From positions 1-46,010 of the forward strand of contig JALHUO010000046.1 of the NCBI GenBank assembly GCA_022866545.1: DNA of 46,010 nt, written 5' to 3'. This stretch comes from Dehalococcoidia bacterium (GTDB taxonomy: Bacteria; Chloroflexota; Dehalococcoidia; GIF9; AB-539-J10). The position numbers and the translations under genes are program-made. Under the pieces are notes generated by a model. That model searched no databases and was not told the origin of the DNA. It worked only from the letters and a program-made list of their open reading frames with translations. Shown piece after piece: positions 1 through 46,010 of the stretch. How positions within the stretch are numbered: position 1 is the first letter of the stretch; the number at the start of each line of letters is the position of its first letter.

Positions 1-291
1 GTCATAGAACAGGACGCTGTCACGTCCCAGCGGCAATTCTTGCTCGAGCTCCGCATACTGCTCCCAGTTGAAGCATACCATGATATCCGCAATATCGGCT
101 GGCACAGAAGCGCGAGTCGTGTCCAGGCTTAGTTTTACACCGGAAGCTCCACCTCTAATCTGCGGGCCGTAGTATCTCGGCATCTGGCTGAAGTATCCCT
201 GGGAGGCAGCCAGTCTTTGCAGAAGACTGCCCAGAACTACCACGCCATCGCCACCAGCACCAGCAATCCCGATGGTTAATCTATGCCTCAT
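1..291 (-). CDS. 2-oxoacid:ferredoxin oxidoreductase gamma subunit, N-terminal 97 codons (gene runs off the window start)
   Basis: Hand translation of the minus strand from ATG at 291..289 gives MRHRLTIGIAGAGGDGVVVLGSLLQRLAASQGYFSQMPRYYGPQIRGGASGVKLSLD..., the GxGGxG...RGG pattern of POR/KOR/VOR gamma subunits. No stop down to nt 1. Absent from the ORF track because it has no stop in the window. Confidence 0.6.
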   Translation of the reverse strand, partial: MRHRLTIGIAGAGGDGVVVLGSLLQRLAASQGYFSQMPRYYGPQIRGGASGVKLSLDTTRASVPADIADIMVCFNWEQYAELEQELPLGRDSVLFYD

Positions 292-400
292 TCTATAAAC
301 AAATGCCAGAAGGTCTGGTCACTTCATTATATACTACATTATATACTACATTGTAGCTCTAAAGCAGGCAAAGTAAAGTACTCACAATCAAGAATTCTGG

Positions 401-1249
401 CTAGGGGAGTTCCCGGTAGGTCCGCTGGAGGAGGAGGGCATCTTGCTCTATATAAGGGGCGCTCTCGCAAATGATTACTCCCGTTGCCTTGCGGTCCTTC
501 AGGGCTTTGAGCAGCTTGGCGTATCGAAGATCTGAGTCCGGGAGCATCAGGTGCTTGAGTTCGCCCTTCTTGCCGTAGGCAATCCCGGACAGATGGATGT
601 GCATGTTATCTAACCCTCGCCTGCCCAGTTTCTTTTCAACCTGGTCCAAGACAGCGAGGAACTCTTGATAGGAGTTAGCCTTTCCCGTCCGGGCATGCCA
701 GTGAGAAAAATCAATGCAGGGCAGAATTCCTTCTATCTCGCTGCTGAGCTGAAGTAGTTCCTCAAGAGTGCCGAATTGAGAGGACTTTCCCGTGACTTCC
801 GGGGAAATCGTTACTTTGTTTCCCTCTTTCCGCAGAGTGTTCATCACCTCTTGCAGATGCCTTTTGACCATGGCGTAGGTCTCTGCGGGGGTGCCTTTCA
901 GATAAAAGGCGGCATGGAAGGTGATGCTTCTGGCGCCGAAAAGAGCGGCGATTCGGGCAGTCTGTAGTATCCTTTCTTTGCTCATGTGCACTTTTTGCCG
1001 CTCGACGGCATTCAGGTTTACGAAGTAGGGTCCGTGGGCGGTAAGCACAACGTTCTTCCGTGCTGCGAGTTCTCCCACCGAGACAGCGACTTCAGGGCTC
1101 ATCTTCACCCCCTGGACAAATTCCACCTCCATGCAGCCGAGGCCGAGCTCGGCAATACGCTCAATGCCAGCCTCGGTGGAACGGGATTCAGCACTGAGGG
1201 GGACACCGCCTGTTCCGAAAAGGAGCCTGCCTGCTTTGTTTGAGCTCAT
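401..1249 (-). CDS. xylose-isomerase-like TIM-barrel protein, AP endonuclease family 2 (Nfo-like)
   Basis: 282-aa ORF. HGPYFVNLN, ITFHAAFY, ISPEVTG, IDFSHWHA and HIHLSG..H strands resemble the metal-ligand strands of endonuclease IV-type barrels. ATGA overlap with the upstream gene at 1246-1249. Confidence 0.6.
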   Translation of the reverse strand: MSSNKAGRLLFGTGGVPLSAESRSTEAGIERIAELGLGCMEVEFVQGVKMSPEVAVSVGELAARKNVVLTAHGPYFVNLNAVERQKVHMSKERILQTARIAALFGARSITFHAAFYLKGTPAETYAMVKRHLQEVMNTLRKEGNKVTISPEVTGKSSQFGTLEELLQLSSEIEGILPCIDFSHWHARTGKANSYQEFLAVLDQVEKKLGRRGLDNMHIHLSGIAYGKKGELKHLMLPDSDLRYAKLLKALKDRKATGVIICESAPYIEQDALLLQRTYRELP

Positions 1250-2142
1250 GGTTTCCTTCTATCTAATTCTAGTGCTTCGTCTACCAGTTTTCTATAGGCA
1301 AAAAGCAAATCTCCGGTTAGCTTGCCGCGTTTGCCTGTGCCGATGGTCCTGCCTTCAACTGAGACCAGAGGCATAAGCTCCAGTATGGAATTGGTAAGGA
1401 AGGCTTCCTCAGCCTCGACTAGCTCATTTAACTGCACCCATCTTTCCGTGGCCTTGATATTTGAAGTTCGGGCCATTTGCAGAACGGCGTCCCTGGTGAT
1501 TCCAGGCAGGACGCCGCTTTCGAAACAGGGTGTGATGAGTTCTCCACGGCTGACCAGGAAGACATTGGTCGTGCTGCCTTCGGCAAGGTATCCCTGTTCA
1601 TTGAGGAAGATAGCTTCGTCGTATCCGGCAGCTCTGGCTGCCGTGCGGGCGAGGATATTGTCCATATAGCACGTGGATTTCAACCGGGATAGGGGCGACT
1701 GGCTGTTGCGGCGCAGGAAAGACACGGCTGCCTTGAAACCTGTTTCATATTTCTCTGGTGGTAAGGGAACAAGGTTCCGGGCAGTGATTAGGACAGTAGG
1801 GCTGGGGCAGGTGCCGGTGTCGGGCGTCATATCGCCTTCACCGGCCGAAACGGTGAGCCTTATGCGGGCATCCTTGAGTTCGTTAGCTTCCAGAGTTCCC
1901 ATGCAGGCAGCTTTGAGAGTTTGCTTTCCCTCGTCTGTGGTCAGGACGCTATGCGTCAGGCCGATGCTCTCTGCAGAGCAGCGGAGGCGAGTAATATGAG
2001 AATCGAGGCGAAAGATACGGCCGTTGTAAGCACGCATGGTCTCGAATAAGCCGTATCCGTAAAGGAAGCCATGATCGAAGGGGGATAGCTTAGCCTCGAA
2101 GTGAGGGACAAGTCGGCCGTTGAGATAGACTATTTCTGCCAC
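1246..2142 (-). CDS. fold-type IV PLP enzyme, aminodeoxychorismate lyase / branched-chain aminotransferase family (PabC-like by context)
   Basis: 298 aa with a GTG start. Motifs FDHGFLYGYGLFET, RLDSHITRL, LKSTCYMDNILA (candidate PLP lysine) and LPGITR. Lies downstream of a PabA/TrpG-type amidotransferase. Confidence 0.75.
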   Translation of the reverse strand: MAEIVYLNGRLVPHFEAKLSPFDHGFLYGYGLFETMRAYNGRIFRLDSHITRLRCSAESIGLTHSVLTTDEGKQTLKAACMGTLEANELKDARIRLTVSAGEGDMTPDTGTCPSPTVLITARNLVPLPPEKYETGFKAAVSFLRRNSQSPLSRLKSTCYMDNILARTAARAAGYDEAIFLNEQGYLAEGSTTNVFLVSRGELITPCFESGVLPGITRDAVLQMARTSNIKATERWVQLNELVEAEEAFLTNSILELMPLVSVEGRTIGTGKRGKLTGDLLFAYRKLVDEALELDRRKP

Positions 2143-2299
2143 GTAGCAAAAGCCCTAAATTCTAAGCTCTGAATTCTGAACAATATCAAAAATAAAAGAT
2201 AAAAAATCAAAATTACAGTTCAAAGAGCAAAAATAGTTCGGTTTTTGAATTTTTCTTTGTCATTTTGCATTTTGTTTTTACCTTTTGCTCTTTTGGGAT

Positions 2300-2890
2300 T
2301 TAGTGGGTGGCTTTCATCCAAACTGGCGGGGTAAAACCGAGAAAGTTAGCTAAGAGGTCATGTCCCACCTCGGTGAGGATGGACTCGGGGTGAAACTGGA
2401 CCCCCTCTACTACGTAATCCCGGTGTCTCACCCCCATTATTATGCCCTCGGGAGTCCTGGCGGTGACTTCGAGACAGGATGGAAACCCTTCAGCTTCGAT
2501 AATGAGAGAATGGTAGCGTGTTGCGGGAAAGGGATTAGGTAAGCCCCGGTAGATAGTCCTGCCATCGTGGTGGATAGTGGAGGTCTTGCCGTGGACCGGC
2601 AGGCTTCGTCCAATCTTGCCCCCGTAGGTGTACCCGATGCATTGATGTCCCAGGCACACGCCGAGCATCGGGATTTTCCCACGGAAGTGCCGCACTGCCT
2701 CGTTAGAGATGCCCGCTTCTAAGGGTGTGCATGGTCCCGGCGAGATAACAATGTGGCTGGGGGCTAGCTCTTCAATTTGAGCTACAGTAATCTGGTCATT
2801 GCGGTAGACCACCGGTTGCCAGCCCAGTTCGCCCAGGTATTGAGCAAGGTTGTAAACAAAGGAATCGTAGTTGTCTATTATTAGCACCAT
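2300..2890 (-). CDS. glutamine amidotransferase component II of anthranilate / aminodeoxychorismate synthase (TrpG/PabA)
   Basis: 196 aa. MVLIIDNYDSFVYNL N-terminus, GVCLGHQ nucleophile elbow and QFHPES (His/Glu of the triad). Confidence 0.9.
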   Translation of the reverse strand: MVLIIDNYDSFVYNLAQYLGELGWQPVVYRNDQITVAQIEELAPSHIVISPGPCTPLEAGISNEAVRHFRGKIPMLGVCLGHQCIGYTYGGKIGRSLPVHGKTSTIHHDGRTIYRGLPNPFPATRYHSLIIEAEGFPSCLEVTARTPEGIIMGVRHRDYVVEGVQFHPESILTEVGHDLLANFLGFTPPVWMKATH

Positions 2891-2937
2891 TTTCAGGGTT
2901 CCCTCCCGCGCTAAATTATGCCTCTATTCCACCGTCG

Positions 2938-2966
2938 TTGACAAATTTGCCTTCGGTGTTTATTCT
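2938..2966 (+). promoter_or_regulatory. candidate sigma70-type promoter for mgtC (TTGACA-N17-TATTCT)
   Basis: TTGACA at 2938-2943, a 17-nt spacer, then TATTCT at 2961-2966. About 170 nt upstream of the mgtC ORF in the divergent intergenic region. Confidence 0.3.
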
Positions 2967-3134
2967 ATTCAGTGTTGTTCAACTAGAAGGAATTTCTGGC
3001 CGGATTGTTGCCGGCGCCGAGGCCTACATGAATGCCCTCAACCGTCTGTTGTCGGCCAGAAAAGAGTAAGTAATGTCGAAGACAAAGGTTTTGAATTTAG
3101 GAATCAGGCTCTCTGAGATATTTCAAATGCGGAG

Positions 3135-3551
3135 GTGATGAATTTGAGTTCTTTGCTGGAAATGATATTGAGGTTTTTATTGGCTGCTGCCCTGGGGGCG
3201 GGCATTGGTTATGAGCGAGAGCGGGCAGGCAAGGCAGCGGGGCTGCGCACGCATATTTTAGTTAGCTCCGGAGCAGCTCTTTTCACCTTAGCATCTATAT
3301 ACGGGTTTGATGGTGCAACGGTTGACATCTCTCGAGTTGCCGCTGGGGTGGTGGTTGGAATTGGTTTTATCGGAGCTGGCGTTATTCTCCGTGGCCAACG
3401 TGAAAAAGAGGTGGCAGGGCTAACCACTGCTGCTACCATCTGGATAACTGCTGCCGTGGGTCTGGCCGCGGGGACAGGGATGTATTTGGTCTCCATTATA
3501 GCGACTGCAGTCACCGTAGGTGTTTTGTTTCTTCCTAAGGTTCGTGGCTAA
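3135..3551 (+). CDS. mgtC: MgtC/SapB family membrane protein (membrane domain only)
   Basis: 138 aa and 4-5 hydrophobic helices. GAGIGYERE..AGLRTH and TTAATIWITAAVGLAAG motifs are typical of MgtC. Start is uncertain: GGAGG at 3131-3135 overlaps the GTG at 3135, so TTG at 3144 has better spacing. Confidence 0.8.
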   Translation: MMNLSSLLEMILRFLLAAALGAGIGYERERAGKAAGLRTHILVSSGAALFTLASIYGFDGATVDISRVAAGVVVGIGFIGAGVILRGQREKEVAGLTTAATIWITAAVGLAAGTGMYLVSIIATAVTVGVLFLPKVRG

Positions 3552-3556
3552 GATGG

Positions 3557-3603
3557 TCATTGCGAGCCTTTTGTTTGTCGTTGCGAGCAAGGCGAAGCAT
3601 TCC
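3557..3603 (+). repeat. short intergenic element: two attgcgRGc boxes separated by a T-rich spacer
   Basis: gtcattgcgagcc-ttttgtttgtcg-ttgcgagcaaggcgaagcattcc. A similar architecture occurs at 15524-15560. Confidence 0.3.
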
Positions 3604-3660
3604 TAATGAGAACCGCGGTTCAAGGACTTTGACAGAGTTCCTTACAAAGGAATATTTATC

Positions 3661-4788
3661 ATGCTCAGGATTTTGCACACCGCAGATATTCACCTCGGGG
3701 CGAAGTTCTCGGGCCTGGGCAATAGAGGCGCTTCTCAACGGGAGCAACTGAGGGCTACATTCAAGAATGTCGTTGCCACAGCCATAAATGAAAAGGTAAA
3801 CATCGTTCTAATTGCCGGAGATTTGTTCGATTCTAACCAGCAAGCGCAAAGAAATATAGACTTGGTAATAGAGCAATCTAATCTGCTTGGCTCAAATAAT
3901 ATTCCAGTTTGCCTCATCCCCGGCACGCACGATTCGCTTGATTCCTCGTCAATTTATAGAAAAGTTGACTTTGAAGGAAAATGCCCCAATCTGAAAATTT
4001 TCGCCGATGAAAATATATCCTACAAGGAATATCCCAGCCTCGATTTGACGGTATATGGAAAGCCAAATCTGAGTAATAGGTCATCCATAAGCCCGTTGAA
4101 AGGGCTCAGGCGTTCGGCCTCAAGCAAGTTTCATGTCGCCATGGCCCACGGGTCGTTATTTATCCCGGAGAAGATAGCTGAAGATGACCATGTCTTCAGG
4201 CTCGAGGAAATTGAAGCCAGTGGCATGGATTATCTGGCGCTGGGGCACTGGCATCGGGTCTATAGATGCTCGGAGAAGCTTCCAGCGTGGTATTCTGGCC
4301 CACCCGAGTGGATACCCGGGCAAACAGAGAGAGGTGGAGTGCTTTTGGTAAGCCTTTCAGCCACCGGCGAAGTTAAGGTTGAACCCAAGATGATTGGGCT
4401 TCGTAAGTATGAAGAACTGGAAATAGATGTCAGTGAGGTTCAGGATCTGCCGATGCTGAAAGCGAGAATATCCGGGCGGTCAAATCAGAATCTGGCAAGA
4501 AAGGTCACTCTTAAGGGGCTTCGCGATGCCGAACTCATAGTAAATGCTGAGGAATTGGAAACTGAACTGGGGGAGCAATTTTTCCATCTTGGCGTCACGG
4601 ATAGGTCCCATCCGAGGTCAGGAGAAGTCGCAGAGGATGAAGAGCGGCTGGTCAGGAATAGATTCATCACGCTAATGAAGAAGAAAATTGAAGGTTCGGA
4701 AGGGGAAGAGAGAGACATTGCTGAGAATGCCCTTCAGTATGGCGTGGCTCTTCTGGACGGGAAGCTGGACGCGAAGGAAGACTTGTGA
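3661..4788 (+). CDS. SbcD/Mre11/YhaO-type metallophosphoesterase (DNA repair exonuclease-like)
   Basis: 375 aa. Calcineurin-like phosphoesterase motifs HTADIHLG, IAGDLFD, IPGTHD, MAHG and LGHWH. Its stop overlaps the start of the downstream ATPase gene. Confidence 0.8.
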   Translation: MLRILHTADIHLGAKFSGLGNRGASQREQLRATFKNVVATAINEKVNIVLIAGDLFDSNQQAQRNIDLVIEQSNLLGSNNIPVCLIPGTHDSLDSSSIYRKVDFEGKCPNLKIFADENISYKEYPSLDLTVYGKPNLSNRSSISPLKGLRRSASSKFHVAMAHGSLFIPEKIAEDDHVFRLEEIEASGMDYLALGHWHRVYRCSEKLPAWYSGPPEWIPGQTERGGVLLVSLSATGEVKVEPKMIGLRKYEELEIDVSEVQDLPMLKARISGRSNQNLARKVTLKGLRDAELIVNAEELETELGEQFFHLGVTDRSHPRSGEVAEDEERLVRNRFITLMKKKIEGSEGEERDIAENALQYGVALLDGKLDAKEDL

Positions 4789-6959
4789 TGAGGTTAAGAA
4801 GGATCCGACTCAAGAACTTCAAGAGATTCGTTGATTTTCAAGCTCAGTTCAGCGCCGGGATAAATGTAGTCAAGGGTCCCCTGAATGAAATGGGGAAATC
4901 TACTTTGCTAGAAGGTATCATTGTTGCCCTTTTTCATAATCCTAAGAGCACTGCGAAGGAGCTTGAAGCTTATTCTTCCTGGGGCTCAACGAGGCAGTTT
5001 CGGACCAGTCTTGAGTTTGAAGAAAAAGGGAATGGATATTTGCTGGAGAAGGACTTTGACAAAGGGACCACCAGGCTTATTTGTGATGATACCCGGGAAG
5101 AACTCGATACTTTCAAAGAAACTTCAACAAAGATAGCTGAGTTATTGGGAACCAGATCCGATGACTTGTTCTTATGTTCTTCCTGTATTCGTCAATCTGA
5201 GGTAAGTGAAATCTCATCGGGCAAGAAGGAAATCACCGAGAGCTTGGAGGAAGTTGTGATGGGGGGCAAGGAGAGTACCTTTGCCTGGCAGGTGGTACAG
5301 AAGCTGGATAGCAAAGTTGCCGAGATGAAGAAAGGACTGGACAAACTGACCAATAATCCTGGCATCCTGGCAAGCCTCAAAAGCAAAATACAAGGCACTT
5401 CACAAAGATATGGGGAGGTTAAGGAAGAAGTCTCCAAGGTCGAGGCAAGAATAATCGAGCTGGTGGAAGTGAGTAGGCAACTGGCTGAGGCCAAAGAACA
5501 GTACGAGAATGCCAGGGCTCTGTTAGAGAAAAACAGGCAGCGTAAAGAGATTGAGGCATCTACTCAGAGGTTGGCCAAAGACTATGACGGCATAGAGAAA
5601 CTACTCGGTAGTGTAAAGAAGTTGAGGGAGGACTCTGAGAGAGCGGGCAAAGCGCTTGGGGCTATAGAAGGACTTAGAGATAAACAAGAGGCCTCGGAAC
5701 TCAGAAGGGAGCTGGATGCAATTCAGAATCGGCGTGAGGTTATCGAAAAGGACTTGGCCCAGAGGGAAGAGGAGCTAGCTGAAGCGAAGAGGAAATTGGG
5801 CAACAGGAAGTATGTTGTGTTCTTCGGTTCAGGGAAGGGAATGGTCGCTTCGATAGCAGCATTGGCAGGCGGCGTAATTGGAGTTGTAGTTGGCTTATCT
5901 TTCCTATTGAGCTTAATAGTCCTGGGTGCAGGTCTTCTGGCGGTAAGTACGTGGGCAAGAATTGCCGTCATTCGAGATAAGACCAATATTTCGGTTATCG
6001 AAGGACGCATTCAAGATATGAAAGAGACTCTCGATGACCTCGGCAGGAACGAGCGAGAGTTGCTGGCCAGAGCGAAATGCAGCACGGTTGCTGAGTTCAA
6101 CGAGAAAGAACGGGATTTCTACGATTGGCTCGATAAGAGAAATGCAGCGGACCTCCAGTTAAAGTGGGTGCCGGGGGGTAAAACGATTGAGGAGATTAAG
6201 GAACAAAAGGCGCAGGTGGCCAGGAAGCTGGCGACGGAAGAAGCAAAGCTTACCGATGACTTGAAACAGACACTTTTGAGCCCCGAACAGTACGTGGCGC
6301 TGGAAAGAAAAGTCCAGAGTCTAGAAAAAAGGCAAGCTGAGCTCGAGAAGCAGAAAAGCCGCTGCGAGATAATCATCGAGCAGGCAAGATTCAGTATAGA
6401 GGACCAGATTAGACTGGAAGAGGAACTGGAAGTGCTGCAGGAAGCTCTGAAACACGAAGATAAGAAGGTGAGAGTCTACGGATTAGCCAGTGAATTTCTC
6501 TCCCAGGCGAGAGCCGAGGTCCTTTCGTCGGTCGAAGAAGCTCTGGAGAAAGAAATTCAGAAATATCTGGCTATCTTTACTGATGACAAGTATAAGCAGG
6601 TCAAAGTCGACAAGGAAGCCCTGGAATTCTGGGTATATTCGGATGAAAAAGGAGATTGGGCCAAGCCCGAAGAGTTGAGTGGCGGGGCGATCGACGAATT
6701 CTACCTGGCCTTTCGGCTTGCCCTGGCAAAATTGATATTTGGGGATAAGAAACCGCCTCTGATGTTAGATGATCCTTTTGTTAATTTTGACTCCATTCGT
6801 CTGGCTAACACACTAAAATTCCTTAAAACGCTGGCCTCGGATTACCAAATCATCATATTCACGCTAGGCGACTCATATGACAAAGTAGCTGATAACATCA
6901 TTTTGTTAGGTGAAGAAATGGGCAACCCGTCACCCAACAGACAGGAAGGAGGTGATTAG
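4785..6959 (+). CDS. SMC/Rad50-like AAA ATPase of the YhaN (SbcE) type, with a central two-helix hydrophobic hairpin
   Basis: 724 aa. Walker A GPLNEMGKST (res 31-40), long heptad-rich Glu/Lys/Leu arms, signature LSGGAIDEFYLAFRLALA and Walker B PPLMLDDPFVNFD at the C-terminus. Residues 343-396 are uncharged and hydrophobic. Confidence 0.75.
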   Translation: MMRLRRIRLKNFKRFVDFQAQFSAGINVVKGPLNEMGKSTLLEGIIVALFHNPKSTAKELEAYSSWGSTRQFRTSLEFEEKGNGYLLEKDFDKGTTRLICDDTREELDTFKETSTKIAELLGTRSDDLFLCSSCIRQSEVSEISSGKKEITESLEEVVMGGKESTFAWQVVQKLDSKVAEMKKGLDKLTNNPGILASLKSKIQGTSQRYGEVKEEVSKVEARIIELVEVSRQLAEAKEQYENARALLEKNRQRKEIEASTQRLAKDYDGIEKLLGSVKKLREDSERAGKALGAIEGLRDKQEASELRRELDAIQNRREVIEKDLAQREEELAEAKRKLGNRKYVVFFGSGKGMVASIAALAGGVIGVVVGLSFLLSLIVLGAGLLAVSTWARIAVIRDKTNISVIEGRIQDMKETLDDLGRNERELLARAKCSTVAEFNEKERDFYDWLDKRNAADLQLKWVPGGKTIEEIKEQKAQVARKLATEEAKLTDDLKQTLLSPEQYVALERKVQSLEKRQAELEKQKSRCEIIIEQARFSIEDQIRLEEELEVLQEALKHEDKKVRVYGLASEFLSQARAEVLSSVEEALEKEIQKYLAIFTDDKYKQVKVDKEALEFWVYSDEKGDWAKPEELSGGAIDEFYLAFRLALAKLIFGDKKPPLMLDDPFVNFDSIRLANTLKFLKTLASDYQIIIFTLGDSYDKVADNIILLGEEMGNPSPNRQEGGD

Positions 6960-6961
6960 AG

Positions 6962-7594
6962 ATGGGTTATATTTCCCCGACATTGGCCATAAGGAATATG
7001 AAGCAGACGATTCAATTCTATAGAGATTCCCTGGGATTTAAGATGGGGATGGTTTTCCCTGACGCTGACAACCCGGAGTATGCCGACCTATCGAAAGATG
7101 GAATGGTTGTCATGTTGGTACCGGCCAAAAATGTGGGTATCGGTAGCAAGCAAAGATTGGGAATCGGCGTGAACTTGTATATGCAAATCGATGGGGATAT
7201 AGATGAATACTGCAATGAGCTAAAGAACAAGGGCGTTAAGGTTGTAGTTGACATAAAAGACGAGCCGTTTGGCATCAGGGACTTCACAGTCGAGGATATC
7301 AACGGGTATAGACTGACATTTAACCAGGTCTCCAAGGCTGTTAAGACTTGTATGAGCTGCGGCATGCCCGTGACCAGGCTCGAGGATTTCGGCGGAGGAA
7401 ACCCTGAGAACTTGTACTGCGTATACTGTTCAAACCGGGATGGCAGCCTCAAAAGCCATAAAGAGGTGTTCGAGGGCATGGTCAACTTCATGATGACGTC
7501 TCAGAAGATGGACAGAAACACTGCTGAGAGCGCAGCGAAAGAGCGTATGGCAAAGATGCCTGCTTGGAGTGGTAGAGCCGGAGTTATACGTTAG
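6962..7594 (+). CDS. VOC (glyoxalase/bleomycin-resistance fold) domain fused to a C-terminal zinc-ribbon domain
   Basis: 210 aa. N-terminal beta-alpha-beta-beta-beta-like pattern (IQFYRDSLGF...GYRLTF). C-terminal CMSCGMP...YCVYC four-Cys ribbon. GGAGG SD lies 7 nt upstream and the gene starts 3 nt after the ATPase stop. Confidence 0.7.
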   Translation: MGYISPTLAIRNMKQTIQFYRDSLGFKMGMVFPDADNPEYADLSKDGMVVMLVPAKNVGIGSKQRLGIGVNLYMQIDGDIDEYCNELKNKGVKVVVDIKDEPFGIRDFTVEDINGYRLTFNQVSKAVKTCMSCGMPVTRLEDFGGGNPENLYCVYCSNRDGSLKSHKEVFEGMVNFMMTSQKMDRNTAESAAKERMAKMPAWSGRAGVIR

Positions 7595-7697
7595 CGCCAG
7601 TGTATTTTAGCTCGGAGCTAGGAAACACAAGTTTCAAGTCACAAAACCGTTTTCTCTCTCAAGTGGAAAGGCAAATAAGCCTGCCCGAAAAGCACAG

Positions 7698-7726
7698 TTG
7701 ACATAATCAACCAAGAGGCATATAAA
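7698..7726 (+). promoter_or_regulatory. candidate sigma70-type promoter for leuB-cimA (TTGACA-N17-TATAAA)
   Basis: TTGACA at 7698-7703, a 17-nt spacer, then TATAAA at 7721-7726. About 93 nt upstream of the leuB ATG. Confidence 0.35.
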
Positions 7727-7818
7727 TACCTTCTCCTAGTCGAAGAAGGCAAGGCGAATATATAATTAGGAAATTTTAGAGTGGGAATATACTAGGGCTC
7801 GAAAGCAGAGGAAATATT

Positions 7819-8907
7819 ATGGAGTTTAATGTAGCAGTTTTGCCCGGCGATGGCATCGGCCCGGAGGTTGTGGCCGAAGCGCTGAAGGTCTTGCAGGTGG
7901 TGAGCGAGAAATTCGGGCATAGCTTTCACCTCCGTGAAGGCCTGATAGGCGGCGTTGCTATAGATACTCTGGGCACAGCCCTCGCCGATGAGACCTTGAA
8001 GATGTGCAAGGAAAGCGACGCAGTGCTCCTCGGCGCTGTCGGCGGTTCCAAATGGGACAATCCTCAAGCCAAAATCCACCCTGAAGATGGGCTTCTGGCT
8101 TTGCGTAAAGGGCTGAAGCTGTTTGCCAATTTACGTCCCGTGAAAGCTTTCCCTATGCTGGTAGATTCTACCAACCTCAAGCCGGAGGTGGTTAAGGGAG
8201 TGGACCTGGTGGTGGTTAGAGAGCTTACCGGTGGGCTTTACTTTGGCCAGCCCAAAAAGCAGTGGCGGACTGCAAAGGGAAGGCATGCTGTTGATACTCT
8301 GGCTTATTCCGAGGTAGAAATTGAGCGCATATTGAGGGTAGGCTTTGAGCTGGCTCGCAGCCGCCGGAAGAAGCTGACTTCCGTGGACAAAGCCAATGTC
8401 CTTCAGTCATCCCGGCTATGGAGGCAGATTGCCATAGAAATCTCTGCCGATTACCTTGATATTGAGCTCAAACATATGCTGGTTGACGCCTGTGCCATGA
8501 GGTTTATTCAGCGCCCCGCTGAATTTGATGTTCTGGTTACAGAGAATATGTTTGGCGACATCCTTACTGACGAGGCTTCCATGCTGGCTGGCTCCATGGG
8601 TATGCTCCCTTCTGCCAGTTTAGCGGGAATTCCCAGGGGAAAAACCTTTGGCCTGTATGAGCCGATTCATGGCAGCGCTCCTAGCCGAGCGGGGCAAAAC
8701 CTGGCTAATCCGATCGCCACTATCCTGAGCGTAGCTATGATGCTTCGCTATTCTTTCGCTCTGGAGACGGAAGCTCAGGCTATCGAAAATGCTGTTCTGG
8801 CGACCCTGGAACAAGGTTATAGGACCTACGATATAATGTCGAACGGGAAAACCAGGGTAGGCACGAAAGAGATGGGAGACTTAATTGCTCAACAGCTGAA
8901 GGGTTAA
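7819..8907 (+). CDS. leuB: 3-isopropylmalate dehydrogenase
   Basis: 362 aa. [12 protein letters not shown]-terminus, LLGAVGG.KWD, NLRP, and the [24 protein letters not shown] signature of isocitrate/isopropylmalate dehydrogenases. Confidence 0.95.
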
Positions 8908-8918
8908 GGAGAGTCCTC

Positions 8919-10514
8919 ATGGCAAGAATACAGCTTTATGATACGACTCTAAGGGATGGCGCTCAGCAGGAAGGCATTTCCTTTTCCGTTGAAGATAAGC
9001 TCAGGATTTGCCAGAAGCTAGATGAGCTAGGCATCGACTTCGTTGAGGGTGGCTGGCCGGGCTCCAACCCTAAAGACTCTGAGTTTTTTGCCAGAGCACG
9101 GAATCTGCGCTTGACGCATTCCACTCTGGTGGCCTTTAGCAGCACCCGGCACTCAAATTGCCGGGCGGAAAGAGATCCTAATCTGCGGGCCTTGCTCCAA
9201 GCCAAAACCAATGTTGTGACTATCGTAGGAAAGGCCTGGGATAAGCAGGTAACTCGCGTTCTGGAAACAACGCTGGAAGAAAACATCAGCATGATTACAG
9301 ATTCCATAAGTTACCTCAGGGGGAAGAGACTGCGAGTTTTCTTCGATGCCGAGCACTTCTTCGATGGCTATAGAGATAATCCTGAATATACCTTGAAGGT
9401 GGTGATGGCTGCGGCCAAAGCCGGCGCAGAATGTGTGGTTCTTTGTGATACCAACGGCGGCAGCCTGCCGCAACAGATAACAGAGGCTGTTGAAGCTGTG
9501 CTGAAGGCAAGTTCTGCTCCTCTGGGTATTCATACCCATAATGATGCCGAGCTTGCTGTAGCTAACTCCCTGGCTGCGGTGGAAGCGGGAGTCATTCAGG
9601 TCCAGGGGGCCATTAATGGCTACGGTGAGCGCTGTGGCAACGCCAATCTCTGTTCTATCATACCGACTTTGAAGCTTAAGATGGGCATTGACTGCCTTAC
9701 CGACAAGCAACTGAATAAACTCAGCGACGTATCTCGCTATATATCAGAACTGGCCAACATGCCTCATTACGACCGGCTTCCATATGTAGGGGACGACGCC
9801 TTTACTCACAAGGGCGGGATTCACGTATCAGGCATAATAAAATGGGAAGATAGCTATCAGCACATAAGACCAAGTCTGGTAGGGAACCGCCCGCGTGTTG
9901 TCGTTTCTGAGCTGGCTGGCAAGGGGAGCATTGTCTTTAAAGCTAAGGAGCGCGGACTGCCTGTGCCTAAAGGCAAAGCAATTGAGGAAGTGCTGGAGCA
10001 AATCAAATCACTGGAGAAGCAGGGTTTTCAATACGATGTTGCCGAGGCGTCTTTCGACCTTCTGCTCCGGCGGGTTCAGCCTGACTATCGGGCACCTTTC
10101 GAGCTGGTCGACTTCATGGTCGTGGTTGAGAAACGGCGCCGTCCACCCACCAAAGGAAATCAGGAAGAGCCGTTGTCAGAAGCCACCATCAAAGTGAAGG
10201 TAGACGACAGAATAGTGCATACGGCTGCTGAAGGTGATGGCCCGGTCGATGCACTCGACAAGGCTCTGCGCAAAGCCTTGCTCCAGTTCTATCCTGACTT
10301 GACGGCTGTGAAACTGATTGACTACAAAGTGCGGATTCTGGAGGAAACGGCCGGGACTGCGTCTCAAGTTCGGGTGCTTATTGAGTCCAGCGATGGCAGG
10401 GAGAACTGGCGGACGGTGGGTAGCTCCACCAACATCATCGAAGCTAGCTGGCTGGCCCTGGCCGACAGTATGGAGTACTGGCTAACAAAGCGAGCCGGGA
10501 AAGCCAAGGGCTGA
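8919..10514 (+). CDS. cimA: citramalate synthase (LeuA-related, long form with C-terminal regulatory domain)
   Basis: 531 aa. LYDTTLRDGAQQEGISFS HMGL-like N-terminus, HTHND metal site and a LeuA-dimer-type C-terminal domain. Its length and its pairing with leuB fit CimA rather than LeuA. Confidence 0.75.
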   Translation: MARIQLYDTTLRDGAQQEGISFSVEDKLRICQKLDELGIDFVEGGWPGSNPKDSEFFARARNLRLTHSTLVAFSSTRHSNCRAERDPNLRALLQAKTNVVTIVGKAWDKQVTRVLETTLEENISMITDSISYLRGKRLRVFFDAEHFFDGYRDNPEYTLKVVMAAAKAGAECVVLCDTNGGSLPQQITEAVEAVLKASSAPLGIHTHNDAELAVANSLAAVEAGVIQVQGAINGYGERCGNANLCSIIPTLKLKMGIDCLTDKQLNKLSDVSRYISELANMPHYDRLPYVGDDAFTHKGGIHVSGIIKWEDSYQHIRPSLVGNRPRVVVSELAGKGSIVFKAKERGLPVPKGKAIEEVLEQIKSLEKQGFQYDVAEASFDLLLRRVQPDYRAPFELVDFMVVVEKRRRPPTKGNQEEPLSEATIKVKVDDRIVHTAAEGDGPVDALDKALRKALLQFYPDLTAVKLIDYKVRILEETAGTASQVRVLIESSDGRENWRTVGSSTNIIEASWLALADSMEYWLTKRAGKAKG

Positions 10515-10578
10515 CCTCTATTGGATATCTGCAGCTGTCGTAGAAGATTGCGTTTTAGAAGGGAAGAAGGAAACCATC

Positions 10579-11106
10579 ATGGATAAACCAATGCCCAATC
10601 TCCATTTCAGGTTTATGTCCTTGATCTTCGCGTTTCAAGATCTTCACTTGCCCCGCGTAAACATCTTGAGGGAGGTGGGCATACAGCGCGGATTTCGTGT
10701 ACTCGATTATGGTTGTGGACCCGGGAGTTACATTATCCCCCTTGCAGAACTGGTAGGCGAATCGGGGAAGATTTATGCACTGGATATCCATCCTCTGGCA
10801 ATTCATAAGGTTCATAGTATCGCCTCGAAGAAGCAACTAGCGAATGTGGAGACCATTCTTTCCGATTGCCAAACCGGGTTACCGGATAATAGCTTGGACG
10901 TGGTCCTGTTGTACGACATCTTTCATGACTTGAGTGACCCGAACAAGATACTCGAGGAGTTACATCGAGTATTGAAATCGGAGGGAATTCTATCCTTCTG
11001 TGACCACCATATGAAAGGAAATGAAATAGTGTCTGGGGTGACAAGTAGCGGCTTGTTCAAACTGGCGACAAAAGGCAGGAGGACGTATACCTTCTCGAAA
11101 TCGTAG
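10579..11106 (+). CDS. class I SAM-dependent methyltransferase
   Basis: 175 aa. Motif I VLDYGCGPGSY, then YALDIHP and LDVVLLYDIFHDL. Confidence 0.75.
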   Translation: MDKPMPNLHFRFMSLIFAFQDLHLPRVNILREVGIQRGFRVLDYGCGPGSYIIPLAELVGESGKIYALDIHPLAIHKVHSIASKKQLANVETILSDCQTGLPDNSLDVVLLYDIFHDLSDPNKILEELHRVLKSEGILSFCDHHMKGNEIVSGVTSSGLFKLATKGRRTYTFSKS

Positions 11107-11121
11107 AGCATTTCGCTGTGC

Positions 11122-11334
11122 CTATTTTTGTGACAACTTCCTGCAAACAGGGATGAACATAAAGCACAGGCCGCCAACGAAGCACCAAATGCCAGCAATA
11201 ATTAGGCCAACTATCCCTCCGATATAACGGCCCAGCCCTAAAGCTACCCCGATGCTAAGTAAAATAAGCCCGGCAAGGACAAAACCATGGCTGAGCGCCC
11301 ATTCCTTTCTGCTTAGCACTTTCAAATTCTTCAT
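11122..11334 (-). CDS. small hypothetical membrane protein (70 aa, two hydrophobic helices)
   Basis: The track ORF is 11122..11394. I prefer the internal ATG at 11334, which has a GAAGGAGG SD 5 nt upstream and avoids a 46-nt overlap with the hydrolase gene. No family recognised. Confidence 0.4.
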   Translation of the reverse strand: MKNLKVLSRKEWALSHGFVLAGLILLSIGVALGLGRYIGGIVGLIIAGIWCFVGGLCFMFIPVCRKLSQK

Positions 11335-11348
11335 GCTGCCTCCTTCGC

Positions 11349-12128
11349 TTATTGATAAAACGCTCTCCCGGTTATGCACCTGGCCTTTAGCCAATCCAGG
11401 ACAAAATCCATTGCTGCCTTCTCCAGGCGCATTTTATGTTTGGCACCGGGTATCACTTTTAGTTCTTTAGGCTCTTTAGCTTTCTGGTAGAGCCTGCGGG
11501 CGTGCTCCAGGGGTATTAATTCGTCGGCATCTCCATGAACCAGAAGCAAGGGACGGGGGGAAACCCTATCAATCCAGTTGATGGGAGAAACGATCTCAAA
11601 TCCTTTCTGCCAAACCTCTACAGAGGACGGAAAGTCTTTGTCCCTGATTGCCCCAATCTGGCGAAACCGTTGGATGGTGTCCAGGGGCGTTTCTCCTTGA
11701 GGGAGAGAGCGAAAGTCTGCAGGACAGGCACAGGTTACCACTGAAGATACTCTAGGGTCATGAGCGGCAACATAAACGGAAACGGCCGCGCCTCCACTGA
11801 ATCCCAGCAGGCAGATATTGGCCTTATCTGCCTCTTCTAGACTGCAAAGGAAATCAAGAGCAGCCTGTAAATCACGGGTCCAGCCCAGTACGTCTAAATT
11901 ACCTTGGCTCTTTCCCGTGCCCCGGAAGTTGAAGATCAAGGTAGCGAAGCCAGCATTGCAGAACCGCTCCGCCAGTACTGTGTAGCCCTTGTCTGTGGGA
12001 TTGGGGGGATTAGCGGGAATGCCATGACAGATGCACAAGGCAGGGCGAACCTTGCCTTTTGAAGGAACACGAAGCTCGCCGGCAAGCTCGAGTCCGTCGG
12101 CTTGAAAACGAATCTCTTTTGCCTCCAT
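11349..12128 (-). CDS. alpha/beta hydrolase (dienelactone hydrolase / S9-like)
   Basis: 259 aa. Nucleophile elbow GFSGGA, acid HGDADELIP and His in GAKHKM. Confidence 0.8.
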   Translation of the reverse strand: MEAKEIRFQADGLELAGELRVPSKGKVRPALCICHGIPANPPNPTDKGYTVLAERFCNAGFATLIFNFRGTGKSQGNLDVLGWTRDLQAALDFLCSLEEADKANICLLGFSGGAAVSVYVAAHDPRVSSVVTCACPADFRSLPQGETPLDTIQRFRQIGAIRDKDFPSSVEVWQKGFEIVSPINWIDRVSPRPLLLVHGDADELIPLEHARRLYQKAKEPKELKVIPGAKHKMRLEKAAMDFVLDWLKARCITGRAFYQ

Positions 12129-12180
12129 CTTCTGTAGCCCCGTGAGCTTGGCCTATAGTTGACTAAATAAACAACTATGA

Positions 12181-12262
12181 TTCTCTCTCCGCTCGCGGGA
12201 GAAAGTCAGAGACTTGGGAATTCACCCTCACCCAGACCCTCTCCCTTTGAGGGAGGGGGTTT
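12181..12262 (+). repeat. REP-like GC-rich hairpin element, solo intergenic copy (copy A; a degenerate half-copy lies just upstream)
   Basis: ttcaccctcacccagaccctctccctttgagggagggggt. Stem 12238-12245 / 12251-12258 with a 5-nt loop. About 75-80% identical to copies at 41472-41512 (inverted) and 41865-41903. Confidence 0.7.
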
Positions 12263-12314
12263 CTATGTGAGTTTATGAGAAGGACTCTAAGTTCGGTCGG
12301 TATGGCCCAAACCG

Positions 12315-12887
12315 TCACAAAGAGTAGATTCGCCTTCTTTCCCTGAGAATGAGACCGGCTATGAGTCCCAGCAACAACCCGCCGAGATGAGCCTGCCAGG
12401 CTATGCCGGGAAGGAAAGAAAACAGAAGGAAGATCAGGATTGCTGCCCAGAGTGGGATGGGGACCGGAATGGGAAATACAAGGACTGGTACTCTGGGGAG
12501 CATCACCGCCAGGGCTCCACCAAGGGCAAAAATGGCTCCCGAGGCTCCTATCCCTGTTGAATATGGATCTGCGAGAAGGATGAAGAGAATGTTTCCCGCC
12601 AGCCCTCCTAGAAAGAATATTGCCAGGAAGCTTTTCTCTCCTGCTGCCCGGATGAGGAAGCTTCCTAGAAAGTAGAGGCTTATCATATTGCATAGTATGT
12701 GCGCAAACCCACCATGGACGAACATGCTGGTTACGATGGTCCACGGTTGTTGAGAGAGCAGCCCTGGTGTCAACCCAAGGAGATTGATTACTGATTGTGG
12801 CCTTAGCAGGGTGATTATGAAGATCAGGACATTTAGAGCGACCAAGAACCACAGGAGATTCAAACTGACGGCGCGATAAGTTCGCAT
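12315..12887 (-). CDS. rhomboid family intramembrane serine protease
   Basis: Contains HGGFAHILCNM, the GASGAIFALGGA catalytic GxSG and a downstream His (WQAHLGG). The track ORF extends to 13031. I chose Met49 (ATG 12887) because the longer form would overlap the divergent aglB start. Confidence 0.85.
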   Translation of the reverse strand: MRTYRAVSLNLLWFLVALNVLIFIITLLRPQSVINLLGLTPGLLSQQPWTIVTSMFVHGGFAHILCNMISLYFLGSFLIRAAGEKSFLAIFFLGGLAGNILFILLADPYSTGIGASGAIFALGGALAVMLPRVPVLVFPIPVPIPLWAAILIFLLFSFLPGIAWQAHLGGLLLGLIAGLILRERRRIYSL

Positions 12888-13019
12888 CAGGCAATTATAG
12901 GCTAAATCTGGCTTCTGCTTCAACAAACTGTCTAGAGGAGCTCGTGGGTCATGGTGTATTGTAATATCTGGCGCATTAGGTTTATAATGGGCACAATATT
13001 TTCCTTGCAGGAGTCTTAA

Positions 13020-15452
13020 ATGAGCGAGCAAAGTCCAGAGAAAAAACGAAAGTTTCTCCCAATAGTCATAGTGGGCATAATCCTGGCAGCTCTCTGTGGC
13101 ATCTCACTGTACCTACGCCTGGCCCTGCCCTATGACCAGGTTTTTGTCAATAATGCGTCGGTCTGGTTTCGAGAGACTGACGCCTATTATTACATACGGC
13201 ACATAGAGACTATAGTTCACAACTTTCCCCACTTCAATACATTTGACCCTTATCAGTTCTACCCCGGTGGTGCGCCAGGACTTCTTCGGCCATTCTTCGC
13301 CTGGCTTGTCGCTGGAATTATTCTGCTTGTTAAGGGGGGGGCATCAACTCTGCATGCCATGGAAGCGGTGGCCGCCTACGTACCCCCTATTCTAGGCACT
13401 CTGACGCTCATCCCCGTTTACTTCATCGGCAAGGAACTGTTCAACCGTTGGGTGGGTGTAATTTCAGCCGCCCTGGTTATCATCATCCCCAGCGAATTTC
13501 TGCACCGCTCCCTGCTGGGCTTCACCGACCACCATGTCGCCGAGGTTTTGTTCAGCACCGTGTGCATGCTCTTTCTAATCATGGCCATTAGGCGAGCTCG
13601 GGAGAGAGAGATTTCCTTTGCCCACATTCTAAATAGAGACTGGTCAGCCGCAAGGAAGCCCCTCGTGTACACCCTGCTTGCTGGCATCTTCCTGGGTATT
13701 TACCTGCTGGCATGGACAGGAGCACTGCTGTTCGTGTTCATTATATTTGCTTACCTGGTGATTCAGTTCGTCGTGGACCACGTGAGGCATAAATCGACCG
13801 ACTATCTGTGCATTATCGGCACTCCTCTTTTCCTCATCGGCTATCTCATGCTTCTTCCCATATTGGGTGTAGGTAGTCTCGATATTTATCATGCTGCTAT
13901 GTTGATCGCCATAGTCATACCTATTGCCTTGGCTATCGTTTCAAGACTCATGGCACGCAAGGCTTTGAAACCTGTCTACTATCCCTTGACCTTGCTAGGA
14001 GTGGGTGTAATTGGGCTTGTTGCTCTGCGTGCCATCAACCCCTCCTTGTTTAACGGTATGTTCAGCCTATTTAGCATCTTCGCCCCACGTGGTGCTATGC
14101 TGACAGTGATGGAGGTGTCTCCCCTTCTTTTTCCGCAGGGCCAATTTTCTTTTCAAATGGCCTGGGGTAACTTTAATACCTCCTTCTTCATCTCAGTTGT
14201 TGCCATGGGCATGCTTATTTATGGCGCCATTAAGGGGAAAGGTGCCTACAGAATCCTGTTCCTGGTATGGAGCATAATAATGTTGCTGGCAGTCCTTGGG
14301 CAGCGCCGCTTTGGTTACTACTATACCGTAAGCGCCGCGTTGCTGACGGGGTATTTCTCTTGGAAAATGCTGGACGTTGCTGGCCTAAGCAAATTGCTGG
14401 TTAAGTCTAAGGAAGCAGTGAAGGCGGTTAAGAAGTTCAAGAAGAAGGAAAAGAAGAGCAGAGAACAAGCGAAAGCCGGAGGATTTATGCAGCCCAGAGG
14501 CGCCTGGGTGATGGTCATCGTTGTCGGAATAGTTCTATTCGCCATTGTCTTTTTACCCAGTATTTCCCCGGCTAAAGCACTTGGCGGGTCGCCAAATATG
14601 ATTATGGACGAGGGATGGTATAACTCACTTGTGTGGCTAAGGGATAACAGCCCCGAACCTTTTGATGACCCGGATTTCTACTATGAGCTGTACCCACCAC
14701 AGAACGAATTTGAATATCCCGCGACTGCCTACGGTGTGATGTCCTGGTGGGACTATGGCCACTTCATAATGCAGATTGCCCATCGCATACCCAATGCCAA
14801 TCCCGGTCAGGCTGGGGCCGTCCAGGCTGGCCACTTCTTTACCGCCCAGAATGAAACCGCAGCTAACGAAGTTGCCGACAAGGAAGGTACGAAATATGTG
14901 GTAATTGACTACATGATGGCAACTTCGAAGTTCTACGCCATGGCGGAGTGGGCCGGCAAAAGCGTGGATGAGTTTGAACAACGTTACTACGCGCCGGCGT
15001 ACAGCGACGCGCTACAGTACCTACCTTTGTTCTACACCGCATACTACAACTCCACTGTGGCCAGACTTTATAACTTTGACGGCGAAGCTGCAGTTCCGTC
15101 TGCAAACTCCACAGCAGCGATTTCTTGGCAATGGATGACGGGCACAGAACTATTAAATTACGGTTACAAGTGGATAATTTATTCTCAGTATCAAGTAGTG
15201 CCCATAAAAGCGGCGGCACGCTATAACGTAATTGTTGGCAGTCAGTTCTTCTCAAGTTCTGAAGAGGCTGAAACCTATGTCTCAGCTCAGCCATCGGGGA
15301 ATTATGACATAGGAGGCGTCAACCCCTTTGCTACCATCGTGCCTCTCGAAGCACTGAGCAGCTATGAGCGCGTTTATCCAGCTGGGGCCAATGTCACCAT
15401 CAACACGACAACCGTGAAGATTTTTGAGTATCTCGGCTCAGACGAATCCTGA
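13020..15452 (+). CDS. aglB: AglB/STT3-family oligosaccharyltransferase (GT-C, archaeal-type motifs)
   Basis: 810 aa, about 13 hydrophobic segments and a soluble C-terminal domain. Motifs RETDAYYY (E52/D54), GFTDHHVAE (D170-H172, E175), TVME (362-365), WWDYG (576-580, nt 14745-14759) and DK-type VIDYMMATSKFYAM. AGGAG SD lies 6 nt upstream. Confidence 0.9.
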   Translation: MSEQSPEKKRKFLPIVIVGIILAALCGISLYLRLALPYDQVFVNNASVWFRETDAYYYIRHIETIVHNFPHFNTFDPYQFYPGGAPGLLRPFFAWLVAGIILLVKGGASTLHAMEAVAAYVPPILGTLTLIPVYFIGKELFNRWVGVISAALVIIIPSEFLHRSLLGFTDHHVAEVLFSTVCMLFLIMAIRRAREREISFAHILNRDWSAARKPLVYTLLAGIFLGIYLLAWTGALLFVFIIFAYLVIQFVVDHVRHKSTDYLCIIGTPLFLIGYLMLLPILGVGSLDIYHAAMLIAIVIPIALAIVSRLMARKALKPVYYPLTLLGVGVIGLVALRAINPSLFNGMFSLFSIFAPRGAMLTVMEVSPLLFPQGQFSFQMAWGNFNTSFFISVVAMGMLIYGAIKGKGAYRILFLVWSIIMLLAVLGQRRFGYYYTVSAALLTGYFSWKMLDVAGLSKLLVKSKEAVKAVKKFKKKEKKSREQAKAGGFMQPRGAWVMVIVVGIVLFAIVFLPSISPAKALGGSPNMIMDEGWYNSLVWLRDNSPEPFDDPDFYYELYPPQNEFEYPATAYGVMSWWDYGHFIMQIAHRIPNANPGQAGAVQAGHFFTAQNETAANEVADKEGTKYVVIDYMMATSKFYAMAEWAGKSVDEFEQRYYAPAYSDALQYLPLFYTAYYNSTVARLYNFDGEAAVPSANSTAAISWQWMTGTELLNYGYKWIIYSQYQVVPIKAAARYNVIVGSQFFSSSEEAETYVSAQPSGNYDIGGVNPFATIVPLEALSSYERVYPAGANVTINTTTVKIFEYLGSDES

Positions 15453-15523
15453 GTCCTCTGGTAGGAAGTGGCTCCTTTCGTCATTTGGGTTTTGTCATTT
15501 GTCATTCTGTGACTCTCCATATT

Positions 15524-15560
15524 GTGATTGCGGGTCTTTCCTGTTTTGTTATTGCGGGCG
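15524..15560 (+). repeat. second copy of the attgcgRGc - T-rich - attgcgRGc element
   Basis: gtgattgcgggtc-tttcctgttttgtt-attgcgggcg. Compare 3557-3590. Confidence 0.3.
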
Positions 15561-16471
15561 TATATGCGAGAAATGCTGTTATTTGGGTCGTAGGGGGGAA
15601 GACCATGAGGGAAGCCGGGATGATTCGTTTTGTAAAAATGGCTATTTTTCCTGGAGTTCAACAGCTCTTTTTCGTACGTAAGGTGACTACCCGCGGTGGG
15701 TTCAGTTGTTAAAATACGTACGATTCGTTTCGTCGGGTTGCCATTTGTTTTTGCGAGCCGTGGGCTGGCAGACTGGCGCATGGAGGCAAATGGCAGACAA
15801 AGCTCAAATGCCAAAGCCCAAATTACAAACCAAGTCCAAATGATAGAATAGAAGCCATGTTTGCGGGCATTACGGTTGCCTTTCTGGCCACCGCGCTTCC
15901 TTTTAATCTGTGTTGGGTTTATAGTCACGTTCTGAGAAACCTCACTTGCGGGATTTGGTTCGTTGGGGTAGCACACGAGTTCCAAGCAGAGATTAGCAGG
16001 AATTCTTTATTCGGACAAGAGGAAAATGTCACTTCTTCCCCGAATGGTTGACTGAGGCTGTGGAACATCGAGGACAGGGTTTTTCTGTTCATAGTATATA
16101 ACTTATGCTCGAGCTGAAGCTAGAAGACAGCACAAATTGCATATATGCCCACTACGAGCGCCTGAAAGGTGCGTGGCGCTCTCCTTGCTTAAAGCGCAGA
16201 TACAATTTTGTGCGGACCTCTCAAGATCATGCGCTCCTGCTATTGCTGTGGGTCCCGGGCAGGGGTGACATCGGAACTTGGCAGGAAGTGCCTAGACGGT
16301 ATATGATAAGCAAAGGAGATGCTACACGATGAGGAAACGGTCGCCACGCAACCAAGTATTTCCAAGTATCTATCGTATTTATAGAGGGCAAAGCTTCAGA
16401 GATAAGTACGCCATTGAGTAACACCTCGCGAGTGTTTCGCTTAGTTTTCATTACACCATAGGAGGGAGCTG

Positions 16472-17449
16472 GTGATTGTAGTTCAAACTCCTTTGCGAAT
16501 AAGTTTTGTCGGAGGAGGCACTGATTTTGATGACTTTTACTTATCCCAGGGTGGGGCGGTCATTAGTACTGCCATTGATAAATATGTATTTGTCATTGTA
16601 AAGGAAAGATTTGATGATCTAATTTGCCTGAACTACACGCAGAGAGAGCGAGTAGAAAGGGTAGATGACATCGGCCATGAACTTGTCAGAGAGGCTATGA
16701 GAATAACGGGAGTAGGCAAAGGGATAGAGATTACAACCCTTGCTGATGTACCTGCGGAGGGGACTGGCCTTGGTTCCTCGAGTAGTGTTACTGTCGGATT
16801 GCTTCAAGCCCTGTATGCTTACCAGGGTGAACTCAGGACAATCGAGACTTTAGCTCAGGAAGCATGCCGCATCGAGATAGACATACTGAAGCACCCCATA
16901 GGAAGACAAGATCAATACATCGCAGCATACGGCAATCTTCGCTTCATCACCTTCAGCGATGCTGGCGTTGAAGTTGAGAAAGTCGAGCTTCCCTCCCAAG
17001 AGAAGAGAAGGCTAAACGATTCTCTCCTCTGTTTCTATACGGGCATGACCAGAAAAGCAAGTGAAATTTTAGAGGAGCAGAAAGCCAACATAAATGACCG
17101 CCTTAGCGTGCTGGGTGAAATGAAAAAGCTTGCCTTCCGAGCGAAAGGTGCTATCCTGCAAGGTGCTTTTGATGAGTTGGGAGAGATTTTGCACTCAAGT
17201 TGGGAATTAAAAAAGACCCTTGCCAGCAAGATAACCAATCCCCAGATAGACGAAAGGTACGAAGCTGCTCGGAAGGCGGGAGCCATCGGCGGCAAGATTA
17301 CCGGAGCTGGTGGGGGTGGTTTTTTGCTTCTATATTGTCCGAAGGAAAAACAGGATGCAGTGAGAAAAACCCTCAAACTTCGAGAGCTTCCTTTCCGCTT
17401 TGAGTCAGACGGAAGCAAAGTAATTTTCAACTATAGGAGAGGCACTTGA
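16472..17449 (+). CDS. hddA: GHMP kinase, D-glycero-alpha-D-manno-heptose-7-phosphate kinase-like
   Basis: 325 aa with a GTG start after GGAGGGAG. PLRISFVGGGTDF N-terminus, GHMP motif PAEGTGLGSSSS and C-terminal GAGGGGF. Sits in an operon with gmhA, gmhB and a nucleotidyltransferase. Confidence 0.75.
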   Translation: MIVVQTPLRISFVGGGTDFDDFYLSQGGAVISTAIDKYVFVIVKERFDDLICLNYTQRERVERVDDIGHELVREAMRITGVGKGIEITTLADVPAEGTGLGSSSSVTVGLLQALYAYQGELRTIETLAQEACRIEIDILKHPIGRQDQYIAAYGNLRFITFSDAGVEVEKVELPSQEKRRLNDSLLCFYTGMTRKASEILEEQKANINDRLSVLGEMKKLAFRAKGAILQGAFDELGEILHSSWELKKTLASKITNPQIDERYEAARKAGAIGGKITGAGGGGFLLLYCPKEKQDAVRKTLKLRELPFRFESDGSKVIFNYRRGT

Positions 17450-18009
17450 ACGTCTTGGACACCATAAGGAAATACATTTCTGATATCAATGTAGCTTTAG
17501 GGAGGCTTCCGATAGACAAGATTGCTGAAGTTGTTGATTTGTTAGAAAAAGCACGACTTGAAGGCAATAAAGTTTTCATTTTTGGCAATGGCGGTTCAGC
17601 AGCTACCGCCTCACATTTCGCCAGTGACCTTTCAAAAGGAGCTATCAGCGAGGGAAAGCCAAGGATAAAGGCTTTTGCCTTGACTGACAACATACCCCTG
17701 CTTACAGCTTGGGCGAATGACACCTCTTATGAAAATGTTTTCGCTGAACAAGTGGAGAACTGTGTTGACCCTGGAGACATTGTGATTGGTATCAGCGGTA
17801 GTGGCAGTTCGCCGAATGTGCTTAAAGGTGTAAAAGTGGCGAAGAACAAGGGAGCTAATACCATCGGCTTTATTGGTTTCGACGGTGGGAAGCTTAAAAG
17901 CCTTGTGGATATTGCCATTATAGTGCCGAGCCATAATATGGAGCAGGTCGAGGATATACACCTGCTTCTTGAACATGTCATCACCACCTGTTTAAGAGAG
18001 GCACTTTAA
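17446..18009 (+). CDS. gmhA: phosphoheptose (sedoheptulose-7-phosphate) isomerase, SIS domain
   Basis: 187 aa. VFIFGNGGSAATASHFASDL, ISGSGSSPN and HLLLEH motifs. TTG start overlaps the hddA stop. Confidence 0.85.
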   Translation: MNVLDTIRKYISDINVALGRLPIDKIAEVVDLLEKARLEGNKVFIFGNGGSAATASHFASDLSKGAISEGKPRIKAFALTDNIPLLTAWANDTSYENVFAEQVENCVDPGDIVIGISGSGSSPNVLKGVKVAKNKGANTIGFIGFDGGKLKSLVDIAIIVPSHNMEQVEDIHLLLEHVITTCLREAL

Positions 18010-18010
18010 G

Positions 18011-18991
18011 ATGAATGTCCTGGTTACCGGCGGGGCAGGATACGTCGGAAGCATCGTTACCGGGCATTTACTACAACAGAAACACAAGGTAATTGTCGTA
18101 GATAATCTGCAACAAGGTCATAAGGAAGCAGTCCTGCCTCCGGCTGAGTTCGTTTTGACTGATATCTGCGATACATCAAGCCTTGAGAGCGCCTTCCGCC
18201 GGTTCAAGATTGATGCTGTAATGCACATGGCAGCCGAGACCGTAGTGGAATATTCCATGACCGATCCCAAAAGGTACTTTCATACCAATCTGCTGGGTGG
18301 GATGAACCTTCTTAATGCCATGCTGAAGCACGGTGTAGACAGGATCATCTATTCTTCTACTGCTGCTGTCTATGGTGAGCCCCACGGTATTCCCATAGAG
18401 GAAGACCATCCTGAAACTCCGATAAATAGCTACGGAGAATCAAAGTTGATGTTCGAGCGTATTCTGGACTGGTATGGCAGAGCCTATGGGCTAAAGCATA
18501 TATCTTTCAGGTATTTTTGTGCTGCTGGGGCAACAGAGCTTTTGGGTGAAGACCATCGTCCTGAGACCCACCTCATCCCGAACGTCCTTAAAGCAGCCTT
18601 GAACGAAAAAAATGCGGTTTCTGTATTTGGCACAGACTACCCGACGGAAGATGGAAGCTGCATCCGGGACTTCGTTCATGTGGTGGATATTGCCCGAGCT
18701 CATCTCGTAGCTATGGAGAAGATAGATAGTCTGAACGGGAACATCTATAACTTAGGAAATGGCAAGGGGTATTCGGTGCTCGAGGTCATCAAAATTGCAG
18801 AGAAAGTTGCAGGCGTGAGGATCCCCGTAAAATCTTGCCCCCGCCGTCTTGGAGACCCTGCAATACTAGTGGCCAGTGCAGACCGAGCTATGCGAGAATT
18901 AGGCTGGAAGCCTCAATTTTCCAGACCCGAAGATATCATCGAGAGCGCCTGGCAGTGGCTCAAGGGCCATCCTGATGGATACAAGCAATAG
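18011..18991 (+). CDS. galE: UDP-glucose/UDP-hexose 4-epimerase
   Basis: 326 aa. VLVTGGAGYVGS Rossmann motif, SSTAAVYG, YGESKLMFE (YxxxK), and RYFCAAGA and IRDFVHVVD typical of GalE. Confidence 0.85.
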   Translation: MNVLVTGGAGYVGSIVTGHLLQQKHKVIVVDNLQQGHKEAVLPPAEFVLTDICDTSSLESAFRRFKIDAVMHMAAETVVEYSMTDPKRYFHTNLLGGMNLLNAMLKHGVDRIIYSSTAAVYGEPHGIPIEEDHPETPINSYGESKLMFERILDWYGRAYGLKHISFRYFCAAGATELLGEDHRPETHLIPNVLKAALNEKNAVSVFGTDYPTEDGSCIRDFVHVVDIARAHLVAMEKIDSLNGNIYNLGNGKGYSVLEVIKIAEKVAGVRIPVKSCPRRLGDPAILVASADRAMRELGWKPQFSRPEDIIESAWQWLKGHPDGYKQ

Positions 18992-19751
18992 CCGCGTCAC
19001 CAAAGCGATGATACTTGCCGCAGGAGAAGGGACCAGGCTAAGGCCACTCACATTGGAAACCCCGAAGGTGCTCTTACCTGTAGCGGGTGTCCCTTTGATT
19101 TACTATACCCTTACCTGGCTCAGAAGCCATGGCATAGGAGAAGTATGCATCAATCTCCATCACCTGGCTAACAGGATAAAGGAGTCACTTGGAGATGGCT
19201 CTAGGTTCGGAGTCAAAGTGCATTACTCTGTCGAAGAAAGCCTGCTTGGGACTGCTGGTGGTGTGAAAAAAGTGGAGCACTTTTTTGATACCACTTTCGT
19301 TGTTGTCTACGGTGATGTCCTTACTGACTTCAATCTCTCAGCCATGATGGCATTTCATCAAAGGAAAAAGGCTATAGCCACGCTGGCAGTTACCAGAGTA
19401 TCCAATCCTTGGGAGACAGGCATCGTGAAAATGAATCGGGAGGGGAGGATTATTTCCTGTATCGAAAAACCCCCTAGGGGAACCGAAATGGGGAACATGG
19501 CAAATGGTGGGGTTTATGTCCTGGAAAGACAAGTTCTCGACTTCATTCCAAATCAAGGCTATTGCGATTTCGCCTACGACGTCTTTCCTAGGCTTGTAAG
19601 AGCGAACTTTCCTGTCTACGGGTATGTGCTTGGACACGAAGATTACCTCATTGACATTGGCGCCATTGACAAATATCTCAAAGCGAATGAGGACGTAAAA
19701 TCAGGGAAAGTGAAAATGACGTATGAAGAACAGAGCAGTGTTCCTGGATAG
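18975..19751 (+). CDS. hddC: sugar-1-phosphate nucleotidyltransferase (heptose-1-phosphate guanylyltransferase-like by context)
   Basis: 258 aa. ILAAGEGTRLRPLT..PKVLLPV signature, then YGDVLTD. Alternative start at 19008. Specificity is inferred only from the hddA/gmhA/gmhB neighbours. Confidence 0.65.
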   Translation: MDTSNSRVTKAMILAAGEGTRLRPLTLETPKVLLPVAGVPLIYYTLTWLRSHGIGEVCINLHHLANRIKESLGDGSRFGVKVHYSVEESLLGTAGGVKKVEHFFDTTFVVVYGDVLTDFNLSAMMAFHQRKKAIATLAVTRVSNPWETGIVKMNREGRIISCIEKPPRGTEMGNMANGGVYVLERQVLDFIPNQGYCDFAYDVFPRLVRANFPVYGYVLGHEDYLIDIGAIDKYLKANEDVKSGKVKMTYEEQSSVPG

Positions 19752-20277
19752 GGATGGCACTATTGCTCGGGATGTTCACTACTGCCGGCGGGCGGAGGAT
19801 TTCGAGCTGCTTTCCACCGTTCCCGAGGCAATAAAGCTTCTAAATGACAGCGGTTTCAAGGTTATAGTCATCACCAACCAGTCGGGTATTGCTAGAGGCT
19901 ATTTTACCGAAGAGGCACTGGCTCTAATTCACCAAAAGATGGAAGAGGAACTTGCCAGGCACAGTGCTAAAGTGGATGCTATATATTATTGCCCGCATCA
20001 TCCTGATGACGGCTGCGACTGTCGGAAGCCCAAGACTGGTCTTTTTCTCTTAGCTGCTGAAAAAATGGACGTTGATTTCAATTTGTCCTACGTGGTTGGG
20101 GACTTGCCCATGGATATAGAAGCTGGCAAAGCTTTAGGCTGTAAGACGGTTCTTGTAACCACGGGACCTAAGGCAGGAGAAGATATTCTTGACCCACCCG
20201 ACTACACTGCGAACAGCCTTATTAAAGCAGCCCTGTGGATAACAAAAGATGCCAATGTGGAAAATTCAGGATTGTAG
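19723..20277 (+). CDS. gmhB: D,D-heptose 1,7-bisphosphate phosphatase (HAD-IIIA)
   Basis: 184 aa. FLDRDGTI, ITNQSG and CPHHPDDGCDCRKP (zinc-binding insert typical of GmhB), then VGD..D. Confidence 0.85.
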   Translation: MKNRAVFLDRDGTIARDVHYCRRAEDFELLSTVPEAIKLLNDSGFKVIVITNQSGIARGYFTEEALALIHQKMEEELARHSAKVDAIYYCPHHPDDGCDCRKPKTGLFLLAAEKMDVDFNLSYVVGDLPMDIEAGKALGCKTVLVTTGPKAGEDILDPPDYTANSLIKAALWITKDANVENSGL

Positions 20278-20566
20278 TTCCGTTGGTTTGGGTCTTAAGA
20301 TGCTATCAGGCAAGACAGTATTCCCATTCTATTGATAACTGTGTTTTTGTTGGTGAAGATTGTAATGAGTGTGAAATCTCATCACACGTTTGCTTGTACC
20401 CTTGTACGTGTAATAGCATAATACATAAATAATAGAACAAGAAACACCGCAGGTATGTGGGACTATGACAGTTAGCTAAGATAAGTTGCTGTGAAACAGA
20501 TAGATGAAATGCCCTTTCTGGAAGAACAATAAACTGGGAAAGGAAGCACACGATGGTGAGCTCGAT

Positions 20567-21280
20567 ATGAAGAAGTGTGTGCTGTCAACTTGGAGAGAAA
20601 CATTAAGCGATGTTCTAGCAAATGCAGGTGCGGCTTACAGATGCGTTTCAAAGAGGATACATCAATCGCCTCAAGAGAACAGGCTAATCCGGTGGTTTAG
20701 AGATAACGGAGACAAAACGCTTCGGCTTAATTATGATTTGGATGGTAACTCATTAGTGTTCGACATGGGGGGTTATGAAGGACAGTGGGCAAGTGATATT
20801 TTTTCAAAGTATTGTTGTACAATTCATGTTTTTGAGCCGGTAATAGAATTTGCAGATAAGATTGAAAAGAGGTTTTCGAGAAACAGGAAGATATTCGTCC
20901 ACAAATTCGGCTTATCAAACGGTAGCAAAAAGGCTGCGATTGCACTGGCGCAAGATGGGTCCTCACTTTTCAGACAGGGCAAGCAGACTAGAGAGATAAG
21001 CCTTGTCAGAGCGGTAGACTTTCTGCGAGAGAACAATATCCAAAATATTGAACTGATGAAGATTAACATTGAGGGAGGGGAATATGACCTTCTCGACCAT
21101 TTAATTGACACTGGATTCGTAAGGCATATTAAGAATATACAGGTTCAGTTTCATGACTTTGTTCCTAATGCTGAGCTGAGAATGACAGGAATTCAACAAC
21201 GGCTGCAAGAGACACACGCGTTGACCTACCAGTATTCATTTGTTTGGGAGAATTGGAGACTTAAAGATAATGTTTCATGA
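20567..21280 (+). CDS. FkbM-family methyltransferase
   Basis: Contains VFDMGGYEGQW, HVFEP and MKINIEGGEYDLL (FkbM signature). The track ORF starts at 20504; Met22 (20567) gives the usual length. The gene is visibly AT-rich. Confidence 0.75.
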   Translation: MKKCVLSTWRETLSDVLANAGAAYRCVSKRIHQSPQENRLIRWFRDNGDKTLRLNYDLDGNSLVFDMGGYEGQWASDIFSKYCCTIHVFEPVIEFADKIEKRFSRNRKIFVHKFGLSNGSKKAAIALAQDGSSLFRQGKQTREISLVRAVDFLRENNIQNIELMKINIEGGEYDLLDHLIDTGFVRHIKNIQVQFHDFVPNAELRMTGIQQRLQETHALTYQYSFVWENWRLKDNVS

Positions 21281-21416
21281 TATTTGGGGTACATTATTGC
21301 ATGTGCGCCATGTTCGGCGGATTGTCTTCCAATTGGCAGAGGTGGCAGTGCCCGGAGGGCTGTTTGCTGCCATTATCGAGCGGATAACTCGGGGTTCGCG
21401 GCTAGGCCCTGGCTAA
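21270..21416 (+). pseudogene. 48-codon relic resembling the central part of a class I SAM methyltransferase
   Basis: Hand translation gives MFHDIWGTLLHVRHVRRIVFQLAEVAVPGGLFAAIIERITRGSRLGPG*. This fits the D.....L.HV......l.e..RvL.PGG.l pattern, but no motif I is present. Below the ORF-track size cut-off. Confidence 0.35.
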
Positions 21417-21752
21417 ACGCGCACCAGGAGAAACGGGGAGCGTGATCAAGGGGGAAGGCTTGGCTCTTTTACGAGGTTCAAGAGCTCGCATGGGGCTCGG
21501 CTCTGGGATGGTTTGATAACCAGGCACAAAGGGTGATATATTGTCGGCACCAGAGGCGATGAGGGCTGGATATCGCCTCATCGGGAGTTGAAATGGGAAA
21601 TCCCGGATAGAGTTTTTTCCTGGCTGCTACCCGAGTAACTGGGCAAGGACAAAGATAACTCACCTCGATGGTGAAAAGGCGAGACTGTATAGCTGGGCTT
21701 TAGCGAAGGTCAAATGATAGGCCCTGGTTGAAACTCCTCGGAGGTCATCAGA

Positions 21753-22661
21753 ATGGCCAGAAAGTACATGCATCCTGCAGGCATTCCCCGCGAGATGGGT
21801 CGGCGAGGCCACGAACTGGATGACCGCCTAGCAGGAGTGCTCCATTTGATGGAGCATGCACCTCTGGACGATGTGCATACTGTTCTGGACGTTGGCTTCG
21901 GTGAAGGGCAGATTTCCAAGTGGCTGGCCCAAAGGGGAAAGGTCGTAACCGCCACCGGTATCGAAATCAGTTCGTACGATGTTGACACTGCTGCCCTAAA
22001 GGAGCAATTGGGTATCTCCATTCACGAATGTAAAGCAGAGAAGATGCCCTTTGCAGACAAATCGTTTGATGCAGCAGTGATGAGCCATACCCTAGAGCAT
22101 TGCCCCAATGTGGCGATGGCCCTCGGCGAGCTATGGCGAGTCCTCAGAGAAGGAGGGCGCCTATTTGTTTTTGTCCCGCCGCACGACAACTACGTCTGTG
22201 CTGGACACGTGTCGATGGGGTGGACAGTTGGTCAACTCATGTATGTACTTCTGCTGGCTGGATTCAAGGTGAAGGATGGCATGTTCTTTGACGGTGGCGG
22301 TTACAACATCTGCGGATTCGTAACAAAGGACTCTGCACAAGAACTTCCTCCGTTACGAGGCGACCGCGGGGATATTCGCATTCTAAATGACGCAGGACTA
22401 TTTCCCATGCATATCCTCTCTCGTGAAGCCGCCACGAACTATGAGGGACCATATCTGCGTTCGCATGACGATTTCAACGACGGGTTTTGGGGGAAGATCC
22501 GGTCGGTCAACTGGCCCGCCCATGGATTCGATGATGCCAGTTCCCGTAAGACAATTCTACGCAGGATCGCAGTGCTTATCTCGCGAATATTGCCCACACC
22601 GCTCAGGACACGACTTGCGACAATATTGACCGCGGCAGGAAATTTGTTTCAGGAAAGTTGA
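21753..22661 (+). CDS. class I SAM-dependent methyltransferase with a ~110-aa C-terminal extension
   Basis: 302 aa. Motif I VLDVGFGEGQ, then MPFADKSFDAAVMSHTLEH and WRVLREGGRLFVFVP. Confidence 0.8.
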   Translation: MARKYMHPAGIPREMGRRGHELDDRLAGVLHLMEHAPLDDVHTVLDVGFGEGQISKWLAQRGKVVTATGIEISSYDVDTAALKEQLGISIHECKAEKMPFADKSFDAAVMSHTLEHCPNVAMALGELWRVLREGGRLFVFVPPHDNYVCAGHVSMGWTVGQLMYVLLLAGFKVKDGMFFDGGGYNICGFVTKDSAQELPPLRGDRGDIRILNDAGLFPMHILSREAATNYEGPYLRSHDDFNDGFWGKIRSVNWPAHGFDDASSRKTILRRIAVLISRILPTPLRTRLATILTAAGNLFQES

Positions 22662-22696
22662 ATTGATCTCTTTTCAACTCCCTAAACCCCCCAATC

Positions 22697-23302
22697 TTGG
22701 AGGACTTAGGAAGCTGGGGGATACCCCCTAAACGAGGTGTGATGAATGAGGATTGGAGATGCGGGCAGATTGACTATGTGAGCGATATGGCCTGGATCCG
22801 GGTTCCCGCGGCGAGCTTCGACCATCTGTTCTGCGCAGAGGTTTTGGAACACGTGCGTGAGTCGATAGTTGCAGTCAAGGAGTTCAATCGCATACTTAAG
22901 CTTGGCGGATATCTCTTTTTATCAGCGCCTTTGGGGGCGGGCCTGCACCAGCAGCCGTATCACTATCACGGGGGATTCACGCCACACTTTTATCGTAAGT
23001 TCCTACCTGAGTATGGCTTTGGGACCCTAAAGATGGCGCCCAACGGGGGGTCCTTCCGCCATTCCCTTCAGGAAGTCAATCGTGCGTGGGGCATAATTCA
23101 GTCACATCGCAACTACAGAAGGCGGCATCCCATGTGGTGGGTGCTGAGGTTGGCATTCAGCCATTTCATCCCGATCTGGTTCTCTCGATTGGACGACGAG
23201 ATATTTATCGAGGAATTCACTGTTGGCTACCATATCGAAACTCAGAAAGTAGGGGGGTCAACTGAGAAGCAAAGCCTGAATCTTTGTACATCCGTTTTAT
23301 GA
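22697..23302 (+). CDS. methyltransferase-like protein lacking a canonical N-terminal SAM-binding motif (possibly decayed)
   Basis: 201 aa with a TTG start. VPAASFDHLFCAEVLEHV and FNRILKLGGYLFLSAP match motifs post-I to III. Only a degenerate LEDLGSWG occupies the motif I position, and the frame opens just 30 nt upstream. Confidence 0.5.
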   Translation: MEDLGSWGIPPKRGVMNEDWRCGQIDYVSDMAWIRVPAASFDHLFCAEVLEHVRESIVAVKEFNRILKLGGYLFLSAPLGAGLHQQPYHYHGGFTPHFYRKFLPEYGFGTLKMAPNGGSFRHSLQEVNRAWGIIQSHRNYRRRHPMWWVLRLAFSHFIPIWFSRLDDEIFIEEFTVGYHIETQKVGGSTEKQSLNLCTSVL

Positions 23303-23315
23303 ATAACGAGCAATC

Positions 23316-24494
23316 ATGAGAATCTTCTACGCCTCCGTCACCACACCGAACTCAGCATTCCAATCTAATCTGTGGCGCAACAATCTGTATCTGCCTTTAG
23401 TGGACTTAGGGCACGATGTGGTGGAGTTCCAATACGATCTGAGGAAAACTCTCCAGAGCCCCGACCCTGCGGATCCGATACAGAAGGCCTTCATAGAAAG
23501 GAACAGACCCAAATTGACCAAGGAGTTGCTGCACCAGATAAGGGCTGCCCATGCCAGCAGGCCCGTTGACCTTTTTTTCAGCTATTTTTACGATGCCTGT
23601 GTCCTGCCTGAGGCAATTGACGAAATAAAAGCTATGGGAATAAGAACAGTCAACTGGTACTGCAATGGCTCATACCAGCTACACCTTGTTTCGGAAATTG
23701 CTCCTCATTATGATTGGTGCCTTGTGCCCGAAAAGTTCCGCCTCAAGGATTATGTGGCCATGGGGGCACGGCCTATTTACTGCCAGGAGGCGGCTAACCC
23801 AAATATCTATAAACCCTATGACTTGGCAGTTGAATATGATGTAACCTTTGTCGGGCAGGCATATGGTGACCGCCCGGTGTACATCAATTATTTGCGGGAG
23901 CAGGGAATTGATGTGCGAGTCTGGGGATGGGGCTGGCACAATTTCTCGACAGAAGCAAAGGCACGGCTCTGGTCGAGTTTGCCGAGACGATCCTTACTTG
24001 GGGCGCGGCTGCTGATGAGCGAAAGCGGCCGACAGGTGCTGTGGCAGTATTTCCACCGTCAGTCTCCTGAGAACATCCGAAATACAGAGCCTCGCGCCGT
24101 TTTGCCCGCTTCAATCATAGGCGGTGCATTGTTGGACCTTGAGTTGATCCAGATGTATAGCCGCTCCAAAATAAACCTGGGATTTTCTTCGTGCGGCGAC
24201 ACTCACAAGACTGGAGAACGTATTCTACAGGTGCGTCTAAGGGATTTCGAAGTCCCCATGAGTGGGGGTTTCTATATTGTGGAGCACATGGAGGAACTGG
24301 GCGAATTCTTTAAGGTAGGCAACGAGATTGTCTGTTATACTGATAAAGAAGACCTGGCTGACAAAATCAAGTACTATTTAGGACACGATGCTGAGCGCGA
24401 GCGCATTCGCCAGGCAGGGCATGAGCGCTGCCTGCGTGACCATAGCTGGCACAAAAGATTTCAGATGGCTTTTCGAGAGATGGGGTTAGCTTGA
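23316..24494 (+). CDS. CgeB-like glycosyltransferase (Glyco_trans_1_2-type C-terminal domain)
   Basis: 392 aa. The C-terminal INLGF......R.FEVPMSGGFYIVEH...F..G.EIV.Y.......DKIKYYL.H..ER..I...G pattern is typical of CgeB/DUF3880-type GTs. Confidence 0.65.
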   Translation: MRIFYASVTTPNSAFQSNLWRNNLYLPLVDLGHDVVEFQYDLRKTLQSPDPADPIQKAFIERNRPKLTKELLHQIRAAHASRPVDLFFSYFYDACVLPEAIDEIKAMGIRTVNWYCNGSYQLHLVSEIAPHYDWCLVPEKFRLKDYVAMGARPIYCQEAANPNIYKPYDLAVEYDVTFVGQAYGDRPVYINYLREQGIDVRVWGWGWHNFSTEAKARLWSSLPRRSLLGARLLMSESGRQVLWQYFHRQSPENIRNTEPRAVLPASIIGGALLDLELIQMYSRSKINLGFSSCGDTHKTGERILQVRLRDFEVPMSGGFYIVEHMEELGEFFKVGNEIVCYTDKEDLADKIKYYLGHDAERERIRQAGHERCLRDHSWHKRFQMAFREMGLA

Positions 24495-25555
24495 ATTCAG
24501 ATTCGCCTGAAGTCACGGTCCTTATGCCAGTGTATAATGGCGAAAAGTATCTGGAGAAAGCTATTGAAAGTATCCTCACTCAGACTTTTCGCGACTTTGA
24601 GTTCATCATCATCGACGATGGCTCAACTGATGACACAAGCGACATTCTCGCTCGTTATCAGCAGAAAGATGCCCGAATCCGTGTCTACCATCAAAAGAAC
24701 CAGGGATTGATGGCCTCGCTTAACAGGGGATGTCAACTTGCTCAGGGAAAATATATCGCACGGATGGATGCGGATGATGTAAGTTTACCTGAGCGACTGG
24801 AGCAGCAAGTGCGGTTCCTGGATACGCGCCCGGATATTGGTATACTTGGGACATGGATGGAGGTAATCGACAAAAACGGTGTGACTCGATATATAGTGCG
24901 CGTGCCAACGACGCCCGCCCTGATCGAGTGGTCTCTTCTCTTTGACAGTTGTATGGGGCATCCATCAGTTATGATGCGCCGTGATGTAATTGAGCGGCTG
25001 AATTTCTATAGTTCTGAAGCCACCTATGCAGAAGACTATGACCTCTGGTCGCGTGCCAGTCTTATCACGCATTTAGCAAACATACCGGAGGCCTTGCTTC
25101 GATACCGTGTTTGGGAGGGAGGACTCACTTCGCATCGTCTCCTAGAAACCAGGCAATATGCAGACATAGTAAGCCGCTCCGTGATCATTCGACTCCTGGG
25201 CTCAGAGGTATCTTCAGGGACTATTGGCAACCTACGAAAGGTGCTGAACGGGCTGCCCCTTGATAGTTCTCAGCAAATTGATGAGGTAGTCACTCTAGTA
25301 AAACAACTGCATCGAACTTACCTGAATACTCACTCTCTAAACCGAGCGGAGACTAGGGAAATTGCTCATGATGCCGGGATGAGACTATTGACGATAGCTG
25401 CGTCAACCGGCAAGGTCGGCGTGTTGAAGCGCCTCTGTATTGTGGCTCAAGCACTGAGATTAAGCCCTCGTCTGTTCGGGTCTAAGCTGGTTATCACGAA
25501 AGGCCTGAAAAAGGGCTTTCACATACTATCGGGAATGGCTTATGGCAGGTACTGA
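24491..25555 (+). CDS. family 2 glycosyltransferase
   Basis: 354 aa. VTVLMPVYNGEKYLEKAIESILTQTFRDFEFIIIDDGSTDD, NQGL..SLNRG and the ARMDADD DxD motif. TTG start overlaps the upstream stop. Confidence 0.9.
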   Translation: MNSDSPEVTVLMPVYNGEKYLEKAIESILTQTFRDFEFIIIDDGSTDDTSDILARYQQKDARIRVYHQKNQGLMASLNRGCQLAQGKYIARMDADDVSLPERLEQQVRFLDTRPDIGILGTWMEVIDKNGVTRYIVRVPTTPALIEWSLLFDSCMGHPSVMMRRDVIERLNFYSSEATYAEDYDLWSRASLITHLANIPEALLRYRVWEGGLTSHRLLETRQYADIVSRSVIIRLLGSEVSSGTIGNLRKVLNGLPLDSSQQIDEVVTLVKQLHRTYLNTHSLNRAETREIAHDAGMRLLTIAASTGKVGVLKRLCIVAQALRLSPRLFGSKLVITKGLKKGFHILSGMAYGRY

Positions 25556-25700
25556 TATAAGCTCCTGCGTGGTAATTCCAACCTATGACCGAGCTCACAT
25601 AACCGGCCATGCTATCCAGAGTGTACTCGACCAGACTTACCAAGACCTCGAGACATATGTGGAATGGAAATGCCTGGCAAGGCGTGTGAAAAACGAATAG
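25542..25700 (+). pseudogene. 52-codon N-terminal relic of another GT2 glycosyltransferase
   Basis: Hand translation gives MAGTDISSCVVIPTYDRAHITGHAIQSVLDQTYQDLETYVEWKCLARRVKNE*. The VVIPTYxR....aI.SVL.QTYqDLE start is canonical GT2. It breaks exactly where (I/V)VVDDGS should follow. Confidence 0.6.
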
Positions 25701-25713
25701 ATAAGATATCGCA

Positions 25714-27264
25714 ATGACTTCACCAGGCCGGAAGAAGACATTCCTATTGGGCACAGCTTCCTATTATGGAGCGACTGTGGTTTCTATTGTCGTAGGGCTG
25801 ATATCTGTGCCTATTGGGTTAGATTATTTTGGTGTTGTTCGATACGGTATCTGGGCGGTTGTATCCTCGGTAATTGCCTATTTAGGTCTTTCAAATTTGG
25901 GTATTACCACGGCGGCACAAGTCCTAACGGCAAAGGCATCAGCACCATTTGAACAACGGACAGTCTTGCGGCGGTCGTTATTCCTACTACTTGTTAGCAG
26001 TGCTGTTGCCTTAGGCGCGGTCTTAGGAACTGTTCATTTTTATCCGGGCTGGGTGGGTGTTTTGGGAAAGATTCCTGCTGATTTGCATGGAGAGGCTACT
26101 GAGGCAGCAATAGCAATTGCCATTTTGTTTCTGCTAAATCTCCCCCTCACTGTTTTCTCGGCTGGGTTCGTTGGGCGTCAAAAGGTTTACTGGGAACGGA
26201 CTTATGCCTCCTTAACAACAATTGCTGGTTTAGTTGCCTTAATTTTGACGGTTTTTTTACTGAAAGGTAATTTGGTTACCCTTGCTCTATTTACTGGAGT
26301 GGCAAGACTTTTGGTTAGCATTGCATGCGCTTCGCATTTTTTGTTTGCGAATTCCGACCTCCGTCAAAAGCCTGCTGAACCGATAAGTAAGGAATTTTCT
26401 ACCAATTCTATTCTTGCCAGTGGAATCAGATTTTTTGTTATCGGCGTAGCAGGTATGGTTTTATTGTACACAGACAACCTGGTAATCAGTCACTTTCTTG
26501 GGGTCCAGATGGTAACCCCTTATGCAGTAACCTTTACCATATTTAACCTGGGGTTTTCAATATTCGCTGCCATTAATGGGGCGCTCTCGCCAATGTACAG
26601 CCAATCGGCAGGAAGGAATCAGTGGGAATGGGTACAAGAGACGTATAATCATACGGTTCACTTATTGCCAATTTTAGGTGGGTTATTATGGATAGGGGGA
26701 ATAGCATTTGCCCGCGAGATTATCACTCTTTGGGCGGGTCCGCAGGCGTACGGGGGGCTACTTGTAGTCATCGCACTAGGAGGCTACGGCTATACGGTCT
26801 CATTGGTGAGCTCGCACGTTACCGTACTTATTGCCTTGAATCGGACTAAAAGAATGGTCGTCTATAACTGGTTGGAGGCCGTGTCCAAATTAGGTATCTC
26901 GTTAGCACTTGTCAGAGTGCTTGGCATTGGTGGGGCAGCTGTTGGCACATTTCTGGGCGATTTGCTGACCGTGTTCTGGTTATTACCGCGGGATGTTGCC
27001 CGGCAAACGGCGGGGAAAGTCAACATGCATACCAGACCTATTATCAGCCACGCTATCGCTGCTATGCTCCCTTGCTTAGCGTTTGTCCTTCTCACATATC
27101 TCTTCGCACCTGTAGGATGGATGCGTGTGATGATAAACGTTTTCGTCGTCATTCTCTACCTTGCATTATCCTTGCGTATTATGTCCCCGGATACCCGCAG
27201 TTTAGTTAAGAATATACTTACTGAAGTGTATGTCCACATAAAAACTCAGAAGGTCAAAATATGA
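25714..27264 (+). CDS. Wzx-type oligosaccharide/polysaccharide flippase (MOP superfamily)
   Basis: 516 aa and about 12-14 hydrophobic helices along the whole length, in a glycan-cluster context. No catalytic motifs are expected for this family. Confidence 0.75.
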   Translation: MTSPGRKKTFLLGTASYYGATVVSIVVGLISVPIGLDYFGVVRYGIWAVVSSVIAYLGLSNLGITTAAQVLTAKASAPFEQRTVLRRSLFLLLVSSAVALGAVLGTVHFYPGWVGVLGKIPADLHGEATEAAIAIAILFLLNLPLTVFSAGFVGRQKVYWERTYASLTTIAGLVALILTVFLLKGNLVTLALFTGVARLLVSIACASHFLFANSDLRQKPAEPISKEFSTNSILASGIRFFVIGVAGMVLLYTDNLVISHFLGVQMVTPYAVTFTIFNLGFSIFAAINGALSPMYSQSAGRNQWEWVQETYNHTVHLLPILGGLLWIGGIAFAREIITLWAGPQAYGGLLVVIALGGYGYTVSLVSSHVTVLIALNRTKRMVVYNWLEAVSKLGISLALVRVLGIGGAAVGTFLGDLLTVFWLLPRDVARQTAGKVNMHTRPIISHAIAAMLPCLAFVLLTYLFAPVGWMRVMINVFVVILYLALSLRIMSPDTRSLVKNILTEVYVHIKTQKVKI

Positions 27265-27434
27265 ACAGATGCGGCACCAGCTCAAACGAAACAGCATCTG
27301 TGAAAGAGTTTGCATCGGCTGCCATATACGCATGAAAAAGGAGATCTATGTGAAGATCTGTCGGTCAAGGATACCCATAGCTATAAGCTATGTTTGTTTC
27401 TGAGAAAACTTTGAAAGGAGGCTGTGGTATAAAG

Positions 27435-28220
27435 ATGAGGATTACAGGAGACAGTGTTAGAGCAATCTTTAACAAGCTGAGTCGCCTTTATAACGTTGAC
27501 GATTTTAATTGGCGGAAATACCATGTAACGTATAACCGTCAGATAATGGATATTACCAATGAGTTTACGCTTGTATTATCTAAGGACGAATATCAAATAG
27601 TCGAAGGGAAAATCCTATTGAACTCCATGCTGTCGCCATTGCATCCAAATCACAAATTACTCTATGAGACAATCTATCGTTTGAATCCGAAGTCTGTTTT
27701 AGAAGTCGGCGTGGGAGGCGGAGACCATATCCATAATTTGCACCTTCTGCTTCCTGAAGCAAAGTTCTACGGTGTAGATATATCCCAGAATCAGATTGAC
27801 CTGCTTCTTCACCGGCATCCCGATCTGAAGAACATTTGCAGATTGGCGGTTGCGGATGTTACCAAGAAGGATGTATTGAATACTTTTGGAAAAGTTGATT
27901 TAGTTTATACGCAGGCTGTACTGATGCATGTCAGGCGAGGGAACAGACATATTTTGGCTCTAAAGAATATGTTCAATATGTCAAATTATGTCGTTCTGAT
28001 GGAACATTGGGCAAGGCACAATTTCTTTGACGACATAACTAGAATATTCCAGGAACGTGACCTTCTTTGGCCTGAATTGAATATTTATAAAAACGATAGC
28101 GGAGAGCAAGTATTGATGATTCTCTCGAGGAAAGAGCTCAAGGAATTTAGTCCATTAAGAAGTAACGAGGAACTCCTAAAATATATCCAGAAAAAGGGAG
28201 ATGTCGTTCTGAGAAAATAG
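27435..28220 (+). CDS. class I SAM-dependent methyltransferase
   Basis: Motif I VLEVGVGGGDH, then FYGVDIS and VDLVYTQAVLMHV. The track ORF starts at 27390, but that ATG sits inside a 7-bp hairpin (catagct-ata-agctatg). The ATG at 27435 follows AGGAGG. Confidence 0.7.
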   Translation: MRITGDSVRAIFNKLSRLYNVDDFNWRKYHVTYNRQIMDITNEFTLVLSKDEYQIVEGKILLNSMLSPLHPNHKLLYETIYRLNPKSVLEVGVGGGDHIHNLHLLLPEAKFYGVDISQNQIDLLLHRHPDLKNICRLAVADVTKKDVLNTFGKVDLVYTQAVLMHVRRGNRHILALKNMFNMSNYVVLMEHWARHNFFDDITRIFQERDLLWPELNIYKNDSGEQVLMILSRKELKEFSPLRSNEELLKYIQKKGDVVLRK

Positions 28221-28229
28221 GAGATTTGT

Positions 28230-29447
28230 ATGAATCTGTCGTCCAAAGATGTAATGGTATTTTTTGACCCTTCTTCGCCGGAATATTATGATGACCGCCT
28301 CTTTCAGGACGACCCCCTGCTCAATAGAGATAATTGTCTCTCCCCATATCACGAACTAAGGGATTCTCTTCTTGAGAAGGGTATTCAGGTTCACACCGCA
28401 GACCGTCTGCTAGGGGGGCAACTCACGGCACAATGTAATGCTTACTGTTCGCTTGGAATACTGGCAAACTATAAGCAACTGGCTGAAAGAGCTGATGTCA
28501 TTATGGGCTCGTTCTATGTTATGGAGCCCCCCGTTACTGGCCCGCAGCTATACCACGAGCTTAGCGGTCTGACGGAGCGGTTTAGTAAGGTATATGTTCA
28601 CAATATAGAAGGGGTGGGATACGAAAGATATTCTAGCCAGCAATCAAATTTGCGGAAATTCTTCTGGCCCCAGGTTGAAAATGGTGTCATAGAGTCTCTT
28701 TGGAACAATAAAGACAGAGGCTTTCTCACCATGGTCAGCGCAAACAAAGCACCCCCCCCTTATTTGCAGGTGAGAAGAGGGCAGAATCCTATCGGTCTTA
28801 GAATTTTCCTCAACAAAAACCCTGGCTTGAAAGACAGCGAGCTTTATTCTGAGAGAATCCGGGCATTGGTGGCGCTTCACAGCCTTGGGACCGTTGACCT
28901 CTACGGCTATGGTTGGGATATATCTTTATATCAGATCCTGCGTAACCTGCCTTATAGCCAGAGCTTCCCATATATGTACTGGAGGAACAGAAAAGCGTTG
29001 AGAGCTATCTATAAGGGTGCAGTGGAATCGAAATACGAGACACTGAGCCGGTATAGATTCGCCTTTTGTTTTGAGAATATGGCAATGCCCGGCTACATAA
29101 CGGAAAAGATATTCGACTGCTTCTTTGTGGGAGCCATTCCTATTTATCTGGGCGCCCCTGATATTGTAAAATACATACCGAAGGGTTGTTTTGTAGACAT
29201 GCGTGATTTTGATGACTACGCACGGCTGCATGCCTATCTCTTGGATCTGTCCGACCGGGACATCTCCTCGTTTAGAGAGACTGCGAGAGAGTATCTATCC
29301 TCTGAGCAGTATCGGCCTTTCACCAAGGAGAAATTCGTGGAGCAGTTTGAGGCGGACTTGATGGAGACGCTTAAGGCGAATGGGGTTAGTCTGCCGGGTC
29401 TGGGAGTGTCGAAGAATAGCACCAAGGAACGTTCGGAGGTTGAATAA
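28230..29447 (+). CDS. GT10-family alpha-1,3-fucosyltransferase-like glycosyltransferase
   Basis: 405 aa. [34 protein letters not shown] matches the alpha-1,3-FucT motif (F..FEN....Y.TEK......G.(V/I)P.Y.G). The N-terminal ~230 aa were not recognised. Confidence 0.8.
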
Positions 29448-30520
29448 TGGCAACAATCGCACTTATTACTGGAATAACAGGTCAGGATGGCTCATATCTT
29501 GCCGAGTTCTTGCTTTCCAAGGGGTATGAGGTGCATGGGCTTATCCGTCGGGCCAGCACCTTCAACACCTCTAGAATAGACCATCTCTTCGTTGACCTTC
29601 ACGAGCCGAAAGCGAGGTTTTTCCTTTATCACGGGGACCTGTCGGACGGAAGTCAGCTAACCAATGTCATCTATAACATTCACCCGGATGAAATCTATCA
29701 TCTAGGGGCCCAGAGCCATGTGCGTGTCAGCTTTGATACGCCAGAATACACCGGGGACATCACTGGTCTTGGCACGACTAGAATTCTGGAGGCCATTAGA
29801 AAGAGTGGAAGCAAGTGCAGGTTCTACCAGGCTTCCAGCAGTGAGATGTTTGGCAGCGCGACACCGCCGCAGAATGAGAACACGCCGTTCAAGCCCAGAA
29901 GTCCTTATGCTTGCGCCAAAGTTTATGCCTATTGGATGATCAGGAATTATCGTGACGGCTATGGCCTTTTTGCCTGCAATGGGATTCTATTCAACCATGA
30001 GTCTCCGCGGCGAGGCGAGACTTTTGTCACCCGGAAGGTAACCCGCGCCATCGCTCATATTCTGGCGGGGAAACAAGACTGCCTTTACCTTGGTAACTTG
30101 AAGGCGAAAAGAGATTGGGGCTATGCTCCGGAATACGTCGAAGCAATGTGGCTGATGCTTCAGCAAGAAAAGCCTGATGACTTTGTTATCGGAACAGGTG
30201 AGACCCGCAGTGTGCAGGAATTCGTGCAAGAAGCTTTCGCCTATGCGGGACTGGATTGGCAGCAGTATGTCAAGATAGACCCTCGCTACTTCAGACCTAC
30301 GGAGACAGAAGTGCTTATAGCGGATGCAACGAAAGCAAGGCAGAGGCTGGGATGGCAGCCGAAGGTGGCCTTTAAGGAGCTTGTCAGAATAATGGTAGAT
30401 GCGGACATGGAAGCTCTGGGGCTGACAAGTCCGGGGGAGGGGAAGTCTGCACTGGCAAGGCACGGTCTAAATGTGCGTGATAAAGCCTTGATCAATCCCA
30501 CAGGAGGAATGGAGAATTGA
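29447..30520 (+). CDS. gmd: GDP-mannose 4,6-dehydratase
   Basis: 357 aa. [53 protein letters not shown] and [17 protein letters not shown] are all hallmark Gmd strings. Confidence 0.95.
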
Positions 30521-31470
30521 GCTGGCTTGCGGCGAAAAGATTACTTGTAACCGGTGGAGTGGGGTTCCTTGGCAGGCACGTAGTAGAAGAGTTGGAGAAG
30601 AAGGGATGCAGGGAAATCTTCGTTCCCCGGAGCAAAGATTATGATCTCGTTGATATGGAAGCGGTAAAAAGGCTTTACCAGGATTCTAGACCGGATGTCG
30701 TTATCCATCTTGCTGCTAAAGTGGGTGGAATTGGTGTAACCGGCAAGAAACCTGGGGAGTTCTTCTACAAGAACCTGATGATGGGTGTACAGATGATGGA
30801 ACAGGGGAGGGTCTTCGGTCTAGAGAAATTCGTAGCTATCGGAACGGTCTGCGCCTATCCGAAATACATTACGGCTCCTTTTAAGGAAGAAGATCTATGG
30901 AATGGCTATCCAGAGGAGACCAATGCTTCCTATGGGCTTGCTAAAAAGATGACCCTGGTTCAAGCTCAGGCTTATAGACAGCAATATGGCTTCAACGCGA
31001 TCTACCTTGTCCCCGTCAATCTTTATGGTCCCGGAGATAATTTTGACCCGGAGTCCTCACACGCCATCCCTGCTTTGATTAAAAAGTGTCTGGACGCGAT
31101 GAAGAATAGCGAAAGAGAGATAGTTGTCTGGGGAAGTGGAAAACCAACCAGGGAGTATCTTTATGTTGCCGACTGCGCTGAAGGTATTGTCCTGGCCGCA
31201 GAAAGATACAATAAGCCTGAGCCGGTGAACCTTGGCTCCGGCTTTGAGATATCCATTAGGGATTTGGCCAGTTTGATTGCCAAACTGACTGGATATAAAG
31301 GGGAGATAACGTGGGATAGCTCTATGCCAGACGGCCAACCGAGGCGCCTTTTTGACAGCTCCAAGGCAGAAAAAGAGTTTGGCTTCAGGGCTAAGACAAG
31401 CTTCGAAGAAGGGTTAAGCAAAACCATTGCATGGTATGAAGAGCAGCGAAGTAAGGGGCTGTTGAGATAA
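30517..31470 (+). CDS. fcl: GDP-L-fucose synthase family (GDP-4-keto-6-deoxymannose 3,5-epimerase/4-reductase); could act as a ColC-type reductase
   Basis: 317 aa. [33 protein letters not shown] (YxxxK) and [22 protein letters not shown] start overlaps the gmd stop. Confidence 0.85.
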
Positions 31471-31491
31471 CCTCTGGAGTGGATAGGAAGC

Positions 31492-32772
31492 ATGAGTGAG
31501 ACAAGAGGTATTAGAAGGCAGATAAAGGACCTGATTCGAGAGTATTACTCTGGGACGAAAAGCAAAACGAAGTTCGTTCCGGGAAGAACGAAATTACCAT
31601 TGGTCGTTCCATCTTATGATTGGCAGGAGGTTTGCGACGCTATTGACTGTCTCTTGGATGGTCAGGTAACGATGGGAGAGAGGGTAAAGCAGTTCGAGTC
31701 CATATTTGCGGATTACATTGGGACTCGTTTCGCGACTATGGTGAACTCGGGGTCAAGCGCCAATCTCCTGGCGCTATCCGTGCTGACTAATCCTCTTCTT
31801 GAGAATCCGATGAAACCAGGAGACGAGGTCATAACGCCAGCGGTTACCTGGGCAACTACGGTATTCCCCATCATCAACTGCGGATTAGTACCAGTCTTGG
31901 TTGATGTGGATTTAGAGACTTTCAATATGAATACGGAGGAAATCAGGAAAGCCATAACTGATAAGACAAGAGCAATAATGCCTGTGCATCTGCTAGGCAA
32001 CCCCTGTGAGATGGATACAATCATGGATATAGCGACGCGATATGACTTGTACGTCATAGAAGATGCCTGTGAAGCCCACGGGGCAGAATTTGGGGGTCGG
32101 AGGGTAGGGAGCTTTGGCGATTTCGCGACCTTCAGTTTCTTCTTCTCCCATCACTTGAGCACAATTGAGGGGGGAATAGTGCTAACCGATAGTGAAGAGC
32201 TAGCCGGGCTGGCTAAATCTCTCAGAACCTTCGGCTGGGTTCGTGATTTAACGGATAAGGACAGAATTGCCCAACAATATGAGAGTATTGACCCCCGATA
32301 TCTATTTGTTAATATCGGATATAATTTTAGACCGACCGAAATGCAGGGGGCTTTCGGTATACAGCAGATAAAGAAACTGGATAGGTTCATACAAATACGG
32401 CAGGAAAACGCCGAGTTTTGGACTGAGAGTCTGAGACGACATGGGAATTATCTCTTATTGCACACTGAGAGAGAAAATACAAAGCATGTTTGGTTTGCGT
32501 GTCCTGTAACAGTTAAAGCTGATGCCCCTTTCACCAGAAAAGAACTGGTGGATTTTCTAGAGAAAAAGGGGGTCGAAACCAGGCCAATCATGTCGGGGAA
32601 TTTTGATGAGCAACCTGCAATGAGGCTTTTCCCCTATCGCAAAGTGGGGGATCTACCAAATTCAAGGTTCATTATGCGTAACTCGTTCTTCTTCGGAAAT
32701 CACCCCGGCATTGCTTCTGAGGAACGACAAGCAATCGTCGATTACTTCAGTGAGTTCATGCGAAGGTACTAG
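31492..32772 (+). CDS. DegT/DnrJ/EryC1-fold PLP/PMP enzyme with His in place of the Schiff-base Lys: sugar 3-dehydratase (ColD / E1-DdhC-like)
   Basis: 426 aa. NSGSSANLLA, PAVTW, EDACEAHG and SFFFSHHLSTIEGG. When aligned to the SF...K....EGG motif of aminotransferases, His occupies the Lys position. Confidence 0.7.
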   Translation: MSETRGIRRQIKDLIREYYSGTKSKTKFVPGRTKLPLVVPSYDWQEVCDAIDCLLDGQVTMGERVKQFESIFADYIGTRFATMVNSGSSANLLALSVLTNPLLENPMKPGDEVITPAVTWATTVFPIINCGLVPVLVDVDLETFNMNTEEIRKAITDKTRAIMPVHLLGNPCEMDTIMDIATRYDLYVIEDACEAHGAEFGGRRVGSFGDFATFSFFFSHHLSTIEGGIVLTDSEELAGLAKSLRTFGWVRDLTDKDRIAQQYESIDPRYLFVNIGYNFRPTEMQGAFGIQQIKKLDRFIQIRQENAEFWTESLRRHGNYLLLHTERENTKHVWFACPVTVKADAPFTRKELVDFLEKKGVETRPIMSGNFDEQPAMRLFPYRKVGDLPNSRFIMRNSFFFGNHPGIASEERQAIVDYFSEFMRRY

Positions 32773-33028
32773 AAATGTCTCCGTGTCATTGAGTGGTTCA
32801 CATGTGGAGAAAGAGCGTAGCATTCTGATAAGCCTTGGAGCCGAGGCAGCCAACTGAGTGAGGACATGCCTGTAATGAAGTCCTGTGCAGAAGTCCATTT
32901 TGCCATGTGTTGGGATTTGCCGGGTAGAGACGCCCGAGATCGCTGTATTAGGTCCGTTGTCTGACAAAGTGGATTGCGGGAACCCGGATTGCCGCCCGTA
33001 CCAGACGCAACATGCTGTCTCCTCTCGC

Positions 33029-34198
33029 TTAGCCTCTCTGCCTCAGGTTCTCCAGTATTCCACTGTAGCTGTCTACGGCTTTCTCAAAGGTAAACTCCCT
33101 CTCTGCCAGGTTGCGGGCGTTCCGGGCAACTTGCTCCAGATCAGGATGATTCAGCGCCCTGACGATATTCCTGGCAATGCATTCGGGAGAGTTGTCTTCC
33201 ATGATGAATCCGTTTTCGGCATCGCTCAGCATATCAGCCATGAGCCCAACTGGGGTGCCCAGGACGGGCGTGCCGCAGGCCATCGCCTCGAAGGCGACAT
33301 AAGGCCCTGCTTCTGTATAGGAGGGGACAACCAACAATCTTAGCTCGTTCAAATAGCCTGGAAGCTTATCGTGGGAAATCCAGCCCACAAATTTGACCTT
33401 GTTACCCGATTTATTGGCATACTCTTCCACCTGCGGACGGAGCTGTCCATCACCACCTATTAGAAATGTCACCCCCTCTCTGGTCTCCATTACCATCGGG
33501 ATTGCTTCCATGAAGTTCAGAATCCCCTTCTCTCCGCTCAGACGTCCGATGTAGCCGATCAGATTACCTCTTTCGTTTAGAGGCTTCTGCATCTTGAACT
33601 CATCAAAGTCGAGGAAATACTCGCAGGCTATGGAGATTTTGCTTCGGTATTTTCCCAGACCCCATTTCCTGATCAGGTTCTCCGAGTAGAGAACAATGCG
33701 ATTTGATAATCTATAATCGACCGACTGTATCCAGACTAATGCATTAGAGAGGGGATCCTTGTGGTGCTCCACCATCTGTACAAGAGATGACGGCAACTCC
33801 CAGACGACCTTCTTCCCCGCCAACCTTGCTGTAAGCATAGGTAAGAACGCACCTGCTTCCATAAAGAAAACATAAATGTCGGTATCCCTGGATAGCATCA
33901 CCAACGTGAACGAGATCCTTATCTGTATCCGTATATATTCTGCAATTCGGGCAAATATATTTTTGACCTTCTTTTGGTGTATCCTGTAAGTCTGAATTCC
34001 CCGATTGGTCGTGATCGTTGCATCCTCTACGCCTGCCGTGACAACACAAATTCCGCCCGAGAGAGAACGCAGTATTTCTACCAGGTTTGATAGCGGAGTA
34101 ACAAACGCTTCTGTAAAAGGGAATGTAACCACGCACACTCTCAACCGATTTGCGACTTTTTTCCCGCTTTGTCGGCTATTCGATTTTCTTATACGCAT
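33029..34198 (-). CDS. GT4-family glycosyltransferase
   Basis: 389 aa. IGRLSGEKG, then the PSYTEAGPYVAFEAMACGTPVLGTPVG E-x7-E type motif. Confidence 0.85.
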   Translation of the reverse strand: MRIRKSNSRQSGKKVANRLRVCVVTFPFTEAFVTPLSNLVEILRSLSGGICVVTAGVEDATITTNRGIQTYRIHQKKVKNIFARIAEYIRIQIRISFTLVMLSRDTDIYVFFMEAGAFLPMLTARLAGKKVVWELPSSLVQMVEHHKDPLSNALVWIQSVDYRLSNRIVLYSENLIRKWGLGKYRSKISIACEYFLDFDEFKMQKPLNERGNLIGYIGRLSGEKGILNFMEAIPMVMETREGVTFLIGGDGQLRPQVEEYANKSGNKVKFVGWISHDKLPGYLNELRLLVVPSYTEAGPYVAFEAMACGTPVLGTPVGLMADMLSDAENGFIMEDNSPECIARNIVRALNHPDLEQVARNARNLAEREFTFEKAVDSYSGILENLRQRG

Positions 34199-35300
34199 TA
34201 ATCAGCCTCTTCTGCATGATGCTCCAACTGTATCTCTCTGTATAAGCTCGACGTCCATTTTCCCCCAAGGCTTGTCGAAGATTGCCGGCACTCTTCAGTT
34301 TGATTATCGCTTCCCGGATCGCGGCTACATCCCCGTATGGCACAATAAGGCCGCAATTTTCTTCTCTTACAATGTTCGCCATCGAGCTACCGTCACTAGC
34401 AATTATTGGCTTTGCACACATCATAGCTTCAAACAGTTTGTTAGGACTGGCGTATTTGTTATTAGGGATGGCAGGGTCATAGAACGCAAACAGAATATCT
34501 GCCGCTACTGTTCTTTCGATCACTTCGGTATAGGGTATTTGACCGAGGCATTGAATCCTTTTGCAGCGCCGGCAGGCATTTTCAATCATTTCCTTATCGG
34601 GGCCTGTGCCGGCTATAACCAATCTAGTGTCTTCTAGCCCTTCTACAGCCCTTACTACATGTTCCAGGCCTCTTGATTTATGAATAAGGCCCGCGTAAAA
34701 GATCGCGATAGCTGAAGTGCCTGTCATTGACTCAGCCGCAGGCCTTCCCCGTGCTGCAAAGTAATCGGGGGGAGAATTATGAATGTAAACGAGCTTCCTT
34801 ATTCGTGCCCCTTTAACTTGTTCCAGCCGAGATTCATCCACTAGAAACAGAACGTCGGTAGGCCGGATTCCAAATCGTTCAACCGAAGCGACGAGACTCC
34901 TCAGCGCCTTTCTTAGTAGCCGGAAACGGCCATCAGGCAGGTTATTGGCGTAGAAATCATAGATGGTGTAACAGAGCGGGACCCTTTTGATAAATTTGGC
35001 GAGGATGGCCGGTATTAAGGTATCCAGGTCACAGGCGTGGATGACATCGCACTTGTGTCTCAGCAAAAGGAAGAACTCGTATATCCACCAAATCGGAAGG
35101 TAAAACAAGACAGTGAATTTGTCGTAAGGTGCTTTTAGATTGAACTTGCGAATGGTATACCCATCGCCCTCTTCAGCACCCAGAGTGTGTCGGCGGTCCC
35201 AGACCAATAGGCTCACATCATATCCATTCTCGGATAAGCTCTTTGCCACCTTATTGACGGCGGGATCTATCGCGCGCGCTCGAACCAGAGTCACTTTCAT
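34176..35300 (-). CDS. GT4-family glycosyltransferase
   Basis: 374 aa. YAGLIHKSRGLE, then SPNKLFEAMMCAKPIIASD. Overlaps the next gene by 23 nt. Confidence 0.8.
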   Translation of the reverse strand: MKVTLVRARAIDPAVNKVAKSLSENGYDVSLLVWDRRHTLGAEEGDGYTIRKFNLKAPYDKFTVLFYLPIWWIYEFFLLLRHKCDVIHACDLDTLIPAILAKFIKRVPLCYTIYDFYANNLPDGRFRLLRKALRSLVASVERFGIRPTDVLFLVDESRLEQVKGARIRKLVYIHNSPPDYFAARGRPAAESMTGTSAIAIFYAGLIHKSRGLEHVVRAVEGLEDTRLVIAGTGPDKEMIENACRRCKRIQCLGQIPYTEVIERTVAADILFAFYDPAIPNNKYASPNKLFEAMMCAKPIIASDGSSMANIVREENCGLIVPYGDVAAIREAIIKLKSAGNLRQALGENGRRAYTERYSWSIMQKRLINAYKKIE

Positions 35301-35453
35301 TGATTACCAGCACCTTGATAATATGGACCGAATTGCTTCTACTTGCCCAACTGGCTGGCTATTTCCTTCTCTTCAGACGTTCTGAACACACGAACTACCC
35401 TATAGATCAGAGGAGTGAATTGGGACTGAAATATGAGTTTTGCCAGCATGTCA

Positions 35454-36458
35454 CTATTGAATGGGAGGGCTGACATTCTGTCCATCGGAAAACCTGGCTT
35501 TTTTGTGCATCCAATTGACCGTTATCTCAACAGCCTGTTCTAATGTGTAGGGCAAATCATCGGCTACAAGGGGCTCCAGGTTGAATACGAAACTGGCCAG
35601 CATATTCCTGAGACGAGAAGTCGACAAAGGCGGCACGTTCCACCCCATGAACTTCATTATGTCGCCCACTCTCGCTAGCGCCTTGAGGACCGGAACCGGC
35701 ACTTGATGAATCCTTGGCGCCTGAAACGCCTCCTGGACAAGATTGACCCATGCACGCATGTTCGTCGGTGGATAATCAGCCAGGTAGAATGTCTTGCCGT
35801 GTACTTTGTCTGCTGATGCTTTTAGAAGTCTATCTAACTGGCAAACTGTATTCCCGACAAACCCCAGTGATTGGTTGACATTACTGCCACCGGGGTGGAC
35901 ATAGAGGCGGTTTTGTATTGCCTCGAACAGGTTCTTGTATGGCATGTCAAACCAGGGCCCCCAGATTCCGATGGGGCGGACAATCGTCCAGGAATATGGC
36001 AACTCGCTTGCCTCCCGCACCACCTTTTCTCCCAGCATTTTACCCTGGCCATAAAGGGTGTCAGGACAATAGTCGGTGTCATCCTTCGGTTGATACCCCG
36101 TCCTGCAGACAAGCATGGTTGAAACAAAGATGACCCTCTCCAGGTTGGGCAAGTCTCTTGCCGCTGAAATCAGGTTCCTTACACCTTCATAGTTGGTGGC
36201 ATAGTCTTCAAGCTTTCTTCCCCGGTCTGCTGTACCGGTTGTGGCAGCCATATTGACGACATAGGTTGGAGAGAAGCGGGCAATCTCTGTCCGTAGGAGC
36301 TGCGAGTCCAGGATATCCACCTGTCTCCAACAAGGCCGGTGCTGAGCATTCCTGGGGGGAGCGATATCGAAGTTGAGTACCTCTTCCCCTCTGGATAGGT
36401 AGTGCTCAACGAGGTTGGTACCTATGAAACCAGAACCGCCTGTTATCAGTACTCTCAT
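35454..36458 (-). CDS. NAD-dependent epimerase/dehydratase (extended SDR)
   Basis: 334 aa. VLITGGSGFIGTNL, then YGQGKMLGE (YxxxK). Confidence 0.8.
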   Translation of the reverse strand: MRVLITGGSGFIGTNLVEHYLSRGEEVLNFDIAPPRNAQHRPCWRQVDILDSQLLRTEIARFSPTYVVNMAATTGTADRGRKLEDYATNYEGVRNLISAARDLPNLERVIFVSTMLVCRTGYQPKDDTDYCPDTLYGQGKMLGEKVVREASELPYSWTIVRPIGIWGPWFDMPYKNLFEAIQNRLYVHPGGSNVNQSLGFVGNTVCQLDRLLKASADKVHGKTFYLADYPPTNMRAWVNLVQEAFQAPRIHQVPVPVLKALARVGDIMKFMGWNVPPLSTSRLRNMLASFVFNLEPLVADDLPYTLEQAVEITVNWMHKKARFSDGQNVSPPIQ

Positions 36459-36495
36459 TTCTATCCGTCATTCCGCTCATTCAGCAAACTCTGGT

Positions 36496-37494
36496 CTAGA
36501 ACTCAGCGTCCCGCTTGATGTTGTCCCAGTTCTCCAGAAACCACTTATGCACTTTTTTCAAGCCGTCCTCGAAGTTGGTTTGCGGCTGATAATCAAGAAG
36601 TTTTCTGGCTTTGTCAATTGAGGACCGCAGGTGGGTCTTCACGTCCCAATTCCGCCGGGGGACATGAGCGATACCGGCCTTGTTATTGGTGAGTCTGTTG
36701 ACTATGGAGGCAAGCTCAGCTACCTGGTGCTCGGTGCTAGAGCCAAGATTGATTGCCTCCCCGACTGCCTCTTCCCTGATACCCATTGCCAGCAAGCCTT
36801 TTATTATATCGTCCACATATGTCCAGTCCCTGGTCTCTGTGCCATCGCCGGTGATCGGCAGTGCCTGCCCATTCATGGCCCAGTAGAGGAAGTTCGGTAT
36901 CACGTTCCGATATTTTCCCGGTACTTCCCCGGGACCATATACATTGAAAAACCTGGCATTGACAATGGGAAGATTGTACAGATTGTGGAAGTAGTTGGTG
37001 TATAGTTCGCCGAGCAGTTTGGTTACCTGGTATGGCGTATGCAGACTGATGGAGACATCATGTTCTTCGAACGGTATCTTTGAGTCCAGGCCGTATACGC
37101 CACAGCCGGAGGAGGAATAAACAAATCTTCTCACCCCGGCGATGTTCGCATACTCAAGGACTTTCAGGATTCCCATTCCGTTTACCATCAAATCTGTCTC
37201 CGGATTATCAACCGAATTCTGGTTAGCAAAATGGGCTGCGAGGTGAAAGACATAGTCCGGCTTCTCTTTAAAAACACGCTTCAGCATTTCATCGTCGAGC
37301 ACGCTCCCCCTGACAAATAACACCCGTTCTGATTTGGGAATGTTCCACTCGTACGCTGCCGAGAGATCATCAAGGACGATGATTCTGGCCGCTTCGCCTT
37401 TGATTAATGCCCTGGTGAGATTGGAGCCGATGCACCCTGCCCCACCTGTGACAAGGATGTTCTTGCCTTTATACTTACTTAGGTACTCGTTCAT
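36496..37494 (-). CDS. NAD-dependent epimerase/dehydratase (extended SDR)
   Basis: 332 aa. ILVTGGAGCIGSNL, SSSGCGVYG, YQVTKLLGE (YxxxK) and FFNVYGPG. Confidence 0.8.
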   Translation of the reverse strand: MNEYLSKYKGKNILVTGGAGCIGSNLTRALIKGEAARIIVLDDLSAAYEWNIPKSERVLFVRGSVLDDEMLKRVFKEKPDYVFHLAAHFANQNSVDNPETDLMVNGMGILKVLEYANIAGVRRFVYSSSGCGVYGLDSKIPFEEHDVSISLHTPYQVTKLLGELYTNYFHNLYNLPIVNARFFNVYGPGEVPGKYRNVIPNFLYWAMNGQALPITGDGTETRDWTYVDDIIKGLLAMGIREEAVGEAINLGSSTEHQVAELASIVNRLTNNKAGIAHVPRRNWDVKTHLRSSIDKARKLLDYQPQTNFEDGLKKVHKWFLENWDNIKRDAEF

Positions 37495-38698
37495 TTTGCT
37501 TCTCCTTTATAGCTTCTTCCAAGATCTTCTCAAATTCGTCCGTGATGCTCTCCCAGCTGTATCTTTCAGCGAAGCTCCGTGCTTTCTGACCCAGCTCTTG
37601 TATTTTACCACTTTGAATCAGTTCCATGGCTTTGGCGACAGCGTCCTCAGGCTTATCCACATACACCACGCCGTTATCCTCGCCAAACTCTTTCATTACC
37701 CCGGGAAGTCTGGTGGCAATCACGGGCTTTTTCATTGCCATATACTCATACATCTTGATGGGGACAATGTCCTGCATTATTTTTTCATCAGGGTAAGCCG
37801 GCAGCAGGCATACATCGGAGGCAGCGATAAAAGATGGAATTTCCTCATAGGGCTTCTTGCCGGTGAGGATAATCCTGTCCTTCAAGTTATGTTTTTCACG
37901 TATTTGCTGAAGCGCCTCATAGGCATCGCCTTCGCCAACAACAAGGAGCTTGAGATTAGGATTGTCTATTCGGGCTAGTTGTGAGGCAACCTCTTTCAAG
38001 CCTGAAAATTGGTATAGCCAGCCCATGAAGAAGAGGACAATGTCCTTCCTGGTGAGCCCGTAATGTTGCCTTATGGTGTCACCTTTGGTAACTGGGTCGA
38101 AGCGCTCAATATCAATGCCTGCCCGCAGGATCTGAGTTCGCTCGGGCGAAGCTCCCAGCCCTTTCACGTAGTCCTTGAGTTTCTCGTTAATTGCCAGCAC
38201 TTTGTCGGCTTGTCGCAGTGTCTTGTGTTCTAACAACATGGCGATAGGGTGAAAAGGCTTGAAAGGAATAAGCCTGTGTAATACGTCGATCCAGTAGTAG
38301 ATAAATGGTGTGTTATTTTTCCTGGCGGCCCGCATCGCCAAATAGGTGCTCAAGATGCCGAAGCCGATAATCAGATCGGGACAAGAATCTTTTATTTGAT
38401 GACGGATTTCCTTTCTATAAGAGAATACTGATGAAACATAATCCAGCCAGGGAAGTTTTATGATGCCAGGGCGAATTAGCGTGACGTTTGCGCCATCATA
38501 GAATCTTGATACATTGCTGAACACCTGTCGTTTTGAGCGTAACTCCCTCTTGCCCTGTGTCCTCCATAGAAGCTCATAGTCGATGACACGAACTTCGTGA
38601 CCTTTTAGGGAAAGTCTCTCTATGAGGTGATGCTGCTGGTGTGGGCCTCGCAGCAGCCAGTCGGTATCCTGAACCAGAAGGATTTTCACGCCAGCCAC
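37475..38698 (-). CDS. GT4-family glycosyltransferase
   Basis: 407 aa with a GTG start. LVVGEGDAYE, then VPIKMYEYMAMKKPVIATRLPG. Confidence 0.85.
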   Translation of the reverse strand: MAGVKILLVQDTDWLLRGPHQQHHLIERLSLKGHEVRVIDYELLWRTQGKRELRSKRQVFSNVSRFYDGANVTLIRPGIIKLPWLDYVSSVFSYRKEIRHQIKDSCPDLIIGFGILSTYLAMRAARKNNTPFIYYWIDVLHRLIPFKPFHPIAMLLEHKTLRQADKVLAINEKLKDYVKGLGASPERTQILRAGIDIERFDPVTKGDTIRQHYGLTRKDIVLFFMGWLYQFSGLKEVASQLARIDNPNLKLLVVGEGDAYEALQQIREKHNLKDRIILTGKKPYEEIPSFIAASDVCLLPAYPDEKIMQDIVPIKMYEYMAMKKPVIATRLPGVMKEFGEDNGVVYVDKPEDAVAKAMELIQSGKIQELGQKARSFAERYSWESITDEFEKILEEAIKEKQNERVPK

Positions 38699-38701
38699 TT
38701 T

Positions 38702-39625
38702 TTACTTCTTGCTATAAACCCGTTTCATCCATTCAATGGTCTTCGGGATACCTTCTTCCAGGGGTATCTTCGGGGTATGCTTCAAGTCTCTTCTGGCTTT
38801 GGAAAAGTCCATGTGCTTGACTTTGGTGGTAAAAGGTTCCGCCTCCTTGTAAGTGACTTTGGAATCATTTTTGCCTAGATTCTTCAGTATAAGATCGGAG
38901 ACGTATTTTATCTCATGTTCCCATTCCTCTTTGCTCCCGATGTTGTAGACCTCTCCCGGTTTGAAATTATCAACTATATTAGCAAAGGTGCGGCAGGTAT
39001 CTTCGACATAGTCGAAGATGCGGCGGTGACCCAGGTAGACGGTATAAGGCTCGTCATTTAGGGCTTTATGGATAAAGGCGGGGATGACTCCTCGGTAGGG
39101 GCTATAGTATTCGTGGGGGCCGTAGGCGTTGACCGGTCGAACCCTTACGGTTTCAGTCCCAAACATGGCTGCTGAATTCAGTACCTGGAGCTCGCCCACC
39201 CACTTGGTCATAGCATAATCGTTCATTTGCTTTATGGGCACTTTGTCCATCACATCCTCACTCATCACCCTGTCGTAGTCACCATACACTTCCGCGCTGG
39301 AAAAGAATATCATTCTGAACTTCTTCCTTTCCTGGAGGCGGATCACATTCTTGGTACCTATTACATTGGTGAGCCAGAGGTTCTCATAATAATCCTCACC
39401 ATTCCAGCGCCCATACTCTGCGGCCAGGTGATAGACATAGTCAAAGTCATGCTGCTCAAATACTCGCTCAAGCTGGCGGTATTTAGCGACATCGCAGCGG
39501 ATGTAGTTCGGTCCCTCGGAATGCCCCAAATCACATACTCGGACTTCGTGTCTTCTTTTTCTTAGTTCGGGGACGAGGTTTGAGCCGATAAAGCCCAGCC
39601 CGCCGGTAACCAGTATTTTAGCCAT
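38702..39625 (-). CDS. NAD-dependent epimerase/dehydratase (extended SDR)
   Basis: 307 aa. ILVTGGLGFIGSNL, SSAEVYG and YAMTKWVGE (YxxxK). TAATG overlap with the wecB stop. Confidence 0.8.
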   Translation of the reverse strand: MAKILVTGGLGFIGSNLVPELRKRRHEVRVCDLGHSEGPNYIRCDVAKYRQLERVFEQHDFDYVYHLAAEYGRWNGEDYYENLWLTNVIGTKNVIRLQERKKFRMIFFSSAEVYGDYDRVMSEDVMDKVPIKQMNDYAMTKWVGELQVLNSAAMFGTETVRVRPVNAYGPHEYYSPYRGVIPAFIHKALNDEPYTVYLGHRRIFDYVEDTCRTFANIVDNFKPGEVYNIGSKEEWEHEIKYVSDLILKNLGKNDSKVTYKEAEPFTTKVKHMDFSKARRDLKHTPKIPLEEGIPKTIEWMKRVYSKK

Positions 39626-40701
39626 TAATTATCCTCCGTTATAATTCTTACGATTCTCTGGCCTGCTTTGCCATCTCCAAACGGGTTGCTCCACTTGTTT
39701 TCCTTATTAAGCATAAGTCTGGTGCAGCGAAGTATTTTGTCGGGTAGGGTTCCAGCTAGAAGATTCGAGCCAACCTCCAGGGTTTCAGGTCTTTCAGTGT
39801 TGTCCCGTAAGGTAACACAAGGAATACCGAGGATGCAAGCTTCTTCCTGAACGCCGCCGGAGTCGGTGAGGATAAGCCTGGCGTTGCTCTCAAGTTGCAG
39901 GAAGTCGAGGAAACTTACGGGTTCAATTAGTGTAATGTTCTTGGGGTCAAGGCCAAACTCGTTCATCCTCTTCCGAGAATGAGGGTGGACAGGGTAGACT
40001 GTCGGGATGCGAAACTCAGCAGCTACTTTATCCAGACCCTTCAAGATTGAGGCAAATCGTCTCGGGTTGTCAACGTTCTCCTGTCGGTGAAGGGTCACCA
40101 GGAAATATTCTTTGGGGGTAAGATTCAGACTACTAAGAGTATTTCCTTGTTCTTTAGCTATCCCTAGATTCTGATAGACAGCATCAACGATAGTGTTGCC
40201 TGTGACAAAAATCTTCTCTTTAGAGATGCCTTCACCAAGTAGAATCTGTCTAGCTTTCGGTGTAGGGGCAAACAGGTAATCGGAGCAATGGTCAGTTAAG
40301 ATTCGGTTGATTTCCTCGGGCATACTTCTATCGTAGCTTCTTAGTCCGGCCTCGACATGCCCGACTTTTACATGGAGTTTTGTCGCTGCCAAAGCTCCAG
40401 CGAACACAGAGTTGGTATCGCCCTCCACGAGGATGATATGAGGGCTTTCATCCCGCAAGACATTTTCTACGCCTATGAGTATCTTTGCCGTCTGTTGAGC
40501 ATGAGAACCTGAGCCAACCTCAAGATTGTATTTAGCTTGCGGCAACTTTAGCTGCTCAAAGAAGACCCTGTCTAAGTTATGGGAATAATGCTGACCGGTG
40601 TGGAGGATAAAGTAAGTGACTTGCCTCTTCTCCAGCTCCCTGATTACCGGAGACATCTTGATTATTTCGGGGCGAGTACCTAAAGCTATGGCGATTTTCA
40701 T
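39625..40701 (-). CDS. wecB: UDP-N-acetylglucosamine 2-epimerase (non-hydrolysing)
   Basis: Contains IALGTRPEIIKMSP, HTGQHY, VEGDTNS, HVEAGLRS and DSGGVQEEA. The track ORF starts at 40734. Met12 (40701) gives the canonical MKIA... N-terminus and removes the overlap with the upstream gene. Confidence 0.9.
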   Translation of the reverse strand: MKIAIALGTRPEIIKMSPVIRELEKRQVTYFILHTGQHYSHNLDRVFFEQLKLPQAKYNLEVGSGSHAQQTAKILIGVENVLRDESPHIILVEGDTNSVFAGALAATKLHVKVGHVEAGLRSYDRSMPEEINRILTDHCSDYLFAPTPKARQILLGEGISKEKIFVTGNTIVDAVYQNLGIAKEQGNTLSSLNLTPKEYFLVTLHRQENVDNPRRFASILKGLDKVAAEFRIPTVYPVHPHSRKRMNEFGLDPKNITLIEPVSFLDFLQLESNARLILTDSGGVQEEACILGIPCVTLRDNTERPETLEVGSNLLAGTLPDKILRCTRLMLNKENKWSNPFGDGKAGQRIVRIITEDN

Positions 40702-40714
40702 AACAAAATTTCCC

Positions 40715-41005
40715 CTAGATTTTGCGGCATTCAAAAGTAACAGTTCCGCCTTGGGTATAAGGTTCGCCAGGGTCTACACATTGCATATAAGCACGGTCTG
40801 GATCGCGAGATGTCGTTAATCCAAGTTTTACAGGGCACCAATCGTGTTCCAATATGGTAACGTAATGCAGCAAGGTTGATAGTGCATGAGTGCAAACCGC
40901 GTCTGTTTTGTCCAACAGTATTCTTGGGTCGTCTATCACCATTTTGTCACCGACCTTATACACCGGGCATTTGCCTTTAATCTTGCGGACCTTTATCTCC
41001 AGCAT
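40715..41005 (-). CDS. small Cys-containing protein resembling the TIGR04076 family
   Basis: MLEIKVRKIKGKCPVYKVGDKMVIDD....AVCTHALSTLLHYV....CPV....YMQCVDPG....VTFECRKI. 96 aa from the ATG at 41005 (the track ORF uses an upstream TTG at 41059). The family assignment is from memory of the motif pattern. Confidence 0.5.
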   Translation of the reverse strand: MLEIKVRKIKGKCPVYKVGDKMVIDDPRILLDKTDAVCTHALSTLLHYVTILEHDWCPVKLGLTTSRDPDRAYMQCVDPGEPYTQGGTVTFECRKI

Positions 41006-41068
41006 TGGTTGCTCTTGAAAGCCAGTCAATAGTCTAGAGTCGGGAGTACGATTAGTCAAGACACAGCT

Positions 41069-41088
41069 GGTTTGTTGAGCTTGTTGAG
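41069..41088 (+). repeat. short array of the (g)gtttgttgag 9-nt unit
   Basis: ggtttgttgagcttgttgag, between the TIGR04076-like and nucleotidyltransferase genes. Same unit as the arrays at 42826-42912 and 43288-43335. Confidence 0.5.
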
Positions 41089-41121
41089 ATGGCTAGATTG
41101 CCTTATCCCGAAAAACGGGGC

Positions 41122-41517
41122 TCACAATTGTTTTGCTGCGCCCAGAACTTCTTTGAGGAAAGCCCGTTCCTTCATCTGCTCGAATTCTGCCTCGGTGTAA
41201 ACAAGGGGCTCTATGGGTAAGGACGTCAAGTCAAGAATTTTGCCGATACGCTGGTGCATCCTGCCCTCAAATTCGCCCACTATGACAAGGTCTATGTCGC
41301 TGCCCTGGTGGAAGTCGCCTCTGGCGAATGAGCCATAAAGATAAACCCTCTTTACTTTGTGTTTGCTCTTGAGGAGATGGGCAAATTGCCTCAACTCTTC
41401 ATAAATCTCTTGACGGTCTTCAAGATTGACCCGGCATAATTTATAGTGTTGTGCAGGACTCTGCTCAGGATTCCTCTCCCTTGGCGGGAGAGGATCAAGG
41501 TGAGGGTGAACTCTCAT
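41122..41517 (-). CDS. minimal (MNT/KNTase-type) nucleotidyltransferase domain protein
   Basis: 131 aa. VYLYGSFARGDFHQGSDIDLVIV (the GS...D.D pol-beta NTase motif). The first ~16 codons (MRVHPHLDPLPPRERN) are encoded by repeat copy B, so the true start is uncertain. Confidence 0.7.
   Translation of the reverse strand: MRVHPHLDPLPPRERNPEQSPAQHYKLCRVNLEDRQEIYEELRQFAHLLKSKHKVKRVYLYGSFARGDFHQGSDIDLVIVGEFEGRMHQRIGKILDLTSLPIEPLVYTEAEFEQMKERAFLKEVLGAAKQL
41472..41512 (-). repeat. REP-like GC-rich hairpin element, copy B (inverted relative to A and C)
   Basis: Perfect 9-bp stem tcctctccc / gggagagga (41472-41480 / 41486-41494) with a 5-nt loop, followed by caaggtgagggtgaa. Confidence 0.7.
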
Positions 41518-41860
41518 CCCAAAGTCTCCCTTATCCTTTCAAGGACGCCTTCCAGATTTGTAAGAACCTCGTTGTTCCAGAACCTCATTATCCGGTAACC
41601 ACGTTGCTCCAGCCTCTTCGTCCTCTCCTCGTCTCTTTCCTTTGTTCTCTCTTCATTGTGTTGGCCGCCGTCTATCTCAATTATAAGCCCTCTTTGGAGA
41701 CTGGCGAAGTCAACAATGTATGGGCCTATAGGCTGTTGCCTTCGGAACTTCATGCCCTCGAGCTGTCTGTTCCTTAGCTTCATCCAGAGGGCTTTTCAGC
41801 ATCCGTGTACTTCTGGCGAAGTTCGCGAGCGAAACCTACCTGTTGTTGGCTCTTTTTCAC
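41514..41860 (-). pseudogene. DUF559 (Vsr-like endonuclease fold) gene with a 1-nt frameshift near the N-terminus
   Basis: The track ORF 41514..41783 encodes (K)ALWMKLRNRQLEGMKFRRQQPIGPYIVDF...IEIDGGQH...RIMRFWNNEV. The -1 frame upstream (GTG 41860 to stop 41780) encodes VKKSQQQVGFARELRQKYTDAEKPSG*. Joined, these give the usual ARELR...T.AE..LW..LR N-terminus. Confidence 0.65.
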
Positions 41861-41864
41861 GGAG

Positions 41865-41903
41865 CCCCCTCACTCTGACTCTCTCCCGTTGTGGGAGAGA
41901 GAA
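41865..41903 (+). repeat. REP-like GC-rich hairpin element, copy C
   Basis: ccccctcactctgact, then a perfect 9-bp stem ctctctccc / gggagagag (41879-41887 / 41893-41901) with a 5-nt loop. Confidence 0.7.
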
Positions 41904-41962
41904 TTATGGTTATCTATGCATTTTGCGGGGTCTTGCCTTCTGAATGCGCTGGTTGTCCGCAA

Positions 41963-42841
41963 TTATTTCCGCCTGGCTAGGGCGTTGAGGATTATGCCGG
42001 TGAAGATGCTCAGTATGCCAGCGATGATGAACAGGGCGGTCAAGACGGCGCTGCCTACGGCTAGCTGGCCTGTTGTGTTGGCGACGTTGATCACCCTGAA
42101 CCCAAAAACGAGGCCGATCACCAACAAGATACCGCCTATGATTCCGAAGACGAACAGTGGTTTCCTCTCAGAAATCATGACGATTATCCGGCTGAGAACG
42201 TCTACGCCGTGCCTGATGGGGTTGAGGGTCGAGCCATCCTTGGTATATATGTTTGAGATGGGCACTTCAGTCACCTTGAGGCCCTTGTCGGAGGCGAACG
42301 TTATCATCTCTGATTCTACGGCGAACCCATTCGCTTTCAAATCCAGCCCGTTTATTGCCTTCGGTGAAAGGGCCCGGAAGCCGGATTCGGAATCGTAGAC
42401 ACTGGTTCTAGAAGCAAACCGGCTCGAGCGGAAAATGACTTTCTTGCCGATGCGGCGGTAGAGGGGAGTCTTGTCTTCCTGGGCTTCTCGCGAGCCGATG
42501 ACGAGGTCAAAACCATCCGAAATAGGCTTGAGGAGAACGGGAATCTCATTAGGGTCATGCTGGGCATCAGCATCCAACAAGACCAACACATCGGGATTTC
42601 TCTTTCTGGCCTCGGTCAGTATGCTCTGGATGGCCGCGCCTTTGCCCCTATTTTCAGGGTGGCGCACTACCGTGGCGCCGGCGAGCTGGGCAACCTTGGC
42701 GGTGTTATCCGTGCTCCCATCGTCAACAACGATGACCTCATCCACATACTGCTTTGTCTGGAGCACTATGCTTCCGACATATCTTGCCTCATTATAGGCA
42801 GCAATCCCAGCCAACACCTTCGGGCGAGTTTGTTGAGTCAT
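41963..42841 (-). CDS. polyprenyl-phosphate glycosyltransferase, GT2 with two C-terminal TM helices (DPM1/GtrB/AglJ-like)
   Basis: 292 aa. IAAYNEARYV, VIVVDDGSTDNT, NRGKGAA and LLDADAQHD (DxD). C-terminal helices LFVFGIIGGILLVIGLVFGF and AVLTALFIIAGILSIFTGIILNAL. Confidence 0.85.
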   Translation of the reverse strand: MTQQTRPKVLAGIAAYNEARYVGSIVLQTKQYVDEVIVVDDGSTDNTAKVAQLAGATVVRHPENRGKGAAIQSILTEARKRNPDVLVLLDADAQHDPNEIPVLLKPISDGFDLVIGSREAQEDKTPLYRRIGKKVIFRSSRFASRTSVYDSESGFRALSPKAINGLDLKANGFAVESEMITFASDKGLKVTEVPISNIYTKDGSTLNPIRHGVDVLSRIIVMISERKPLFVFGIIGGILLVIGLVFGFRVINVANTTGQLAVGSAVLTALFIIAGILSIFTGIILNALARRK

Positions 42842-42912
42842 TTGGGTTCCTTGAGTTTCTTGGGTTTGTTGAGTTCTTCGTGTTCACTGAGTTTGTTGGG
42901 TTGCTTGAGTGC
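42826..42912 (+). repeat. tandem array (~4.5 copies) of an 18-nt unit gagtttNttgggttNNtt
   Basis: Units begin at 42826, 42835, 42853, 42871, 42889 and 42907. The array spans the GT2 start codon and the C-terminal tail of the four-helix-bundle ORF. Confidence 0.7.
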
Positions 42913-43287
42913 CTGGGGCTTGCCCTTGTTCAAGGGGTATCTAATGAAACCGGAGATTAAGCGGGCTACTTCGTCGGATTTGGAGTAGAGTTCATCGAAT
43001 TTCTCTTTATTGATGTAGCCTTGGTCTAAGGCGACATAAAGCTGACTCTGGACTTCGGCGACCGAGCCTTTGGCAATAAACAGGAATTGGGTAAACTCCT
43101 TCGTTGACCTTCTTGAAAACCCCTCAGCTATATTGGACATTATGGAGACCGCAGCACTGTGATTTTGCTCCCTGAATTTGTAATCGCCAGTGAAGCCCTT
43201 GTTAGATTCTACGGCATCGTAGATTATGTTCACCAAGACTCTTGCTTCCTGCCACGCCTTAATATCTTCGAATTTCTCAATCTTCAC
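42838..43287 (-). CDS. four-helix-bundle protein of the 23S rRNA intervening-sequence protein family (PF05635-type)
   Basis: 149 aa with a GTG start. F.DIKAWQEARVLV..IY and AAVSIMSNIAEGFSRRSTKEFTQFLFIAKGSVAEVQSQL are the family hallmark. The last ~27 aa (KQPNKLSEHEELNKPKKLKEPK) are translated repeat array. Its stop overlaps the GT2 ATG (ATGA). Confidence 0.8.
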   Translation of the reverse strand: MKIEKFEDIKAWQEARVLVNIIYDAVESNKGFTGDYKFREQNHSAAVSIMSNIAEGFSRRSTKEFTQFLFIAKGSVAEVQSQLYVALDQGYINKEKFDELYSKSDEVARLISGFIRYPLNKGKPQALKQPNKLSEHEELNKPKKLKEPK

Positions 43288-43335
43288 TCAATCAGCTCAA
43301 TCAACTCTAACAACTCAATAAACCCAATGAACTCA
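43288..43335 (-). repeat. inverted array (~3 units) of the same 18/9-nt gagtt... unit
   Basis: The reverse complement reads tgagttcattgggtttatt gagttgttagagttgatt gagctgatt gagtg. It fills the whole spacer between the glmS stop and the four-helix-bundle start. Confidence 0.7.
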
Positions 43336-45108
43336 TTTGACCGTTACCGATTTGGCTAGATTGCGGGGTTTGTCGGGGTCGCACCCCCGGTTGACAGCTA
43401 GATAATAAGCCAAGAGCTGAAGGGGAACCACGGCCACCATAGGATAGAGTAACTCATCAACTTTGGGAAGCTTGATCCAGGAATCATAAACTTCGCTTTC
43501 CTTATCGGAGACACCGATAATGTACGCGCCGCGAGATTTAGCTTCAATAGCGTTGCTGAGGGTTTCAGAAAAGGTATAATCGGCAGGGCAAATCACCACC
43601 ACTGGCGTGCCGGGCTCGATGAGGGCTAAGGTGCCATGCTTTAGTTCCCCGGCGGGCATACCTTCGGCGTGGGCATAGGAAATCTCTTTAAGCTTTAAGG
43701 CGCCTTCAGAGGCGATGGCAAAGTTAATCCCTCTGGCTATGTAGTAGAAATCGTTCTTGTCTTTCAGGTTCTGACTGAGTTTGATAAGCTCGCTCTTGTT
43801 CCAGTCCAGGACTCTGGTTATCTCGCCGTTCAAGCTGGCAAGCTTAGCTGTCGCTTCATCAAAAGCATCAACCATGGAGAAAGACAACAGGTAGAATATG
43901 GCCAGTTGGGACAGGAAGGTCTTGGTGGCGGCCACAGCTATCTCGGCACCGCAGTTCAGGTAAATGACCTGGTGGCTCAGGTCAGCCAGTATGGAGTTAG
44001 GTCGGTTGATTATGGAGATGACTTGTGCGCCGTTGTCTCTGGCAGCCTTTACCCCCTCGATTATATCAGCGGTCTCGCCACTCTGGGAGACAGCGATGAC
44101 AATGGTGTTTTTGTCCACAGAGTCGGCGAAATAACCGAACTCAGAAGCCATGATTACGTCACAAAACTTCTTGCCCACTTTGGAAAAGAGATACCTACCG
44201 ACCAGAGCGGCATAACGGGAAGTGCCACAAGCAGTTATGATCACCTGATTTGCCCTCAGAATATCCAGAGCAATCTTGGTGAATGTCTTTCCGTCCTGGC
44301 AAGCTGTTTGGCCGAGCATCTGAGCTTGCTCCATTATCTCCTTGAGCATGAAATGCTGGTAGCCTCCTTTGTGGCTCTCGGCCCAGCTCTGGTCCAGTTT
44401 CCTGACTTGCTTGGCCAGCTTGTTTCCCTTGGGATCGAAGAACTGGACTCCTTCCTGTGTCAGCATCACCACCTCGTTATCTCCCAGCCCCATGACCTGA
44501 TTGGTATATTGAGAGAAAGCCAGAGCGTCACTGCTAACATAGTAATCAGTGGCGTTAATGCCGACAATTAAAGGGTTATTCCTCCTTGTGCCTACAATTT
44601 TGGCGGGGTTGTCAGGGGCCATGACTAGAAACGCATAGGAACCCTCAAGCTTTGGAGCTATGTTTAGCACAGCCTGTTCCAGGGAACACCCGCTCTTGAG
44701 CTCATCTTCGATGAGATGAGGGATGACCTCAGAGTCAGTCTCAGAGGTAAACTTGTGTCCCAGTTTGGTAAGTTCCTGGCGAAGCTGCTGATTGTTCTCG
44801 ACAATGCCATTGTGGACTACAGCTATTCTGCCACCACAATCGGAATGAGGATGAGCATTTAATTGCGTGACACCACCGTGAGTTGCCCAGCGGGTGTGCC
44901 CGATGGCGACGTTGCCGGGCAGGCTTGCCAGGTTATGCTTCTGAATGACTTCGTCGACCTTGCCAGCGTCTTTCCTTATCAATAGCCTGCCATCGGACAA
45001 GGAAGCTACGCCTGCTGAATCATAGCCACGGTATTCCAGACGCTTTAGGGCCTCGATGATAATGGGGACTGCAGGCTTCTGGCCACAATAACCAATAATA
45101 CCGCACAT
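43333..45108 (-). CDS. glmS: glutamine--fructose-6-phosphate aminotransferase (isomerising)
   Basis: 591 aa. MCGIIGY N-terminal nucleophile, HTRWATHG, two SIS domains (GTSRYA, SQSGETAD) and a C-terminal ...NLAKSVTVK. Confidence 0.95.
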   Translation of the reverse strand: MCGIIGYCGQKPAVPIIIEALKRLEYRGYDSAGVASLSDGRLLIRKDAGKVDEVIQKHNLASLPGNVAIGHTRWATHGGVTQLNAHPHSDCGGRIAVVHNGIVENNQQLRQELTKLGHKFTSETDSEVIPHLIEDELKSGCSLEQAVLNIAPKLEGSYAFLVMAPDNPAKIVGTRRNNPLIVGINATDYYVSSDALAFSQYTNQVMGLGDNEVVMLTQEGVQFFDPKGNKLAKQVRKLDQSWAESHKGGYQHFMLKEIMEQAQMLGQTACQDGKTFTKIALDILRANQVIITACGTSRYAALVGRYLFSKVGKKFCDVIMASEFGYFADSVDKNTIVIAVSQSGETADIIEGVKAARDNGAQVISIINRPNSILADLSHQVIYLNCGAEIAVAATKTFLSQLAIFYLLSFSMVDAFDEATAKLASLNGEITRVLDWNKSELIKLSQNLKDKNDFYYIARGINFAIASEGALKLKEISYAHAEGMPAGELKHGTLALIEPGTPVVVICPADYTFSETLSNAIEAKSRGAYIIGVSDKESEVYDSWIKLPKVDELLYPMVAVVPLQLLAYYLAVNRGCDPDKPRNLAKSVTVK

Positions 45109-45251
45109 TTAGTTTTCTCCAGCCAATTATATCACGATCTGGGCCATGTCCAGTCCTCATGTGCGCGCCAATATCCTTTATTAAGAGAAGACAGTGCCGG
45201 CTATGGGGCGCAGCACAGCATCAATCATGAGACGCTTTGCGAGGTCAGGCC

Positions 45252-46010
45252 TCAAGAGGTAGCATGGTCTCGTGGAATGGGTTCAAAGCGAGCCTGGAAG
45301 AAACGGAGGTATTTGGGCTCATAGACCATCTTCAAGCCCCGCGCCTCCCCGCGGATGTCGTATATGGCTTTCACTGATTCAGCCACAACGTCCATGTGCG
45401 CCTGGGTGTATACCCGACGGGGTATCGTCAAACGCGTCAGTTCCAGGCTGGGATGGCGATGGTCACCGGTCTCAGGGTCTCTCCCGGCACTGACAGTGCC
45501 TCTTTCCATAGATCGAATGCCAGAATCGAGATATAGTTCGGCAGCTACTGTCTGAGCCGGAAACTGGCTCTGAGGTATGTGAGGATAGAACCTTCTGGCA
45601 TCCACGAAGACTGCAGGGCCACCTATTGGCTTTACACTCGGTATCTCCCAGTCGAGCAATACTGTACCTAGATAACGAACCTGGTCAACTCGAGCCCGGA
45701 CATGGGCATCATCTACGGCTTCGGTGATGCCGATGGCTAATGCTTCCATGTCACGTCCTGCCAGACCACCATACGTATGCAATCCTTCGTAGACCACAAC
45801 CACATTGCGCAGCTCGTCAAACAAATCACTGTCGTTGACTGCCAGCCAGCCACCGATGTTGACCAGGTGGTCTTTCTTGGCACTCATCCAGGCGCCGTCA
45901 GTTAAGCTACAAAACTCCTTAAGGATGGCGGCGATACTCTTGTCTTTGTATCCCTCTTCACGCTCCTGGATGAAGAAAGCGTTCTCAACCATCCGGGTGG
46001 CATCAAGGTA
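45252..46010 (-). CDS. beta-eliminating lyase, tryptophanase / tyrosine phenol-lyase family, C-terminal 252 aa (N-terminus lies beyond the window end)
   Basis: MSAKKDHLVNIGGW (PLP-lysine motif), then TYGGLAGRDMEA and IPRRVYTQAHMD. The frame stays open from 45992 up to nt 46010 (YLDATRMVENAFF...). Confidence 0.85.
   Translation of the reverse strand, partial: YLDATRMVENAFFIQEREEGYKDKSIAAILKEFCSLTDGAWMSAKKDHLVNIGGWLAVNDSDLFDELRNVVVVYEGLHTYGGLAGRDMEALAIGITEAVDDAHVRARVDQVRYLGTVLLDWEIPSVKPIGGPAVFVDARRFYPHIPQSQFPAQTVAAELYLDSGIRSMERGTVSAGRDPETGDHRHPSLELTRLTIPRRVYTQAHMDVVAESVKAIYDIRGEARGLKMVYEPKYLRFFQARFEPIPRDHATS

What the first reader, a model, noticed from the sequence alone, without database searches (positions are those of the whole stretch)
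5811..5972. Rad50/SbcC-like ATPase whose coiled-coil apex is a two-helix membrane hairpin instead of a zinc hook
The 724-aa ATPase has split ABC-type head motifs at its two ends and Glu/Lys/Leu-rich arms. Almost exactly at the midpoint (residues 343-396 of 724) the sequence becomes YVVFFGSGKGMVASIAALAGGVIGVVVGLSFLLSLIVLGAGLLAVSTWARIAVI. These are two ~20-residue uncharged helices flanked by basic residues. No CxxC hook lies at the apex, and the only CxxC (CSSC, res 131-134) is near the head. With the upstream, stop/start-overlapping SbcD/Mre11-type phosphoesterase, this predicts a nuclease-ATPase machine tethered to the membrane by the tip of its arms. I believe it belongs to the Bacillus YhaO/YhaN (SbcE) type of pair. 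I do not know whether the membrane hairpin has been examined functionally. Membrane-tethered SMC-like nuclease modules are also a recurring theme in anti-phage and plasmid defence.
Basis: partly seen in the sequence, partly recalled or inferred. Interest (0 to 1): 0.6.

Follow-up and report, generated by a model that had tools for sequence, protein, structure and literature searches.

The report
Membrane-hairpin Rad50-like ATPase (SbcE/YhaN type)
A Dehalococcoidia bacterium encodes an Mre11-like nuclease and a Rad50-like ATPase whose long arm ends in two membrane-type helices instead of a zinc hook; this is the normal, conserved design of the widespread but barely studied SbcE/YhaN family, so the gene is an ordinary member of a known kind.

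Summary
ORF 4785..6959 (+) encodes a Rad50/SbcC-type split ABC ATPase. Residues 343-396, exactly window 5811-5972, hold a 40-residue charge-free stretch that no shuffle of the protein reproduces. AlphaFold2 folds it as helix-turn-helix at the tip of the coiled coil. There is no apex CxxC.

An Mre11/SbcD-type phosphoesterase (3661..4788) with intact metal-binding residues overlaps its start.

The hairpin is not special to this gene. Of 196 full-length relatives down to about 22% identity, 182 carry the same two hydrophobic helices at 0.51 of their length. These relatives come from at least 10 bacterial phyla and one archaeal bin. The loop is about 3 residues, the flanks are rich in K/R, and two glycines are conserved.

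Bacillaceae YhaN (SbcE), identified by yhaO-yhaN-yhaM synteny, has the same hairpin. In a head-only tree it falls in one clade with the window protein, apart from hook-bearing SbcC.

The neighbourhood is housekeeping, inside leucine-biosynthesis genes, and syntenic in relatives. It is not a defence island.

One local point: this genome and three other sampled Dehalococcoidia genomes lack canonical SbcCD, so the membrane-type pair is their only Mre11/Rad50-like system.

Verdict: new member of a known, under-described family.

The parts
3661..4788 (+). Mre11/SbcD-type (YhaO/SbcF-like) phosphoesterase, 375 aa; probable nuclease subunit
   Evidence: Pfam Metallophos 57 bits. NCBIfam Mre11/SbcD models match but fall below their cut-offs. 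P. furiosus Mre11 in the PDB matches at E 1e-10. It is 30% identical over 280 aa to Bacillaceae YhaO, E 4e-23. Metal and catalytic residues D9, H11, D54, H90, H163, H196 and H198 are conserved in 52-53 of 53 family partners. Motif III reads GTHD (35/53) or GNHD (18/53).
4785..6959 (+). Rad50/SbcC-like ATPase of the SbcE/YhaN type, 724 aa from GTG 4785 (723 aa from ATG 4788)
   Evidence: A family profile hits archaeal and Thermotoga Rad50 heads at E 1e-44 to 1e-27 and E. coli SbcC at 1e-15. The top Foldseek hit is Rad50 in 7zr1.
4875..4904 (+). Walker A (P-loop) GPLNEMGKST, residues 31-40, with a one-residue insertion typical of this clade
   Evidence: N34, G37 and K38 are invariant in 46 sequences spanning several phyla. 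L33 is absent in 21 of 46.
5364..5804 (+). Outgoing coiled-coil arm (residues about 194-340)
   Evidence: AlphaFold2 gives helices 194-293 and 300-340. That is about 150 residues, roughly 22 nm if fully helical (inference).
5838..5891 (+). Predicted membrane helix 1 (residues 352-369), with conserved G363 and G366
   Evidence: G363 is G in 39/46 and G366 in 30/46 (plus 9 A).
5892..5900 (+). Tight turn (residues 370-372, G-L-S; G-P-x in most close relatives)
   Evidence: AlphaFold2 places the turn at 369-371. The family's median loop is 3 residues. Close relatives carry a proline at the turn.
5901..5957 (+). Predicted membrane helix 2 (residues 373-391), with near-invariant G381
   Evidence: G381 is G in 44/46.
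5958..6578 (+). Returning coiled-coil arm (residues about 392-598)
   Evidence: AlphaFold2 gives helices 372-429, 435-461, 468-487, 500-532 and 538-598.
6675..6686 (+). ABC signature motif LSGG (residues 631-634)
   Evidence: L631 is conserved in 45/46 and S632 in 46/46.
6759..6773 (+). Walker B LMLDD (residues 659-663); it reads 'DD' rather than the usual 'DE'
   Evidence: D662 and D663 are invariant in 46/46. The H-loop position after T693 is Leu here and His in only 9/46.

Best explanation
The two overlapping genes encode an SbcF/SbcE (YhaO/YhaN)-type relative of Mre11-Rad50/SbcCD.

**Shown by sequence, profile and fold comparison**
- The ATPase has a Rad50-like split ABC head.
- It has two antiparallel helical arms of about 150-180 residues.
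- At the exact midpoint it has two hydrophobic helices of about 19 residues joined by a 3-residue turn.
- The partner keeps the Mre11 metal-binding residues.

**Inferred**
- The hairpin inserts into the cytoplasmic membrane with both ends in the cytoplasm. The nuclease-ATPase head then hangs roughly 20 nm below the membrane.
- ATP binding engages two heads around DNA, as in Rad50, and licenses the nuclease to process DNA ends or hairpins.
- The hairpin takes the structural place of the zinc hook. It probably brings two protomers together by confinement in the membrane plane and by helix packing through the conserved glycines G363, G366 and G381.
- The invariant Walker B 'DD' and the frequent loss of the H-loop histidine suggest slow ATP turnover, that is, a long-lived clamp state.

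**Biological role**
- By analogy with B. subtilis SbcE, the role would be double-strand-break repair and processing of DNA at the membrane, such as incoming transforming DNA.
- In this genome it is the only Mre11/Rad50-like pair, so it presumably performs the general SbcCD-type end-processing function.
For: - **Head homology.**
- **Hairpin.** Its hydrophobicity and its rarity by chance. Helix-turn-helix at the apex.
- **Family-wide conservation.** 182 of 196 full-length relatives have two hydrophobic segments centred at 0.513 +/- 0.010 of the length. The median loop is 3 residues. Flanks hold 21-23% K/R against 15% background and 9-10% D/E against 17%. None of the relatives checked has an apex CxxC. 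The conserved glycines are shown.
- **Operon partner.** A phosphoesterase sits upstream in 52/54 loci, mostly with overlapping stop and start. Its nuclease residues are conserved.
- **Bacillaceae YhaN.** It is identified by yhaO-yhaN-yhaM synteny and carries the same apex. It shares 38% identity over the C-terminal head.
- **Head-only tree.** All 34 hairpin proteins, including YhaN, form one clade (SH-aLRT 99), apart from the five bacterial hook-bearing SbcC, which form their own clade (SH-aLRT 96).
- **B. subtilis data.** The SbcE central domain and the full-length protein are insoluble in E. coli. SbcE acts in DSB repair and transformation and gathers at the competence pole.
- **Housekeeping synteny.**
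- **Sole pair in this genome.**. Three further Dehalococcoidia genomes also have only this type.
Against: - No experiment shows membrane insertion for any family member.
- SbcE-YFP foci in B. subtilis were described as lying on nucleoids and moving between poles within a minute, not as a membrane stain.
- Helix 1 is only marginally hydrophobic, at about 0 kcal/mol on a simple scale.
- pLDDT in the hairpin is only 59-70.
- The match to Pfam AAA_27 covers only model positions 1-59 at 25.8 bits, whereas true YhaN covers 1-200 at 88 bits. The window protein scores higher on archaeal Rad50 models, so it is a distant, Rad50-like member.
- Dimerisation through the hairpin, and slow ATP turnover, are inferences from residue conservation only.
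- The hairpin set in the tree was gathered by similarity to the query. Only one archaeal hook-bearing Rad50-like protein was included, and it sits on a long branch.
Confidence: 0.8

Rival explanations
1. The hydrophobic hairpin is not membrane-inserted. It is a soluble dimerisation core: two hairpins form a buried four-helix bundle that replaces the zinc hook in a cytoplasmic complex.
For: SbcE-YFP foci were reported on nucleoids and were highly mobile. Helix 1 is only marginally hydrophobic. The conserved glycines fit tight helix packing of any kind.
Against: Forty consecutive uncharged residues rich in Gly/Ala/Val/Leu/Ile would still expose a large greasy surface in a four-helix bundle. Both flanks follow the positive-inside pattern across 182 proteins. 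Some members insert a 40-50-residue loop between the two helices (L077, L083), which fits an outside loop better than a bundle tip. The central domain is insoluble when expressed.
Confidence: 0.1
2. The hairpin is a monotopic or re-entrant wedge in the inner leaflet and does not span the bilayer. It would tether the complex peripherally and possibly sense curvature, for example at poles.
For: The loop is extremely short, with a median of 3 residues and often no polar residue. The helices are 18-19 residues long and glycine-rich. B. subtilis SbcE localises to poles.
Against: Two 18-19-residue helices are long enough to span the bilayer. Members with charged or long loops (P0114 'EH'; L077 and L083) suggest the turn reaches the far side. 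No amphipathic pattern was found in the window protein's helices.
Confidence: 0.15
3. The pair is a membrane-tethered anti-phage or anti-plasmid defence module, Lamassu- or Wadjet-like, rather than a repair system.
For: The best PADLOC hit is LmuB at 74 bits, with weak PtuA and GajA P-loop hits. A nuclease head held under the membrane would be well placed to meet incoming DNA. A ParE-like toxin pair lies a few kb away in relatives.
Against: The PADLOC hits are weaker than the Rad50 hits and cover generic SMC-like parts. No LmuA-, JetABD- or other effector partner is present. The locus sits inside leu, pab and mgtC genes with synteny kept at 70% protein identity. The pair is single-copy and is the only Mre11/Rad50-like system in the genome. 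The family is present as a core gene in Bacilli.
Confidence: 0.07

Closest known systems
Bacillus subtilis SbcE (YhaN) with SbcF (YhaO) (Krishnamurthy et al. 2009/2010, PMC2811018)
   Same: - Rad50/SbcC-like split head, and no CxxC hook.
- A hydrophobic central domain exactly at the midpoint, with a proline or small-residue turn.
- An Mre11-like phosphoesterase gene directly upstream.
- Walker B reads 'DD'.
- Same clade in the head-only tree.
   Different: - The window protein is 724 aa against about 960-1005 aa, so its arms are shorter.
- Only the P-loop end matches Pfam AAA_27.
- Its head scores better on archaeal Rad50 models.
- There is no yhaM exoribonuclease downstream.
- The H-loop has Leu instead of Cys-His.
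- Motif III of the nuclease is GTHD rather than GNHD.
- In this genome the pair is not accompanied by a canonical SbcCD.
Canonical SbcCD / Mre11-Rad50 (E. coli SbcCD 6s6v; P. furiosus, M. jannaschii and T. maritima Rad50 heads)
   Same: - ABC head fold and motifs.
- Antiparallel coiled-coil arm.
- Mre11-type nuclease partner encoded upstream with overlapping genes.
   Different: - The apex is a hydrophobic helical hairpin, not a CxxC zinc hook. Hook-bearing SbcC proteins from the same class carry CP(V/L/I)CG at their midpoint.
- Scores fall far below the NCBIfam equivalog cut-offs.
- It forms a separate clade.
- Walker B is DD, and the H-loop His is mostly absent.
Lamassu LmuB and other defence SMC-like ATPases (Wadjet JetC, Septu PtuA, Gabija GajA)
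   Same: SMC/Rad50-like head and coiled coil; weak profile hits and fold hits.
   Different: - No effector or kleisin-like partner genes are present.
- The context is housekeeping and syntenic.
- The partner is an Mre11-type nuclease.
- A membrane hairpin is not, to my knowledge, a feature of those families.

Membership tests
SbcE/YhaN with SbcF/YhaO | Rad50/SbcC-like ABC ATPase head split between the N- and C-termini | tested here: met
   Pfam SMC_N, AAA_15, AAA_23 and AAA_27. Profile against PDB Rad50 heads, both lobes, E 1e-44. Top Foldseek hit is Rad50.
SbcE/YhaN with SbcF/YhaO | Match to Pfam PF13514 (AAA_27, YhaN N-terminal domain) above the gathering score | tested here: met
   25.8 bits against a cut-off of 22, but only model positions 1-59 of 206 are covered. 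Bacillaceae YhaN gives 88 bits over positions 1-200. The pass is marginal.
SbcE/YhaN with SbcF/YhaO | No CxxC hook; a conserved hydrophobic central domain between the two heptad-repeat arms (as described in PMC2811018) | tested here: met
   The same feature occurs in Bacillaceae YhaN and in 182/196 relatives.
SbcE/YhaN with SbcF/YhaO | Mre11/SbcD-like phosphoesterase (YhaO/SbcF) encoded directly upstream | tested here: met
   The 3661..4788 gene overlaps the ATPase start. It is 30% identical to YhaO. The arrangement is present in 52/54 loci.
SbcE/YhaN with SbcF/YhaO | Head domains group with Bacillus-type YhaN rather than with hook-bearing SbcC | tested here: met
   Head-only IQ-TREE: all 34 hairpin proteins, including 3 Bacillaceae YhaN, form one clade (SH-aLRT 99). 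Five hook-bearing SbcC form a separate clade (96). Caveat: hook-bearing archaeal Rad50 proteins were sampled thinly.
SbcE/YhaN with SbcF/YhaO | Role in double-strand-break repair and transformation; physical SbcE-SbcF complex | not testable with these tools
   Known only from B. subtilis genetics, microscopy and two-hybrid data.
Canonical SbcCD / Mre11-Rad50 | CxxC zinc hook at the coiled-coil apex | tested here: not met
   The only CxxC is at residues 131-134, next to the Q-loop. The apex is the hydrophobic hairpin.
Canonical SbcCD / Mre11-Rad50 | Scores above NCBIfam equivalog cut-offs for Rad50/SbcC and Mre11/SbcD | tested here: not met
   Best Rad50 model 105.7 bits against a cut-off of 1000. 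The sbcd subfamily model gives 65.6 bits against 77.65.
Canonical SbcCD / Mre11-Rad50 | Mre11 phosphoesterase motifs I-V with metal-binding residues | tested here: met
   D9/H11, D54, (T89)H90, H163 and H196/H198 are conserved in 52-53/53. The motif III Asn is replaced by Thr in 35/53.
Lamassu (LmuB) / other defence SMC-like systems | Co-encoded effector or partner genes (LmuA, LmuC, JetABD and the like) and a variable defence-island context | tested here: not met
   The neighbours are mgtC, pabA, pabC-like, leuB, cimA/leuA and a glyoxalase gene. Synteny is kept in relatives at 70% identity. PADLOC gives no hit for the third gene and only a weak generic hit for the nuclease.

The most novel reading that the evidence does not exclude
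In the whole SbcE/YhaN clade, the membrane hairpin is the functional replacement of the Rad50 zinc hook. It both anchors the Mre11/Rad50-type machine to the cytoplasmic membrane and pairs protomers inside the bilayer through the conserved glycines. The clade spans at least ten bacterial phyla and reaches an archaeal bin. In lineages such as this Dehalococcoidia family, which have lost canonical SbcCD, all Mre11/Rad50-type DNA-end processing would then take place at the membrane. That implies broken or incoming DNA ends are brought to the envelope for repair.
Probability: 0.35. Interest if true: 0.65.

Novelty: new member of a known kind. Interest (0 to 1): 0.4.

Why it matters
Rad50/SbcC function is thought to depend on the zinc hook at the tip of the arms. 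A large, phylogenetically broad sister family replaces the hook with a membrane hairpin, and this has not been studied experimentally in any paper I could search.

If the anchor is real, it defines a membrane-tethered class of DNA-end-processing machines. It would also explain why B. subtilis SbcE and SbcF are insoluble and gather at the DNA-uptake pole.

This particular gene adds little beyond another member. It does show that some small-genome Dehalococcoidia rely on this type alone, which makes the family's function more than an accessory one.

Tried and rejected
- **Locus search with the 41-sequence alignment A2** failed because no conserved stretch was found. The closer alignment A3 worked.
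- **Literature searches** for a described transmembrane feature of YhaN/SbcE, or for membrane-anchored Rad50/SMC-like proteins, found nothing relevant beyond the 2009 paper.
- **NCBIfam** holds no model that recognises even a bona fide Bacillaceae YhaN, so it could not serve as a membership test.
- **Defence reading rejected.** PADLOC hits are generic and the context is housekeeping and syntenic.
- **mgtC linkage rejected as functional.** It is found only in the close clade, in 8 of 54 loci.
- **Glyoxalase/zinc-ribbon gene rejected as a fixed third cistron.** It lies within 6 kb in only 2 of 54 loci, and other genes separate it from the ATPase in relatives.
- **Search of the own genome with a hook-bearing Dehalococcoidia SbcC** found nothing. 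This is a weak negative; it agrees with the single SbcD-like hit.
- **Promoter and terminator scan** was no better than chance.
- **The second structure job** was not used.
Full report
**1. What is in the sequence**

ORF 4785..6959 (+) encodes 724 aa from the GTG start.

G352-A391 is a 40-residue run without D, E, K or R, in a protein that is 34% charged. None of 20,000 shuffles produced a run that long. The Kyte-Doolittle 19-residue mean peaks at 2.67 here; the maximum elsewhere is 1.19.

A simple sum on the Hessa biological scale, with values recalled from memory, gives about +0.1 to +0.3 kcal/mol for helix 1 and -0.5 to -2.0 kcal/mol for helix 2. No window outside this region falls below +7.9.

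The flanks are basic. The only CxxC (CSSC, 131-134) lies next to the Q-loop strand, not at the apex.

The upstream gene 3661..4788 ends in ...TTGTGATG..., so its stop overlaps the ATPase start. The likely true start is ATG 4788, behind a GGAAG-type ribosome-binding site. That start gives the 723-aa product found in databases.

**2. What the two proteins are**

*The ATPase.*
- It hits Pfam SMC_N, AAA_15, AAA_23 and AAA_27. Only AAA_27 is above its cut-off, and only over the P-loop end.
- It hits archaeal Rad50 NCBIfam models at up to 106 bits, far below their equivalog cut-offs.
- A profile of the family hits both lobes of solved Rad50 heads at E 1e-44 to 1e-27, and E. coli SbcC at 1e-15.
- An AlphaFold2 model built on a 46-sequence alignment has mean pLDDT 83 and pTM 0.51. 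It shows a head, long helices 194-340, helix 350-368, a turn at 369-371, and helix 372-429 continuing into the returning arm.
- Its best structural matches are Rad50 chains.

*The upstream protein.*
- It is a calcineurin-like phosphoesterase most similar to Mre11/SbcD.
- The Mre11 metal-binding residues are conserved in 52-53 of 53 family partners.
- Motif III reads GTHD in 35 and GNHD in 18 of them.

**3. The hairpin is a family trait**

A full HMMER scan of 1.84 billion cluster representatives gave 405 hits at E <= 1e-30. I inspected the top 150, at 26-65% identity.

A scan of species-representative genomes gave 78 loci. They come from:
- Chloroflexota
- Bacillota, including Bacillaceae
- Armatimonadota
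- WS1
- Saccharibacteria and Parcubacteria
- Wirthbacteria
- Cloacimonadota
- Spirochaetota
- Thermodesulfobacteriota
- Planctomycetota
- one Methanocellaceae bin

Of 196 full-length proteins, 182 have two hydrophobic 18-residue segments. The main measures are:

| Feature | Value |
|---|---|
| Centre of the pair | 0.513 +/- 0.010 of the protein length |
| Median loop between the helices | 3 residues (10th-90th percentile 1-9) |
| K/R in the 15-residue flanks | 21-23%, against 15% background |
| D/E in the flanks | 9-10%, against 17% background |

The flank pattern is what is expected if both ends stay in the cytoplasm.

None of the relatives checked has an apex CxxC.

Across phyla, three glycines stand out:
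- G363 in helix 1 is G in 39/46.
- G366 in helix 1 is G in 30/46, plus A in 9.
- G381 in helix 2 is G in 44/46.

G363 and G381 lie at similar distances from the turn. This fits glycine-mediated helix packing.

An Mre11-like gene sits directly upstream in 52 of 54 loci, usually with overlapping stop and start.

**4. Relation to Bacillus YhaN/SbcE**

Loci from Fredinandcohnia, Litchfieldia and Bacillus sp. carry the order yhaO-like (411 aa), a 1005-aa ATPase, then a yhaM-like exoribonuclease. This is the arrangement described for B. subtilis.

At the midpoint their ATPase reads ...LLFYGMGVALFLSSVYFYI-SHEW-VTGGILTVLAILMLPIG.... That is the same two-helix apex, including the conserved proline noted in 2009.

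Pairwise comparisons:
- The window ATPase shares 38% identity over the C-terminal head, E 4e-22.
- The nucleases share 30% over 280 aa, E 4e-23.

I built a tree from the head segments only: the N-terminal 175 plus the C-terminal 160 residues, so the hairpin itself is excluded. All 34 hairpin proteins, including the Bacillaceae YhaN on a long branch, form one clade (SH-aLRT 99). Five hook-bearing SbcC proteins form their own clade (SH-aLRT 96). Four of these are from Dehalococcoidia and one is from the same Fredinandcohnia genome; all carry CP(V/L/I)CG at their midpoint.

Caveats:
- The hairpin set was collected by similarity to the query.
- Only one archaeal hook-bearing Rad50-like protein was available, and it has a long branch.
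- The window protein is a distant, Rad50-like member. True YhaN matches Pfam AAA_27 over 200 positions at 88 bits, while the window protein matches 59 positions at 26 bits.

**5. Context**

The pair lies between mgtC and a glyoxalase/zinc-ribbon gene, inside pabA, pabC-like, leuB and cimA/leuA genes.

The same order is kept in relatives whose ATPase is only about 70% identical. This argues for vertical, housekeeping inheritance.

The mgtC linkage is limited to the close clade, and the glyoxalase gene is not a constant neighbour.

PADLOC gives only generic SMC-like similarity and no partner genes.

**6. A local peculiarity**

The window's genome is 1.75 Mb and 96% complete. It has a single SbcD-like gene, the one in this window, and no match to a hook-bearing SbcC from its class.

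In a sample of 81 Dehalococcoidia genomes:
- 60 have a canonical SbcD above the family cut-off.
- Seven have a match to the YhaN-type ATPase profile.
- Four of those seven (this genome, G041, G014 and G065) have no canonical SbcD.

In these lineages the hairpin type is therefore the only Mre11/Rad50-like system.

**7. Mechanism**

*Shown:* the architecture, the conservation, the intact nuclease residues and the intact ATP-binding motifs.

*Inferred:*
- The hairpin inserts in the membrane with both arms in the cytoplasm. The head then hangs about 20 nm below the membrane.
- ATP-driven head engagement clamps DNA and licenses the nuclease, as in Rad50-Mre11.
- The hairpin replaces the hook as the apex-joining element.

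Two features suggest slow ATP hydrolysis, but this is untested:
- The Walker B 'DD' is invariant in 46/46.
- The H-loop position is His in only 9/46, and Leu in the window protein.

*B. subtilis evidence that fits*:
- The central domain, and the full-length SbcE and SbcF proteins, are insoluble in E. coli.
- SbcE acts in double-strand-break repair.
- SbcE loss lowers transformation 20-fold.
- SbcE gathers at the competence pole in a ComK-dependent manner.

*Evidence that does not fit neatly:* foci were described as lying on nucleoids and as rapidly mobile.

**8. Novelty**

The 2009 paper recognised a 'unique', hydrophobic, conserved central domain but did not read it as a membrane anchor. Later papers list SbcEF as poorly characterised. 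No searchable paper addresses the hairpin.

Automatic database annotation may already mark these helices as transmembrane. I recall this for UniProt's YhaN entry but could not check it.

Earlier notes from this scan report the same architecture in many other genomes, with the same conclusion. They are not independent evidence, but my own analysis reaches the same result.

The gene is a new member of a known, under-described family.

Noticed in passing
L050 (Methanocellaceae archaeon UBA148) 2997-5099; L111 in the same genome: The hairpin-type ATPase of this archaeal bin nests among Chloroflexota sequences on a short branch. This suggests recent transfer or a binning error. The same genome also encodes a 669-aa hook-bearing Rad50-like protein with CIWCG at its midpoint.
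   Followed up: partly
L077 6001-8694 and L083 3672-6368 (Syntrophothermus / Bacillota): In these members a loop of about 40-50 residues (…AVVAGSALPVTKLFGVGNTVFGKWGARIVHALPGG…) separates the two hydrophobic helices, in place of the usual 3-residue turn. It may be an extracytoplasmic insert.
   Followed up: no
window 6759-6773 and 6861-6869 (residues 659-663 and 693-695): Walker B reads DD, not DE, in all 46 aligned family members. The H-loop position after the conserved Thr is His in only 9 of 46, and Leu in the window protein. This is unusual for a Rad50-like ATPase and hints at slow hydrolysis.
   Followed up: partly
window 3922-3933 (nuclease residues 88-91): Phosphoesterase motif III is GTHD instead of the canonical GNHD in 35 of 53 family nucleases (the window protein plus 52 partners). 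The Bacillaceae YhaO proteins keep GNHD.
   Followed up: partly
window 6962-7594: A glyoxalase/VOC-fold plus zinc-ribbon gene starts 3 nt after the ATPase stop. In relatives, however, leuC, PEMT or DUF3795 genes separate it from the ATPase. It lies within 6 kb in only 2 of 54 loci. It is probably not a fixed part of the system.
   Followed up: partly
L128, L129, L133 (Dehalococcoidia genomes G011, G042, G067): In these loci a canonical-scoring SbcD gene is not followed by an SbcC-like ATPase gene within the fetched region. Standalone SbcD-like nucleases therefore seem common in the class.
   Followed up: no
L092 (Bacillus timonensis) 3372-6303: The yhaN orthologue appears as three consecutive ORFs (436 aa, 420 aa and a C-terminal piece). 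It is either a pseudogene or carries assembly frameshifts.
   Followed up: no
window 3629-3656: A promoter-like TTGACA-16-AATATT ends 5 nt before the nuclease start codon (3661). If real, this would imply a leaderless or very short-leader transcript. The scan as a whole was no better than chance.
   Followed up: no
window 4875-4904: The P-loop of the window's clade carries a one-residue insertion: GPLNEMGKST against the family consensus GPNEAGKST. The insertion is conserved among relatives of 68-100% identity.
   Followed up: no

What the first reader, a model, noticed from the sequence alone, without database searches (positions are those of the whole stretch)
13020..15452. Archaeal-type AglB/STT3 oligosaccharyltransferase in a bacterial-looking neighbourhood
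This is an 810-aa polytopic protein with about 13 hydrophobic segments followed by a ~290-aa soluble C-terminal domain. Five motifs read directly from the translation. R-E52-T-D54-AYYY lies in the first loop. GFT-D170-H-H-VA-E175 follows. T362-V-M-E365 is a TIxE-type loop-5 motif. W576-W-D-Y-G580 sits at nt 14745-14759. VI-D630-YMMATS-K637-FYA-M641 is a DK-type (K-x3-M) helix rather than the MI motif of Campylobacter-type PglB. The DHH and DK-type signatures are what I associate with archaeal AglB. The surrounding DNA, however, carries features I associate with Bacteria: a DUF559 gene, a PF05635-type four-helix-bundle gene, REP-like hairpins and TTGACA-N17-TATAAA promoters. Functionally characterised bacterial N-OSTs are PglB-type. 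An AglB-type enzyme beside a ~29-kb glycan island in a bacterium (my guess is Chloroflexota-like, possibly S-layer-bearing) would be an essentially unstudied N-glycosylation system. The C-terminal domain itself carries several N-x-S/T sequons (NET, NST x2, NVT, NTT).
Basis: partly seen in the sequence, partly recalled or inferred. Interest (0 to 1): 0.8.

Follow-up and report, generated by a model that had tools for sequence, protein, structure and literature searches.

The report
Archaeal-type N-glycosylation enzyme in bacteria
A sediment bacterium of the class Dehalococcoidia really does encode an intact archaeal-type (AglB) enzyme for attaching sugar chains to protein asparagines, at the head of a strain-variable sugar-gene cassette, and this apparently unstudied bacterial N-glycosylation system was probably borrowed from methanogen-related archaea.

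Summary
ORF 13020-15452 (+) encodes an 810-aa STT3/AglB oligosaccharyltransferase. It scores 619 bits against TIGR04154 (cutoff 450) and aligns to Archaeoglobus AglB-L at E=2e-75. Every catalytic motif aligns to the solved structure.

The refutation test (an archaeal contig) fails. The window is a whole contig of a 'Dehalococcoidia bacterium' MAG. A 243-kb contig that is 97.5% nt-identical and colinear carries an RpoD-type sigma-70 about 7 kb past the window's end. LeuB and CimA pass the bacterial-type models and fail the archaeal ones. A 47%-identical homologue sits next to bL9, DnaB and Pol III delta' on a 194-kb contig.

All 23 full-length Dehalococcoidia/Chloroflexota OSTs form one clade (bootstrap 100) inside Methanocellales/ANME-1/Methanosarcinales AglBs. 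The catalytic residues are invariant in that clade down to 35% identity.

The OST is the first gene of a cassette that is swapped between conspecific strains; four different glycan islands were seen. Its C-terminal domain is hypervariable. The island has an AglJ-like polyprenyl-phosphate GT2 and no phosphoglycosyl-transferase.

PGAP already names the protein, but no paper in the searchable library describes it. Verdict: a new bacterial member of a known enzyme kind. Activity, lipid donor and protein targets are inferred, not shown.

The parts
13020..15452 (+). AglB-type oligosaccharyltransferase (STT3/GT66), 810 aa; NCBI MCJ7575551.1
   Evidence: Pfam STT3 + AglB_core-like; TIGR04154 619 bits (cutoff 450); AfAglB-L E=2e-75.
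13179..13181 (+). D54, first acidic catalytic residue in external loop 1 (aligns to AfAglB-L D47)
   Evidence: alignment; invariant in 23/23 bacterial and 56/56 archaeal sequences.
13527..13544 (+). D170-H171-H172-V-A-E175, second metal-binding motif (aligns to AfAglB-L D161-H162-H163...E166)
   Evidence: D170, H171, H172 and E175 are 23/23 in the bacterial clade.
14103..14114 (+). T362-V-M-E365, TIXE motif of external loop 5 (aligns to AfAglB-L T357-E360)
   Evidence: T362 and E365 are 23/23.
14745..14759 (+). W576-W-D-Y-G580, WWDYG motif
   Evidence: invariant in all 79 aligned sequences.
14907..14942 (+). D630...K637-F-Y-A-M641, DK-type helix that binds the sequon Ser/Thr (with an insertion, as in AfAglB-L)
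   Evidence: Gapless alignment to the AfAglB-L segment DIEMETGKYYAM; D630 20/23, K637 20/23, M641 18/23.
14970..15449 (+). C-terminal peripheral domain (aa 651-810), beta-rich and hypervariable between strains
   Evidence: 49% aa identity to the conspecific allele against 83-88% for the rest of the protein; nt identity 37-62% at 14900-15300. It is the most divergent part in every pairwise comparison. Not alignable to AfAglB-L.
12315..12947 (-). Rhomboid intramembrane protease, divergent partner of the OST; last conserved backbone gene before the variable cassette
   Evidence: Pfam Rhomboid 114 bits. The pairing is conserved in L081, L085, L086, L088 and L091 only. 95-97% identical in the conspecific contig.
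12894..12988 (.). Divergent intergenic region with two sigma-70-like sites (TTGTAA-18-TATAAT on +; TTGAAG-18-TATAAT on -)
   Evidence: consensus matches only, and the region-wide count is not significant.
41963..42841 (-). AglJ/PpgS/DPM1-like GT2 with two C-terminal TM helices: candidate polyprenyl-monophosphate-sugar synthase (priming enzyme)
   Evidence: NCBIfam best hits: AglJ 155.7 bits, PpgS 129.9, Dol-P hexose transferase 80 (all below their cutoffs). TM helices seen in the translation. Homologues lie 0.8-8.4 kb from the OST in 4 bacterial and 5 archaeal loci.
25714..27264 (+). MatE/Wzx-like polytopic protein: candidate flippase for the lipid-linked glycan
   Evidence: Pfam MatE. Polysacc_synt/MatE proteins are the commonest OST neighbours in 16 Dehalococcoidia loci.
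16472..20277 (+). Nucleotide-heptose module: HddA-like kinase, GmhA isomerase, epimerase, sugar-1-P nucleotidyltransferase, HAD phosphatase
   Evidence: all NCBIfam hits below equivalog cutoffs. 86-96% identical copy follows the OST in L074.
20504..25555 (+). FkbM and SAM methyltransferases (20504-23302), a GT1-like glycosyltransferase (23316-24494) and a GT2 (24491-25555)
27390..32772 (+). Methyltransferase, GT10-like (fucosyltransferase-like) GT, GDP-mannose 4,6-dehydratase, Fcl-like GDP-fucose synthase, RfbH/ColD-like PLP enzyme
   Evidence: Gmd Pfam 476 bits; Fcl 293 bits; RfbH 395 bits against a cutoff of 423.
33029..40734 (-). Three GT4 glycosyltransferases, three NAD-dependent sugar epimerases/dehydratases and UDP-GlcNAc 2-epimerase
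43333..45108 (-). GlmS (glutamine-fructose-6-phosphate transaminase)
   Evidence: NCBIfam TIGR01135 689 bits.
7819..10514 (+). Backbone LeuB and CimA, used as domain markers
   Evidence: LeuB TIGR00169 506 bits (above 353) while archaeal LEU3_arch gives 285 (below 410). CimA TIGR00977 718 bits (above 450) while LEU1_arch fails. Relatives at 88-98% identity are named Dehalococcoidia.
41514..43287 (-). DUF559 fragment (41514-41783) and PF05635 four-helix-bundle protein (42838-43287) flanking the AglJ-like GT2

Best explanation
Window 13020-15452 encodes a functional AglB-type oligosaccharyltransferase that is truly chromosomal in a Dehalococcoidia (Chloroflexota) bacterium. It belongs to a single deep bacterial clade of AglBs. 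That clade descends from an AglB of the 'Methanotecta' euryarchaea (Methanocellales / ANME-1 / Syntrophoarchaeum / Methanosarcinales), acquired by horizontal transfer.

Proposed mechanism. Shown: the domain architecture, the catalytic residues, the bacterial host, the clade structure and the cassette structure. Inferred: everything biochemical.
1. Nucleotide sugars are made by the island's own modules (heptose; GDP-6-deoxy/dideoxy-hexose; UDP-ManNAc; GlcN-6-P).
2. A glycan is built on a polyprenyl phosphate carrier at the cytoplasmic face. It is most likely primed by the AglJ/PpgS-like GT2, giving a monophosphate linkage as in Euryarchaeota. GT4 and GT2 enzymes elongate it and methyltransferases decorate it.
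3. The Wzx/MatE-like protein flips it across the membrane.
4. The OST transfers it en bloc to Asn in N-X-S/T sequons of exported proteins, most plausibly S-layer or other envelope proteins. It uses the D54 / D170-H172 / E365 metal site, with the WWDYG and DK helix holding the +2 Ser/Thr.

The OST is the first gene of a cassette that is exchanged between conspecific strains, in the manner of an O-antigen-type locus.
For: Identity of the enzyme: Pfam STT3 + AglB_core-like; TIGR04154 619 bits against 450; AfAglB-L E=2e-75 with all motifs aligned, including the phosphate-site Arg (AfR426 to R430) (Taguchi 2021); family profile 314 bits to AfAglB-L and no PglB hit.

Bacterial host: MAG label and PGAP names. 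L089 is 97.5% nt-identical and colinear with the window, and encodes a 490-aa four-region sigma-70. LeuB and CimA are bacterial-type. The L009 OST is flanked by YqeY, bL9, DnaB, DnaD-like, DnaC-like and Pol III delta' on a 194-kb contig. Homologues sit on contigs up to 1.2 Mb, and the same backbone occurs on contigs of 138-260 kb.

Single clade and selection: all 23 bacterial sequences are monophyletic at bootstrap 100. They are nested with ANME-1/Syntrophoarchaeum (88) and Methanocellales (100). Catalytic residues are 23/23 invariant although identity falls to 35%.

Pathway context: AglJ-like GT2. No ORF of 150 aa or more in the 46 kb matches PF00953 or PF02397. Wzx-like proteins, GTs and sugar-nucleotide genes are the commonest neighbours across 16 loci.

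Cassette: four different islands behind the same backbone, with a sharp identity breakpoint at the OST start.

Plausibility: peptidoglycan loss, S-layers and widespread uppS/bacA in Dehalococcoidia (Palmer 2023); transfer of the archaellum from Methanotecta into Dehalococcoidia/Anaerolineae.
Against: There is no biochemical or glycoproteomic evidence, so activity, acceptor proteins and glycan structure are all inferred. The monophosphate-donor inference rests on the absence of a PGT from one 46-kb contig and on a GT2 that scores below every equivalog cutoff; a PGT could lie elsewhere in the genome. No PGF-CTERM or archaeosortase signal was found near any bacterial OST, so the 'archaeosortase A-associated' part of the family name is unsupported here. 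The only structurally studied bacterial archaellum is O-glycosylated, not N-glycosylated. The tree is NJ on the top 80 hits without an outgroup, so the direction and number of transfers are inferred from distribution, not rooted. The AlphaFold model was too poor to use.
Confidence: 0.8

Rival explanations
1. The contig is archaeal (or chimeric) and was mis-binned into a bacterial MAG, so this is a routine archaeal agl locus.
For: Two contigs that carry near-identical OST/island sequence are binned as 'Bathyarchaeia' (L034 and L074). The best profile is an archaeal subfamily model. The Mre11/Rad50-like neighbours score best against archaeal models, though far below their cutoffs.
Against: A 243-kb contig that is 97.5% nt-identical and colinear carries RpoD sigma-70. 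LeuB and CimA pass the bacterial-type models and fail the archaeal ones. A clade-mate OST lies about 600 bp from bL9/DnaB and near Pol III delta'. The same backbone occurs on contigs of 138-260 kb from independent samples. The 'Bathyarchaeia' contigs are only 2.4 and 8.6 kb long.
Confidence: 0.02
2. The protein is a non-OST GT-C enzyme (ArnT/PMT-like), or a decaying relic of a transferred gene with no N-glycosylation activity.
For: Some homologues show a weak PMT_2 Pfam hit. No activity data exist.
Against: STT3/AglB profiles dominate by far. All catalytic and sequon-binding residues are invariant or nearly so across a clade that diverges to 35% identity. The ORFs are intact in more than 120 clusters. 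The gene is persistently linked to glycan-assembly genes.
Confidence: 0.03
3. The enzyme is a functional N-OST but uses a pyrophosphate-linked (undecaprenyl-PP) donor primed by a phosphoglycosyl-transferase encoded elsewhere, as in Campylobacter PglB. In that case the AglJ-like GT2 only supplies a side-branch sugar added outside the membrane.
For: Bacterial surface-glycan pathways are generally Und-PP based. uppS and bacA are widespread in the class. The GT2 is below all equivalog cutoffs. Only 46 kb of the genome is visible.
Against: The OST belongs to the euryarchaeal AglB lineage, whose solved member binds dolichol-monophosphate. No PGT is present in the 46-kb island. AglJ-like GT2s recur next to this OST clade in both domains.
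Confidence: 0.25
4. The OST mainly serves the horizontally acquired archaellum or archaeal-type pili of Chloroflexota, N-glycosylating archaellins rather than an S-layer.
For: The donor and recipient groups match those of the archaellum transfer. Archaeal archaellins are heavily N-glycosylated.
Against: No archaellum gene appears among the top 25 neighbour families of 16 loci. The one bacterial archaellum solved carries O-glycans. Genome-wide co-occurrence was not testable here.
Confidence: 0.1

Closest known systems
Archaeoglobus fulgidus AglB-L (PDB 3WAJ, 3WAK, 5GMY, 7E9S)
   Same: About 13-TM GT-C fold followed by a C-terminal core domain. The alignment covers 640 residues at E=2e-75. D47/D54, DHH, TIXE, WWDYG, the DK-type helix with insertion and the phosphate-site Arg are all conserved.
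   Different: The host is a bacterium. The last ~150 residues (651-810) do not align and are hypervariable between strains. The native lipid carrier cannot be archaeal dolichol unless the host makes it.
TIGR04154 'archaeo_STT3' subfamily (AglBs of archaeosortase-A-bearing Euryarchaeota such as Methanosarcinales and Halobacteria)
   Same: Scores 619 bits against a cutoff of 450. Phylogenetically nested among Methanocellales, ANME-1 and Methanosarcinales AglBs.
   Different: No PGF-CTERM tails near any bacterial OST, whereas the same scan found them in three Methanosarcinales loci. Archaeosortase presence was not testable.
Campylobacter PglB and the pgl locus (the characterised bacterial N-OST system)
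   Same: A bacterial N-OST encoded beside the genes that build its glycan. It is also thought to derive from an archaeal transfer (Lombard 2016).
   Different: No detectable profile similarity to any PglB chain at E<=10. DK-type rather than MI motif. No PglC-type phosphoglycosyl-transferase in the island; instead there is an AglJ-like polyprenyl-phosphate GT2. The phylum is different.
Horizontally acquired archaellum of Chloroflexota (Nat Microbiol 2025, PMC12488501)
   Same: The same inferred donor (Methanotecta euryarchaea) and recipient (Dehalococcoidia/Anaerolineae), and likewise an archaeal cell-surface machine working in a monoderm bacterium.
   Different: A different machine. That paper reports O-glycosylation and does not mention an OST.
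O-antigen / capsule-type hypervariable glycan loci
   Same: A conserved chromosomal site, a sharp identity breakpoint, and unrelated gene sets between conspecific strains.
   Different: Here the transferase that couples the glycan to its acceptor is an N-OST. It lies inside the swapped segment and has a hypervariable outer domain.

Membership tests
STT3/AglB/PglB oligosaccharyltransferases (GT66, Pfam PF02516) | STT3 membrane-domain profile above the gathering score | tested here: met
   PF02516 98.7 bits against 24.5, residues 33-445.
STT3/AglB/PglB oligosaccharyltransferases (GT66, Pfam PF02516) | Acidic/metal-binding residues in EL1 and the second DXD-like motif, and the TIXE/SVSE-type EL5 motif, aligned to catalytic positions of a solved OST | tested here: met
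   D54 to AfD47; D170/H172 to AfD161/H163; T362/E365 to AfT357/E360. All invariant in 23 bacterial and 54-56 of 56 archaeal sequences, except T362 at 50 of 56.
STT3/AglB/PglB oligosaccharyltransferases (GT66, Pfam PF02516) | WWDYG motif in the C-terminal domain | tested here: met
   W576-G580, invariant in 79/79 sequences.
STT3/AglB/PglB oligosaccharyltransferases (GT66, Pfam PF02516) | Catalyses en-bloc transfer of a lipid-linked glycan to Asn of N-X-S/T | not testable with these tools
   Requires an in vitro assay or glycoproteomics.
Archaeal AglB, TIGR04154 subfamily | Whole-protein score above the curated subfamily cutoff | tested here: met
   619.3 bits against 450, residues 20-804.
Archaeal AglB, TIGR04154 subfamily | AglB core domain (PF22627) with a DK-type, not MI-type, Ser/Thr-binding helix | tested here: met
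   PF22627 80 bits. D630...K637-x3-M641 aligns without gaps to the AfAglB-L DK helix. Motif definition from Taguchi 2021.
Archaeal AglB, TIGR04154 subfamily | Phylogenetic placement inside euryarchaeal AglBs | tested here: met
   NJ tree: the bacterial clade (bootstrap 100) groups with ANME-1/Syntrophoarchaeum (88) and Methanocellales (100). Limited sampling and no outgroup.
Archaeal AglB, TIGR04154 subfamily | Co-occurrence with archaeosortase A and PGF-CTERM substrates (the basis of the family's name) | tested here: inconclusive
   No PGF-CTERM tail in the window or any bacterial locus, while three Methanosarcinales loci were positive. Only about 10 kb on each side was visible, and archaeosortase itself could not be searched.
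Archaeal AglB, TIGR04154 subfamily | Encoded in an archaeal genome | tested here: not met
   The host is bacterial: sigma-70 on a conspecific 243-kb contig; bL9, DnaB and Pol III delta' beside a clade-mate; bacterial-type LeuB and CimA.
Bacterial PglB-type OST | Sequence/profile similarity to Campylobacter PglB, and the MI motif | tested here: not met
   No PglB chain at E<=10 in the profile search of the PDB. The helix is DK-type.
Bacterial PglB-type OST | Und-PP-linked donor primed by a phosphoglycosyl-transferase (PglC/WecA type) in the locus | tested here: not met
   No PF02397 or PF00953 hit among the ORFs of 150 aa or more that were scanned in the 46-kb window. A PGT elsewhere in the genome is not excluded.
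ArnT/PMT-like GT-C (non-OST) | Best profile match to PMT/ArnT families and absence of WWDYG | tested here: not met
   No PMT/ArnT hit for the window protein at E<=1. WWDYG is present.

The most novel reading that the evidence does not exclude
After losing peptidoglycan, the Dehalococcoidales/marine-sediment radiation rebuilt its envelope along archaeal lines. On this reading an S-layer (and possibly archaella) is N-glycosylated by a horizontally acquired AglB that uses polyprenyl-monophosphate-linked glycans, which would be the first euryarchaeal-style N-glycosylation pathway operating in Bacteria. The OST would also be part of a serotype-like cassette whose hypervariable outer domain diversifies together with the strain-specific glycan, under phage or predator pressure.
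Probability: 0.3. Interest if true: 0.82.

Novelty: new member of a known kind. Interest (0 to 1): 0.62.

Why it matters
Characterised bacterial N-glycosylation is essentially the PglB system of Campylobacterota and some Desulfobacterota. The field's own generalisation assigns the DK motif to Eukarya and some Archaea, and the MI motif to Eubacteria.

This finding is a second, independent and much more archaeal-like N-OST lineage. It is widespread in Dehalococcoidia, one of the most abundant bacterial groups in subsurface and marine sediments: more than 120 protein clusters at 65% identity or above, and at least 23 GTDB species genomes.

It fits with, and extends, the recent discovery that Chloroflexota took over the archaellum from the same archaeal donors. 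It also offers a concrete explanation for how peptidoglycan-less Dehalococcoidia decorate their S-layer, an idea raised in 2016 without an enzyme.

Three things become directly testable: which lipid carrier an archaeal OST uses in a bacterial membrane, whether OST alleles co-evolve with glycan cassettes, and whether these enzymes are useful for glyco-engineering with relaxed or different donor specificity.

Tried and rejected
1. tRNA and Rfam scans of the window for domain-diagnostic RNAs found nothing. In the long loci they found only tRNAs.
2. An exact-sequence lookup of the OST in the contig index returned 'not on record', although the protein is in the cluster collection.
I therefore ran no fold search and make no fold claim. 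Only residues ~650-770 (beta-rich) were confident.
4. A PGF-CTERM/archaeosortase-substrate scan was negative in the bacterial loci and positive in three archaeal controls.
5. I tested whether the OST's C-terminal domain tracks island type. It does not: three Rml-type loci share only 52-69% identity there. The co-adaptation idea is therefore unsupported by this crude test.
6. I tested the rhomboid-OST pairing as a conserved functional module. It is confined to the window's own sub-lineage. A rhomboid-glycosylation link exists in Haloferax but is only suggestive here.
8. I misread one column (glyoxalase instead of LeuB near Methanosarcinaceae AglBs). This is corrected in the notebook.
9. The flanks of L023 (1.2-Mb contig) gave two-component and tRNA genes but no strictly bacteria-specific marker. 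L009 and L089 supplied those instead.


Full report

Yes. The ORF listing returns a single ATG-initiated ORF at 13020..15452 on the + strand, 810 aa. A Kyte-Doolittle scan gives about 13 hydrophobic segments up to residue ~515, followed by a ~295-aa hydrophilic domain.

The protein passes three profiles:
- Pfam STT3: 98.7 bits, residues 33-445.
- Pfam AglB_core-like: 80 bits, residues 532-634.
- NCBIfam TIGR04154 'oligosaccharyl transferase, archaeosortase A system-associated': 619.3 bits against a curated cutoff of 450, over residues 20-804.

Its best solved relative is Archaeoglobus fulgidus AglB-L (3WAJ/5GMY), at E=2e-75 over residues 20-659.

| Window | AfAglB-L |
|---|---|
| D54 | D47 |
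| G-F-T-D170-H-H172 | G-F-N-D161-H-H163 |
| T362-V-M-E365 | T357-I-A-E360 |
| W576-WDY-G580 (nt 14745-14759, as stated) | WWDYG |
| V-I-D630-YMMATS-K637-FYA-M641 | V-S-D-IEMETG-K-YYA-M (gapless) |

The phosphate-site arginine that Taguchi et al. 2021 point to (AfR426) aligns to R430.

**2. Is the host a bacterium?**

(a) Exact-sequence lookup shows the window is the whole 46,010-bp contig of an NCBI MAG labelled 'Dehalococcoidia bacterium' (proteins MCJ7575539 to MCJ7575580). PGAP already calls the OST (MCJ7575551.1) 'oligosaccharyl transferase, archaeosortase A system-associated'. A bin label is not proof of origin. Indeed, two short contigs that carry the same OST and island (L034, 2.4 kb; L074, 8.6 kb; OST 73-82% identical, heptose genes 86-96%) are binned as 'Bathyarchaeia'.

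(b) LeuB passes the bacterial-type equivalog TIGR00169 (506 bits against 353) and fails the archaeal LEU3_arch model (285 against 410). CimA passes TIGR00977 (718 against 450) and fails LEU1_arch. LeuB has more than 100 relatives at 88-98% identity. Every organism name attached to them is Dehalococcoidia, except one Phycisphaerae-labelled MAG.

(c) This is the decisive line. L089 is a 243,144-bp JGI contig that is 97.4-97.6% nucleotide-identical and colinear with window positions 1-10522 and 11372-12990. Its backbone proteins are 94-99.7% identical to the window's. About 7 kb beyond the window's left end it encodes a 490-aa protein with sigma-70 regions 1.2, 2, 3 and 4 and canonical RpoD motifs. 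Sigma-70 is specific to Bacteria.

(d) In L009, a 193,872-bp Dehalococcoidales contig, an OST 47% identical to the window's lies about 600 bp from a run of hallmark bacterial replication and translation genes. These are YqeY, ribosomal protein bL9, the DnaB helicase, a DnaD-like protein, a DnaC/IstB-like loader, PSP1 and DNA polymerase III delta'.

Other homologues sit on contigs of 124 kb, 167 kb and 1.2 Mb. The archaeal-contig hypothesis is therefore rejected.

**3. What is the evolutionary picture?**

From the GTDB-species scan I extracted 78 near-full-length homologues and aligned them with the window protein. I built an NJ tree from 692 columns with Kimura distances and 100 bootstraps.
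- All 23 sequences labelled Dehalococcoidia or Chloroflexota form one clade with 100% support and no archaeal sequence inside. This clade includes the window, its conspecifics, L009 and the 1.2-Mb contig L023.
- The clade groups with ANME-1/Syntrophoarchaeum sequences (88%).
- Together with a Methanocellales group, it is separated from Methanosarcinaceae and Methanothrix AglBs (100%).

Pairwise identity is 35-96% within the bacterial clade (median 48%) and 32-50% to archaeal sequences. Despite that depth, D54, D170, H171, H172, E175, T362, E365 and WWDYG are invariant in 23/23. D630 and K637 are each kept in 20/23. This argues for long-term purifying selection on OST function.

A profile of the window's family hits AfAglB-L at 314 bits, human STT3B at 1e-9 and STT3A at 3e-6. 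It hits no Campylobacter PglB chain even at E<=10.

The simplest reading is one old transfer of an AglB from a 'Methanotecta' euryarchaeon into Dehalococcoidia, followed by diversification. There are caveats: the method is NJ, sampling is limited to the top 80 hits, and there is no outgroup. Direction is inferred from the universal presence of AglB in Archaea against its patchy presence in Bacteria. [quoted passage not shown]

**4. What surrounds it?**

Upstream is a conserved housekeeping backbone: AP-endonuclease-2-fold protein, IlvE/PabC-like aminotransferase, PabA, an Mre11/Rad50-like pair, glyoxalase, LeuB, CimA, a methyltransferase, an alpha/beta-hydrolase and a divergently transcribed rhomboid.

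Downstream is a ~29-kb glycan island containing:
- a nucleotide-heptose module (HddA-like kinase, GmhA, epimerase, nucleotidyltransferase, HAD phosphatase);
- FkbM-type and SAM-dependent methyltransferases;
- GT1-like, GT2, GT10-like and three GT4 glycosyltransferases;
- a MatE/Wzx-like polytopic protein;
- Gmd, an Fcl-like enzyme and an RfbH/ColD-like PLP enzyme;
- several epimerases and UDP-GlcNAc 2-epimerase;
- a 292-aa GT2 with two C-terminal TM helices;
- GlmS.

That 292-aa GT2 scores best against AglJ (156 bits), PpgS (130 bits) and the haloarchaeal Dol-P hexose transferase (80 bits), all below their equivalog cutoffs. This places it in the polyprenyl-monophosphate-sugar synthase class.

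None of the scanned ORFs of 150 aa or more matches a phosphoglycosyl-transferase family (PF00953, PF02397). AglJ-like GT2 homologues lie 0.8-8.4 kb from the OST in four other Dehalococcoidia loci and five Methanocellales-type loci.

In a census of 141 ORFs within 6.5 kb of the OST in 16 deeper Dehalococcoidia loci, the commonest families were Wzx-type Polysacc_synt (7), methyltransferases (7), sugar-nucleotide dehydratases/epimerases (5), GT2 (5), NTP-transferases (4) and MatE (4).

**5. A cassette that includes the OST.**

In the window's own lineage the backbone up to the rhomboid is conserved, but what follows the OST differs:

| Island type | Where seen |
|---|---|
| Heptose / 6-deoxyhexose | this window |
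| RmlABCD + Wzx + pyruvyl-transferase | L081 (260-kb contig), L085 (138 kb), a 159-kb contig |
| UDP-sugar dehydrogenase / acetyltransferase / aminotransferase | L086 |
| RfbH-like + E3-type reductase + methyltransferases + NeuB | L091, on the conspecific 243-kb contig |

Against that conspecific contig, nucleotide identity follows this profile:
- 97-100% through the rhomboid, to about position 12,900;
- 80-94% across the OST from 13,100 to 14,900;
- 37-62% at 14,900-15,300;
- no homology downstream.

At the protein level the TM and catalytic parts are 83-88% identical, but residues 651-810 are only 49% identical. The C-terminal ~150 residues are the most divergent part in all 15 pairwise comparisons among six alleles.

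However, three Rml-type loci do not share C-terminal alleles (52-69% identity). A simple 'outer domain matches glycan type' model is therefore not supported by this test.

**6. How it most likely works.**

What is shown: the enzyme family, the catalytic residues, the bacterial host, the clade and the cassette structure.

What is inferred: a glycan is assembled on a polyprenyl phosphate. uppS and bacA are widespread in the class (Palmer 2023). The glycan is probably primed as a monophosphate-linked sugar by the AglJ-like GT2, as in Euryarchaeota. It is then elongated, methylated, flipped by the Wzx/MatE-like protein and transferred by the OST to N-X-S/T sequons of exported proteins.

Likely targets are S-layer or other envelope proteins, for three reasons:
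- Dehalococcoidales and the marine radiation lost peptidoglycan and carry S-layers.
- Wasmund et al. 2016 had already hypothesised S-layer glycoproteins from a scaffold with Gmd, Fcl and 'archaea-like' glycosyltransferases, without naming an OST.
- Chloroflexota acquired a complete archaellum from the same donor group.

The main mechanistic rival is a pyrophosphate-linked donor primed by a PGT encoded elsewhere. I give it about 0.25.

**7. Comparison with the known, and novelty.**

By every sequence test this is a member of the AglB family, and specifically of the TIGR04154 subfamily. The only family 'feature' it fails is being encoded in an archaeon. The archaeosortase/PGF-CTERM association implied by the family name finds no support in the visible flanks.

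It is not a PglB. It contradicts the generalisation that Eubacteria carry the MI motif.

In the searchable library no paper combines Dehalococcoid* with AglB, STT3 or oligosaccharyl*. The four papers that mention both AglB and Chloroflex* do so incidentally. Subscription literature could not be searched.

Because automated annotation already names these proteins, I rate this a new (bacterial) member of a known kind rather than a new kind. Interest is moderately high. It is a second, independent, archaeal-style N-glycosylation lineage in Bacteria. It occurs in an environmentally dominant class and has an unusual population-genetic structure. It also has a clear experimental path.

Noticed in passing
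L074 (CAYHEV010000083.1, 8.6 kb) and L034 (CAYGWT010000189.1, 2.4 kb): Two contigs binned as 'Candidatus Bathyarchaeia archaeon' carry the window's OST (82% and 73% identical). L074 also carries the same heptose-module genes (86-96%) and downstream methyltransferases (79-99%). They belong to the window's Dehalococcoidia lineage and are almost certainly mis-binned.
   Followed up: partly
L062 (JAYENE010000232.1, 3.4 kb, 'Thermodesulfobacteriota bacterium'): This bacterial-labelled OST nests inside the Methanosarcinales AglB clade in the NJ tree, not with the Dehalococcoidia clade. It is either a mis-binned archaeal contig or a separate transfer.
   Followed up: no
window 14970-15449 (OST residues 651-810): The OST's C-terminal peripheral domain is hypervariable: 49% aa identity between conspecific strains whose flanking genes are 95-99% identical. 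It is the most divergent part in all 15 allele pairs, but it does not track the island type.
   Followed up: partly
window 3661-6959 (+): An Mre11-like phosphoesterase (375 aa) and a Rad50/SMC-like ATPase (724 aa) form a conserved backbone pair. Their best NCBIfam hits are archaeal Mre11/Rad50 models, but far below the cutoffs, with SbcD similar. Their affiliation is unresolved.
   Followed up: no
window 12215-12258 and 41473-41516: A REP-like element with an internal CCCTCTCCC...GGGAGGG hairpin occurs twice, as inverted copies (44 nt, 77% complementary). One copy lies between the hydrolase and the rhomboid, the other abuts the DUF559 fragment. It generates spurious ORFs with 'PLPxRER..VRVNS' translations.
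   Followed up: partly
window 29447-32772 (+) and 28230-29447 (+): Gmd, an Fcl-like reductase/epimerase and an RfbH/ColD-like PLP enzyme (395 bits against a cutoff of 423) lie in a row. From my knowledge of the pathway, this is the layout of GDP-colitose (3,6-dideoxyhexose) pathways rather than plain GDP-fucose. A GT10-like (fucosyltransferase-family) GT sits just upstream.
   Followed up: no
window 10523-11371: The SAM methyltransferase gene (10579-11106) lies in an ~850-bp segment that is absent from the otherwise 97.5%-identical 243-kb contig L089. It is a strain-level indel in the backbone.
   Followed up: partly
window 15453-16471: There is a ~1-kb stretch between the OST and the first island gene with no ORF that matches any Pfam family. 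It is non-homologous between conspecific strains and may be the cassette junction or a regulatory region.
   Followed up: partly
window 14850-14858 (N611-E-T): One sequon in the OST's own core domain is conserved in 36 of 37 close homologues and aligns to N-E-S in A. fulgidus AglB-L. The other six sequons are poorly conserved.
   Followed up: partly
L032, L033, L036, L037, L039, L041, L043, L045-L047 and other Methanosarcinaceae loci: A LeuB-family gene (31-37% identical to the window's LeuB) lies within 10 kb of AglB in many Methanosarcinaceae, while a bacterial-type LeuB lies 4 kb upstream of the OST in the window lineage. This is probably coincidence. I first misread this column as the glyoxalase.
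   Followed up: no
window 12315-12947 (-) and L081, L085, L086, L088, L091: A rhomboid protease is the invariable divergent neighbour of the OST in the window's sub-lineage only. In Haloferax volcanii a rhomboid (rho2) deletion truncates an N-glycan of the S-layer glycoprotein (PMC11985538). A functional link here is possible but untested.
   Followed up: partly
window 41122-41783 (-) and 42838-43287 (-): Small genes of mobile or defence flavour sit inside the island around the AglJ-like GT2: a nucleotidyltransferase-domain protein, a DUF559 endonuclease fragment and a PF05635 four-helix-bundle protein. A PF05635 + HicB pair also occurs in the island of a related 159-kb contig.
   Followed up: no

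Follow-up and report, generated by a model that had tools for sequence, protein, structure and literature searches.

Gene content of the locus

The window, by which we mean the whole stretch of 46,010 nucleotides that was analysed, is chromosomal DNA from an uncultured sediment Dehalococcoidia bacterium (Chloroflexota). Pfam and NCBIfam profiles were run on 45 plausible genes and 4 alternative ORFs, and hydropathy was scanned over all stop-to-stop ORFs of at least 60 aa in six frames; unannotated gaps are all below 0.5 kb, save a non-coding stretch of ~1 kb 3' of AglB. From the oligosaccharyltransferase AglB to a GT2 glycosyltransferase with a C-terminal membrane anchor (GT2-TM), the locus encodes six soluble glycosyltransferases (GTs), four methyltransferases, a 12-TM MOP flippase and three nucleotide-sugar pathways (Table 1).

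Table 1. Features of the AglB locus and its borders (positions in the window)
Feature	Position	Strand	Evidence
Rhomboid-family intramembrane protease	12315..13031	-	Pfam Rhomboid 6.8e-33; divergent from AglB
AglB, archaeal-type oligosaccharyltransferase (STT3/GT66)	13020..15452	+	Pfam STT3 + AglB_core-like
Non-coding insertion/repeat element, ~0.7 kb, island left border	15455..16159	.	Comparison with relatives
Heptose-type NDP-sugar operon: HddA-like kinase, GmhA, GalE, HddC/ManC-like nucleotidyltransferase, GmhB	16472..20277	+	NCBIfam
Three methyltransferase genes: FkbM family, class I MTase, 201-aa MTase-like ORF	20504..23302	+	Pfam Methyltransf_21, Methyltransf_11; TIGR01444
CgeB-like GT-B glycosyltransferase	23316..24494	+	Pfam Glyco_trans_1_2 4e-25; no TM segments
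Soluble GT2 glycosyltransferase, EpsE/TuaG-like	24491..25555	+	Pfam Glycos_transf_2 1.1e-38
MOP-superfamily (Wzx-like) flippase	25714..27264	+	12 hydrophobic segments; Pfam MatE
Class I SAM methyltransferase, sugar O-methyltransferase-like	27390..28220	+	Pfam Methyltransf_31/25/11; weak NanM and Pse-methylase matches
GT10 fucosyltransferase-like glycosyltransferase	28230..29447	+	Pfam Glyco_transf_10 1.8e-14
GDP-6-deoxyhexose operon: Gmd, Fcl/ColC-like reductase, ColD/E1-like 3-dehydratase	29447..32772	+	NCBIfam, PDB
Two GT4 glycosyltransferases (33029-34198, 34176-35300)	33029..35300	-	Pfam Glycos_transf_1 3.3e-32 and 1.9e-18
Two SDR sugar epimerases/dehydratases	35454..37494	-	Pfam Epimerase, GDP_Man_Dehyd
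GT4 glycosyltransferase	37475..38698	-	Pfam Glycos_transf_1 + Glyco_transf_4
SDR + non-hydrolysing UDP-GlcNAc 2-epimerase (WecB)	38702..40734	-	Pfam Epimerase; TIGR00236 432 bits (cutoff 210)
Small accessory genes: TIGR04076 family, MNT-type nucleotidyltransferase, DUF559 endonuclease-like	40715..41783	-	Pfam/NCBIfam
GT2-TM, polyprenyl-phosphate glycosyltransferase, candidate initiator	41963..42841	-	Pfam Glycos_transf_2; two C-terminal hydrophobic helices
Four-helix-bundle protein (23S rRNA IVP family)	42838..43287	-	Pfam 23S_rRNA_IVP 8e-32; TIGR02436
GlmS (glutamine-fructose-6-P amidotransferase), conserved right flank	43333..45108	-	Pfam GATase_6 + two SIS domains

AglB scores 619 bits against the archaeal model TIGR04154 (cutoff 450), has 13 hydrophobic segments and keeps all catalytic motifs (DHHxxE, TIXE, WWDYGH and DK-type), which are retained across 21 aligned bacterial sequences. 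Its top PDB match is A. fulgidus AglB-L (1.9e-75), and all matches found by phmmer in the PDB at E<=1e-3 are archaeal AglB, with no PglB or eukaryotic STT3 among them. The protein falls in a clade composed only of Dehalococcoidia/Chloroflexota sequences (NJ bootstrap 100/100), the neighbours of which are Methanocellales, Methanosarcinales and ANME-1. Full-length AglB is present in at least 20 independent Dehalococcoidia/Chloroflexota MAGs, in one of them on a 1.2 Mb contig; no description of AglB in Chloroflexota was found in the literature searched. The rhomboid gene also adjoins AglB in the relatives L086 and L088-L092; any part it may play in the glycosylation system is hypothetical.

The gene counts of the original prediction were reproduced. 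These comprised one Wzx-type flippase and six soluble GTs (CgeB-like, GT2, GT10 and three GT4), recovered with Pfam and NCBIfam at the coordinates of Table 1, as well as many nucleotide-sugar genes and four to five methyltransferases, of which we found four (starts at 20504, 21753, 22697 and 27390), the 201-aa ORF at 22697 matching only half a domain. In the heptose operon, GmhB (190.9 bits, cutoff 178) and GalE (386, cutoff 262) pass their NCBIfam thresholds, whereas HddA, GmhA and HddC are best or high matches that stay below cutoff. Similarly, Gmd passes TIGR01472 (522, cutoff 415) and Fcl, at 293 bits, is below its cutoff. The top PDB matches of the 3-dehydratase are ColD (2GMS, 1.8e-89) and E1 (3BCX, 1.6e-87), and it carries a His at the position of ColD His188 (SHH motif). 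The flippase (MatE 35.1, cutoff 24.9) is collinear with a flippase of the Polysacc_synt/MurJ type (BLASTP E 2e-4), and its region has the lowest GC of the window (0.43-0.44).

The prediction had also stated that nothing within the ~26 kb island resembles an initiating PGT, a Wzy polymerase, a regulator of chain length, an O-antigen ligase or an ABC exporter, and both family scans and hydropathy confirm this for the whole window. Glycos_transf_4, Bac_transf, Wzy_C/O-antigen ligase, Wzz and ABC families gave no match among the scanned window proteins, and in the six-frame hydropathy scan only five real genes encode more than one strong hydrophobic segment: MgtC, rhomboid, AglB, the flippase and GT2-TM. 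MraY/WecA and PglC signature motifs had no match in six frames of the window and 90 loci, a dataset with no positive control. A WecA- or PglC-type gene just outside the window had been considered; in syntenic DNA of relatives there is none, since neither the 13 kb left of AglB nor the ~10 kb right of GT2-TM holds a PGT, and the family is missing from every relative's flank listing. Wzy, Wzz, WaaL and ABC exporters are likewise absent from the ~10 kb syntenic flank.

Host lineage and variability of the island

The host is a Dehalococcoidia bacterium, and the archaeal host that the earlier reading had tacitly assumed is wrong. The best matches of LeuB, in the left flank, are 87-98% identical, and those named by NCBI, on contigs of 242-260 kb, are all but one 'Dehalococcoidia bacterium'. 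The left flank as a whole is 77-98% identical to, and collinear with, contigs of 82-260 kb whose proteins NCBI names Dehalococcoidia, and in L086, L088, L091 and L092 the collinearity extends through to AglB. Named homologues of GT2-TM and AglB belong to Chloroflexota or Dehalococcoidia, and a related AglB locus encodes an F-type ATP synthase a-subunit.

Between conserved flanks, the island is a hypervariable cassette. In close relatives, the borders are constant, with AglB on one side and GlmS, the IVP-family gene and GT2-TM on the other, while the 20-26 kb between them are wholly replaced, giving at least six island types; in all close relatives analysed, AglB marks one edge of the variable island. 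Here, the strain-specific cassette spans 26.5 kb, from rhomboid and AglB on the left to GlmS, the four-helix-bundle protein and GT2-TM on the right. The flanking genes vary far less than the AglB alleles, which is what membership of AglB in the variable unit would predict. The left-border element, whose 203-aa ORF is of low complexity and has no family match, is missing from the closest relative, L079, and has a 78% identical counterpart within the islands of L003-L005, which are unrelated. At the right border, the accessory position is occupied in relatives by HEPN/MNT, PemK, HicB-like and DUF559 genes.

The IVP-family gene is kept upstream of GT2-TM in L001-L005; here its stop overlaps the GT2-TM start by 4 nt, GT2-TM being translationally coupled and downstream of GlmS-IVP. 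GlmS is 87% identical in L001 and L003, the latter also carrying GlmM-like and GlmU-like genes further upstream, and GT2-TM is 83-87% identical in relatives whose islands differ wholly. In the island of one relative, Alg14/Alg13-like genes, of the lipid-acceptor GlcNAc-transferase type, lie a few kb past GT2-TM, beyond several small toxin-antitoxin-like ORFs.

GT2-TM as a candidate initiator

By homology, GT2-TM is a DPM1/ArnC-type polyprenyl-phosphate glycosyltransferase, in line with the DPM1/AglJ architecture and two C-terminal TM helices ascribed to it earlier (residues 229-247 and 266-284 by hydropathy). It shows significant matches to DPMS (P. furiosus, PDB, 2.9e-18), ArnC (PDB, 3e-11) and GtrB and has the DAD..QH motif; the homology to DPMS and ArnC extends over the TM hairpin as well as the catalytic domain. 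Its top NCBIfam model is AglJ, matched over the full model length at 155.7 bits, below the equivalog cutoff of 325. Against PpgS (HexNAc) it scores 130 bits, roughly double the 69-74 reached by true AglJ equivalogs. The GT2 that directly adjoins AglB in Methanocellales and Methanosarcinales shares this architecture and is a true AglJ equivalog (430-442 bits in Methanocellales), whereas GT2-TM resembles a second paralogue in a Methanocellales locus (160 bits) that is not adjacent to AglB.

Proposed pathway and alternatives

Euryarchaeota assemble their N-glycans on Dol-P, and AglJ and AglK, the latter producing Dol-P-GlcNAc, are GT2 enzymes (PMC8993221, PMC4973528). The locus, with a sugar island at its core that varies between strains, looks like a complete archaeal-style N-glycosylation system in a bacterium, and we somewhat favour the reading that it directs AglB-dependent protein N-glycosylation from a monophosphate-linked primer. 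At the cytoplasmic face, GT2-TM (DPM1/AglJ/AglK/PpgS-type) would use a UDP-sugar to load polyprenyl phosphate with one residue, probably a HexNAc to judge by the neighbouring genes and the relative HMM scores. The six soluble GTs would then lengthen the primer with heptose, fucose/colitose and ManNAc/6-deoxy-HexNAc types of donor from the island's own pathways, and its methyltransferases would decorate the product. The finished lipid-linked oligosaccharide would cross the membrane via the single MOP flippase, and AglB would place it whole on sequon Asn residues in exported proteins of the envelope. At the level of locus logic, the original proposal is supported, in which an STT3-type transferase receives a short, defined, methylated oligosaccharide en bloc: the cassette holds one flippase and no further polytopic protein, PGT, Wzy, Wzz, WaaL and ABC genes are missing from the window, and in other, distant Dehalococcoidia, a Polysacc_synt flippase lies directly 3' of AglB.

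Several observations count against this reading. GT2-TM falls below the AglJ cutoff, like the paralogue away from AglB, and its gene and that of AglB lie 26.5 kb apart on opposite strands. Besides, the usual bacterial lipid carrier is undecaprenol, not dolichol, and this euryarchaeal-type AglB would have to accept a donor of that kind. The retention of GT2-TM whatever the island type would equally suit a polyprenyl-P-sugar synthase with a housekeeping role and no link to the N-glycan. It is possible, though rather unlikely, that the same AglB pathway is initiated by a WecA/MraY- or PglC-like PGT encoded elsewhere in the genome and uses a pyrophosphate donor, with GT2-TM acting as a GtrB/ArnC/DPM1-type polyprenyl-P-monosaccharide synthase whose product serves outside the membrane or in another glycoconjugate. 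Such an arrangement would fit the matches of GT2-TM to ArnC, PgfS and GtrB-type enzymes, and in bacteria the gene for the initiating PGT often lies at a distance from the variable glycan locus, wecA of E. coli being an example. However, the window holds no second GT-C (GtrC, ArnT, AglS or PMT-like) that could use such a donor, AglB being the only one, and the flanks surveyed have no PGT. Moreover, the nearest archaeal relatives have AglJ equivalogs beside AglB, and characterised members of the euryarchaeal AglB lineage take monophosphate donors (PMC8993221).

It is improbable that the island makes a polysaccharide or glycolipid of the cell envelope (for instance a capsule-like polymer or one that anchors an S-layer) that bypasses a coincidentally adjacent AglB. 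Heptose, colitose/fucose and ManNAc pathways are characteristic of O-antigens and capsules in bacteria, and the low-GC flippase region resembles O-antigen loci, but the window lacks Wzy, Wzz/PCP, WaaL, an ABC exporter, a synthase and an outer export component, and the constant AglB border, the flippase next to AglB in distant Dehalococcoidia and the diversity of AglB alleles likewise count against this reading. Finally, an archaeal window with an ordinary agl cluster is scarcely credible: although the closest GTDB matches to AglB, L079 (82%) and L039 (73%), are labelled Bathyarchaeia and L079 matches the window collinearly, with 79-99% identity between the proteins, their contigs measure just 8.6 and 2.4 kb and come from a single study, whereas all other close AglB relatives are Dehalococcoidia/Chloroflexota MAGs from many studies, and the housekeeping flank and the F-type ATP synthase a-subunit also speak against it.

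Comparison with known systems

The closest parallels to AglB-dependent glycosylation as proposed here are the euryarchaeal agl clusters (Methanocellales/Methanosarcinales AglB-AglJ, Haloferax AglJ/AglB and Methanococcus AglK/AglB). The locus shares with them a TIGR04154 AglB with identical catalytic motifs, a GT2 of the Dpm1/AglJ/AglK clade that ends in a TM hairpin, soluble GTs, a MOP flippase, sugar-modifying methyltransferases, the lack of a PGT in the cluster and, by implication, assembly on a polyprenyl monophosphate (PMC8993221, PMC4973528). It differs in its bacterial host, in an expected carrier of the undecaprenol rather than dolichol type and in its GT2-TM, a diverged paralogue rather than an AglJ equivalog, located across the island from AglB and not next to it. 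The GtrB/ArnC/DPM1/PpgS/GacI synthases have the same GT-A GT2 domain, motif and two-helix anchor, but supply single sugars to an extracytoplasmic GT-C partner, for which only AglB is available here.

Like the Campylobacter-type pgl locus (PglB, PglC, PglK), the system would represent bacterial en-bloc N-glycosylation from a lipid carrier without a polymerase, although its oligosaccharyltransferase is AglB-type, its flippase is MOP-type rather than the ABC-type PglK and a PglC-type PGT (Bac_transf) is lacking. With the Wzx/Wzy O-antigen loci of Gram-negative bacteria, it shares a hypervariable cassette of lower GC between conserved flanks, containing NDP-sugar genes, GTs and a Wzx-like flippase, the many alternative cassettes within one lineage and the same kinds of sugar; in contrast to those loci, it has no Wzy, Wzz or WaaL, and since the cassette is bordered by an oligosaccharyltransferase, its product would be expected on protein Asn, not on lipid A-core.

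A further parallel is the archaellum, which was transferred horizontally from Methanotecta archaea to Dehalococcoidia and Anaerolineae (PMC12488501), the same recipient phylum. That study does not mention AglB and reads the modification of bacterial archaellins as O-glycosylation, and the window contains no archaellum genes. The neighbours of the AglB clade overlap Methanotecta, the archaellum donor group (PMC12488501), and the archaellum and the AglB locus are both archaeal cell-surface systems now found in a monoderm bacterium.

Gene content and organization of the locus

Scanning 45 plausible genes and four alternative ORFs against Pfam and NCBIfam gave the layout tabulated below. The left 12 kb carries ordinary metabolism and repair genes, and a sugar-gene island of about 26.5 kb separates the oligosaccharyltransferase AglB from GT2-TM, a GT2 glycosyltransferase with two C-terminal transmembrane (TM) helices. 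The plus- and minus-strand gene blocks converge near 32.9 kb. At the right end, the IVP stop and the GT2-TM start overlap by 4 nt, and the tyrosine phenol-lyase/tryptophanase gene is cut by the window end.

Features of the window, with positions and strands
Feature	Position	Strand
AP-endonuclease-fold protein, class IV aminotransferase, glutamine amidotransferase	left 12 kb	
MgtC, SbcD/SbcC-like genes	left 12 kb	
Glyoxalase, LeuB, LeuA-like synthase	left 12 kb	
Methyltransferase, alpha/beta hydrolase, rhomboid protease	left 12 kb (rhomboid 12315-13031)	
AglB (STT3 and AglB_core domains)	13020-15452	+
203-aa ORF (rejected)	15374-15985	
Probable mobile or repeat element	15455-16159	
Heptose-type operon: HddA-like kinase, GmhA, GalE, HddC/ManC-like nucleotidyltransferase, GmhB	within 16472-32772 (operon 16472-20277)	+
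Three methyltransferase genes (including the 201-aa ORF of the next row)	within 16472-32772	+
201-aa methyltransferase-like ORF	22697-23302	
CgeB-like GT-B, soluble GT2	within 16472-32772	+
MOP flippase, 12-TM	within 16472-32772	+
Fourth methyltransferase, GT10	within 16472-32772	+
Gmd, Fcl/ColC-like reductase, ColD/E1-like 3-dehydratase	within 16472-32772 (cluster 29447-32772)	+
152-aa ORF (rejected)	32885-33343	
WecB, three SDR enzymes, three GT4s	within 42841-33029	-
DUF559, MNT-type nucleotidyltransferase, TIGR04076 protein (small accessory genes)	within 42841-33029 (40715-41783)	-
GT2-TM, right end of the convergent block (42841 down to 33029)	41963-42841	-
23S rRNA IVP four-helix-bundle protein, GlmS, tyrosine phenol-lyase/tryptophanase	upstream of GT2-TM	-

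Two ORFs were rejected. The 203-aa ORF is of low complexity, has no family match, lies in a segment missing from the closest relative and is probably not a gene, and the 152-aa ORF has no family match and overlaps the 3' end of a GT4 gene. The remaining large antisense ORFs had no family match. The 201-aa methyltransferase-like ORF matched the Methyltransf_11 profile over its C-terminal half only (positions 48-95 of 95); the gene could be truncated or degenerate, or its start could be mis-called. The rhomboid-family protease, with weak NCBIfam matches to GlpG and rhombosortase, is divergent from AglB with called starts overlapping by 12 nt, and its position beside AglB is kept in five relatives (L086, L088-L092). 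It is conceivable that rhomboid processing is linked to N-glycosylated surface proteins.

The five-gene operon next to AglB, in which GmhB scored above the NCBIfam cutoff and the HddA-like enzyme is a GHMP kinase, looks like a GDP-D-glycero-D-manno-heptose pathway with GalE inserted; it is 86-96% identical in the closest relative, L079. In the cluster with Gmd and the Fcl/ColC-like reductase, the best solved relatives of the PLP/PMP enzyme were ColD (GDP-4-keto-6-deoxymannose 3-dehydratase, 1.8e-89) and E1 (1.6e-87), and a His occupies the position of ColD His188 (SHH motif). By homology, this cluster has the genes needed to make GDP-L-colitose; colitose, a 3,6-dideoxyhexose characteristic of O-antigens, is predicted here to feed the N-glycan.

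An archaeal-type AglB in a Dehalococcoidia genome

AglB scored 619.3 bits, against a cutoff of 450, with the NCBIfam model TIGR04154 ('oligosaccharyl transferase, archaeosortase A system-associated'), and matched the Pfam STT3 (6.9e-28) and AglB_core-like (2.1e-22) models. It has the expected STT3 layout, with 13 hydrophobic segments in residues 12-515 followed by a soluble C-terminal part. Aligned with A. fulgidus AglB-L over residues 20-659, it carries the motifs reTDayyy, FTDHHVAE, TVMEVSP, WWDYGH and IDYMMATSKFYAM opposite those of the A. fulgidus enzyme, corresponding to the acidic-loop D, DHHxxE, TIXE, WWDYG and DK-type motifs. An alignment of 21 bacterial AglB homologues shows all of these motifs to be conserved, with conservation of at least 90% for DHHxxE and WWDYGH. 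A phmmer search against the PDB matched archaeal AglB structures only, the best being A. fulgidus AglB-L (E 1.9e-75), with no match to PglB or eukaryotic STT3 structures at E<=1e-3. Judged by its sequence, AglB looks functional, and its putative activity would be transfer of a lipid-linked glycan to Asn in N-X-S/T.

The host is bacterial. More than 5000 metagenomic homologues of GT2-TM were found; identity is 82-93% for the best of them, and all those with an NCBI name are labelled 'Chloroflexota' or 'Dehalococcoidia bacterium'. LeuB gave 120 matches at 87-98% identity, the named ones being Dehalococcoidia on 242-260 kb contigs, with one exception that is likely mis-binned. On these contigs the gene order is that of the left flank, running from the aminotransferase and amidotransferase genes to AglB; most also carry the AP-endonuclease gene, and most left-flank proteins are 77-90% identical. 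When GTDB species representatives were searched, the top full-length matches to AglB came from about 20 Dehalococcoidia, Dehalococcoidales and Chloroflexota MAGs of many studies (37-60% identity; one on a 1.2 Mb contig), followed by Methanocellales, Methanosarcinales and ANME-1 at about 40%. The closest AglB sequences (73-82%) lie on two short contigs from study ERP119294 binned as Bathyarchaeia, L079 (8.6 kb) and L039 (2.4 kb); L079 is collinear with the window and carries the same heptose operon (79-99% protein identity). Given the LeuB, GT2-TM, left-flank and AglB evidence for Dehalococcoidia, both are most likely mis-binned Dehalococcoidia DNA, and an archaeal host was rejected on the same flank, LeuB, GT2-TM and AglB homologues. 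An Rfam search of the window and six loci found only tRNAs, none diagnostic of domain. The window's AglB and GT2-TM had no exact match on record, and their genomic context was read from homologues.

In a neighbour-joining tree of 44 AglB sequences, the Dehalococcoidia and Chloroflexota proteins grouped together as a single clade in all 100 bootstrap replicates. Its archaeal sister was weakly placed, Methanocellales holding that position in only 16 of 100. Bacterial AglB was probably acquired once, a single origin that is to be read with the modest method used (neighbour joining on 702 columns). This pattern is similar to the one published for the archaellum, which passed from Methanotecta to Dehalococcoidia and Anaerolineae (PMC12488501). 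Some of these proteins already carry the NCBI pipeline name 'oligosaccharyl transferase, archaeosortase A system-associated [Dehalococcoidia bacterium]', and a full-text literature search returned nothing that connects AglB, STT3 or oligosaccharyltransferase to Dehalococcoidia, Chloroflexi or Chloroflexota.

The TM-anchored GT2 as a candidate initiator

The DPM1/GtrB/AglJ architecture originally predicted for GT2-TM was confirmed. The protein combines a Glycos_transf_2 domain (Pfam, 1.5e-26) with TM segments at residues 229-247 and 266-284, the layout of archaeal AglJ equivalogs, and its PDB matches include P. furiosus DPMS (Dol-P-Man synthase, 5MLZ, 2.9e-18) and GtrB (5EKP, 3.6e-4). ArnC aligned at 3.4e-11 over residues 13-281, TM region included. 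Homology to polyprenyl-phosphate GT2s extends to the DXD/QH signature: 'lldaDaqH' aligned with 'vmdaDlqH' (DAD..QH motif), and D90-A91-D92, Q94 and H95 are invariant across 23 homologues. An AlphaFold2 model from the same 23-sequence alignment (82-88% identity) had a mean pLDDT of 59, too poor for a fold search.

The best NCBIfam model was AglJ (TIGR04182), the initiating Dol-P hexosyltransferase: the match spans positions 6-279 of 293, yet its 155.7 bits fall short of the cutoff, 325. The second was PpgS (polyprenyl-P-GalNAc synthase), at 130 bits. In Methanocellales and Methanosarcinales, a GT2 with a two-helix anchor directly adjoins AglB, even overlapping its 3' end in locus L027, and these archaeal proteins are true equivalogs that reach 430-442 bits with AglJ but only 69-74 with PpgS; one Methanocellales locus has a second GT2 paralogue with a score profile like that of GT2-TM. 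These scores place GT2-TM in the Dpm1/AglJ/AglK/ArnC class, not among the AglJ equivalogs. It lies 26.5 kb from AglB in the same locus, at the opposite conserved border of the island, and the arrangement is kept on an 82-kb contig of a relative (L001/L086).

The most economical reading is that GT2-TM would be a HexNAc-P-polyprenol synthase like AglK. This is suggested by a PpgS score higher than in AglJ equivalogs, by the coupling to GlmS together with GlmM-like and GlmU-like genes upstream in relatives, and by an Alg13/14-like pair a few kb beyond GT2-TM in one relative. In eukaryotes, Alg13/14 completes the chitobiose core by joining a second GlcNAc to the lipid-linked one. We regard the case for GT2-TM as the initiator as evenly balanced.

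Missing pathway classes and the flippase

A six-frame hydropathy scan of stop-to-stop ORFs of at least 60 aa found five real genes with at least two strong hydrophobic segments: MgtC, the rhomboid, AglB (13 segments), the flippase (12) and GT2-TM (two, C-terminal). No scanned window gene matched the Glycos_transf_4 (PNPT), Bac_transf, Wzy_C, Wzz or ABC families, and the unannotated gaps are too short for such genes. Taken together, the Pfam/NCBIfam and polytopic-ORF scans found no Wzy polymerase, Wzz/PCP, WaaL ligase or initiating phosphoglycosyltransferase (PGT, WecA/MraY-like or PglC-like) in the window, which does not have the make-up of a Wzy-dependent O-antigen or EPS locus. The original prediction had reached the same gene inventory, coordinates and list of absences.

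The assignment of a flippase, also part of that prediction, stood on less than it implied. The protein matched Pfam MatE (35.1 against a cutoff of 24.9) as its sole Pfam family, with no match to the Polysacc_synt models and none among PDB sequences. It is, however, collinear with a Polysacc_synt/MurJ-positive flippase that follows AglB in locus L026 (BLASTP E 2e-4), and with its 12 hydrophobic segments and a MOP family model it belongs to the MOP superfamily; a Wzy polymerase was rejected on the MatE match and Polysacc_synt homology. In ten loci of more distant Dehalococcoidia/Chloroflexota MAGs (L007, L010, L015, L017, L018, L020, L022, L026, L028, L032), the gene directly after AglB encodes a polytopic protein of 420-520 aa. 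The three such proteins tested were all Polysacc_synt-type flippases, so the AglB-flippase pair looks like a conserved core of the bacterial system. Loci L012, L017 and L020 also encode 12-TM proteins of 576-614 aa that had no Pfam match.

AglB borders a replaceable cassette

Where relatives match the flanking genes of the window at 77-90% identity, their DNA past AglB is wholly different. On the 82-kb contig, which holds both borders 20.5 kb apart, AglB is followed by a DegT, acetyltransferase, GFO-oxidoreductase and UDP-sugar dehydrogenase set. Other relatives carry RmlA-C-B-D; an E1-like dehydratase, reductase, TPP enzyme and NeuB; or Rml genes with a flippase and a pyruvyltransferase, and in L079 Fcl and Gmd lie on the AglB side in inverted order. 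From the GlmS-IVP-GT2 border, islands of the L003 type continue with Alg14/Alg13-like genes, GT4s and a Polysacc_synt flippase, and another type with other GT4, FkbM and DegT genes. The split Alg14-like/Alg13-like (Glyco_tran_28_C) pair, at 13871-14802 in L003 and also present in L004 and L005, lies past small toxin-antitoxin-like ORFs.

Across island types, GT2-TM is 83-87% identical and AglB falls to 66-69%; across relatives, the catalytic core of AglB is 77-83% identical and its C-terminal 180 residues 39-54%. Metagenomic AglB alleles drop to 65-75% within a few matches, LeuB staying at or above 87%. GC content is 0.43-0.44 around the flippase versus about 0.50 in the flanks. In population structure the locus matches an O-antigen locus, except that an oligosaccharyltransferase forms its edge.

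Between GT2-TM and the first sugar gene, the position of the window's three small accessory genes is occupied in relatives by HEPN/MNT, PemK and HicB-like genes (L001 4777-5456; L003 11382-13602). These varying toxin-antitoxin or defence-like genes mark the right recombination border of the cassette. At the other end, the roughly 705 nt after AglB missing from L079 match, at 78% identity, a segment accompanied by a 103-nt partial tandem copy within the unrelated islands of L003-L005, and probably represent a small mobile or repeat element.

A proposed N-glycosylation pathway

We are fairly confident that the locus comes from a Dehalococcoidia bacterium and serves AglB-dependent N-glycan synthesis. 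In the scheme we propose, developed from the earlier idea of en-bloc transfer, GT2-TM would attach a single first sugar to polyprenyl phosphate through a monophosphate linkage; the six soluble glycosyltransferases and the methyltransferases would finish a short oligosaccharide from donors made by the island; the single MOP flippase would export it; and AglB would transfer it to Asn. Such a scheme is favoured by the lack of other pathway classes in the window, of a second GT-C enzyme that could use a GtrB-type product, by the conserved border position of GT2-TM and by archaeal precedent, as Euryarchaeota build N-glycans on Dol-P, with Dol-P-GlcNAc made by AglK (PMC8993221). We lean slightly towards the four steps as a whole.

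The main rival places a PGT elsewhere in the genome, unlinked to the locus, which would supply a pyrophosphate-linked donor. Against it, PGT families are missing from the relatives' flanks within about 10 kb around the homologues, and in more distant Dehalococcoidia the polytopic ORFs adjoining AglB include no PGT, the gene after AglB being a Polysacc_synt flippase. Six-frame searches of 91 sequences with MraY/WecA and PglC signature expressions also gave no match, which lends weak support because these searches had no positive control.

Implications and comparison with known systems

Bacterial lipid-carrier N-glycosylation is, in the textbook view, limited to the PglB systems of Campylobacterota and Desulfobacterota relatives (PMC4973528). 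The AglB described here is of the euryarchaeal subfamily, has intact catalytic motifs and is encoded in the core chromosome of an abundant Dehalococcoidia lineage from sediment; it belongs to a bacterial clade spanning many MAGs and bounds a cassette that close relatives swap as in O-antigen loci. Tentatively, and with somewhat more doubt than confidence, we suggest that a Dehalococcoidia lineage may have taken up a whole Methanotecta-like N-glycosylation system once (AglB, a Dpm1/AglJ/AglK-type monophosphate initiator and a flippase) and made of it a hypervariable, O-antigen-like surface-glycan locus. If so, this would be a first for bacteria in two respects: lipid-linked N-glycosylation outside the PglB lineages, and use of a monophosphate-linked oligosaccharide donor, the linkage being the narrower point of the original prediction; an S-layer-like envelope may then be glycosylated, possibly along with horizontally acquired archaella. 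An active system would mean archaeal-style glycoprotein envelopes in a bacterial phylum with archaella from the same archaeal group (PMC12488501), would make the use of bacterial polyprenyl-P donors by a euryarchaeal oligosaccharyltransferase a directly testable question, and would open to glycoengineering a large natural collection in which AglB alleles come with different glycans. The interest of the locus comes mainly from its host and from the testable question of a monophosphate-linked donor in bacteria.

In Euryarchaeota the proposed logic would be ordinary. The unusual features are that the host is a bacterium, that the bacterial AglB clade is so broad and that the cassette varies. The locus differs from a pgl locus, since a PglB-clade oligosaccharyltransferase, PglC and PglK are all lacking: PDB matches were all archaeal AglB, Bac_transf and ABC_tran gave no match, and neither did the PglC expression. 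In organization, it resembles a Wzx-type O-antigen locus, although without Wzy, Wzz and WaaL, and in function it can be likened to a euryarchaeal agl cluster.

Follow-up and report, generated by a model that had tools for sequence, protein, structure and literature searches.

Three closely spaced, consecutive genes in an uncultured Dehalococcoidia bacterium, encoding a GDP-mannose 4,6-dehydratase (Gmd), a short-chain dehydrogenase/reductase (SDR) of the Fcl/ColC family and a ColD-like DegT protein, are very likely to produce an activated 3,6-dideoxy sugar for a cell-surface glycan. They lie in a 46,010-nucleotide stretch of DNA (the window), where a first-pass annotation had placed the three open reading frames at 29447-32772, and all three were found there (Table 1). 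Together with a GT10-family glycosyltransferase gene they form a co-directional, translationally coupled and self-contained module (28230-32772): the GT10 stop codon overlaps the gmd start (TAATG), gmd overlaps the Fcl-like gene (TTGA) and a gap of 21 nt separates the latter from the DegT gene. From the predicted enzyme functions, the reading that we favour, with moderate confidence, is that this module converts GDP-D-mannose to GDP-L-colitose, which the GT10 enzyme encoded just upstream would probably transfer.

Table 1. Features of the window that bear on the proposed pathway
Feature	Position	Strand	Size or basis
AglB/STT3-type oligosaccharyltransferase gene	13020..15452	+	PF02516 and PF22627; head of plus-strand cassette
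GDP-heptose module	16472..20277	+	Pfam and NCBIfam matches
GT10-family glycosyltransferase gene	28230..29447	+	PF00852, 54 bits
gmd	29447-30520	+	357 aa
Fcl/ColC-family SDR gene	30517-31470	+	317 aa, TTG start
ColD-like DegT gene	31492-32772	+	426 aa
His220 codon of ColD-like protein	32149..32151	+	Translation; column equivalence with ColD His188 and E1 His220

The DegT protein (331 bits against PF01041) had been proposed to carry histidine where aminotransferases carry lysine, on the basis of an S-F-F-F-S-H-H-L-S-T-I-E-G-G-type motif. Translation of 32128-32175 gives TFSFFFSHHLSTIEGG, so the motif is real. Searching with phmmer matched the 426-aa protein to E. coli ColD (2gms; 304 bits, E = 1.8e-89), placing FFSHH of the query over FYSHH of ColD, and the ColD mutant chains 3b8x (H188N) and 2r0t (H188K) differ exactly at the column of the first query histidine. 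This residue, His220, is thus equivalent to ColD His188, and the proposed register is correct, with no lysine at the catalytic column. A MAFFT alignment had histidine at this column in 26 of 26 family members examined and lysine in 14 of 14 lysine-type DegT aminotransferases, which argues that the match reflects homology rather than chance.

We then compared the protein with the two kinds of histidine-bearing dehydratase, ColD and the iron-sulphur enzyme E1. Its residues match those of ColD at each diagnostic site; E1 differs here, and the lysine-type aminotransferases depart from ColD at every one. The ColD-type signature includes Cys-Glu at E1 positions 193/194, Phe at E1 Tyr217, Phe at E1 position 345 and a serine before the histidine that replaces the Schiff-base lysine on the shared DegT/aspartate-aminotransferase fold. 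A GW(V/I/T)R(D/E/N)L loop without cysteines was present in 28 of 29 ColD-side rows (FGWVRDL in the window protein), and the E1 Fe-S ligands Cys251, Cys253 and Cys261 were absent from the aligned window protein along with their loop. The cysteine-free GWxRxL loop that it shares with ColD argues against an Fe-S cluster. In a maximum-likelihood tree, the window family, E. coli ColD and the Campylobacter jejuni C3-dehydratases formed a clade that excludes E1 (support 100/96), and no clustering with GDP-perosamine synthase-type or other lysine-type aminotransferases was seen. The earlier assignment to the His-type sugar 3-dehydratases of the ColD kind therefore holds, and the protein is a predicted ColD-type, PMP/PLP-dependent sugar 3-dehydratase of the DegT fold without the Fe-S motif. 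It is nevertheless only 38-39% identical to ColD, as distant as it is from E1 (38%), and differs from ColD in having about 36 extra N-terminal and about 20 extra C-terminal residues, which align with E1.

The gene at the head of the trio encodes what its family scores predict to be a canonical GDP-mannose 4,6-dehydratase, whose product would be GDP-4-keto-6-deoxy-D-mannose. The protein, the single Gmd in the genome, scored 522 bits against the NCBIfam equivalog TIGR01472 (cut-off 415), is 53-54% identical to both Gmd copies of E. coli O55 and matched solved GMDs at 350-454 bits (Arabidopsis MUR1, 454; E. coli Gmd, 438). GDP-mannose is available to the host, judging from contig C169 of this genome (96% complete), which encodes a mannosyl-3-phosphoglycerate synthase (533 bits, cut-off 351), a mannosyl-3-phosphoglycerate phosphatase and a ManC-like nucleotidyltransferase.

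The gene that directly follows gmd is of the Fcl family, as had been annotated, but its assignment to ColC rather than Fcl did not stand, since the protein is 35% identical to E. coli Fcl and, equally, to E. coli O55 ColC. It shares with known enzymes of both kinds the SDR fold, the Ser/Thr-Tyr-Lys triad and the Cys/His epimerisation pair, and all the catalytic residues of E. coli Fcl are kept (Thr/Ser107, Cys109, Tyr136, Lys140 and His179). Its best match in the PDB was GDP-L-fucose synthase 7ll6 (235 bits), whereas it scored 293 bits against the NCBIfam equivalog NF047922 (GDPFucSynFcl), well under the cut-off of 500. We propose that this predicted C5- (and C3,5-) epimerase/C4-reductase is a GDP-L-colitose synthase; it may make GDP-L-fucose as well, or instead. 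The GT10 protein, which has an α-1,3-fucosyltransferase-like C-terminal motif and matches H. pylori α1,3-FucT (2nzw) over residues 265-337, is a candidate transferase for an L-fucose-like product (colitose or fucose).

Assembled into a pathway, these predicted activities would begin with Gmd, which oxidises C4 and dehydrates C5/C6 to give GDP-4-keto-6-deoxy-D-mannose. The ColD-type enzyme would hold this 4-keto sugar as a PMP ketimine, His220 would take the C4′ proton and the 3-hydroxyl would leave; hydrolysis of the enamine would then release GDP-4-keto-3,6-dideoxy-D-mannose and ammonia. PMP would be remade from PLP with L-glutamate, so that neither an Fe-S cluster nor an E3 reductase would be needed. 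The Fcl/ColC-family SDR would epimerise C5 through its Cys109/His179 equivalents and reduce C4 with NAD(P)H, yielding GDP-L-colitose (3,6-dideoxy-L-xylo-hexose) or perhaps the epimer at C4. Finally, the GT10 enzyme would probably place the sugar on a lipid-linked glycan assembled by the glycosyltransferases, methyltransferases and flippase encoded nearby; the acceptor may be an AglB-dependent N-glycan or another surface glycan.

The gene order resembles that of E. coli O55, where gmd is in the cluster and colD immediately follows an Fcl-family gene (colC-colD, which overlap in O55). The window cluster differs in that it has no manB or manC gene, in that its candidate transferase is of family GT10 whereas that of O55 (WbgN) is annotated as an α-1,2-fucosyltransferase, and in its host, which is assumed to be without lipopolysaccharide. 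The three genes of the trio stayed together in 10 of 15 related loci. The subclade of the window (L093/L137, L095 and L097; 71-84% identity) has a GT10 gene attached in two of its three lineages; this gene immediately precedes the trio in L093/L137 (69% identity) and in L097 (53%). L137 also encodes a true E1-type DegT protein with Fe-S cysteines; this gene neighbours a nucleotidyltransferase/SDR set, and the ColD-type gene adjoins gmd and fcl, which provides an internal control for the ColD-type/gmd-fcl pairing.

The colitose-type pathway of the first-pass annotation is thus consistent with the ColD-kind enzyme, the canonical gmd, the Fcl/ColC-family gene and the colC-colD order, but a GDP-heptose substrate had been overlooked. 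The same chemistry on GDP-heptose would give a GDP-3,6-dideoxy-L-heptose, a homologue of colitose with seven carbons. Such a pathway exists in C. jejuni HS:5/HS:11 (Ghosh, Xiang and Raushel 2023, PMC10440746), where a ColD-clade, glutamate-dependent C3-dehydratase likewise follows a 4,6-dehydratase and the GDP-heptose synthesis module is likewise in the same locus. We regard a heptose substrate in the window as unlikely, though a serious contender. Because some members of the ColD clade use 6-deoxy-4-keto-heptose as substrate (PMC10440746), hexose and heptose are not distinguishable from the dehydratase sequence; in our alignment, E. coli ColD shares 61% identity with the heptose C3-dehydratases of C. 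jejuni (62-67% reported in PMC10440746). Ca. Organicella, which retains ColD and ColC alongside GmhA, HddA and HddC (PMC8204192), also counts for a heptose.

The window itself has a complete GDP-heptose module on the same strand as the trio, and such a module adjoins the trio in about half of the related loci. The two form one co-directional run, lacking manB and manC, in L114, L115, L134 and L135, and in L114 and L135 they abut directly through a transaldolase; L117 has the module near its ColD-like gene, and L014 a GmhB fragment. At the genome level, HddA was enriched in carriers of the ColD-like gene (5/6, compared with 46/295 non-carriers; Fisher p = 6e-4). Against a heptose substrate, the window Gmd is canonical and scored only 115 bits against the C. 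jejuni GDP-heptose 4,6-dehydratase 7us5, the one enzyme of this activity that has been both characterised and solved structurally, and GDP-mannose is at hand in the host. In the window, about 9 kb separates the heptose module from the trio, with methyltransferase, glycosyltransferase and flippase genes between. In the window subclade, the 5.7-17 kb covered on the upstream side of the ColD-like gene (17 kb in L137) contained no heptose genes, and the dehydratase occurs without HddA in G035 (95% complete) and in the Woesearchaeota genome G301. Between the heptose module and gmd, L115 has its own heptose-tailoring pair, a Cj1427-type SDR (6vo6, 290 bits) and an Fcl paralogue, and at the equivalent place in L134 there are two additional SDRs, an arrangement that fits two separate sugars. 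The structure 6vo6 was not among the solved-structure matches of the window proteins SDR332 and SDR307, and a search of the host for the C. jejuni-type cupin C5-epimerase found none; a single Fcl-like enzyme, 27% identical to the HS:5 reductase, would have to replace the separate C5-epimerase and C4-reductase. The window heptose module may either provide the same glycan with a second sugar or be an alternative source of substrate.

It is quite improbable that Gmd and the Fcl-like enzyme simply supply GDP-L-fucose to the GT10 enzyme, with the ColD-like protein drawing minor or partial flux and the glycan bearing fucose alone or little colitose. In favour of this reading, members of family GT10 are known fucosyltransferases, the Fcl-like protein, no closer to ColC than to Fcl, retains the complete catalytic set of Fcl, and no paralogue of it was found elsewhere in the genome. 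However, the intact ColD-like gene is linked translationally to its neighbours, the catalytic residues that it encodes are conserved, and it has remained together with gmd and fcl in lineages with 55-84% identity, which points to selection for 3-deoxygenation.

The remaining reading, that the DegT protein is an E1 (AscC/DdhC/RfbH)-type enzyme, that is, a CDP-6-deoxy-L-threo-D-glycero-4-hexulose 3-dehydrase making CDP-3,6-dideoxyhexoses as in Yersinia and Salmonella (PDB 3BCX, 3BB8), is effectively refuted: RfbH is the best NCBIfam match (395 bits), the alignment with E1 (3bcx, 297 bits) is full length and takes in the terminal extensions, the overall lengths are alike, His220 carries the same number in both, and several homologues bear E1-type names in the JGI annotation, but the RfbH score is below its cut-off of 423, the protein lacks the [2Fe-2S] cysteine motif, has other residues at Asp194 (Glu, as in ColD), Tyr217 and Ala219, falls in a clade without E1 and looks unlike the genuine E1-type paralogue of L137, and neither E3 genes nor a CDP-glucose 4,6-dehydratase over cut-off were found in the genome, whose only DegT gene with a full-length match over the Pfam cut-off is the ColD-like gene.

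The wider setting proved more ordinary than had been suggested. The host is a Dehalococcoidia bacterium rather than an archaeon, and the proposed wiring of the pathway to AglB reduces to a positional link: AglB is present without the trio in two genomes of the same genus (G212 and G240) and absent from five other trio carriers of the class Dehalococcoidia and two other genomes checked. Nor are such sugars a speciality of Gram-negative O-antigens, since predicted colitose pathways extend over most phyla (PMC7725333) and homologues are abundant; the best 120 of about 8,000 matches to the ColD-like protein were all at 64-84% identity. The annotation is sound but fairly ordinary, as the enzyme type has been described before, many uncultured microbes carry the gene set and the gene family occurs abundantly in metagenomes.

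We found the three open reading frames that the first-pass annotation had read as gmd, an Fcl/ColC-like gene and a DegT-fold gene with histidine in place of the catalytic lysine, each with precisely the boundaries it had assigned. In the window the three genes adjoin one another and are translationally coupled: the GT10 gene and gmd overlap, stop on start, in TAATG, and gmd and the Fcl-like gene do so in TTGA; 21 bases separate the Fcl-like and ColD-like genes, and purine-rich ribosome-binding sites lie upstream. Because the gene 3' of the DegT gene is convergent, the DegT gene closes the plus-strand run.

Features of the window, of one other contig of its genome (C169) and of related loci (L114, L115, L135 and L137)
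Feature	Sequence	Position	Strand	Remark
LeuB gene	window	7819-8907		
AglB	window	13020-15452	+	heads plus-strand cassette, 14 kb 5' of trio
HddA-like, GmhA, HddC-like and GmhB genes	window	16472-20277		
GalE	window	18011-18991		TIGR01179, 386 bits
GT10 gene	window	28230-29447		
gmd	window	29447-30520	+	357 aa
Fcl-like gene	window	30517-31470	+	317 aa, TTG start
ColD-like DegT gene	window	31492-32772	+	426 aa
SDR block	window	35454-40734	-	
SDR	window	36496-37494	-	PDB 6pmh 'UDP-glucose 4-epimerase related protein', 592 bits, ~79% identity
SDR	window	38702-39625	-	PDB 8w3u/9ar1 'dTDP-glucose 4,6-dehydratase related protein', 490 bits
Mannosyl-3-phosphoglycerate synthase, phosphatase, ManC-like nucleotidyltransferase	C169	1727-5024	nucleotidyltransferase divergent	
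Transaldolase/FSA-family gene	L114	2456-3151		
Second Fcl paralogue and Cj1427-type SDR	L115	12959-13912 and 13936-14877		between heptose genes and gmd
Transaldolase/FSA-family gene	L115	14914-15642		
Transaldolase/FSA-family gene	L135	7289-7969		
Second deoxysugar module	L137	1543-8968		

The DegT protein belongs to the DegT/DnrJ/EryC1 fold type I PLP/PMP class (PF01041, 331 bits, residues 49-418). A phmmer search of the PDB matched it to E. coli ColD (2gms, 304 bits) and Yersinia E1 (3bcx, 297 bits), followed by perosamine synthase at 194 bits and other aminotransferases below that. Bases 32128-32175 translate to TFSFFFSHHLSTIEGG, and alignment with ColD placed FFSHH of the query over FYSHH, with Ser-His on Ser187-His188. 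The deposited ColD mutants H188N (3b8x), H188K (2r0t) and S187N/H188K (3gr9) depart at exactly these columns, so the first query histidine (His220, codon 32149-32151) is the equivalent of ColD His188; it is also aligned to His220 of E1. In a MAFFT alignment of 44 sequences, including 26 members of the window's family and 14 Lys-type DegT proteins, histidine occupies this position in all 26 family members, preceded by serine in 23 and threonine in three, and lysine occupies it in all 14 Lys-type proteins, among them ArnB and WecE of E. coli as well as a pair of paralogues encoded in related Dehalococcoidia loci. The histidine-for-lysine register proposed from the sequence therefore agrees with both alignments, and no lysine stands at the catalytic position. 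A maximum-likelihood tree of DegT proteins (LG+C20) set the His enzymes apart from the Lys enzymes (100/99), with E1 as the first branch, and placed E. coli ColD, two C. jejuni C3-dehydratases and the window's family in one clade that leaves out E1 (100/96). The branch to the characterised ColDs is long (1.83), and the C. jejuni reference sequences, read by OCR from a supplement, may have minor errors. Raw identity of the window protein is 38% to each of ColD, the C. jejuni enzymes and E1, against 30% between ColD and E1, and the protein has N- and C-terminal extensions in common with E1. Judged from its sequence, the protein fits best as a deep branch of the ColD type that has the size of E1.

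Gmd scored 522 bits against the NCBIfam equivalog TIGR01472 (cut-off 415) and shares 53-54% identity with E. coli Gmd. The Fcl-like protein scored 293 bits against NCBIfam GDP-L-fucose synthase, under the cut-off of 500, and its nearest solved relatives are GDP-L-fucose synthases (7ll6, 235 bits; E. coli GMER, 210 bits). It retains Thr (for Ser107), Cys109, Tyr136, Lys140 and His179 of E. coli Fcl, and conservation of these five catalytic columns suggests that it would be competent for epimerisation and reduction. The proposed Fcl/ColC homology is thus upheld by the catalytic set, but the preference for ColC over Fcl is not, as the protein is 35% identical to each of the two E. coli enzymes (ColC and Fcl are 39-40% identical). 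Since the genome encodes no other Fcl-family enzyme, fucose may be a further product. The gene order, Fcl-like then ColD-like, is that of the O-antigen/colanic-acid region of E. coli O55:H7 CB9615, where colC ('GDP-L-fucose synthase family protein') lies ahead of colD and overlaps it.

The window is one contig (C208) of a genome of 1.75 Mb and 96% completeness, which holds one full-length DegT match and one Gmd, both in the trio; a genome search found no paralogues of the Fcl-like, ColD-like, HddA, GmhA, GmhB or GT10 genes outside the window. Mannosyl-3-phosphoglycerate synthase (MpgS) uses GDP-mannose. Its gene lies on C169 (533 bits, cut-off 351) with that of the phosphatase of mannosyl-3-phosphoglycerate (262 bits, cut-off 244) and that of a 386-aa nucleotidyltransferase whose best match is mannose-1-phosphate guanylyltransferase (290 bits, under the cut-off of 440). 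The host probably produces mannosylglycerate, a compatible solute, and GDP-mannose is, by its gene content, predicted to be available there. The objection that a GDP-mannose supply is missing can be set aside on account of these mannosylglycerate genes and the ManC-like gene.

The trio can be read as making GDP-L-colitose from GDP-mannose or as carrying out the same chemistry on GDP-heptose to give a 3,6-dideoxy-heptose. The first-pass annotation had described a hexose-type pathway; the canonical Gmd speaks for this, but the description overlooked 6-deoxy-4-keto-heptose enzymes inside the ColD clade. The C. jejuni HS:5/HS:11 C3-dehydratases make GDP-3,6-dideoxy-heptoses and are reported to be 62-67% identical to E. 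coli/Yersinia ColD (PMC10440746), and within this clade sequence does not part hexose from heptose enzymes (PMC10440746; our maximum-likelihood tree). HddA-like, GmhA, HddC-like and GmhB genes in the same locus also speak for a heptose, as does the arrangement of four related loci, in which such a module forms one co-directional run with gmd and the Fcl-like and ColD-like genes; it abuts the trio via a transaldolase in two of these (L114 and L135), and extra genes lie between in the other two (L115 and L134). Among genomes of the host's class, an HddA-like kinase is present in five of six carriers of the ColD-like gene versus 46 of 295 non-carriers (Fisher p = 6e-4).

Several observations weigh against the heptose. 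Gmd scored 350-454 bits against 11 solved GMDs versus 115 bits against the solved C. jejuni GDP-heptose 4,6-dehydratase 7us5 (123 bits against the Rmd-type reductase 2pk3), and GDP-mannose would be at hand. In the tree, the window protein's own subclade (P0009 of L093/L137, P0016 of L095 and P0037 of L097) has no heptose genes in the stretches covered, which extend 5' of the ColD-like gene for 17 kb in L137, 8 kb in L097 and 5.7-8 kb in L095 and L096. A 95% complete genome (G035) with adjacent gmd and ColD-like genes lacks HddA, as does the Woesearchaeota genome behind L013. A module that abuts the trio can carry tailoring enzymes of its own, as in L115, where the second Fcl paralogue is 46-47% identical to the window's Fcl-like protein and the neighbouring SDR is of the Cj1427 type (6vo6, 290 bits); the pair points to a heptose with tailoring of its own in that genome. 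Two extra SDRs lie between the heptose module and gmd in L134. Such tailoring genes beside the heptose module are in keeping with a glycan that has two distinct sugars. An internal control comes from L137, with an E1-type DegT gene beside nucleotidyltransferase and SDR genes and the ColD-type gene beside gmd and fcl. The C. jejuni-type GDP-3,6-dideoxy-heptose pathway has a 7us5-type dehydratase and a cupin C5-epimerase, whereas the window has neither; a tblastn search for the HS:5-type epimerase found no match anywhere in the genome, and no thiamine or radical-SAM partner was found among the window's ORFs. On weighing this evidence for and against, we favour a hexose as the probable substrate class of the dehydratase pathway, with colitose as its product, and regard action on GDP-heptose as rather unlikely.

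The SDRs encoded in the minus-strand block are close relatives of PDB 6pmh and 8w3u rather than Cj1427- or 7us5-like, and 6vo6 was not among the solved-structure matches of SDR332 and SDR307; the gene considered as a heptose 4,6-dehydratase is a bona fide GalE, which interrupts the heptose module after GmhA and before the HddC-like gene. In L135, a 324-aa SDR lies directly before HddC. The short transaldolase gene that stands between heptose module and gmd in L114, L115 and L135 is presumably a source of sedoheptulose-7-phosphate and has no counterpart in the window.

The alternative that the DegT protein is an E1, acting in a CDP-sugar route, draws on its best NCBIfam match, the RfbH/E1 family NF011936, at 395.4 bits, just under the cut-off of 423. 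E1 holds a [2Fe-2S] cluster through Cys193, Cys251, Cys253 and Cys261 and requires the reductase E3, whereas ColD has no cluster and its PMP is regenerated by glutamate (PMC8987622). By alignment, the query lacks the E1 loop RDCYCAPGCDNTCK; its own loop reads FGWVRDL...TDKDR and resembles HGWTRNL...PKKNK of ColD. The Cys-X57-Cys-X-Cys-X7-Cys motif was likewise not found in the query: it has no residues corresponding to Cys251, Cys253 and Cys261, and the only E1 motif cysteine present, that of Cys193, has an equivalent in ColD too. At the diagnostic ColD/E1 sites discussed in bioRxiv 10.1101/2021.09.04.459008, the query follows ColD and not E1 (Glu for Asp194, Phe for Tyr217, Ser before His). 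By analogy with ColD, glutamate is predicted to regenerate its PMP. A genome search for CDP-glucose 4,6-dehydratase (TIGR02622) reached 77.6 bits at best (cut-off 278), and every match was another SDR of the window. With no Fe-S loop, E1 outside the clade and no CDP-glucose 4,6-dehydratase, sequence and context exclude the E1/CDP route, and the ColD-type dehydratase of the earlier reading gains from both the residue signature and the tree. An assignment to perosamine synthase or another aminotransferase fails on the histidine and on the separate clade of the Lys enzymes, with which the protein does not cluster.

JGI names several Fe-S-less records of this family 'CDP-6-deoxy-D-xylo-4-hexulose-3-dehydrase' (E1), and NCBI records are mostly generic aminotransferases, although one is already named GDP-4-keto-6-deoxy-D-mannose 3-dehydratase. 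The Fe-S-less ColD branch seems to be mis- or under-annotated in a systematic way.

The best 120 of about 8,000 scored proteins are all 64-84% identical to the 426-aa protein and come from metagenomes or MAGs, with Chloroflexota, Dehalococcoidia, Dehalococcoidales and Firmicutes among the few named sources. In the host's class the ColD-like gene occurs in six of 301 genomes, from six different genera, and in none of the two same-genus or six same-family genomes. The gene is accessory, rare and patchy within the class, and is probably mobile. Our search of genome contigs for related loci returned almost only generic Lys-type DegT aminotransferases, L013 and L014 being the useful exceptions. In 15 independent loci (window, L013, L014, L093/L137, L095, L097, L113-L117 and L134-L136), a canonical gmd and an Fcl-like gene lie directly 5' of the ColD-like gene in ten. 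The GT10 gene, whose product bears the alpha-1,3-fucosyltransferase nucleotide-sugar motif, directly precedes gmd in the window and L097; in L093/L137 a B12-radical-SAM gene lies between the two.

The first-pass annotation had also described a pathway wired to an AglB-type system. LeuB is 88-90% identical to NCBI Dehalococcoidia bacterium proteins, so the host is a bacterium and not an archaeon, and the link to AglB is positional. AglB is present in both same-genus genomes, which are without the trio, and absent from the five other carrier genomes of the class, the Woesearchaeota genome and Chloroflexi RBG_16_64_32; AglB and the trio are inherited independently. From position alone, it is possible that the dideoxy sugar ends on an AglB-made N-glycan. 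The fuller picture, an AglB N-glycan on surface proteins that contains heptose and a 3,6-dideoxy sugar added by GT10, be it colitose or the heptose homologue of colitose, seems to us improbable. If it were true, an AglB-dependent N-glycan would for the first time be found to hold a 3,6-dideoxy sugar, GT10 would have its first colitosyltransferase, and a function would be assigned to the large ColD-family branch with E1-like extensions.

The trio represents better annotation and not a new mechanism; the mechanism is the one described for ColD and ColC (Alam, Beyer and Liu 2004, and Cook and Holden, both cited in PMC8987622). Colitose pathways have been predicted in most prokaryotic phyla, with absence noted only for TACK archaea (PMC7725333), which weakens the earlier suggestion of a Gram-negative O-antigen speciality, and a verrucomicrobial endosymbiont has ColD and ColC annotated beside heptose genes (PMC8204192). 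What appears modestly new is a Dehalococcoidia member of the deep, E1-sized ColD branch, a bacterial AglB neighbourhood, and the GT10 enzyme as the likely transferase of the dideoxy sugar. If the prediction of colitose is true, 3,6-dideoxy sugars would be no speciality of Gram-negative O-antigens and would occur on the cell envelopes of many sediment microbes, uncultured Chloroflexota included. The metagenome-abundant 426-aa branch, mislabelled by some as E1 or a generic aminotransferase, would gain a correct label, and in this genome the glycan on which a rare bacterial AglB acts would have one of its likely components named. The GT10-gmd-fcl-like-colD-like module is compact and could be expressed for enzymatic production of GDP-colitose.

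The two SDRs of the minus-strand block are unusually close to solved structures, which we take to come from a Methanothermobacter pseudomurein-related cluster; the block also holds a UDP-GlcNAc 2-epimerase-like gene and GT4 genes. If that origin is right, a very recent acquisition of the block from Methanobacteriales-like archaea would follow, in keeping with the archaeal-type AglB. In L137, the closest relative locus of the trio, a second deoxysugar module lies 5' of a flippase-GT10-gmd-fcl-colD arrangement. It comprises a nucleotidyltransferase, SDRs, a split thiamine-dependent enzyme (E1_dh and transketolase domains) and a true E1-type DegT protein of 445 aa (IEDCCD...FYPAHH...RDCWCEPGKDNTC) with the Fe-S CxC...C motif and YPAHH, and may be a pathway for a branched-chain 3,6-dideoxy sugar.

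What the first reader, a model, noticed from the sequence alone, without database searches (positions are those of the whole stretch)
42826..43335. Four-helix-bundle (23S rRNA IVS-protein family) gene bracketed by inverted 18-nt-periodic repeat arrays: an IVS-like cassette inside an mRNA operon
The 450-nt gene sits exactly between the glmS stop (43333) and the GT2 start (42841). Both junctions are made of the same degenerate unit, gagttYNttgggtttRtt. About 4.5 tandem copies lie on the + strand at 42826-42912, and about 3 copies lie in the opposite orientation at 43288-43335. The best arms are 42852-42878 (tgagtttcttgggtttgttgagttctt) and the reverse complement of 43309-43335 (tgagttcattgggtttattgagttgtt). 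They match at 23 of 27 positions, and one mismatch is a transition that could still pair as G-U in RNA. The arrays have been co-opted into coding sequence. They supply the last ~27 aa of the cassette ORF and the MTQQT N-terminus and ATG of the GT2, with an ATGA stop/start overlap. A third short array (41069-41088) lies downstream of the orphan nucleotidyltransferase. This protein family was named for genes found inside 23S rRNA intervening sequences, which are flanked by inverted repeats that form an RNase III-cleaved stem. The same family is related to the DGR accessory protein Avd. Here the same design appears in a protein-coding operon. This suggests either a mobile cassette or a processing site that uncouples glmS from the downstream glycosylation genes.
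Basis: partly seen in the sequence, partly recalled or inferred. Interest (0 to 1): 0.6.

Follow-up and report, generated by a model that had tools for sequence, protein, structure and literature searches.

The report
Hairpin-armed four-helix-bundle cassette in glycan operon
A small, well-conserved gene of the family first found inside ribosomal-RNA intervening sequences sits between two sugar-metabolism genes of a Dehalococcoidia bacterium, bracketed by mirror-image arrays of a 9-base repeat; the gene and its arms come and go as one unit at several genomic sites and in many phyla, which I could not find described for protein-coding operons.

Summary
A 149-aa PF05635/TIGR02436 gene (42838-43287, minus strand) fills the glmS-GT2 junction. 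It is flanked by inverted 9/18-nt tandem arrays. These arrays are predicted to form a long-range stem of -45.8 kcal/mol (z -5.1).

- **Same design across the family.** It recurs in Dehalococcoidia, cyanobacterial cas operons, Bacteroidota, Gemmatimonadota and an Azospirillum 23S rRNA gene. Published work shows RNase III cutting such a stem in the Coxiella intervening sequence (IVS).
- **Insertion polymorphism.** Within this genus the junction is occupied, decayed or empty. The same cassette lineage, with the same arm type, also sits at two other junctions.
- **Host gene rewired.** The insertion replaced the first ~16 codons of GT2. Its 3' arm now supplies a Shine-Dalgarno-like (SD-like) AAGGA, the ATG (in an ATGA stop/start overlap) and a slippage-variable N-terminus.
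- **Protein under selection.** dN/dS is 0.09.
- **Arms travel with the gene.** The 9-nt unit (RAGTYNATA) follows the protein subfamily across at least 15 phyla, not the host.
- **No RNA-strand signal.** Arm mismatches show no G-U excess (99 G-U vs 104 A-C), so complementarity may be maintained at the DNA level.

I rate it a new variant of a known kind; interest 0.65.

The parts
43333..45108 (-). glmS (glutamine-fructose-6-phosphate aminotransferase); its TGA stop (43333-43335) is the first three bases of the 5' arm
   Evidence: ORF; Pfam SIS and GATase domains
43285..43335 (-). 5' arm: about 5.6 tandem 9-nt units (GAGTTCATT GGGTTTATT GAGTTGTTA GAGTTGATT GAGCTGATT GAGTG); it ends in the GTG start of the small ORF
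   Evidence: TRF; the repeat finder; duplex
42838..43287 (-). Four-helix-bundle (PF05635/TIGR02436, '23S rRNA IVS protein') ORF of 149 aa; the domain is aa 7-113 (42949-43269) and the tail from about aa 125 to 149 is encoded by the 3' arm
   Evidence: dN/dS 0.093 among 11 orthologs
42826..42912 (-). 3' arm: about 9 tandem 9-nt units of the complementary type (AACTCAANN / AACCCAANN); it overlaps the tail of the small ORF and the first codons of GT2
   Evidence: TRF
42851..42912 (-). Part of the 3' arm predicted to pair with 43285-43335 (helices of 6, 8, 7, 2, 3, 6, 2 and 7 bp separated by small loops)
42848..42852 (-). SD-like AAGGA, 6 nt upstream of the GT2 ATG, inside the last arm units; AAGGA in three of the four cassettes printed (GAAGA in the G304 copy, L039)
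   Evidence: sequence
42838..42841 (-). ATGA stop/start overlap (small-ORF TGA, GT2 ATG); present in all glmS|GT2 cassettes inspected
41963..42841 (-). GT2 glycosyltransferase; its N-terminus MTQQTRPK is arm-encoded and replaces the MKDPGLQTSDKRQKIR-type N-terminus of empty-site alleles
41069..41088 (.). Short two-unit solo array of the same unit type (gtttgttgag cttgttgag); weak on its own

Best explanation
This is a member of a widespread class of gene cassettes. The class has a four-helix-bundle (PF05635) gene bracketed by two inverted arrays of a short tandem repeat. ORF-bearing intervening sequences of 23S rRNA have the same architecture.

**What is shown**
- The gene and its arms are one heritable, transferable unit.
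- In an ancestor within this Dehalococcoidia genus, the unit was inserted precisely between the glmS stop and the GT2 gene.
- The insertion replaced about 50 nt, including the first ~16 codons of GT2.
- The 3' arm now supplies GT2 with an SD-like AAGGA, an ATG in an ATGA overlap with the cassette ORF, and a repeat-encoded N-terminus. That N-terminus varies in length by slippage.
- The 9-nt unit (three codons) keeps both overlapping reading frames intact when the array slips.

**What is predicted**
- In the polycistronic glmS-cassette-GT2 transcript the arms pair into a long imperfect stem.
- The stem starts at the glmS stop codon, sequesters the cassette's GTG start, and ends 9 nt before the GT2 ATG.
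- This loops the cassette out and brings the two host genes back to roughly their ancestral spacing.

**What is inferred only by analogy**
- RNase III, which this genome encodes, may cut this stem, as it does in the Coxiella IVS.

**What remains open**
- The protein is functional, being under strong purifying selection.
- Its role and the mechanism of insertion are unknown.
For: **Anatomy and significance:**

**Family-wide design**
- The second PF05635 copy in this genome has inverted arrays of about 8 nt with a different unit.
- Of 32 Dehalococcoidia loci, 81% exceed the 95th percentile of control ORFs for inverted arm match and 66% exceed the control maximum.
- Periodic stretches lie on both sides in 18 of 32 loci against 0 of 500 controls.
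- Of 10 plasmid-borne copies inspected, 9 score 14.5 or more for an inverted arm match, mostly heptamer arrays; the Nostoc PCC 7120 copy (L057) scores 7.5. The hosts are Cyanobacteria, Riemerella, Gemmatirosa and Azospirillum.
- The Azospirillum copy lies in a gene that Rfam calls LSU rRNA.
- Among 74 named loci of this protein's subfamily, from at least 15 phyla, 53 score 12 or more (control maximum 11).

**Published precedent**
- Coxiella IVS: a 28-bp terminal stem, tandem heptamers, RNase III cleavage at the first heptamer (PMC4990558).

**Insertion polymorphism in the genus**
- Occupied: own, G313, G304 and others.
- Decayed: G301, G337.
- Empty: G311, G306, G315.
- In the empty sites I read the spacer between the glmS stop and the GT2 start as about 6-7 nt, and the sites share a homologous ancestral GT2 N-terminus.
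- Other families have no cassette at this junction.

**Same lineage at other sites**
- Cassettes of 72-81% aa identity with the same 9-mer arms lie at the NTP-transferase|glmS-start junction in G309 and the HicB|Wzx junction in G212.

**Other points**
- dN/dS has a median of 0.093.
- Arm period tracks the protein tree: 13 changes against a null of 27.8 +/- 2.0. Within the subfamily it is 11 against 19.2 +/- 1.7.
- The unit consensus RAGTYNATA is shared with Patescibacteria and Omnitrophota cassettes.
- Long-range pairing is predicted in 9 of 10 orthologs.
- An rnc gene is present.
- No consensus promoter or terminator lies between the three genes on the coding strand.
Against: - Co-transcription, stem formation and cleavage are therefore all unshown.
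- The stem of this lineage is imperfect, about 76% complementary with a longest helix of 8 bp. It is weak in some orthologs (G313 z -1.9) and absent in the G212 copy.
- Arm mismatches show no excess of G-U-compatible over A-C types on the sense strand: 46 vs 47, then 53 vs 57, combined 99 vs 104. Selection purely on sense-RNA pairing would predict an excess.
- No transposase and no evident target-site duplication were found.
- Occupied and empty alleles interleave on the GT2 tree, with G333 occupied sister to G311 empty at 95/97 support. Homologous exchange of alleles, rather than repeated transposition, could spread the cassette.
- The same 9-mer also forms solo arrays elsewhere in the genome without any PF05635 gene.
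Confidence: 0.6

Rival explanations
1. The arms work at the DNA level. The cassette would be a foldback-type element whose inverted arrays are the substrate for insertion, excision or recombination. The arrays would be kept complementary by copying or conversion between arms. The pentameric four-helix-bundle protein would be the sequence-specific binder of its own repeat unit. The RNA stem, and any RNase III cut, would be a by-product.
For: - G-U and A-C mismatches are equal, 99 vs 104.
- The unit length and the consensus RAGTYNATA are conserved with the protein subfamily across phyla, although synonymous sites are saturated (dS about 1.2 even within the genus).
- One lineage sits at three sites with the same arm type.
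- Solo and hairpin arrays of the same unit families occur elsewhere in the genome.
- The protein is under purifying selection.
Against: - No nuclease, recombinase or reverse transcriptase lies in or next to the cassette.
- No target-site duplication is evident.
- No binding data exist.
- Unit length varies from 7 to 9 nt and copy number from 3 to more than 20 across the family. That argues against a fixed one-subunit-per-unit geometry.
- The only experimental fact for this architecture is an RNA-level event, RNase III cleavage in Coxiella.
Confidence: 0.27
2. The cassette has been domesticated as a translational or regulatory coupler. The stem juxtaposes the glmS stop and the GT2 start. Translation of the small ORF opens the stem and, through the ATGA overlap, drives GT2 translation. 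The cassette would thus tune expression of the downstream glycosylation genes relative to glmS.
For: - The stem begins at the glmS stop and ends 9 nt before the GT2 ATG, and the GTG start of the small ORF lies in the apical helix.
- The ATGA overlap is present in all occupied alleles inspected, and an arm-borne AAGGA in three of the four printed (GAAGA in the fourth).
- I read the empty alleles as having an ancestral 6-7-nt glmS-GT2 spacer.
Against: - The same cassette type sits in many unrelated operons and in rRNA.
- Decayed copies (G301, G337) keep GT2 intact.
- Empty alleles exist in close relatives.
- Any regulation is therefore likely to be secondary.
Confidence: 0.1
3. The arrays are simply part of this genome's abundant intergenic short tandem repeats. 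Their inverted arrangement around this gene would be coincidental.
For: - TRF gave about 98 period-9 rows and 97 period-7 rows for the genome, and 102 arrays of period 6-10 with at least 2.8 copies.
- The same 9-mer is present on contigs C30, C47, C111 and C137.
- A pilin-like gene also lies between inverted arrays.
Against: - Periodic arrays flank both sides in 0 of 500 control ORFs against 18 of 32 PF05635 loci.
- The inverted match exceeds the control maximum in 66% of loci.
- The design recurs across phyla, and arm type follows the protein tree.
Confidence: 0.03

Closest known systems
ORF-bearing intervening sequences (IVS) of 23S rRNA: Coxiella burnetii helix-45 IVS with S23p (PMC4990558), Leptospira IVS (Ralph and McClelland 1993, cited in PMC3936711), and the Azospirillum lipoferum copy seen here (L059)
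   Same: - The same protein family.
- The ORF lies between terminal inverted repeats built from short tandem units.
- The ORF's 3' end runs into the downstream arm.
- A stem is predicted to enclose the ORF.
- Distribution is sporadic, with decaying copies.
   Different: - The host transcript is a protein-coding operon (glmS-GT2), not rRNA.
- The unit is 9 nt rather than 7.
- The stem is imperfect.
- The 3' arm has been recruited to encode the start and N-terminus of the downstream host gene.
- RNase III excision is shown for the Coxiella IVS but not here.
PF05635 ('23S_rRNA_IVP') genes reported inside cas loci (Zhang, Doak and Ye 2013, PMC3936711)
   Same: The same family sits between co-directional genes of an operon. 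I saw cas6|cas4 and cmr2|cmr3 examples.
   Different: A term search of that paper found 0 occurrences of 'heptam' and only one text passage on this family, so no flanking repeats appear to be described. It treated the gene as a possible cas-associated function, not as an insertable cassette.
Convergent pairs of heptamer arrays in Xanthomonas (GGGAATC; PMC4692102), TAACTGA direct repeats of Beggiatoaceae and cyanobacteria (PMC4679880), and cyanobacterial STRR heptamers (from memory)
   Same: Short tandem arrays of 7-9 nt at gene boundaries, sometimes as inverted pairs. This genome also has solo and hairpin arrays of the same units as its two cassettes.
   Different: Searches of both papers for the protein family's terms ('23S', 'S23', 'helix bundle', 'intervening') found nothing. 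Here the arrays bracket a specific conserved gene and co-vary with its phylogeny.
Avd, the accessory protein of diversity-generating retroelements (bAvd, PDB 4DWL; PMC10053308)
   Same: A homologous four-helix-bundle fold. Per the cited review, Avd is classed in a CDD family together with the 23S-IVS-encoded proteins.
   Different: No reverse transcriptase, template repeat or variable repeat lies next to this gene; its neighbours are glmS and GT2.
Foldback transposons of eukaryotes and bacterial MITEs (from memory)
   Same: Long inverted termini made of tandem sub-repeats (foldback elements). Small non-autonomous elements with hairpin potential (MITEs).
   Different: No transposase is known for this cassette, no target-site duplication is seen, and it carries a conserved non-enzymatic gene.

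Membership tests
PF05635 / TIGR02436 four-helix-bundle protein (23S rRNA IVS protein family) | Profile match above the curated cut-offs over the whole domain | tested here: met
   Pfam 110.1 bits against a cut-off of 33.8, positions 1-106 of 106. TIGR02436 103.6 bits against 24.
PF05635 / TIGR02436 four-helix-bundle protein (23S rRNA IVS protein family) | Conserved core motif G-x2-R-x3-S-x3-N-x2-E (PMC3936711) | tested here: inconclusive
   S42, N46 and E49 (domain numbering) and the invariant Q35 are present. The nearly invariant Arg (position 38) is Ser here and Ser, Ala or Gly in its orthologs. V5 and P27 also differ, which looks like a subfamily trait.
PF05635 / TIGR02436 four-helix-bundle protein (23S rRNA IVS protein family) | Homology to the solved pentameric four-helix bundle Xcc0516 | tested here: met
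   PDB 2GSC, E 8.5e-14, aa 7-105. Oligomeric state was not tested.
ORF-bearing 23S rRNA intervening sequence | Located inside a 23S rRNA helix (25 or 45) | tested here: not met
   It lies between glmS and GT2. No Rfam match at E <= 1 in 42500-43600.
ORF-bearing 23S rRNA intervening sequence | Terminal inverted repeats that form a stem enclosing the ORF, with tandem short repeats in the arms | tested here: met
   The unit is 9 nt rather than 7.
ORF-bearing 23S rRNA intervening sequence | Excision from the precursor by RNase III | not testable with these tools
An rnc gene is present in the genome.
DGR accessory protein (Avd) | Encoded next to a DGR reverse transcriptase with template and variable repeats | tested here: not met
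   The neighbours are glmS, GT2, DUF559 and a nucleotidyltransferase. No RT domain is among them.
Transposable element (IS or MITE type) | Terminal inverted repeats plus a target-site duplication and a transposase (in cis or in trans) | tested here: inconclusive
   Inverted arms are present. No duplication is visible at the filled and empty junctions, where about 50 nt are replaced instead. The cassette holds no transposase. Three insertion sites of one lineage argue for movement.

The most novel reading that the evidence does not exclude
PF05635 genes and their inverted short-repeat arms form one domain-wide class of self-contained cassettes. These cassettes colonise transcribed junctions, namely rRNA helices, operon cistron boundaries and even the interior of ORFs, and they move between phyla as gene-plus-arms units. 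The four-helix-bundle pentamer would be the sequence-specific partner of its own repeat unit. That would explain why unit length and consensus follow the protein tree rather than the host. It would also tie this protein family to the unexplained excess of 7-9-nt tandem arrays in bacterial genomes and to the origin of rRNA intervening sequences.
Probability: 0.35. Interest if true: 0.85.

Novelty: new variant of a known kind. Interest (0 to 1): 0.65.

Why it matters
Intervening sequences of 23S rRNA and their conserved ORF have been known since about 1990-1993, yet they still have no accepted origin, function or mobility mechanism. The PF05635 family is large and has no assigned role outside DGRs.

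This locus shows the same architecture in an ordinary operon. It also offers several things that the rRNA copies cannot:
- natural empty, occupied and decayed alleles;
- one lineage at three different junctions;
- a host gene whose start has been rewired onto the cassette's arm;
- a protein under strong purifying selection;
- a repeat unit that co-varies with the protein across phyla.

Together these make two hypotheses directly testable: RNase III insulation of a selfish insert, and a protein that recognises its own repeat arms. They also give annotators a reason to treat four-helix-bundle genes between inverted arrays as insertions rather than as operon members.

Tried and rejected
- **Alignment query.** The search for related loci with a 22-sequence alignment failed because no stretch was conserved enough. 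I used plasmid tblastn and a single-protein scan instead.
- **RNAduplex on wide windows.** On 150 x 200-nt windows it did not discriminate, because long windows always give large energies. I replaced it with ungapped inverted-match scores against controls and partition-function pair counts.
- **G-U versus A-C mismatch test.** This was meant to show RNA-level selection and came out flat, 99 vs 104. It counts against a purely RNA-based reading.
- **Single-insertion hypothesis.** The GT2 tree interleaves empty and occupied alleles, so one clean insertion event is not supported. Recombination or repeated gain and loss cannot be separated.
- **Literature.** Five full-text searches found no description of PF05635 genes with inverted tandem-repeat arms outside rRNA. 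One of them was mostly noise.
- **Known RNA families.** No Rfam family matched.
- **DGR/Avd context.** Considered and rejected, because there is no RT nearby.
Full report
**1. What is in the window**

On the minus strand three ORFs abut:
- glmS, 43333-45108.
- A 149-aa ORF, 42838-43287, with a GTG start.
- A family-2 glycosyltransferase (GT2), 41963-42841.

The small ORF is a clear member of PF05635/TIGR02436: 110 bits against a cut-off of 33.8, and 103.6 bits against 24. Its nearest solved structure is Xcc0516, PDB 2GSC (E 8.5e-14).

Directly after the glmS TGA come about 5.6 tandem 9-nt units, GAGTTCATT GGGTTTATT GAGTTGTTA and so on (43286-43335). The last ~25 codons of the small ORF and the first codons of GT2 are built from about 9 units of the complementary type, AACTCAANN / AACCCAANN (42826-42910). 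A 16-nt unit pattern hits 10 times in the window against 0.53 expected, and 9 of those hits lie in the two arrays. The basic period is 9 nt, with 18 as a higher-order alternation.

**2. The predicted stem**

- Folding 531 nt of the minus-strand RNA puts the two arrays into one long-range stem in both the MFE and the centroid structure.
- The arm duplex (43285-43335 with 42851-42912) is -45.8 kcal/mol against -27.7 +/- 3.6 for shuffles, z -5.1.
- The partition function gives 58.6 expected arm-to-arm pairs against 10.1 with a shuffled 5' arm.
- The stem is imperfect, with helices of 2-8 bp separated by 1-3-nt loops and one larger 10-nt loop on the 3'-arm side.
- Its first pairs include the glmS stop, its apical helix includes the GTG start of the small ORF, and it ends 9 nt before the GT2 ATG.
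- No Rfam family matches.
- No consensus promoter or terminator lies between the genes on the coding strand.
- The genome encodes RNase III.

**3. The design is a property of the gene family**

- *Second copy in this genome.* The copy on contig C182 has inverted arrays of about 8 nt with a different unit.
- *Dehalococcoidia sample.*
  - 92 of 301 Dehalococcoidia genomes carry the family.
  - I analysed 32 loci: the 30 best-scoring hits plus the two in this genome.
  - Nearly all show an upstream array whose reverse complement recurs downstream, and the unit differs from copy to copy.
  - 81% exceed the 95th percentile of 300 control ORFs for ungapped inverted match, and 66% exceed the control maximum.
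  - 18 of 32 have clear periodicity on both sides, against 0 of 500 controls.
- *Where they sit.* Most lie directly after the stop of one gene and before the start of the next co-directional gene. By my reading of the flanking ORFs these include pheS|pheT, atpH|atpA, pyrG|transaldolase and pepP|efp.
- *Other phyla.* Of 10 plasmid-borne copies inspected, 9 score 14.5 or more for an inverted arm match. The Nostoc PCC 7120 copy scores 7.5, below the control maximum.
  - Examples with the layout come from Pseudanabaena, Anabaena and Picosynechococcus (between cas6|cas4 and cmr2|cmr3) and from Nostoc punctiforme, Geminocystis, Riemerella and Gemmatirosa.
  - The Azospirillum lipoferum copy lies inside a gene that Rfam calls LSU rRNA, so it is a true 23S IVS.
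- *Published precedent.* The Coxiella IVS has a 28-bp terminal stem, two or three GACAGAT heptamers upstream of the S23p ORF, and RNase III cleavage at the start of the first heptamer (PMC4990558).

**4. Filled, decayed and empty sites**

In the window's own genus the glmS-GT2 junction occurs in three states:
- Occupied: own, G313, G304, G320, G353, G333, G351, G327, G344, G345.
- Decayed: G301, with a frameshift plus an internal deletion of about aa 56-142, and G337, which is split.
- Empty: G311, G306, G315.

In the empty sites I read the glmS stop as followed after about 6-7 nt by the GT2 start. Their GT2 proteins share a homologous N-terminus (MKDPGLQTSDKRQKIR, MNDSGLQTPSTGRKRR, MKKSVIQTPDKGHKIG).

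In occupied sites that segment is gone. GT2 instead starts MTQQT... from an ATG inside the arm, always as ATGA with the small ORF's stop. It is preceded by AAGGA in three of the four cassettes printed, and by GAAGA in the G304 copy. The number of arm units after the ATG varies between genomes (MTQQTRPK, MTQQTQQTQQTH, MTQRTQGTQQTQGTQQTK and others).

The cassette therefore replaced about 50 nt, and its arm became the translation start of the host gene. A 9-nt unit lets the array slip without breaking either overlapping frame. That is a plausible reason why this lineage uses 9-mers where most of the family uses 7-mers.

More distant families lack the cassette at this junction. On a GT2 tree, occupied and empty alleles interleave. 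I therefore cannot separate repeated gain and loss from allele exchange by recombination.

**5. One lineage at three sites**

Cassettes 72-81% identical in protein to the window's, with the same GAGTT-type 9-mer arms, lie at two other junctions:
- In G309, between an NTP-transferase gene and the start of glmS.
- In G212, between a HicB-like gene and a Wzx-type flippase. G212's own glmS-GT2 junction carries an unrelated 1.1-kb insert.

All three sites are in surface-glycan gene clusters. Shuffling of island modules is therefore an alternative to transposition, but the gene and arms clearly travel together.

**6. The protein is functional**

Among 11 orthologs the median dN/dS is 0.093, with a range of 0.04-0.19 and dS about 1.2.

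**7. Arms follow the protein, not the host**

- A protein-only scan of named genomes returned 80 loci of this subfamily (43-78% identity). They come from Chloroflexota, Omnitrophota, Nitrospirota, Thermodesulfobacteriota, many Patescibacteria, Elusimicrobiota and others.
- 53 of 74 usable loci have inverted arm scores of 12 or more.
- In this subfamily the commonest period is 9 nt: 24 of 44 periodic 3' arms, against 0 of the 30 more distant Dehalococcoidia loci (Fisher p 1e-7).
- The 9-mers share the consensus RAGTYNATA. For example, AAGTTCATA occurs in Patescibacteria whose protein is 52% identical. 58% of units match GAGTTCATA at 6 or more of 9 positions, against 16.5% for a composition-matched null.
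- On a tree of 100 proteins, arm period changes 13 times against 27.8 +/- 2.0 for shuffled labels (minimum 20 of 1000). Within the subfamily it changes 11 times against 19.2 +/- 1.7. Host phyla are mixed.
- Conservation of the unit over such distances is more than a requirement for mere complementarity would predict. It points to sequence-specific recognition, and the only component that travels with the arms is the protein.

**8. A test that went against the simplest RNA reading**

If complementarity were maintained by selection on the sense transcript, G-U-compatible mismatches should outnumber A-C mismatches. They do not: 46 vs 47 in 38 loci, 53 vs 57 in 54 loci, 99 vs 104 combined. Complementarity may be kept by a DNA-level copying process between arms. 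Alternatively, the mismatches may simply be unselected.

**9. The unit elsewhere in this genome**

GAGTTCAT(A/T) arrays occur on contigs C30, C47, C111 and C137, at least nine arrays in all, without any PF05635 gene. They are often embedded in composite blocks with heptamer arrays. The unit family of the second cassette also occurs in dozens of solo arrays and in an ORF-less hairpin. It also means cassettes may either shed arms or insert into pre-existing arrays.

**10. Literature**

In the library I could search, the published pieces are:
- the rRNA IVS with heptamers (PMC4990558);
- the gene family in cas loci, with no match for heptamer terms in that paper (PMC3936711);
- heptamer arrays, including convergent pairs, with no match for the protein family's terms in those papers (PMC4692102, PMC4679880).

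I found no description of the gene-plus-inverted-array cassette in protein-coding operons. Earlier AI notes of this scan report the same architecture in many genomes. I treat them as leads only. The tests above were run here independently.

**11. Verdict**

The cassette is an IVS-type, hairpin-armed four-helix-bundle element inserted at an operon junction and partly domesticated by the host gene. RNase III processing is a reasonable inference but is unshown. A DNA-level or protein-recognition role for the arms is a serious rival.

Noticed in passing
L008, L029, L030 (Dehalococcoidia genomes G094, G028, G160): Three PF05635 cassettes sit inside what look, by motif reading only, like DNA methyltransferase genes (a DPACGSGHFL-motif enzyme and DUF1156-like enzymes). 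In each case the host reading frame stays open through the whole cassette, giving stop-free frames of 1104, 736 and 989 aa. The insert would therefore be translated through in an alternative frame of the small gene.
   Followed up: partly
own genome contigs C137 (6018-6364, 9108-9143, 12058-12204, 16773-16949), C47 (13676-13903), C30 (15384-15552): Composite intergenic repeat blocks of the form [GGGGACT-type heptamers][GAGTTCATA 9-mers][GAGACNN units][GGTGACT-type heptamers]. All lie in one orientation on C137 and none has a PF05635 gene.
   Followed up: partly
own genome C36 6031-6655: A prepilin-type gene (N-terminus ...GFTLVEVLITIGLIG...) lies between inverted TTTGGAA / AAATCCA arrays 572 nt apart. 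The arm orientation relative to the gene is opposite to that of the PF05635 cassette on C182.
   Followed up: partly
own genome C111 about 1850-2000 (same sequence at C150 1-100): An ORF-less hairpin of CAAATGNC-type arrays facing GNCATTTG-type arrays, separated by about 15 nt. The unit family is the same as the arms of the genome's second cassette (C182).
   Followed up: no
L094 (G240), glmS-GT2 junction: The same junction holds a different cargo of about 640 nt. It is a two-gene pair that looks, by eye only, like DUF4258/DUF2283 toxin-antitoxin-type proteins. GGTGATY heptamers lie upstream and the 9-mer AACTCAACA-type array lies downstream, in front of GT2. This suggests cargo exchange between arms.
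   Followed up: no
L035 (G303) and L093 (G212), glmS-GT2 junction: An unrelated insert of 1.1-1.2 kb lies directly after glmS. In G303 about 30 nt of the glmS 3' end are duplicated at its far side. The glmS 3' end appears to be an insertion hot spot in this genus.
   Followed up: no
L076 (G339) and L084 (G313, about 5 kb downstream of its first cassette): Paralogs 49-53% identical to the window's protein are flanked by long TAGAACC heptamer arrays in direct orientation on both sides. In L084 a short inverted GGTTCTA stretch lies further upstream.
   Followed up: no
L053, L055, L062 (Pseudanabaena, Picosynechococcus, Anabaena plasmids): Cassettes lie between cas6 and cas4 and between cmr2 and cmr3. 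In Pseudanabaena the arms are more than 15 copies of AAAGCTA / AAAGCCA.
   Followed up: partly
window 41122-41783: A DUF559 endonuclease-like ORF (89 aa, apparently N-terminally short against the 109-position model) directly precedes a minimal nucleotidyltransferase (PF01909). No HEPN partner was seen in the ORF list.
   Followed up: no
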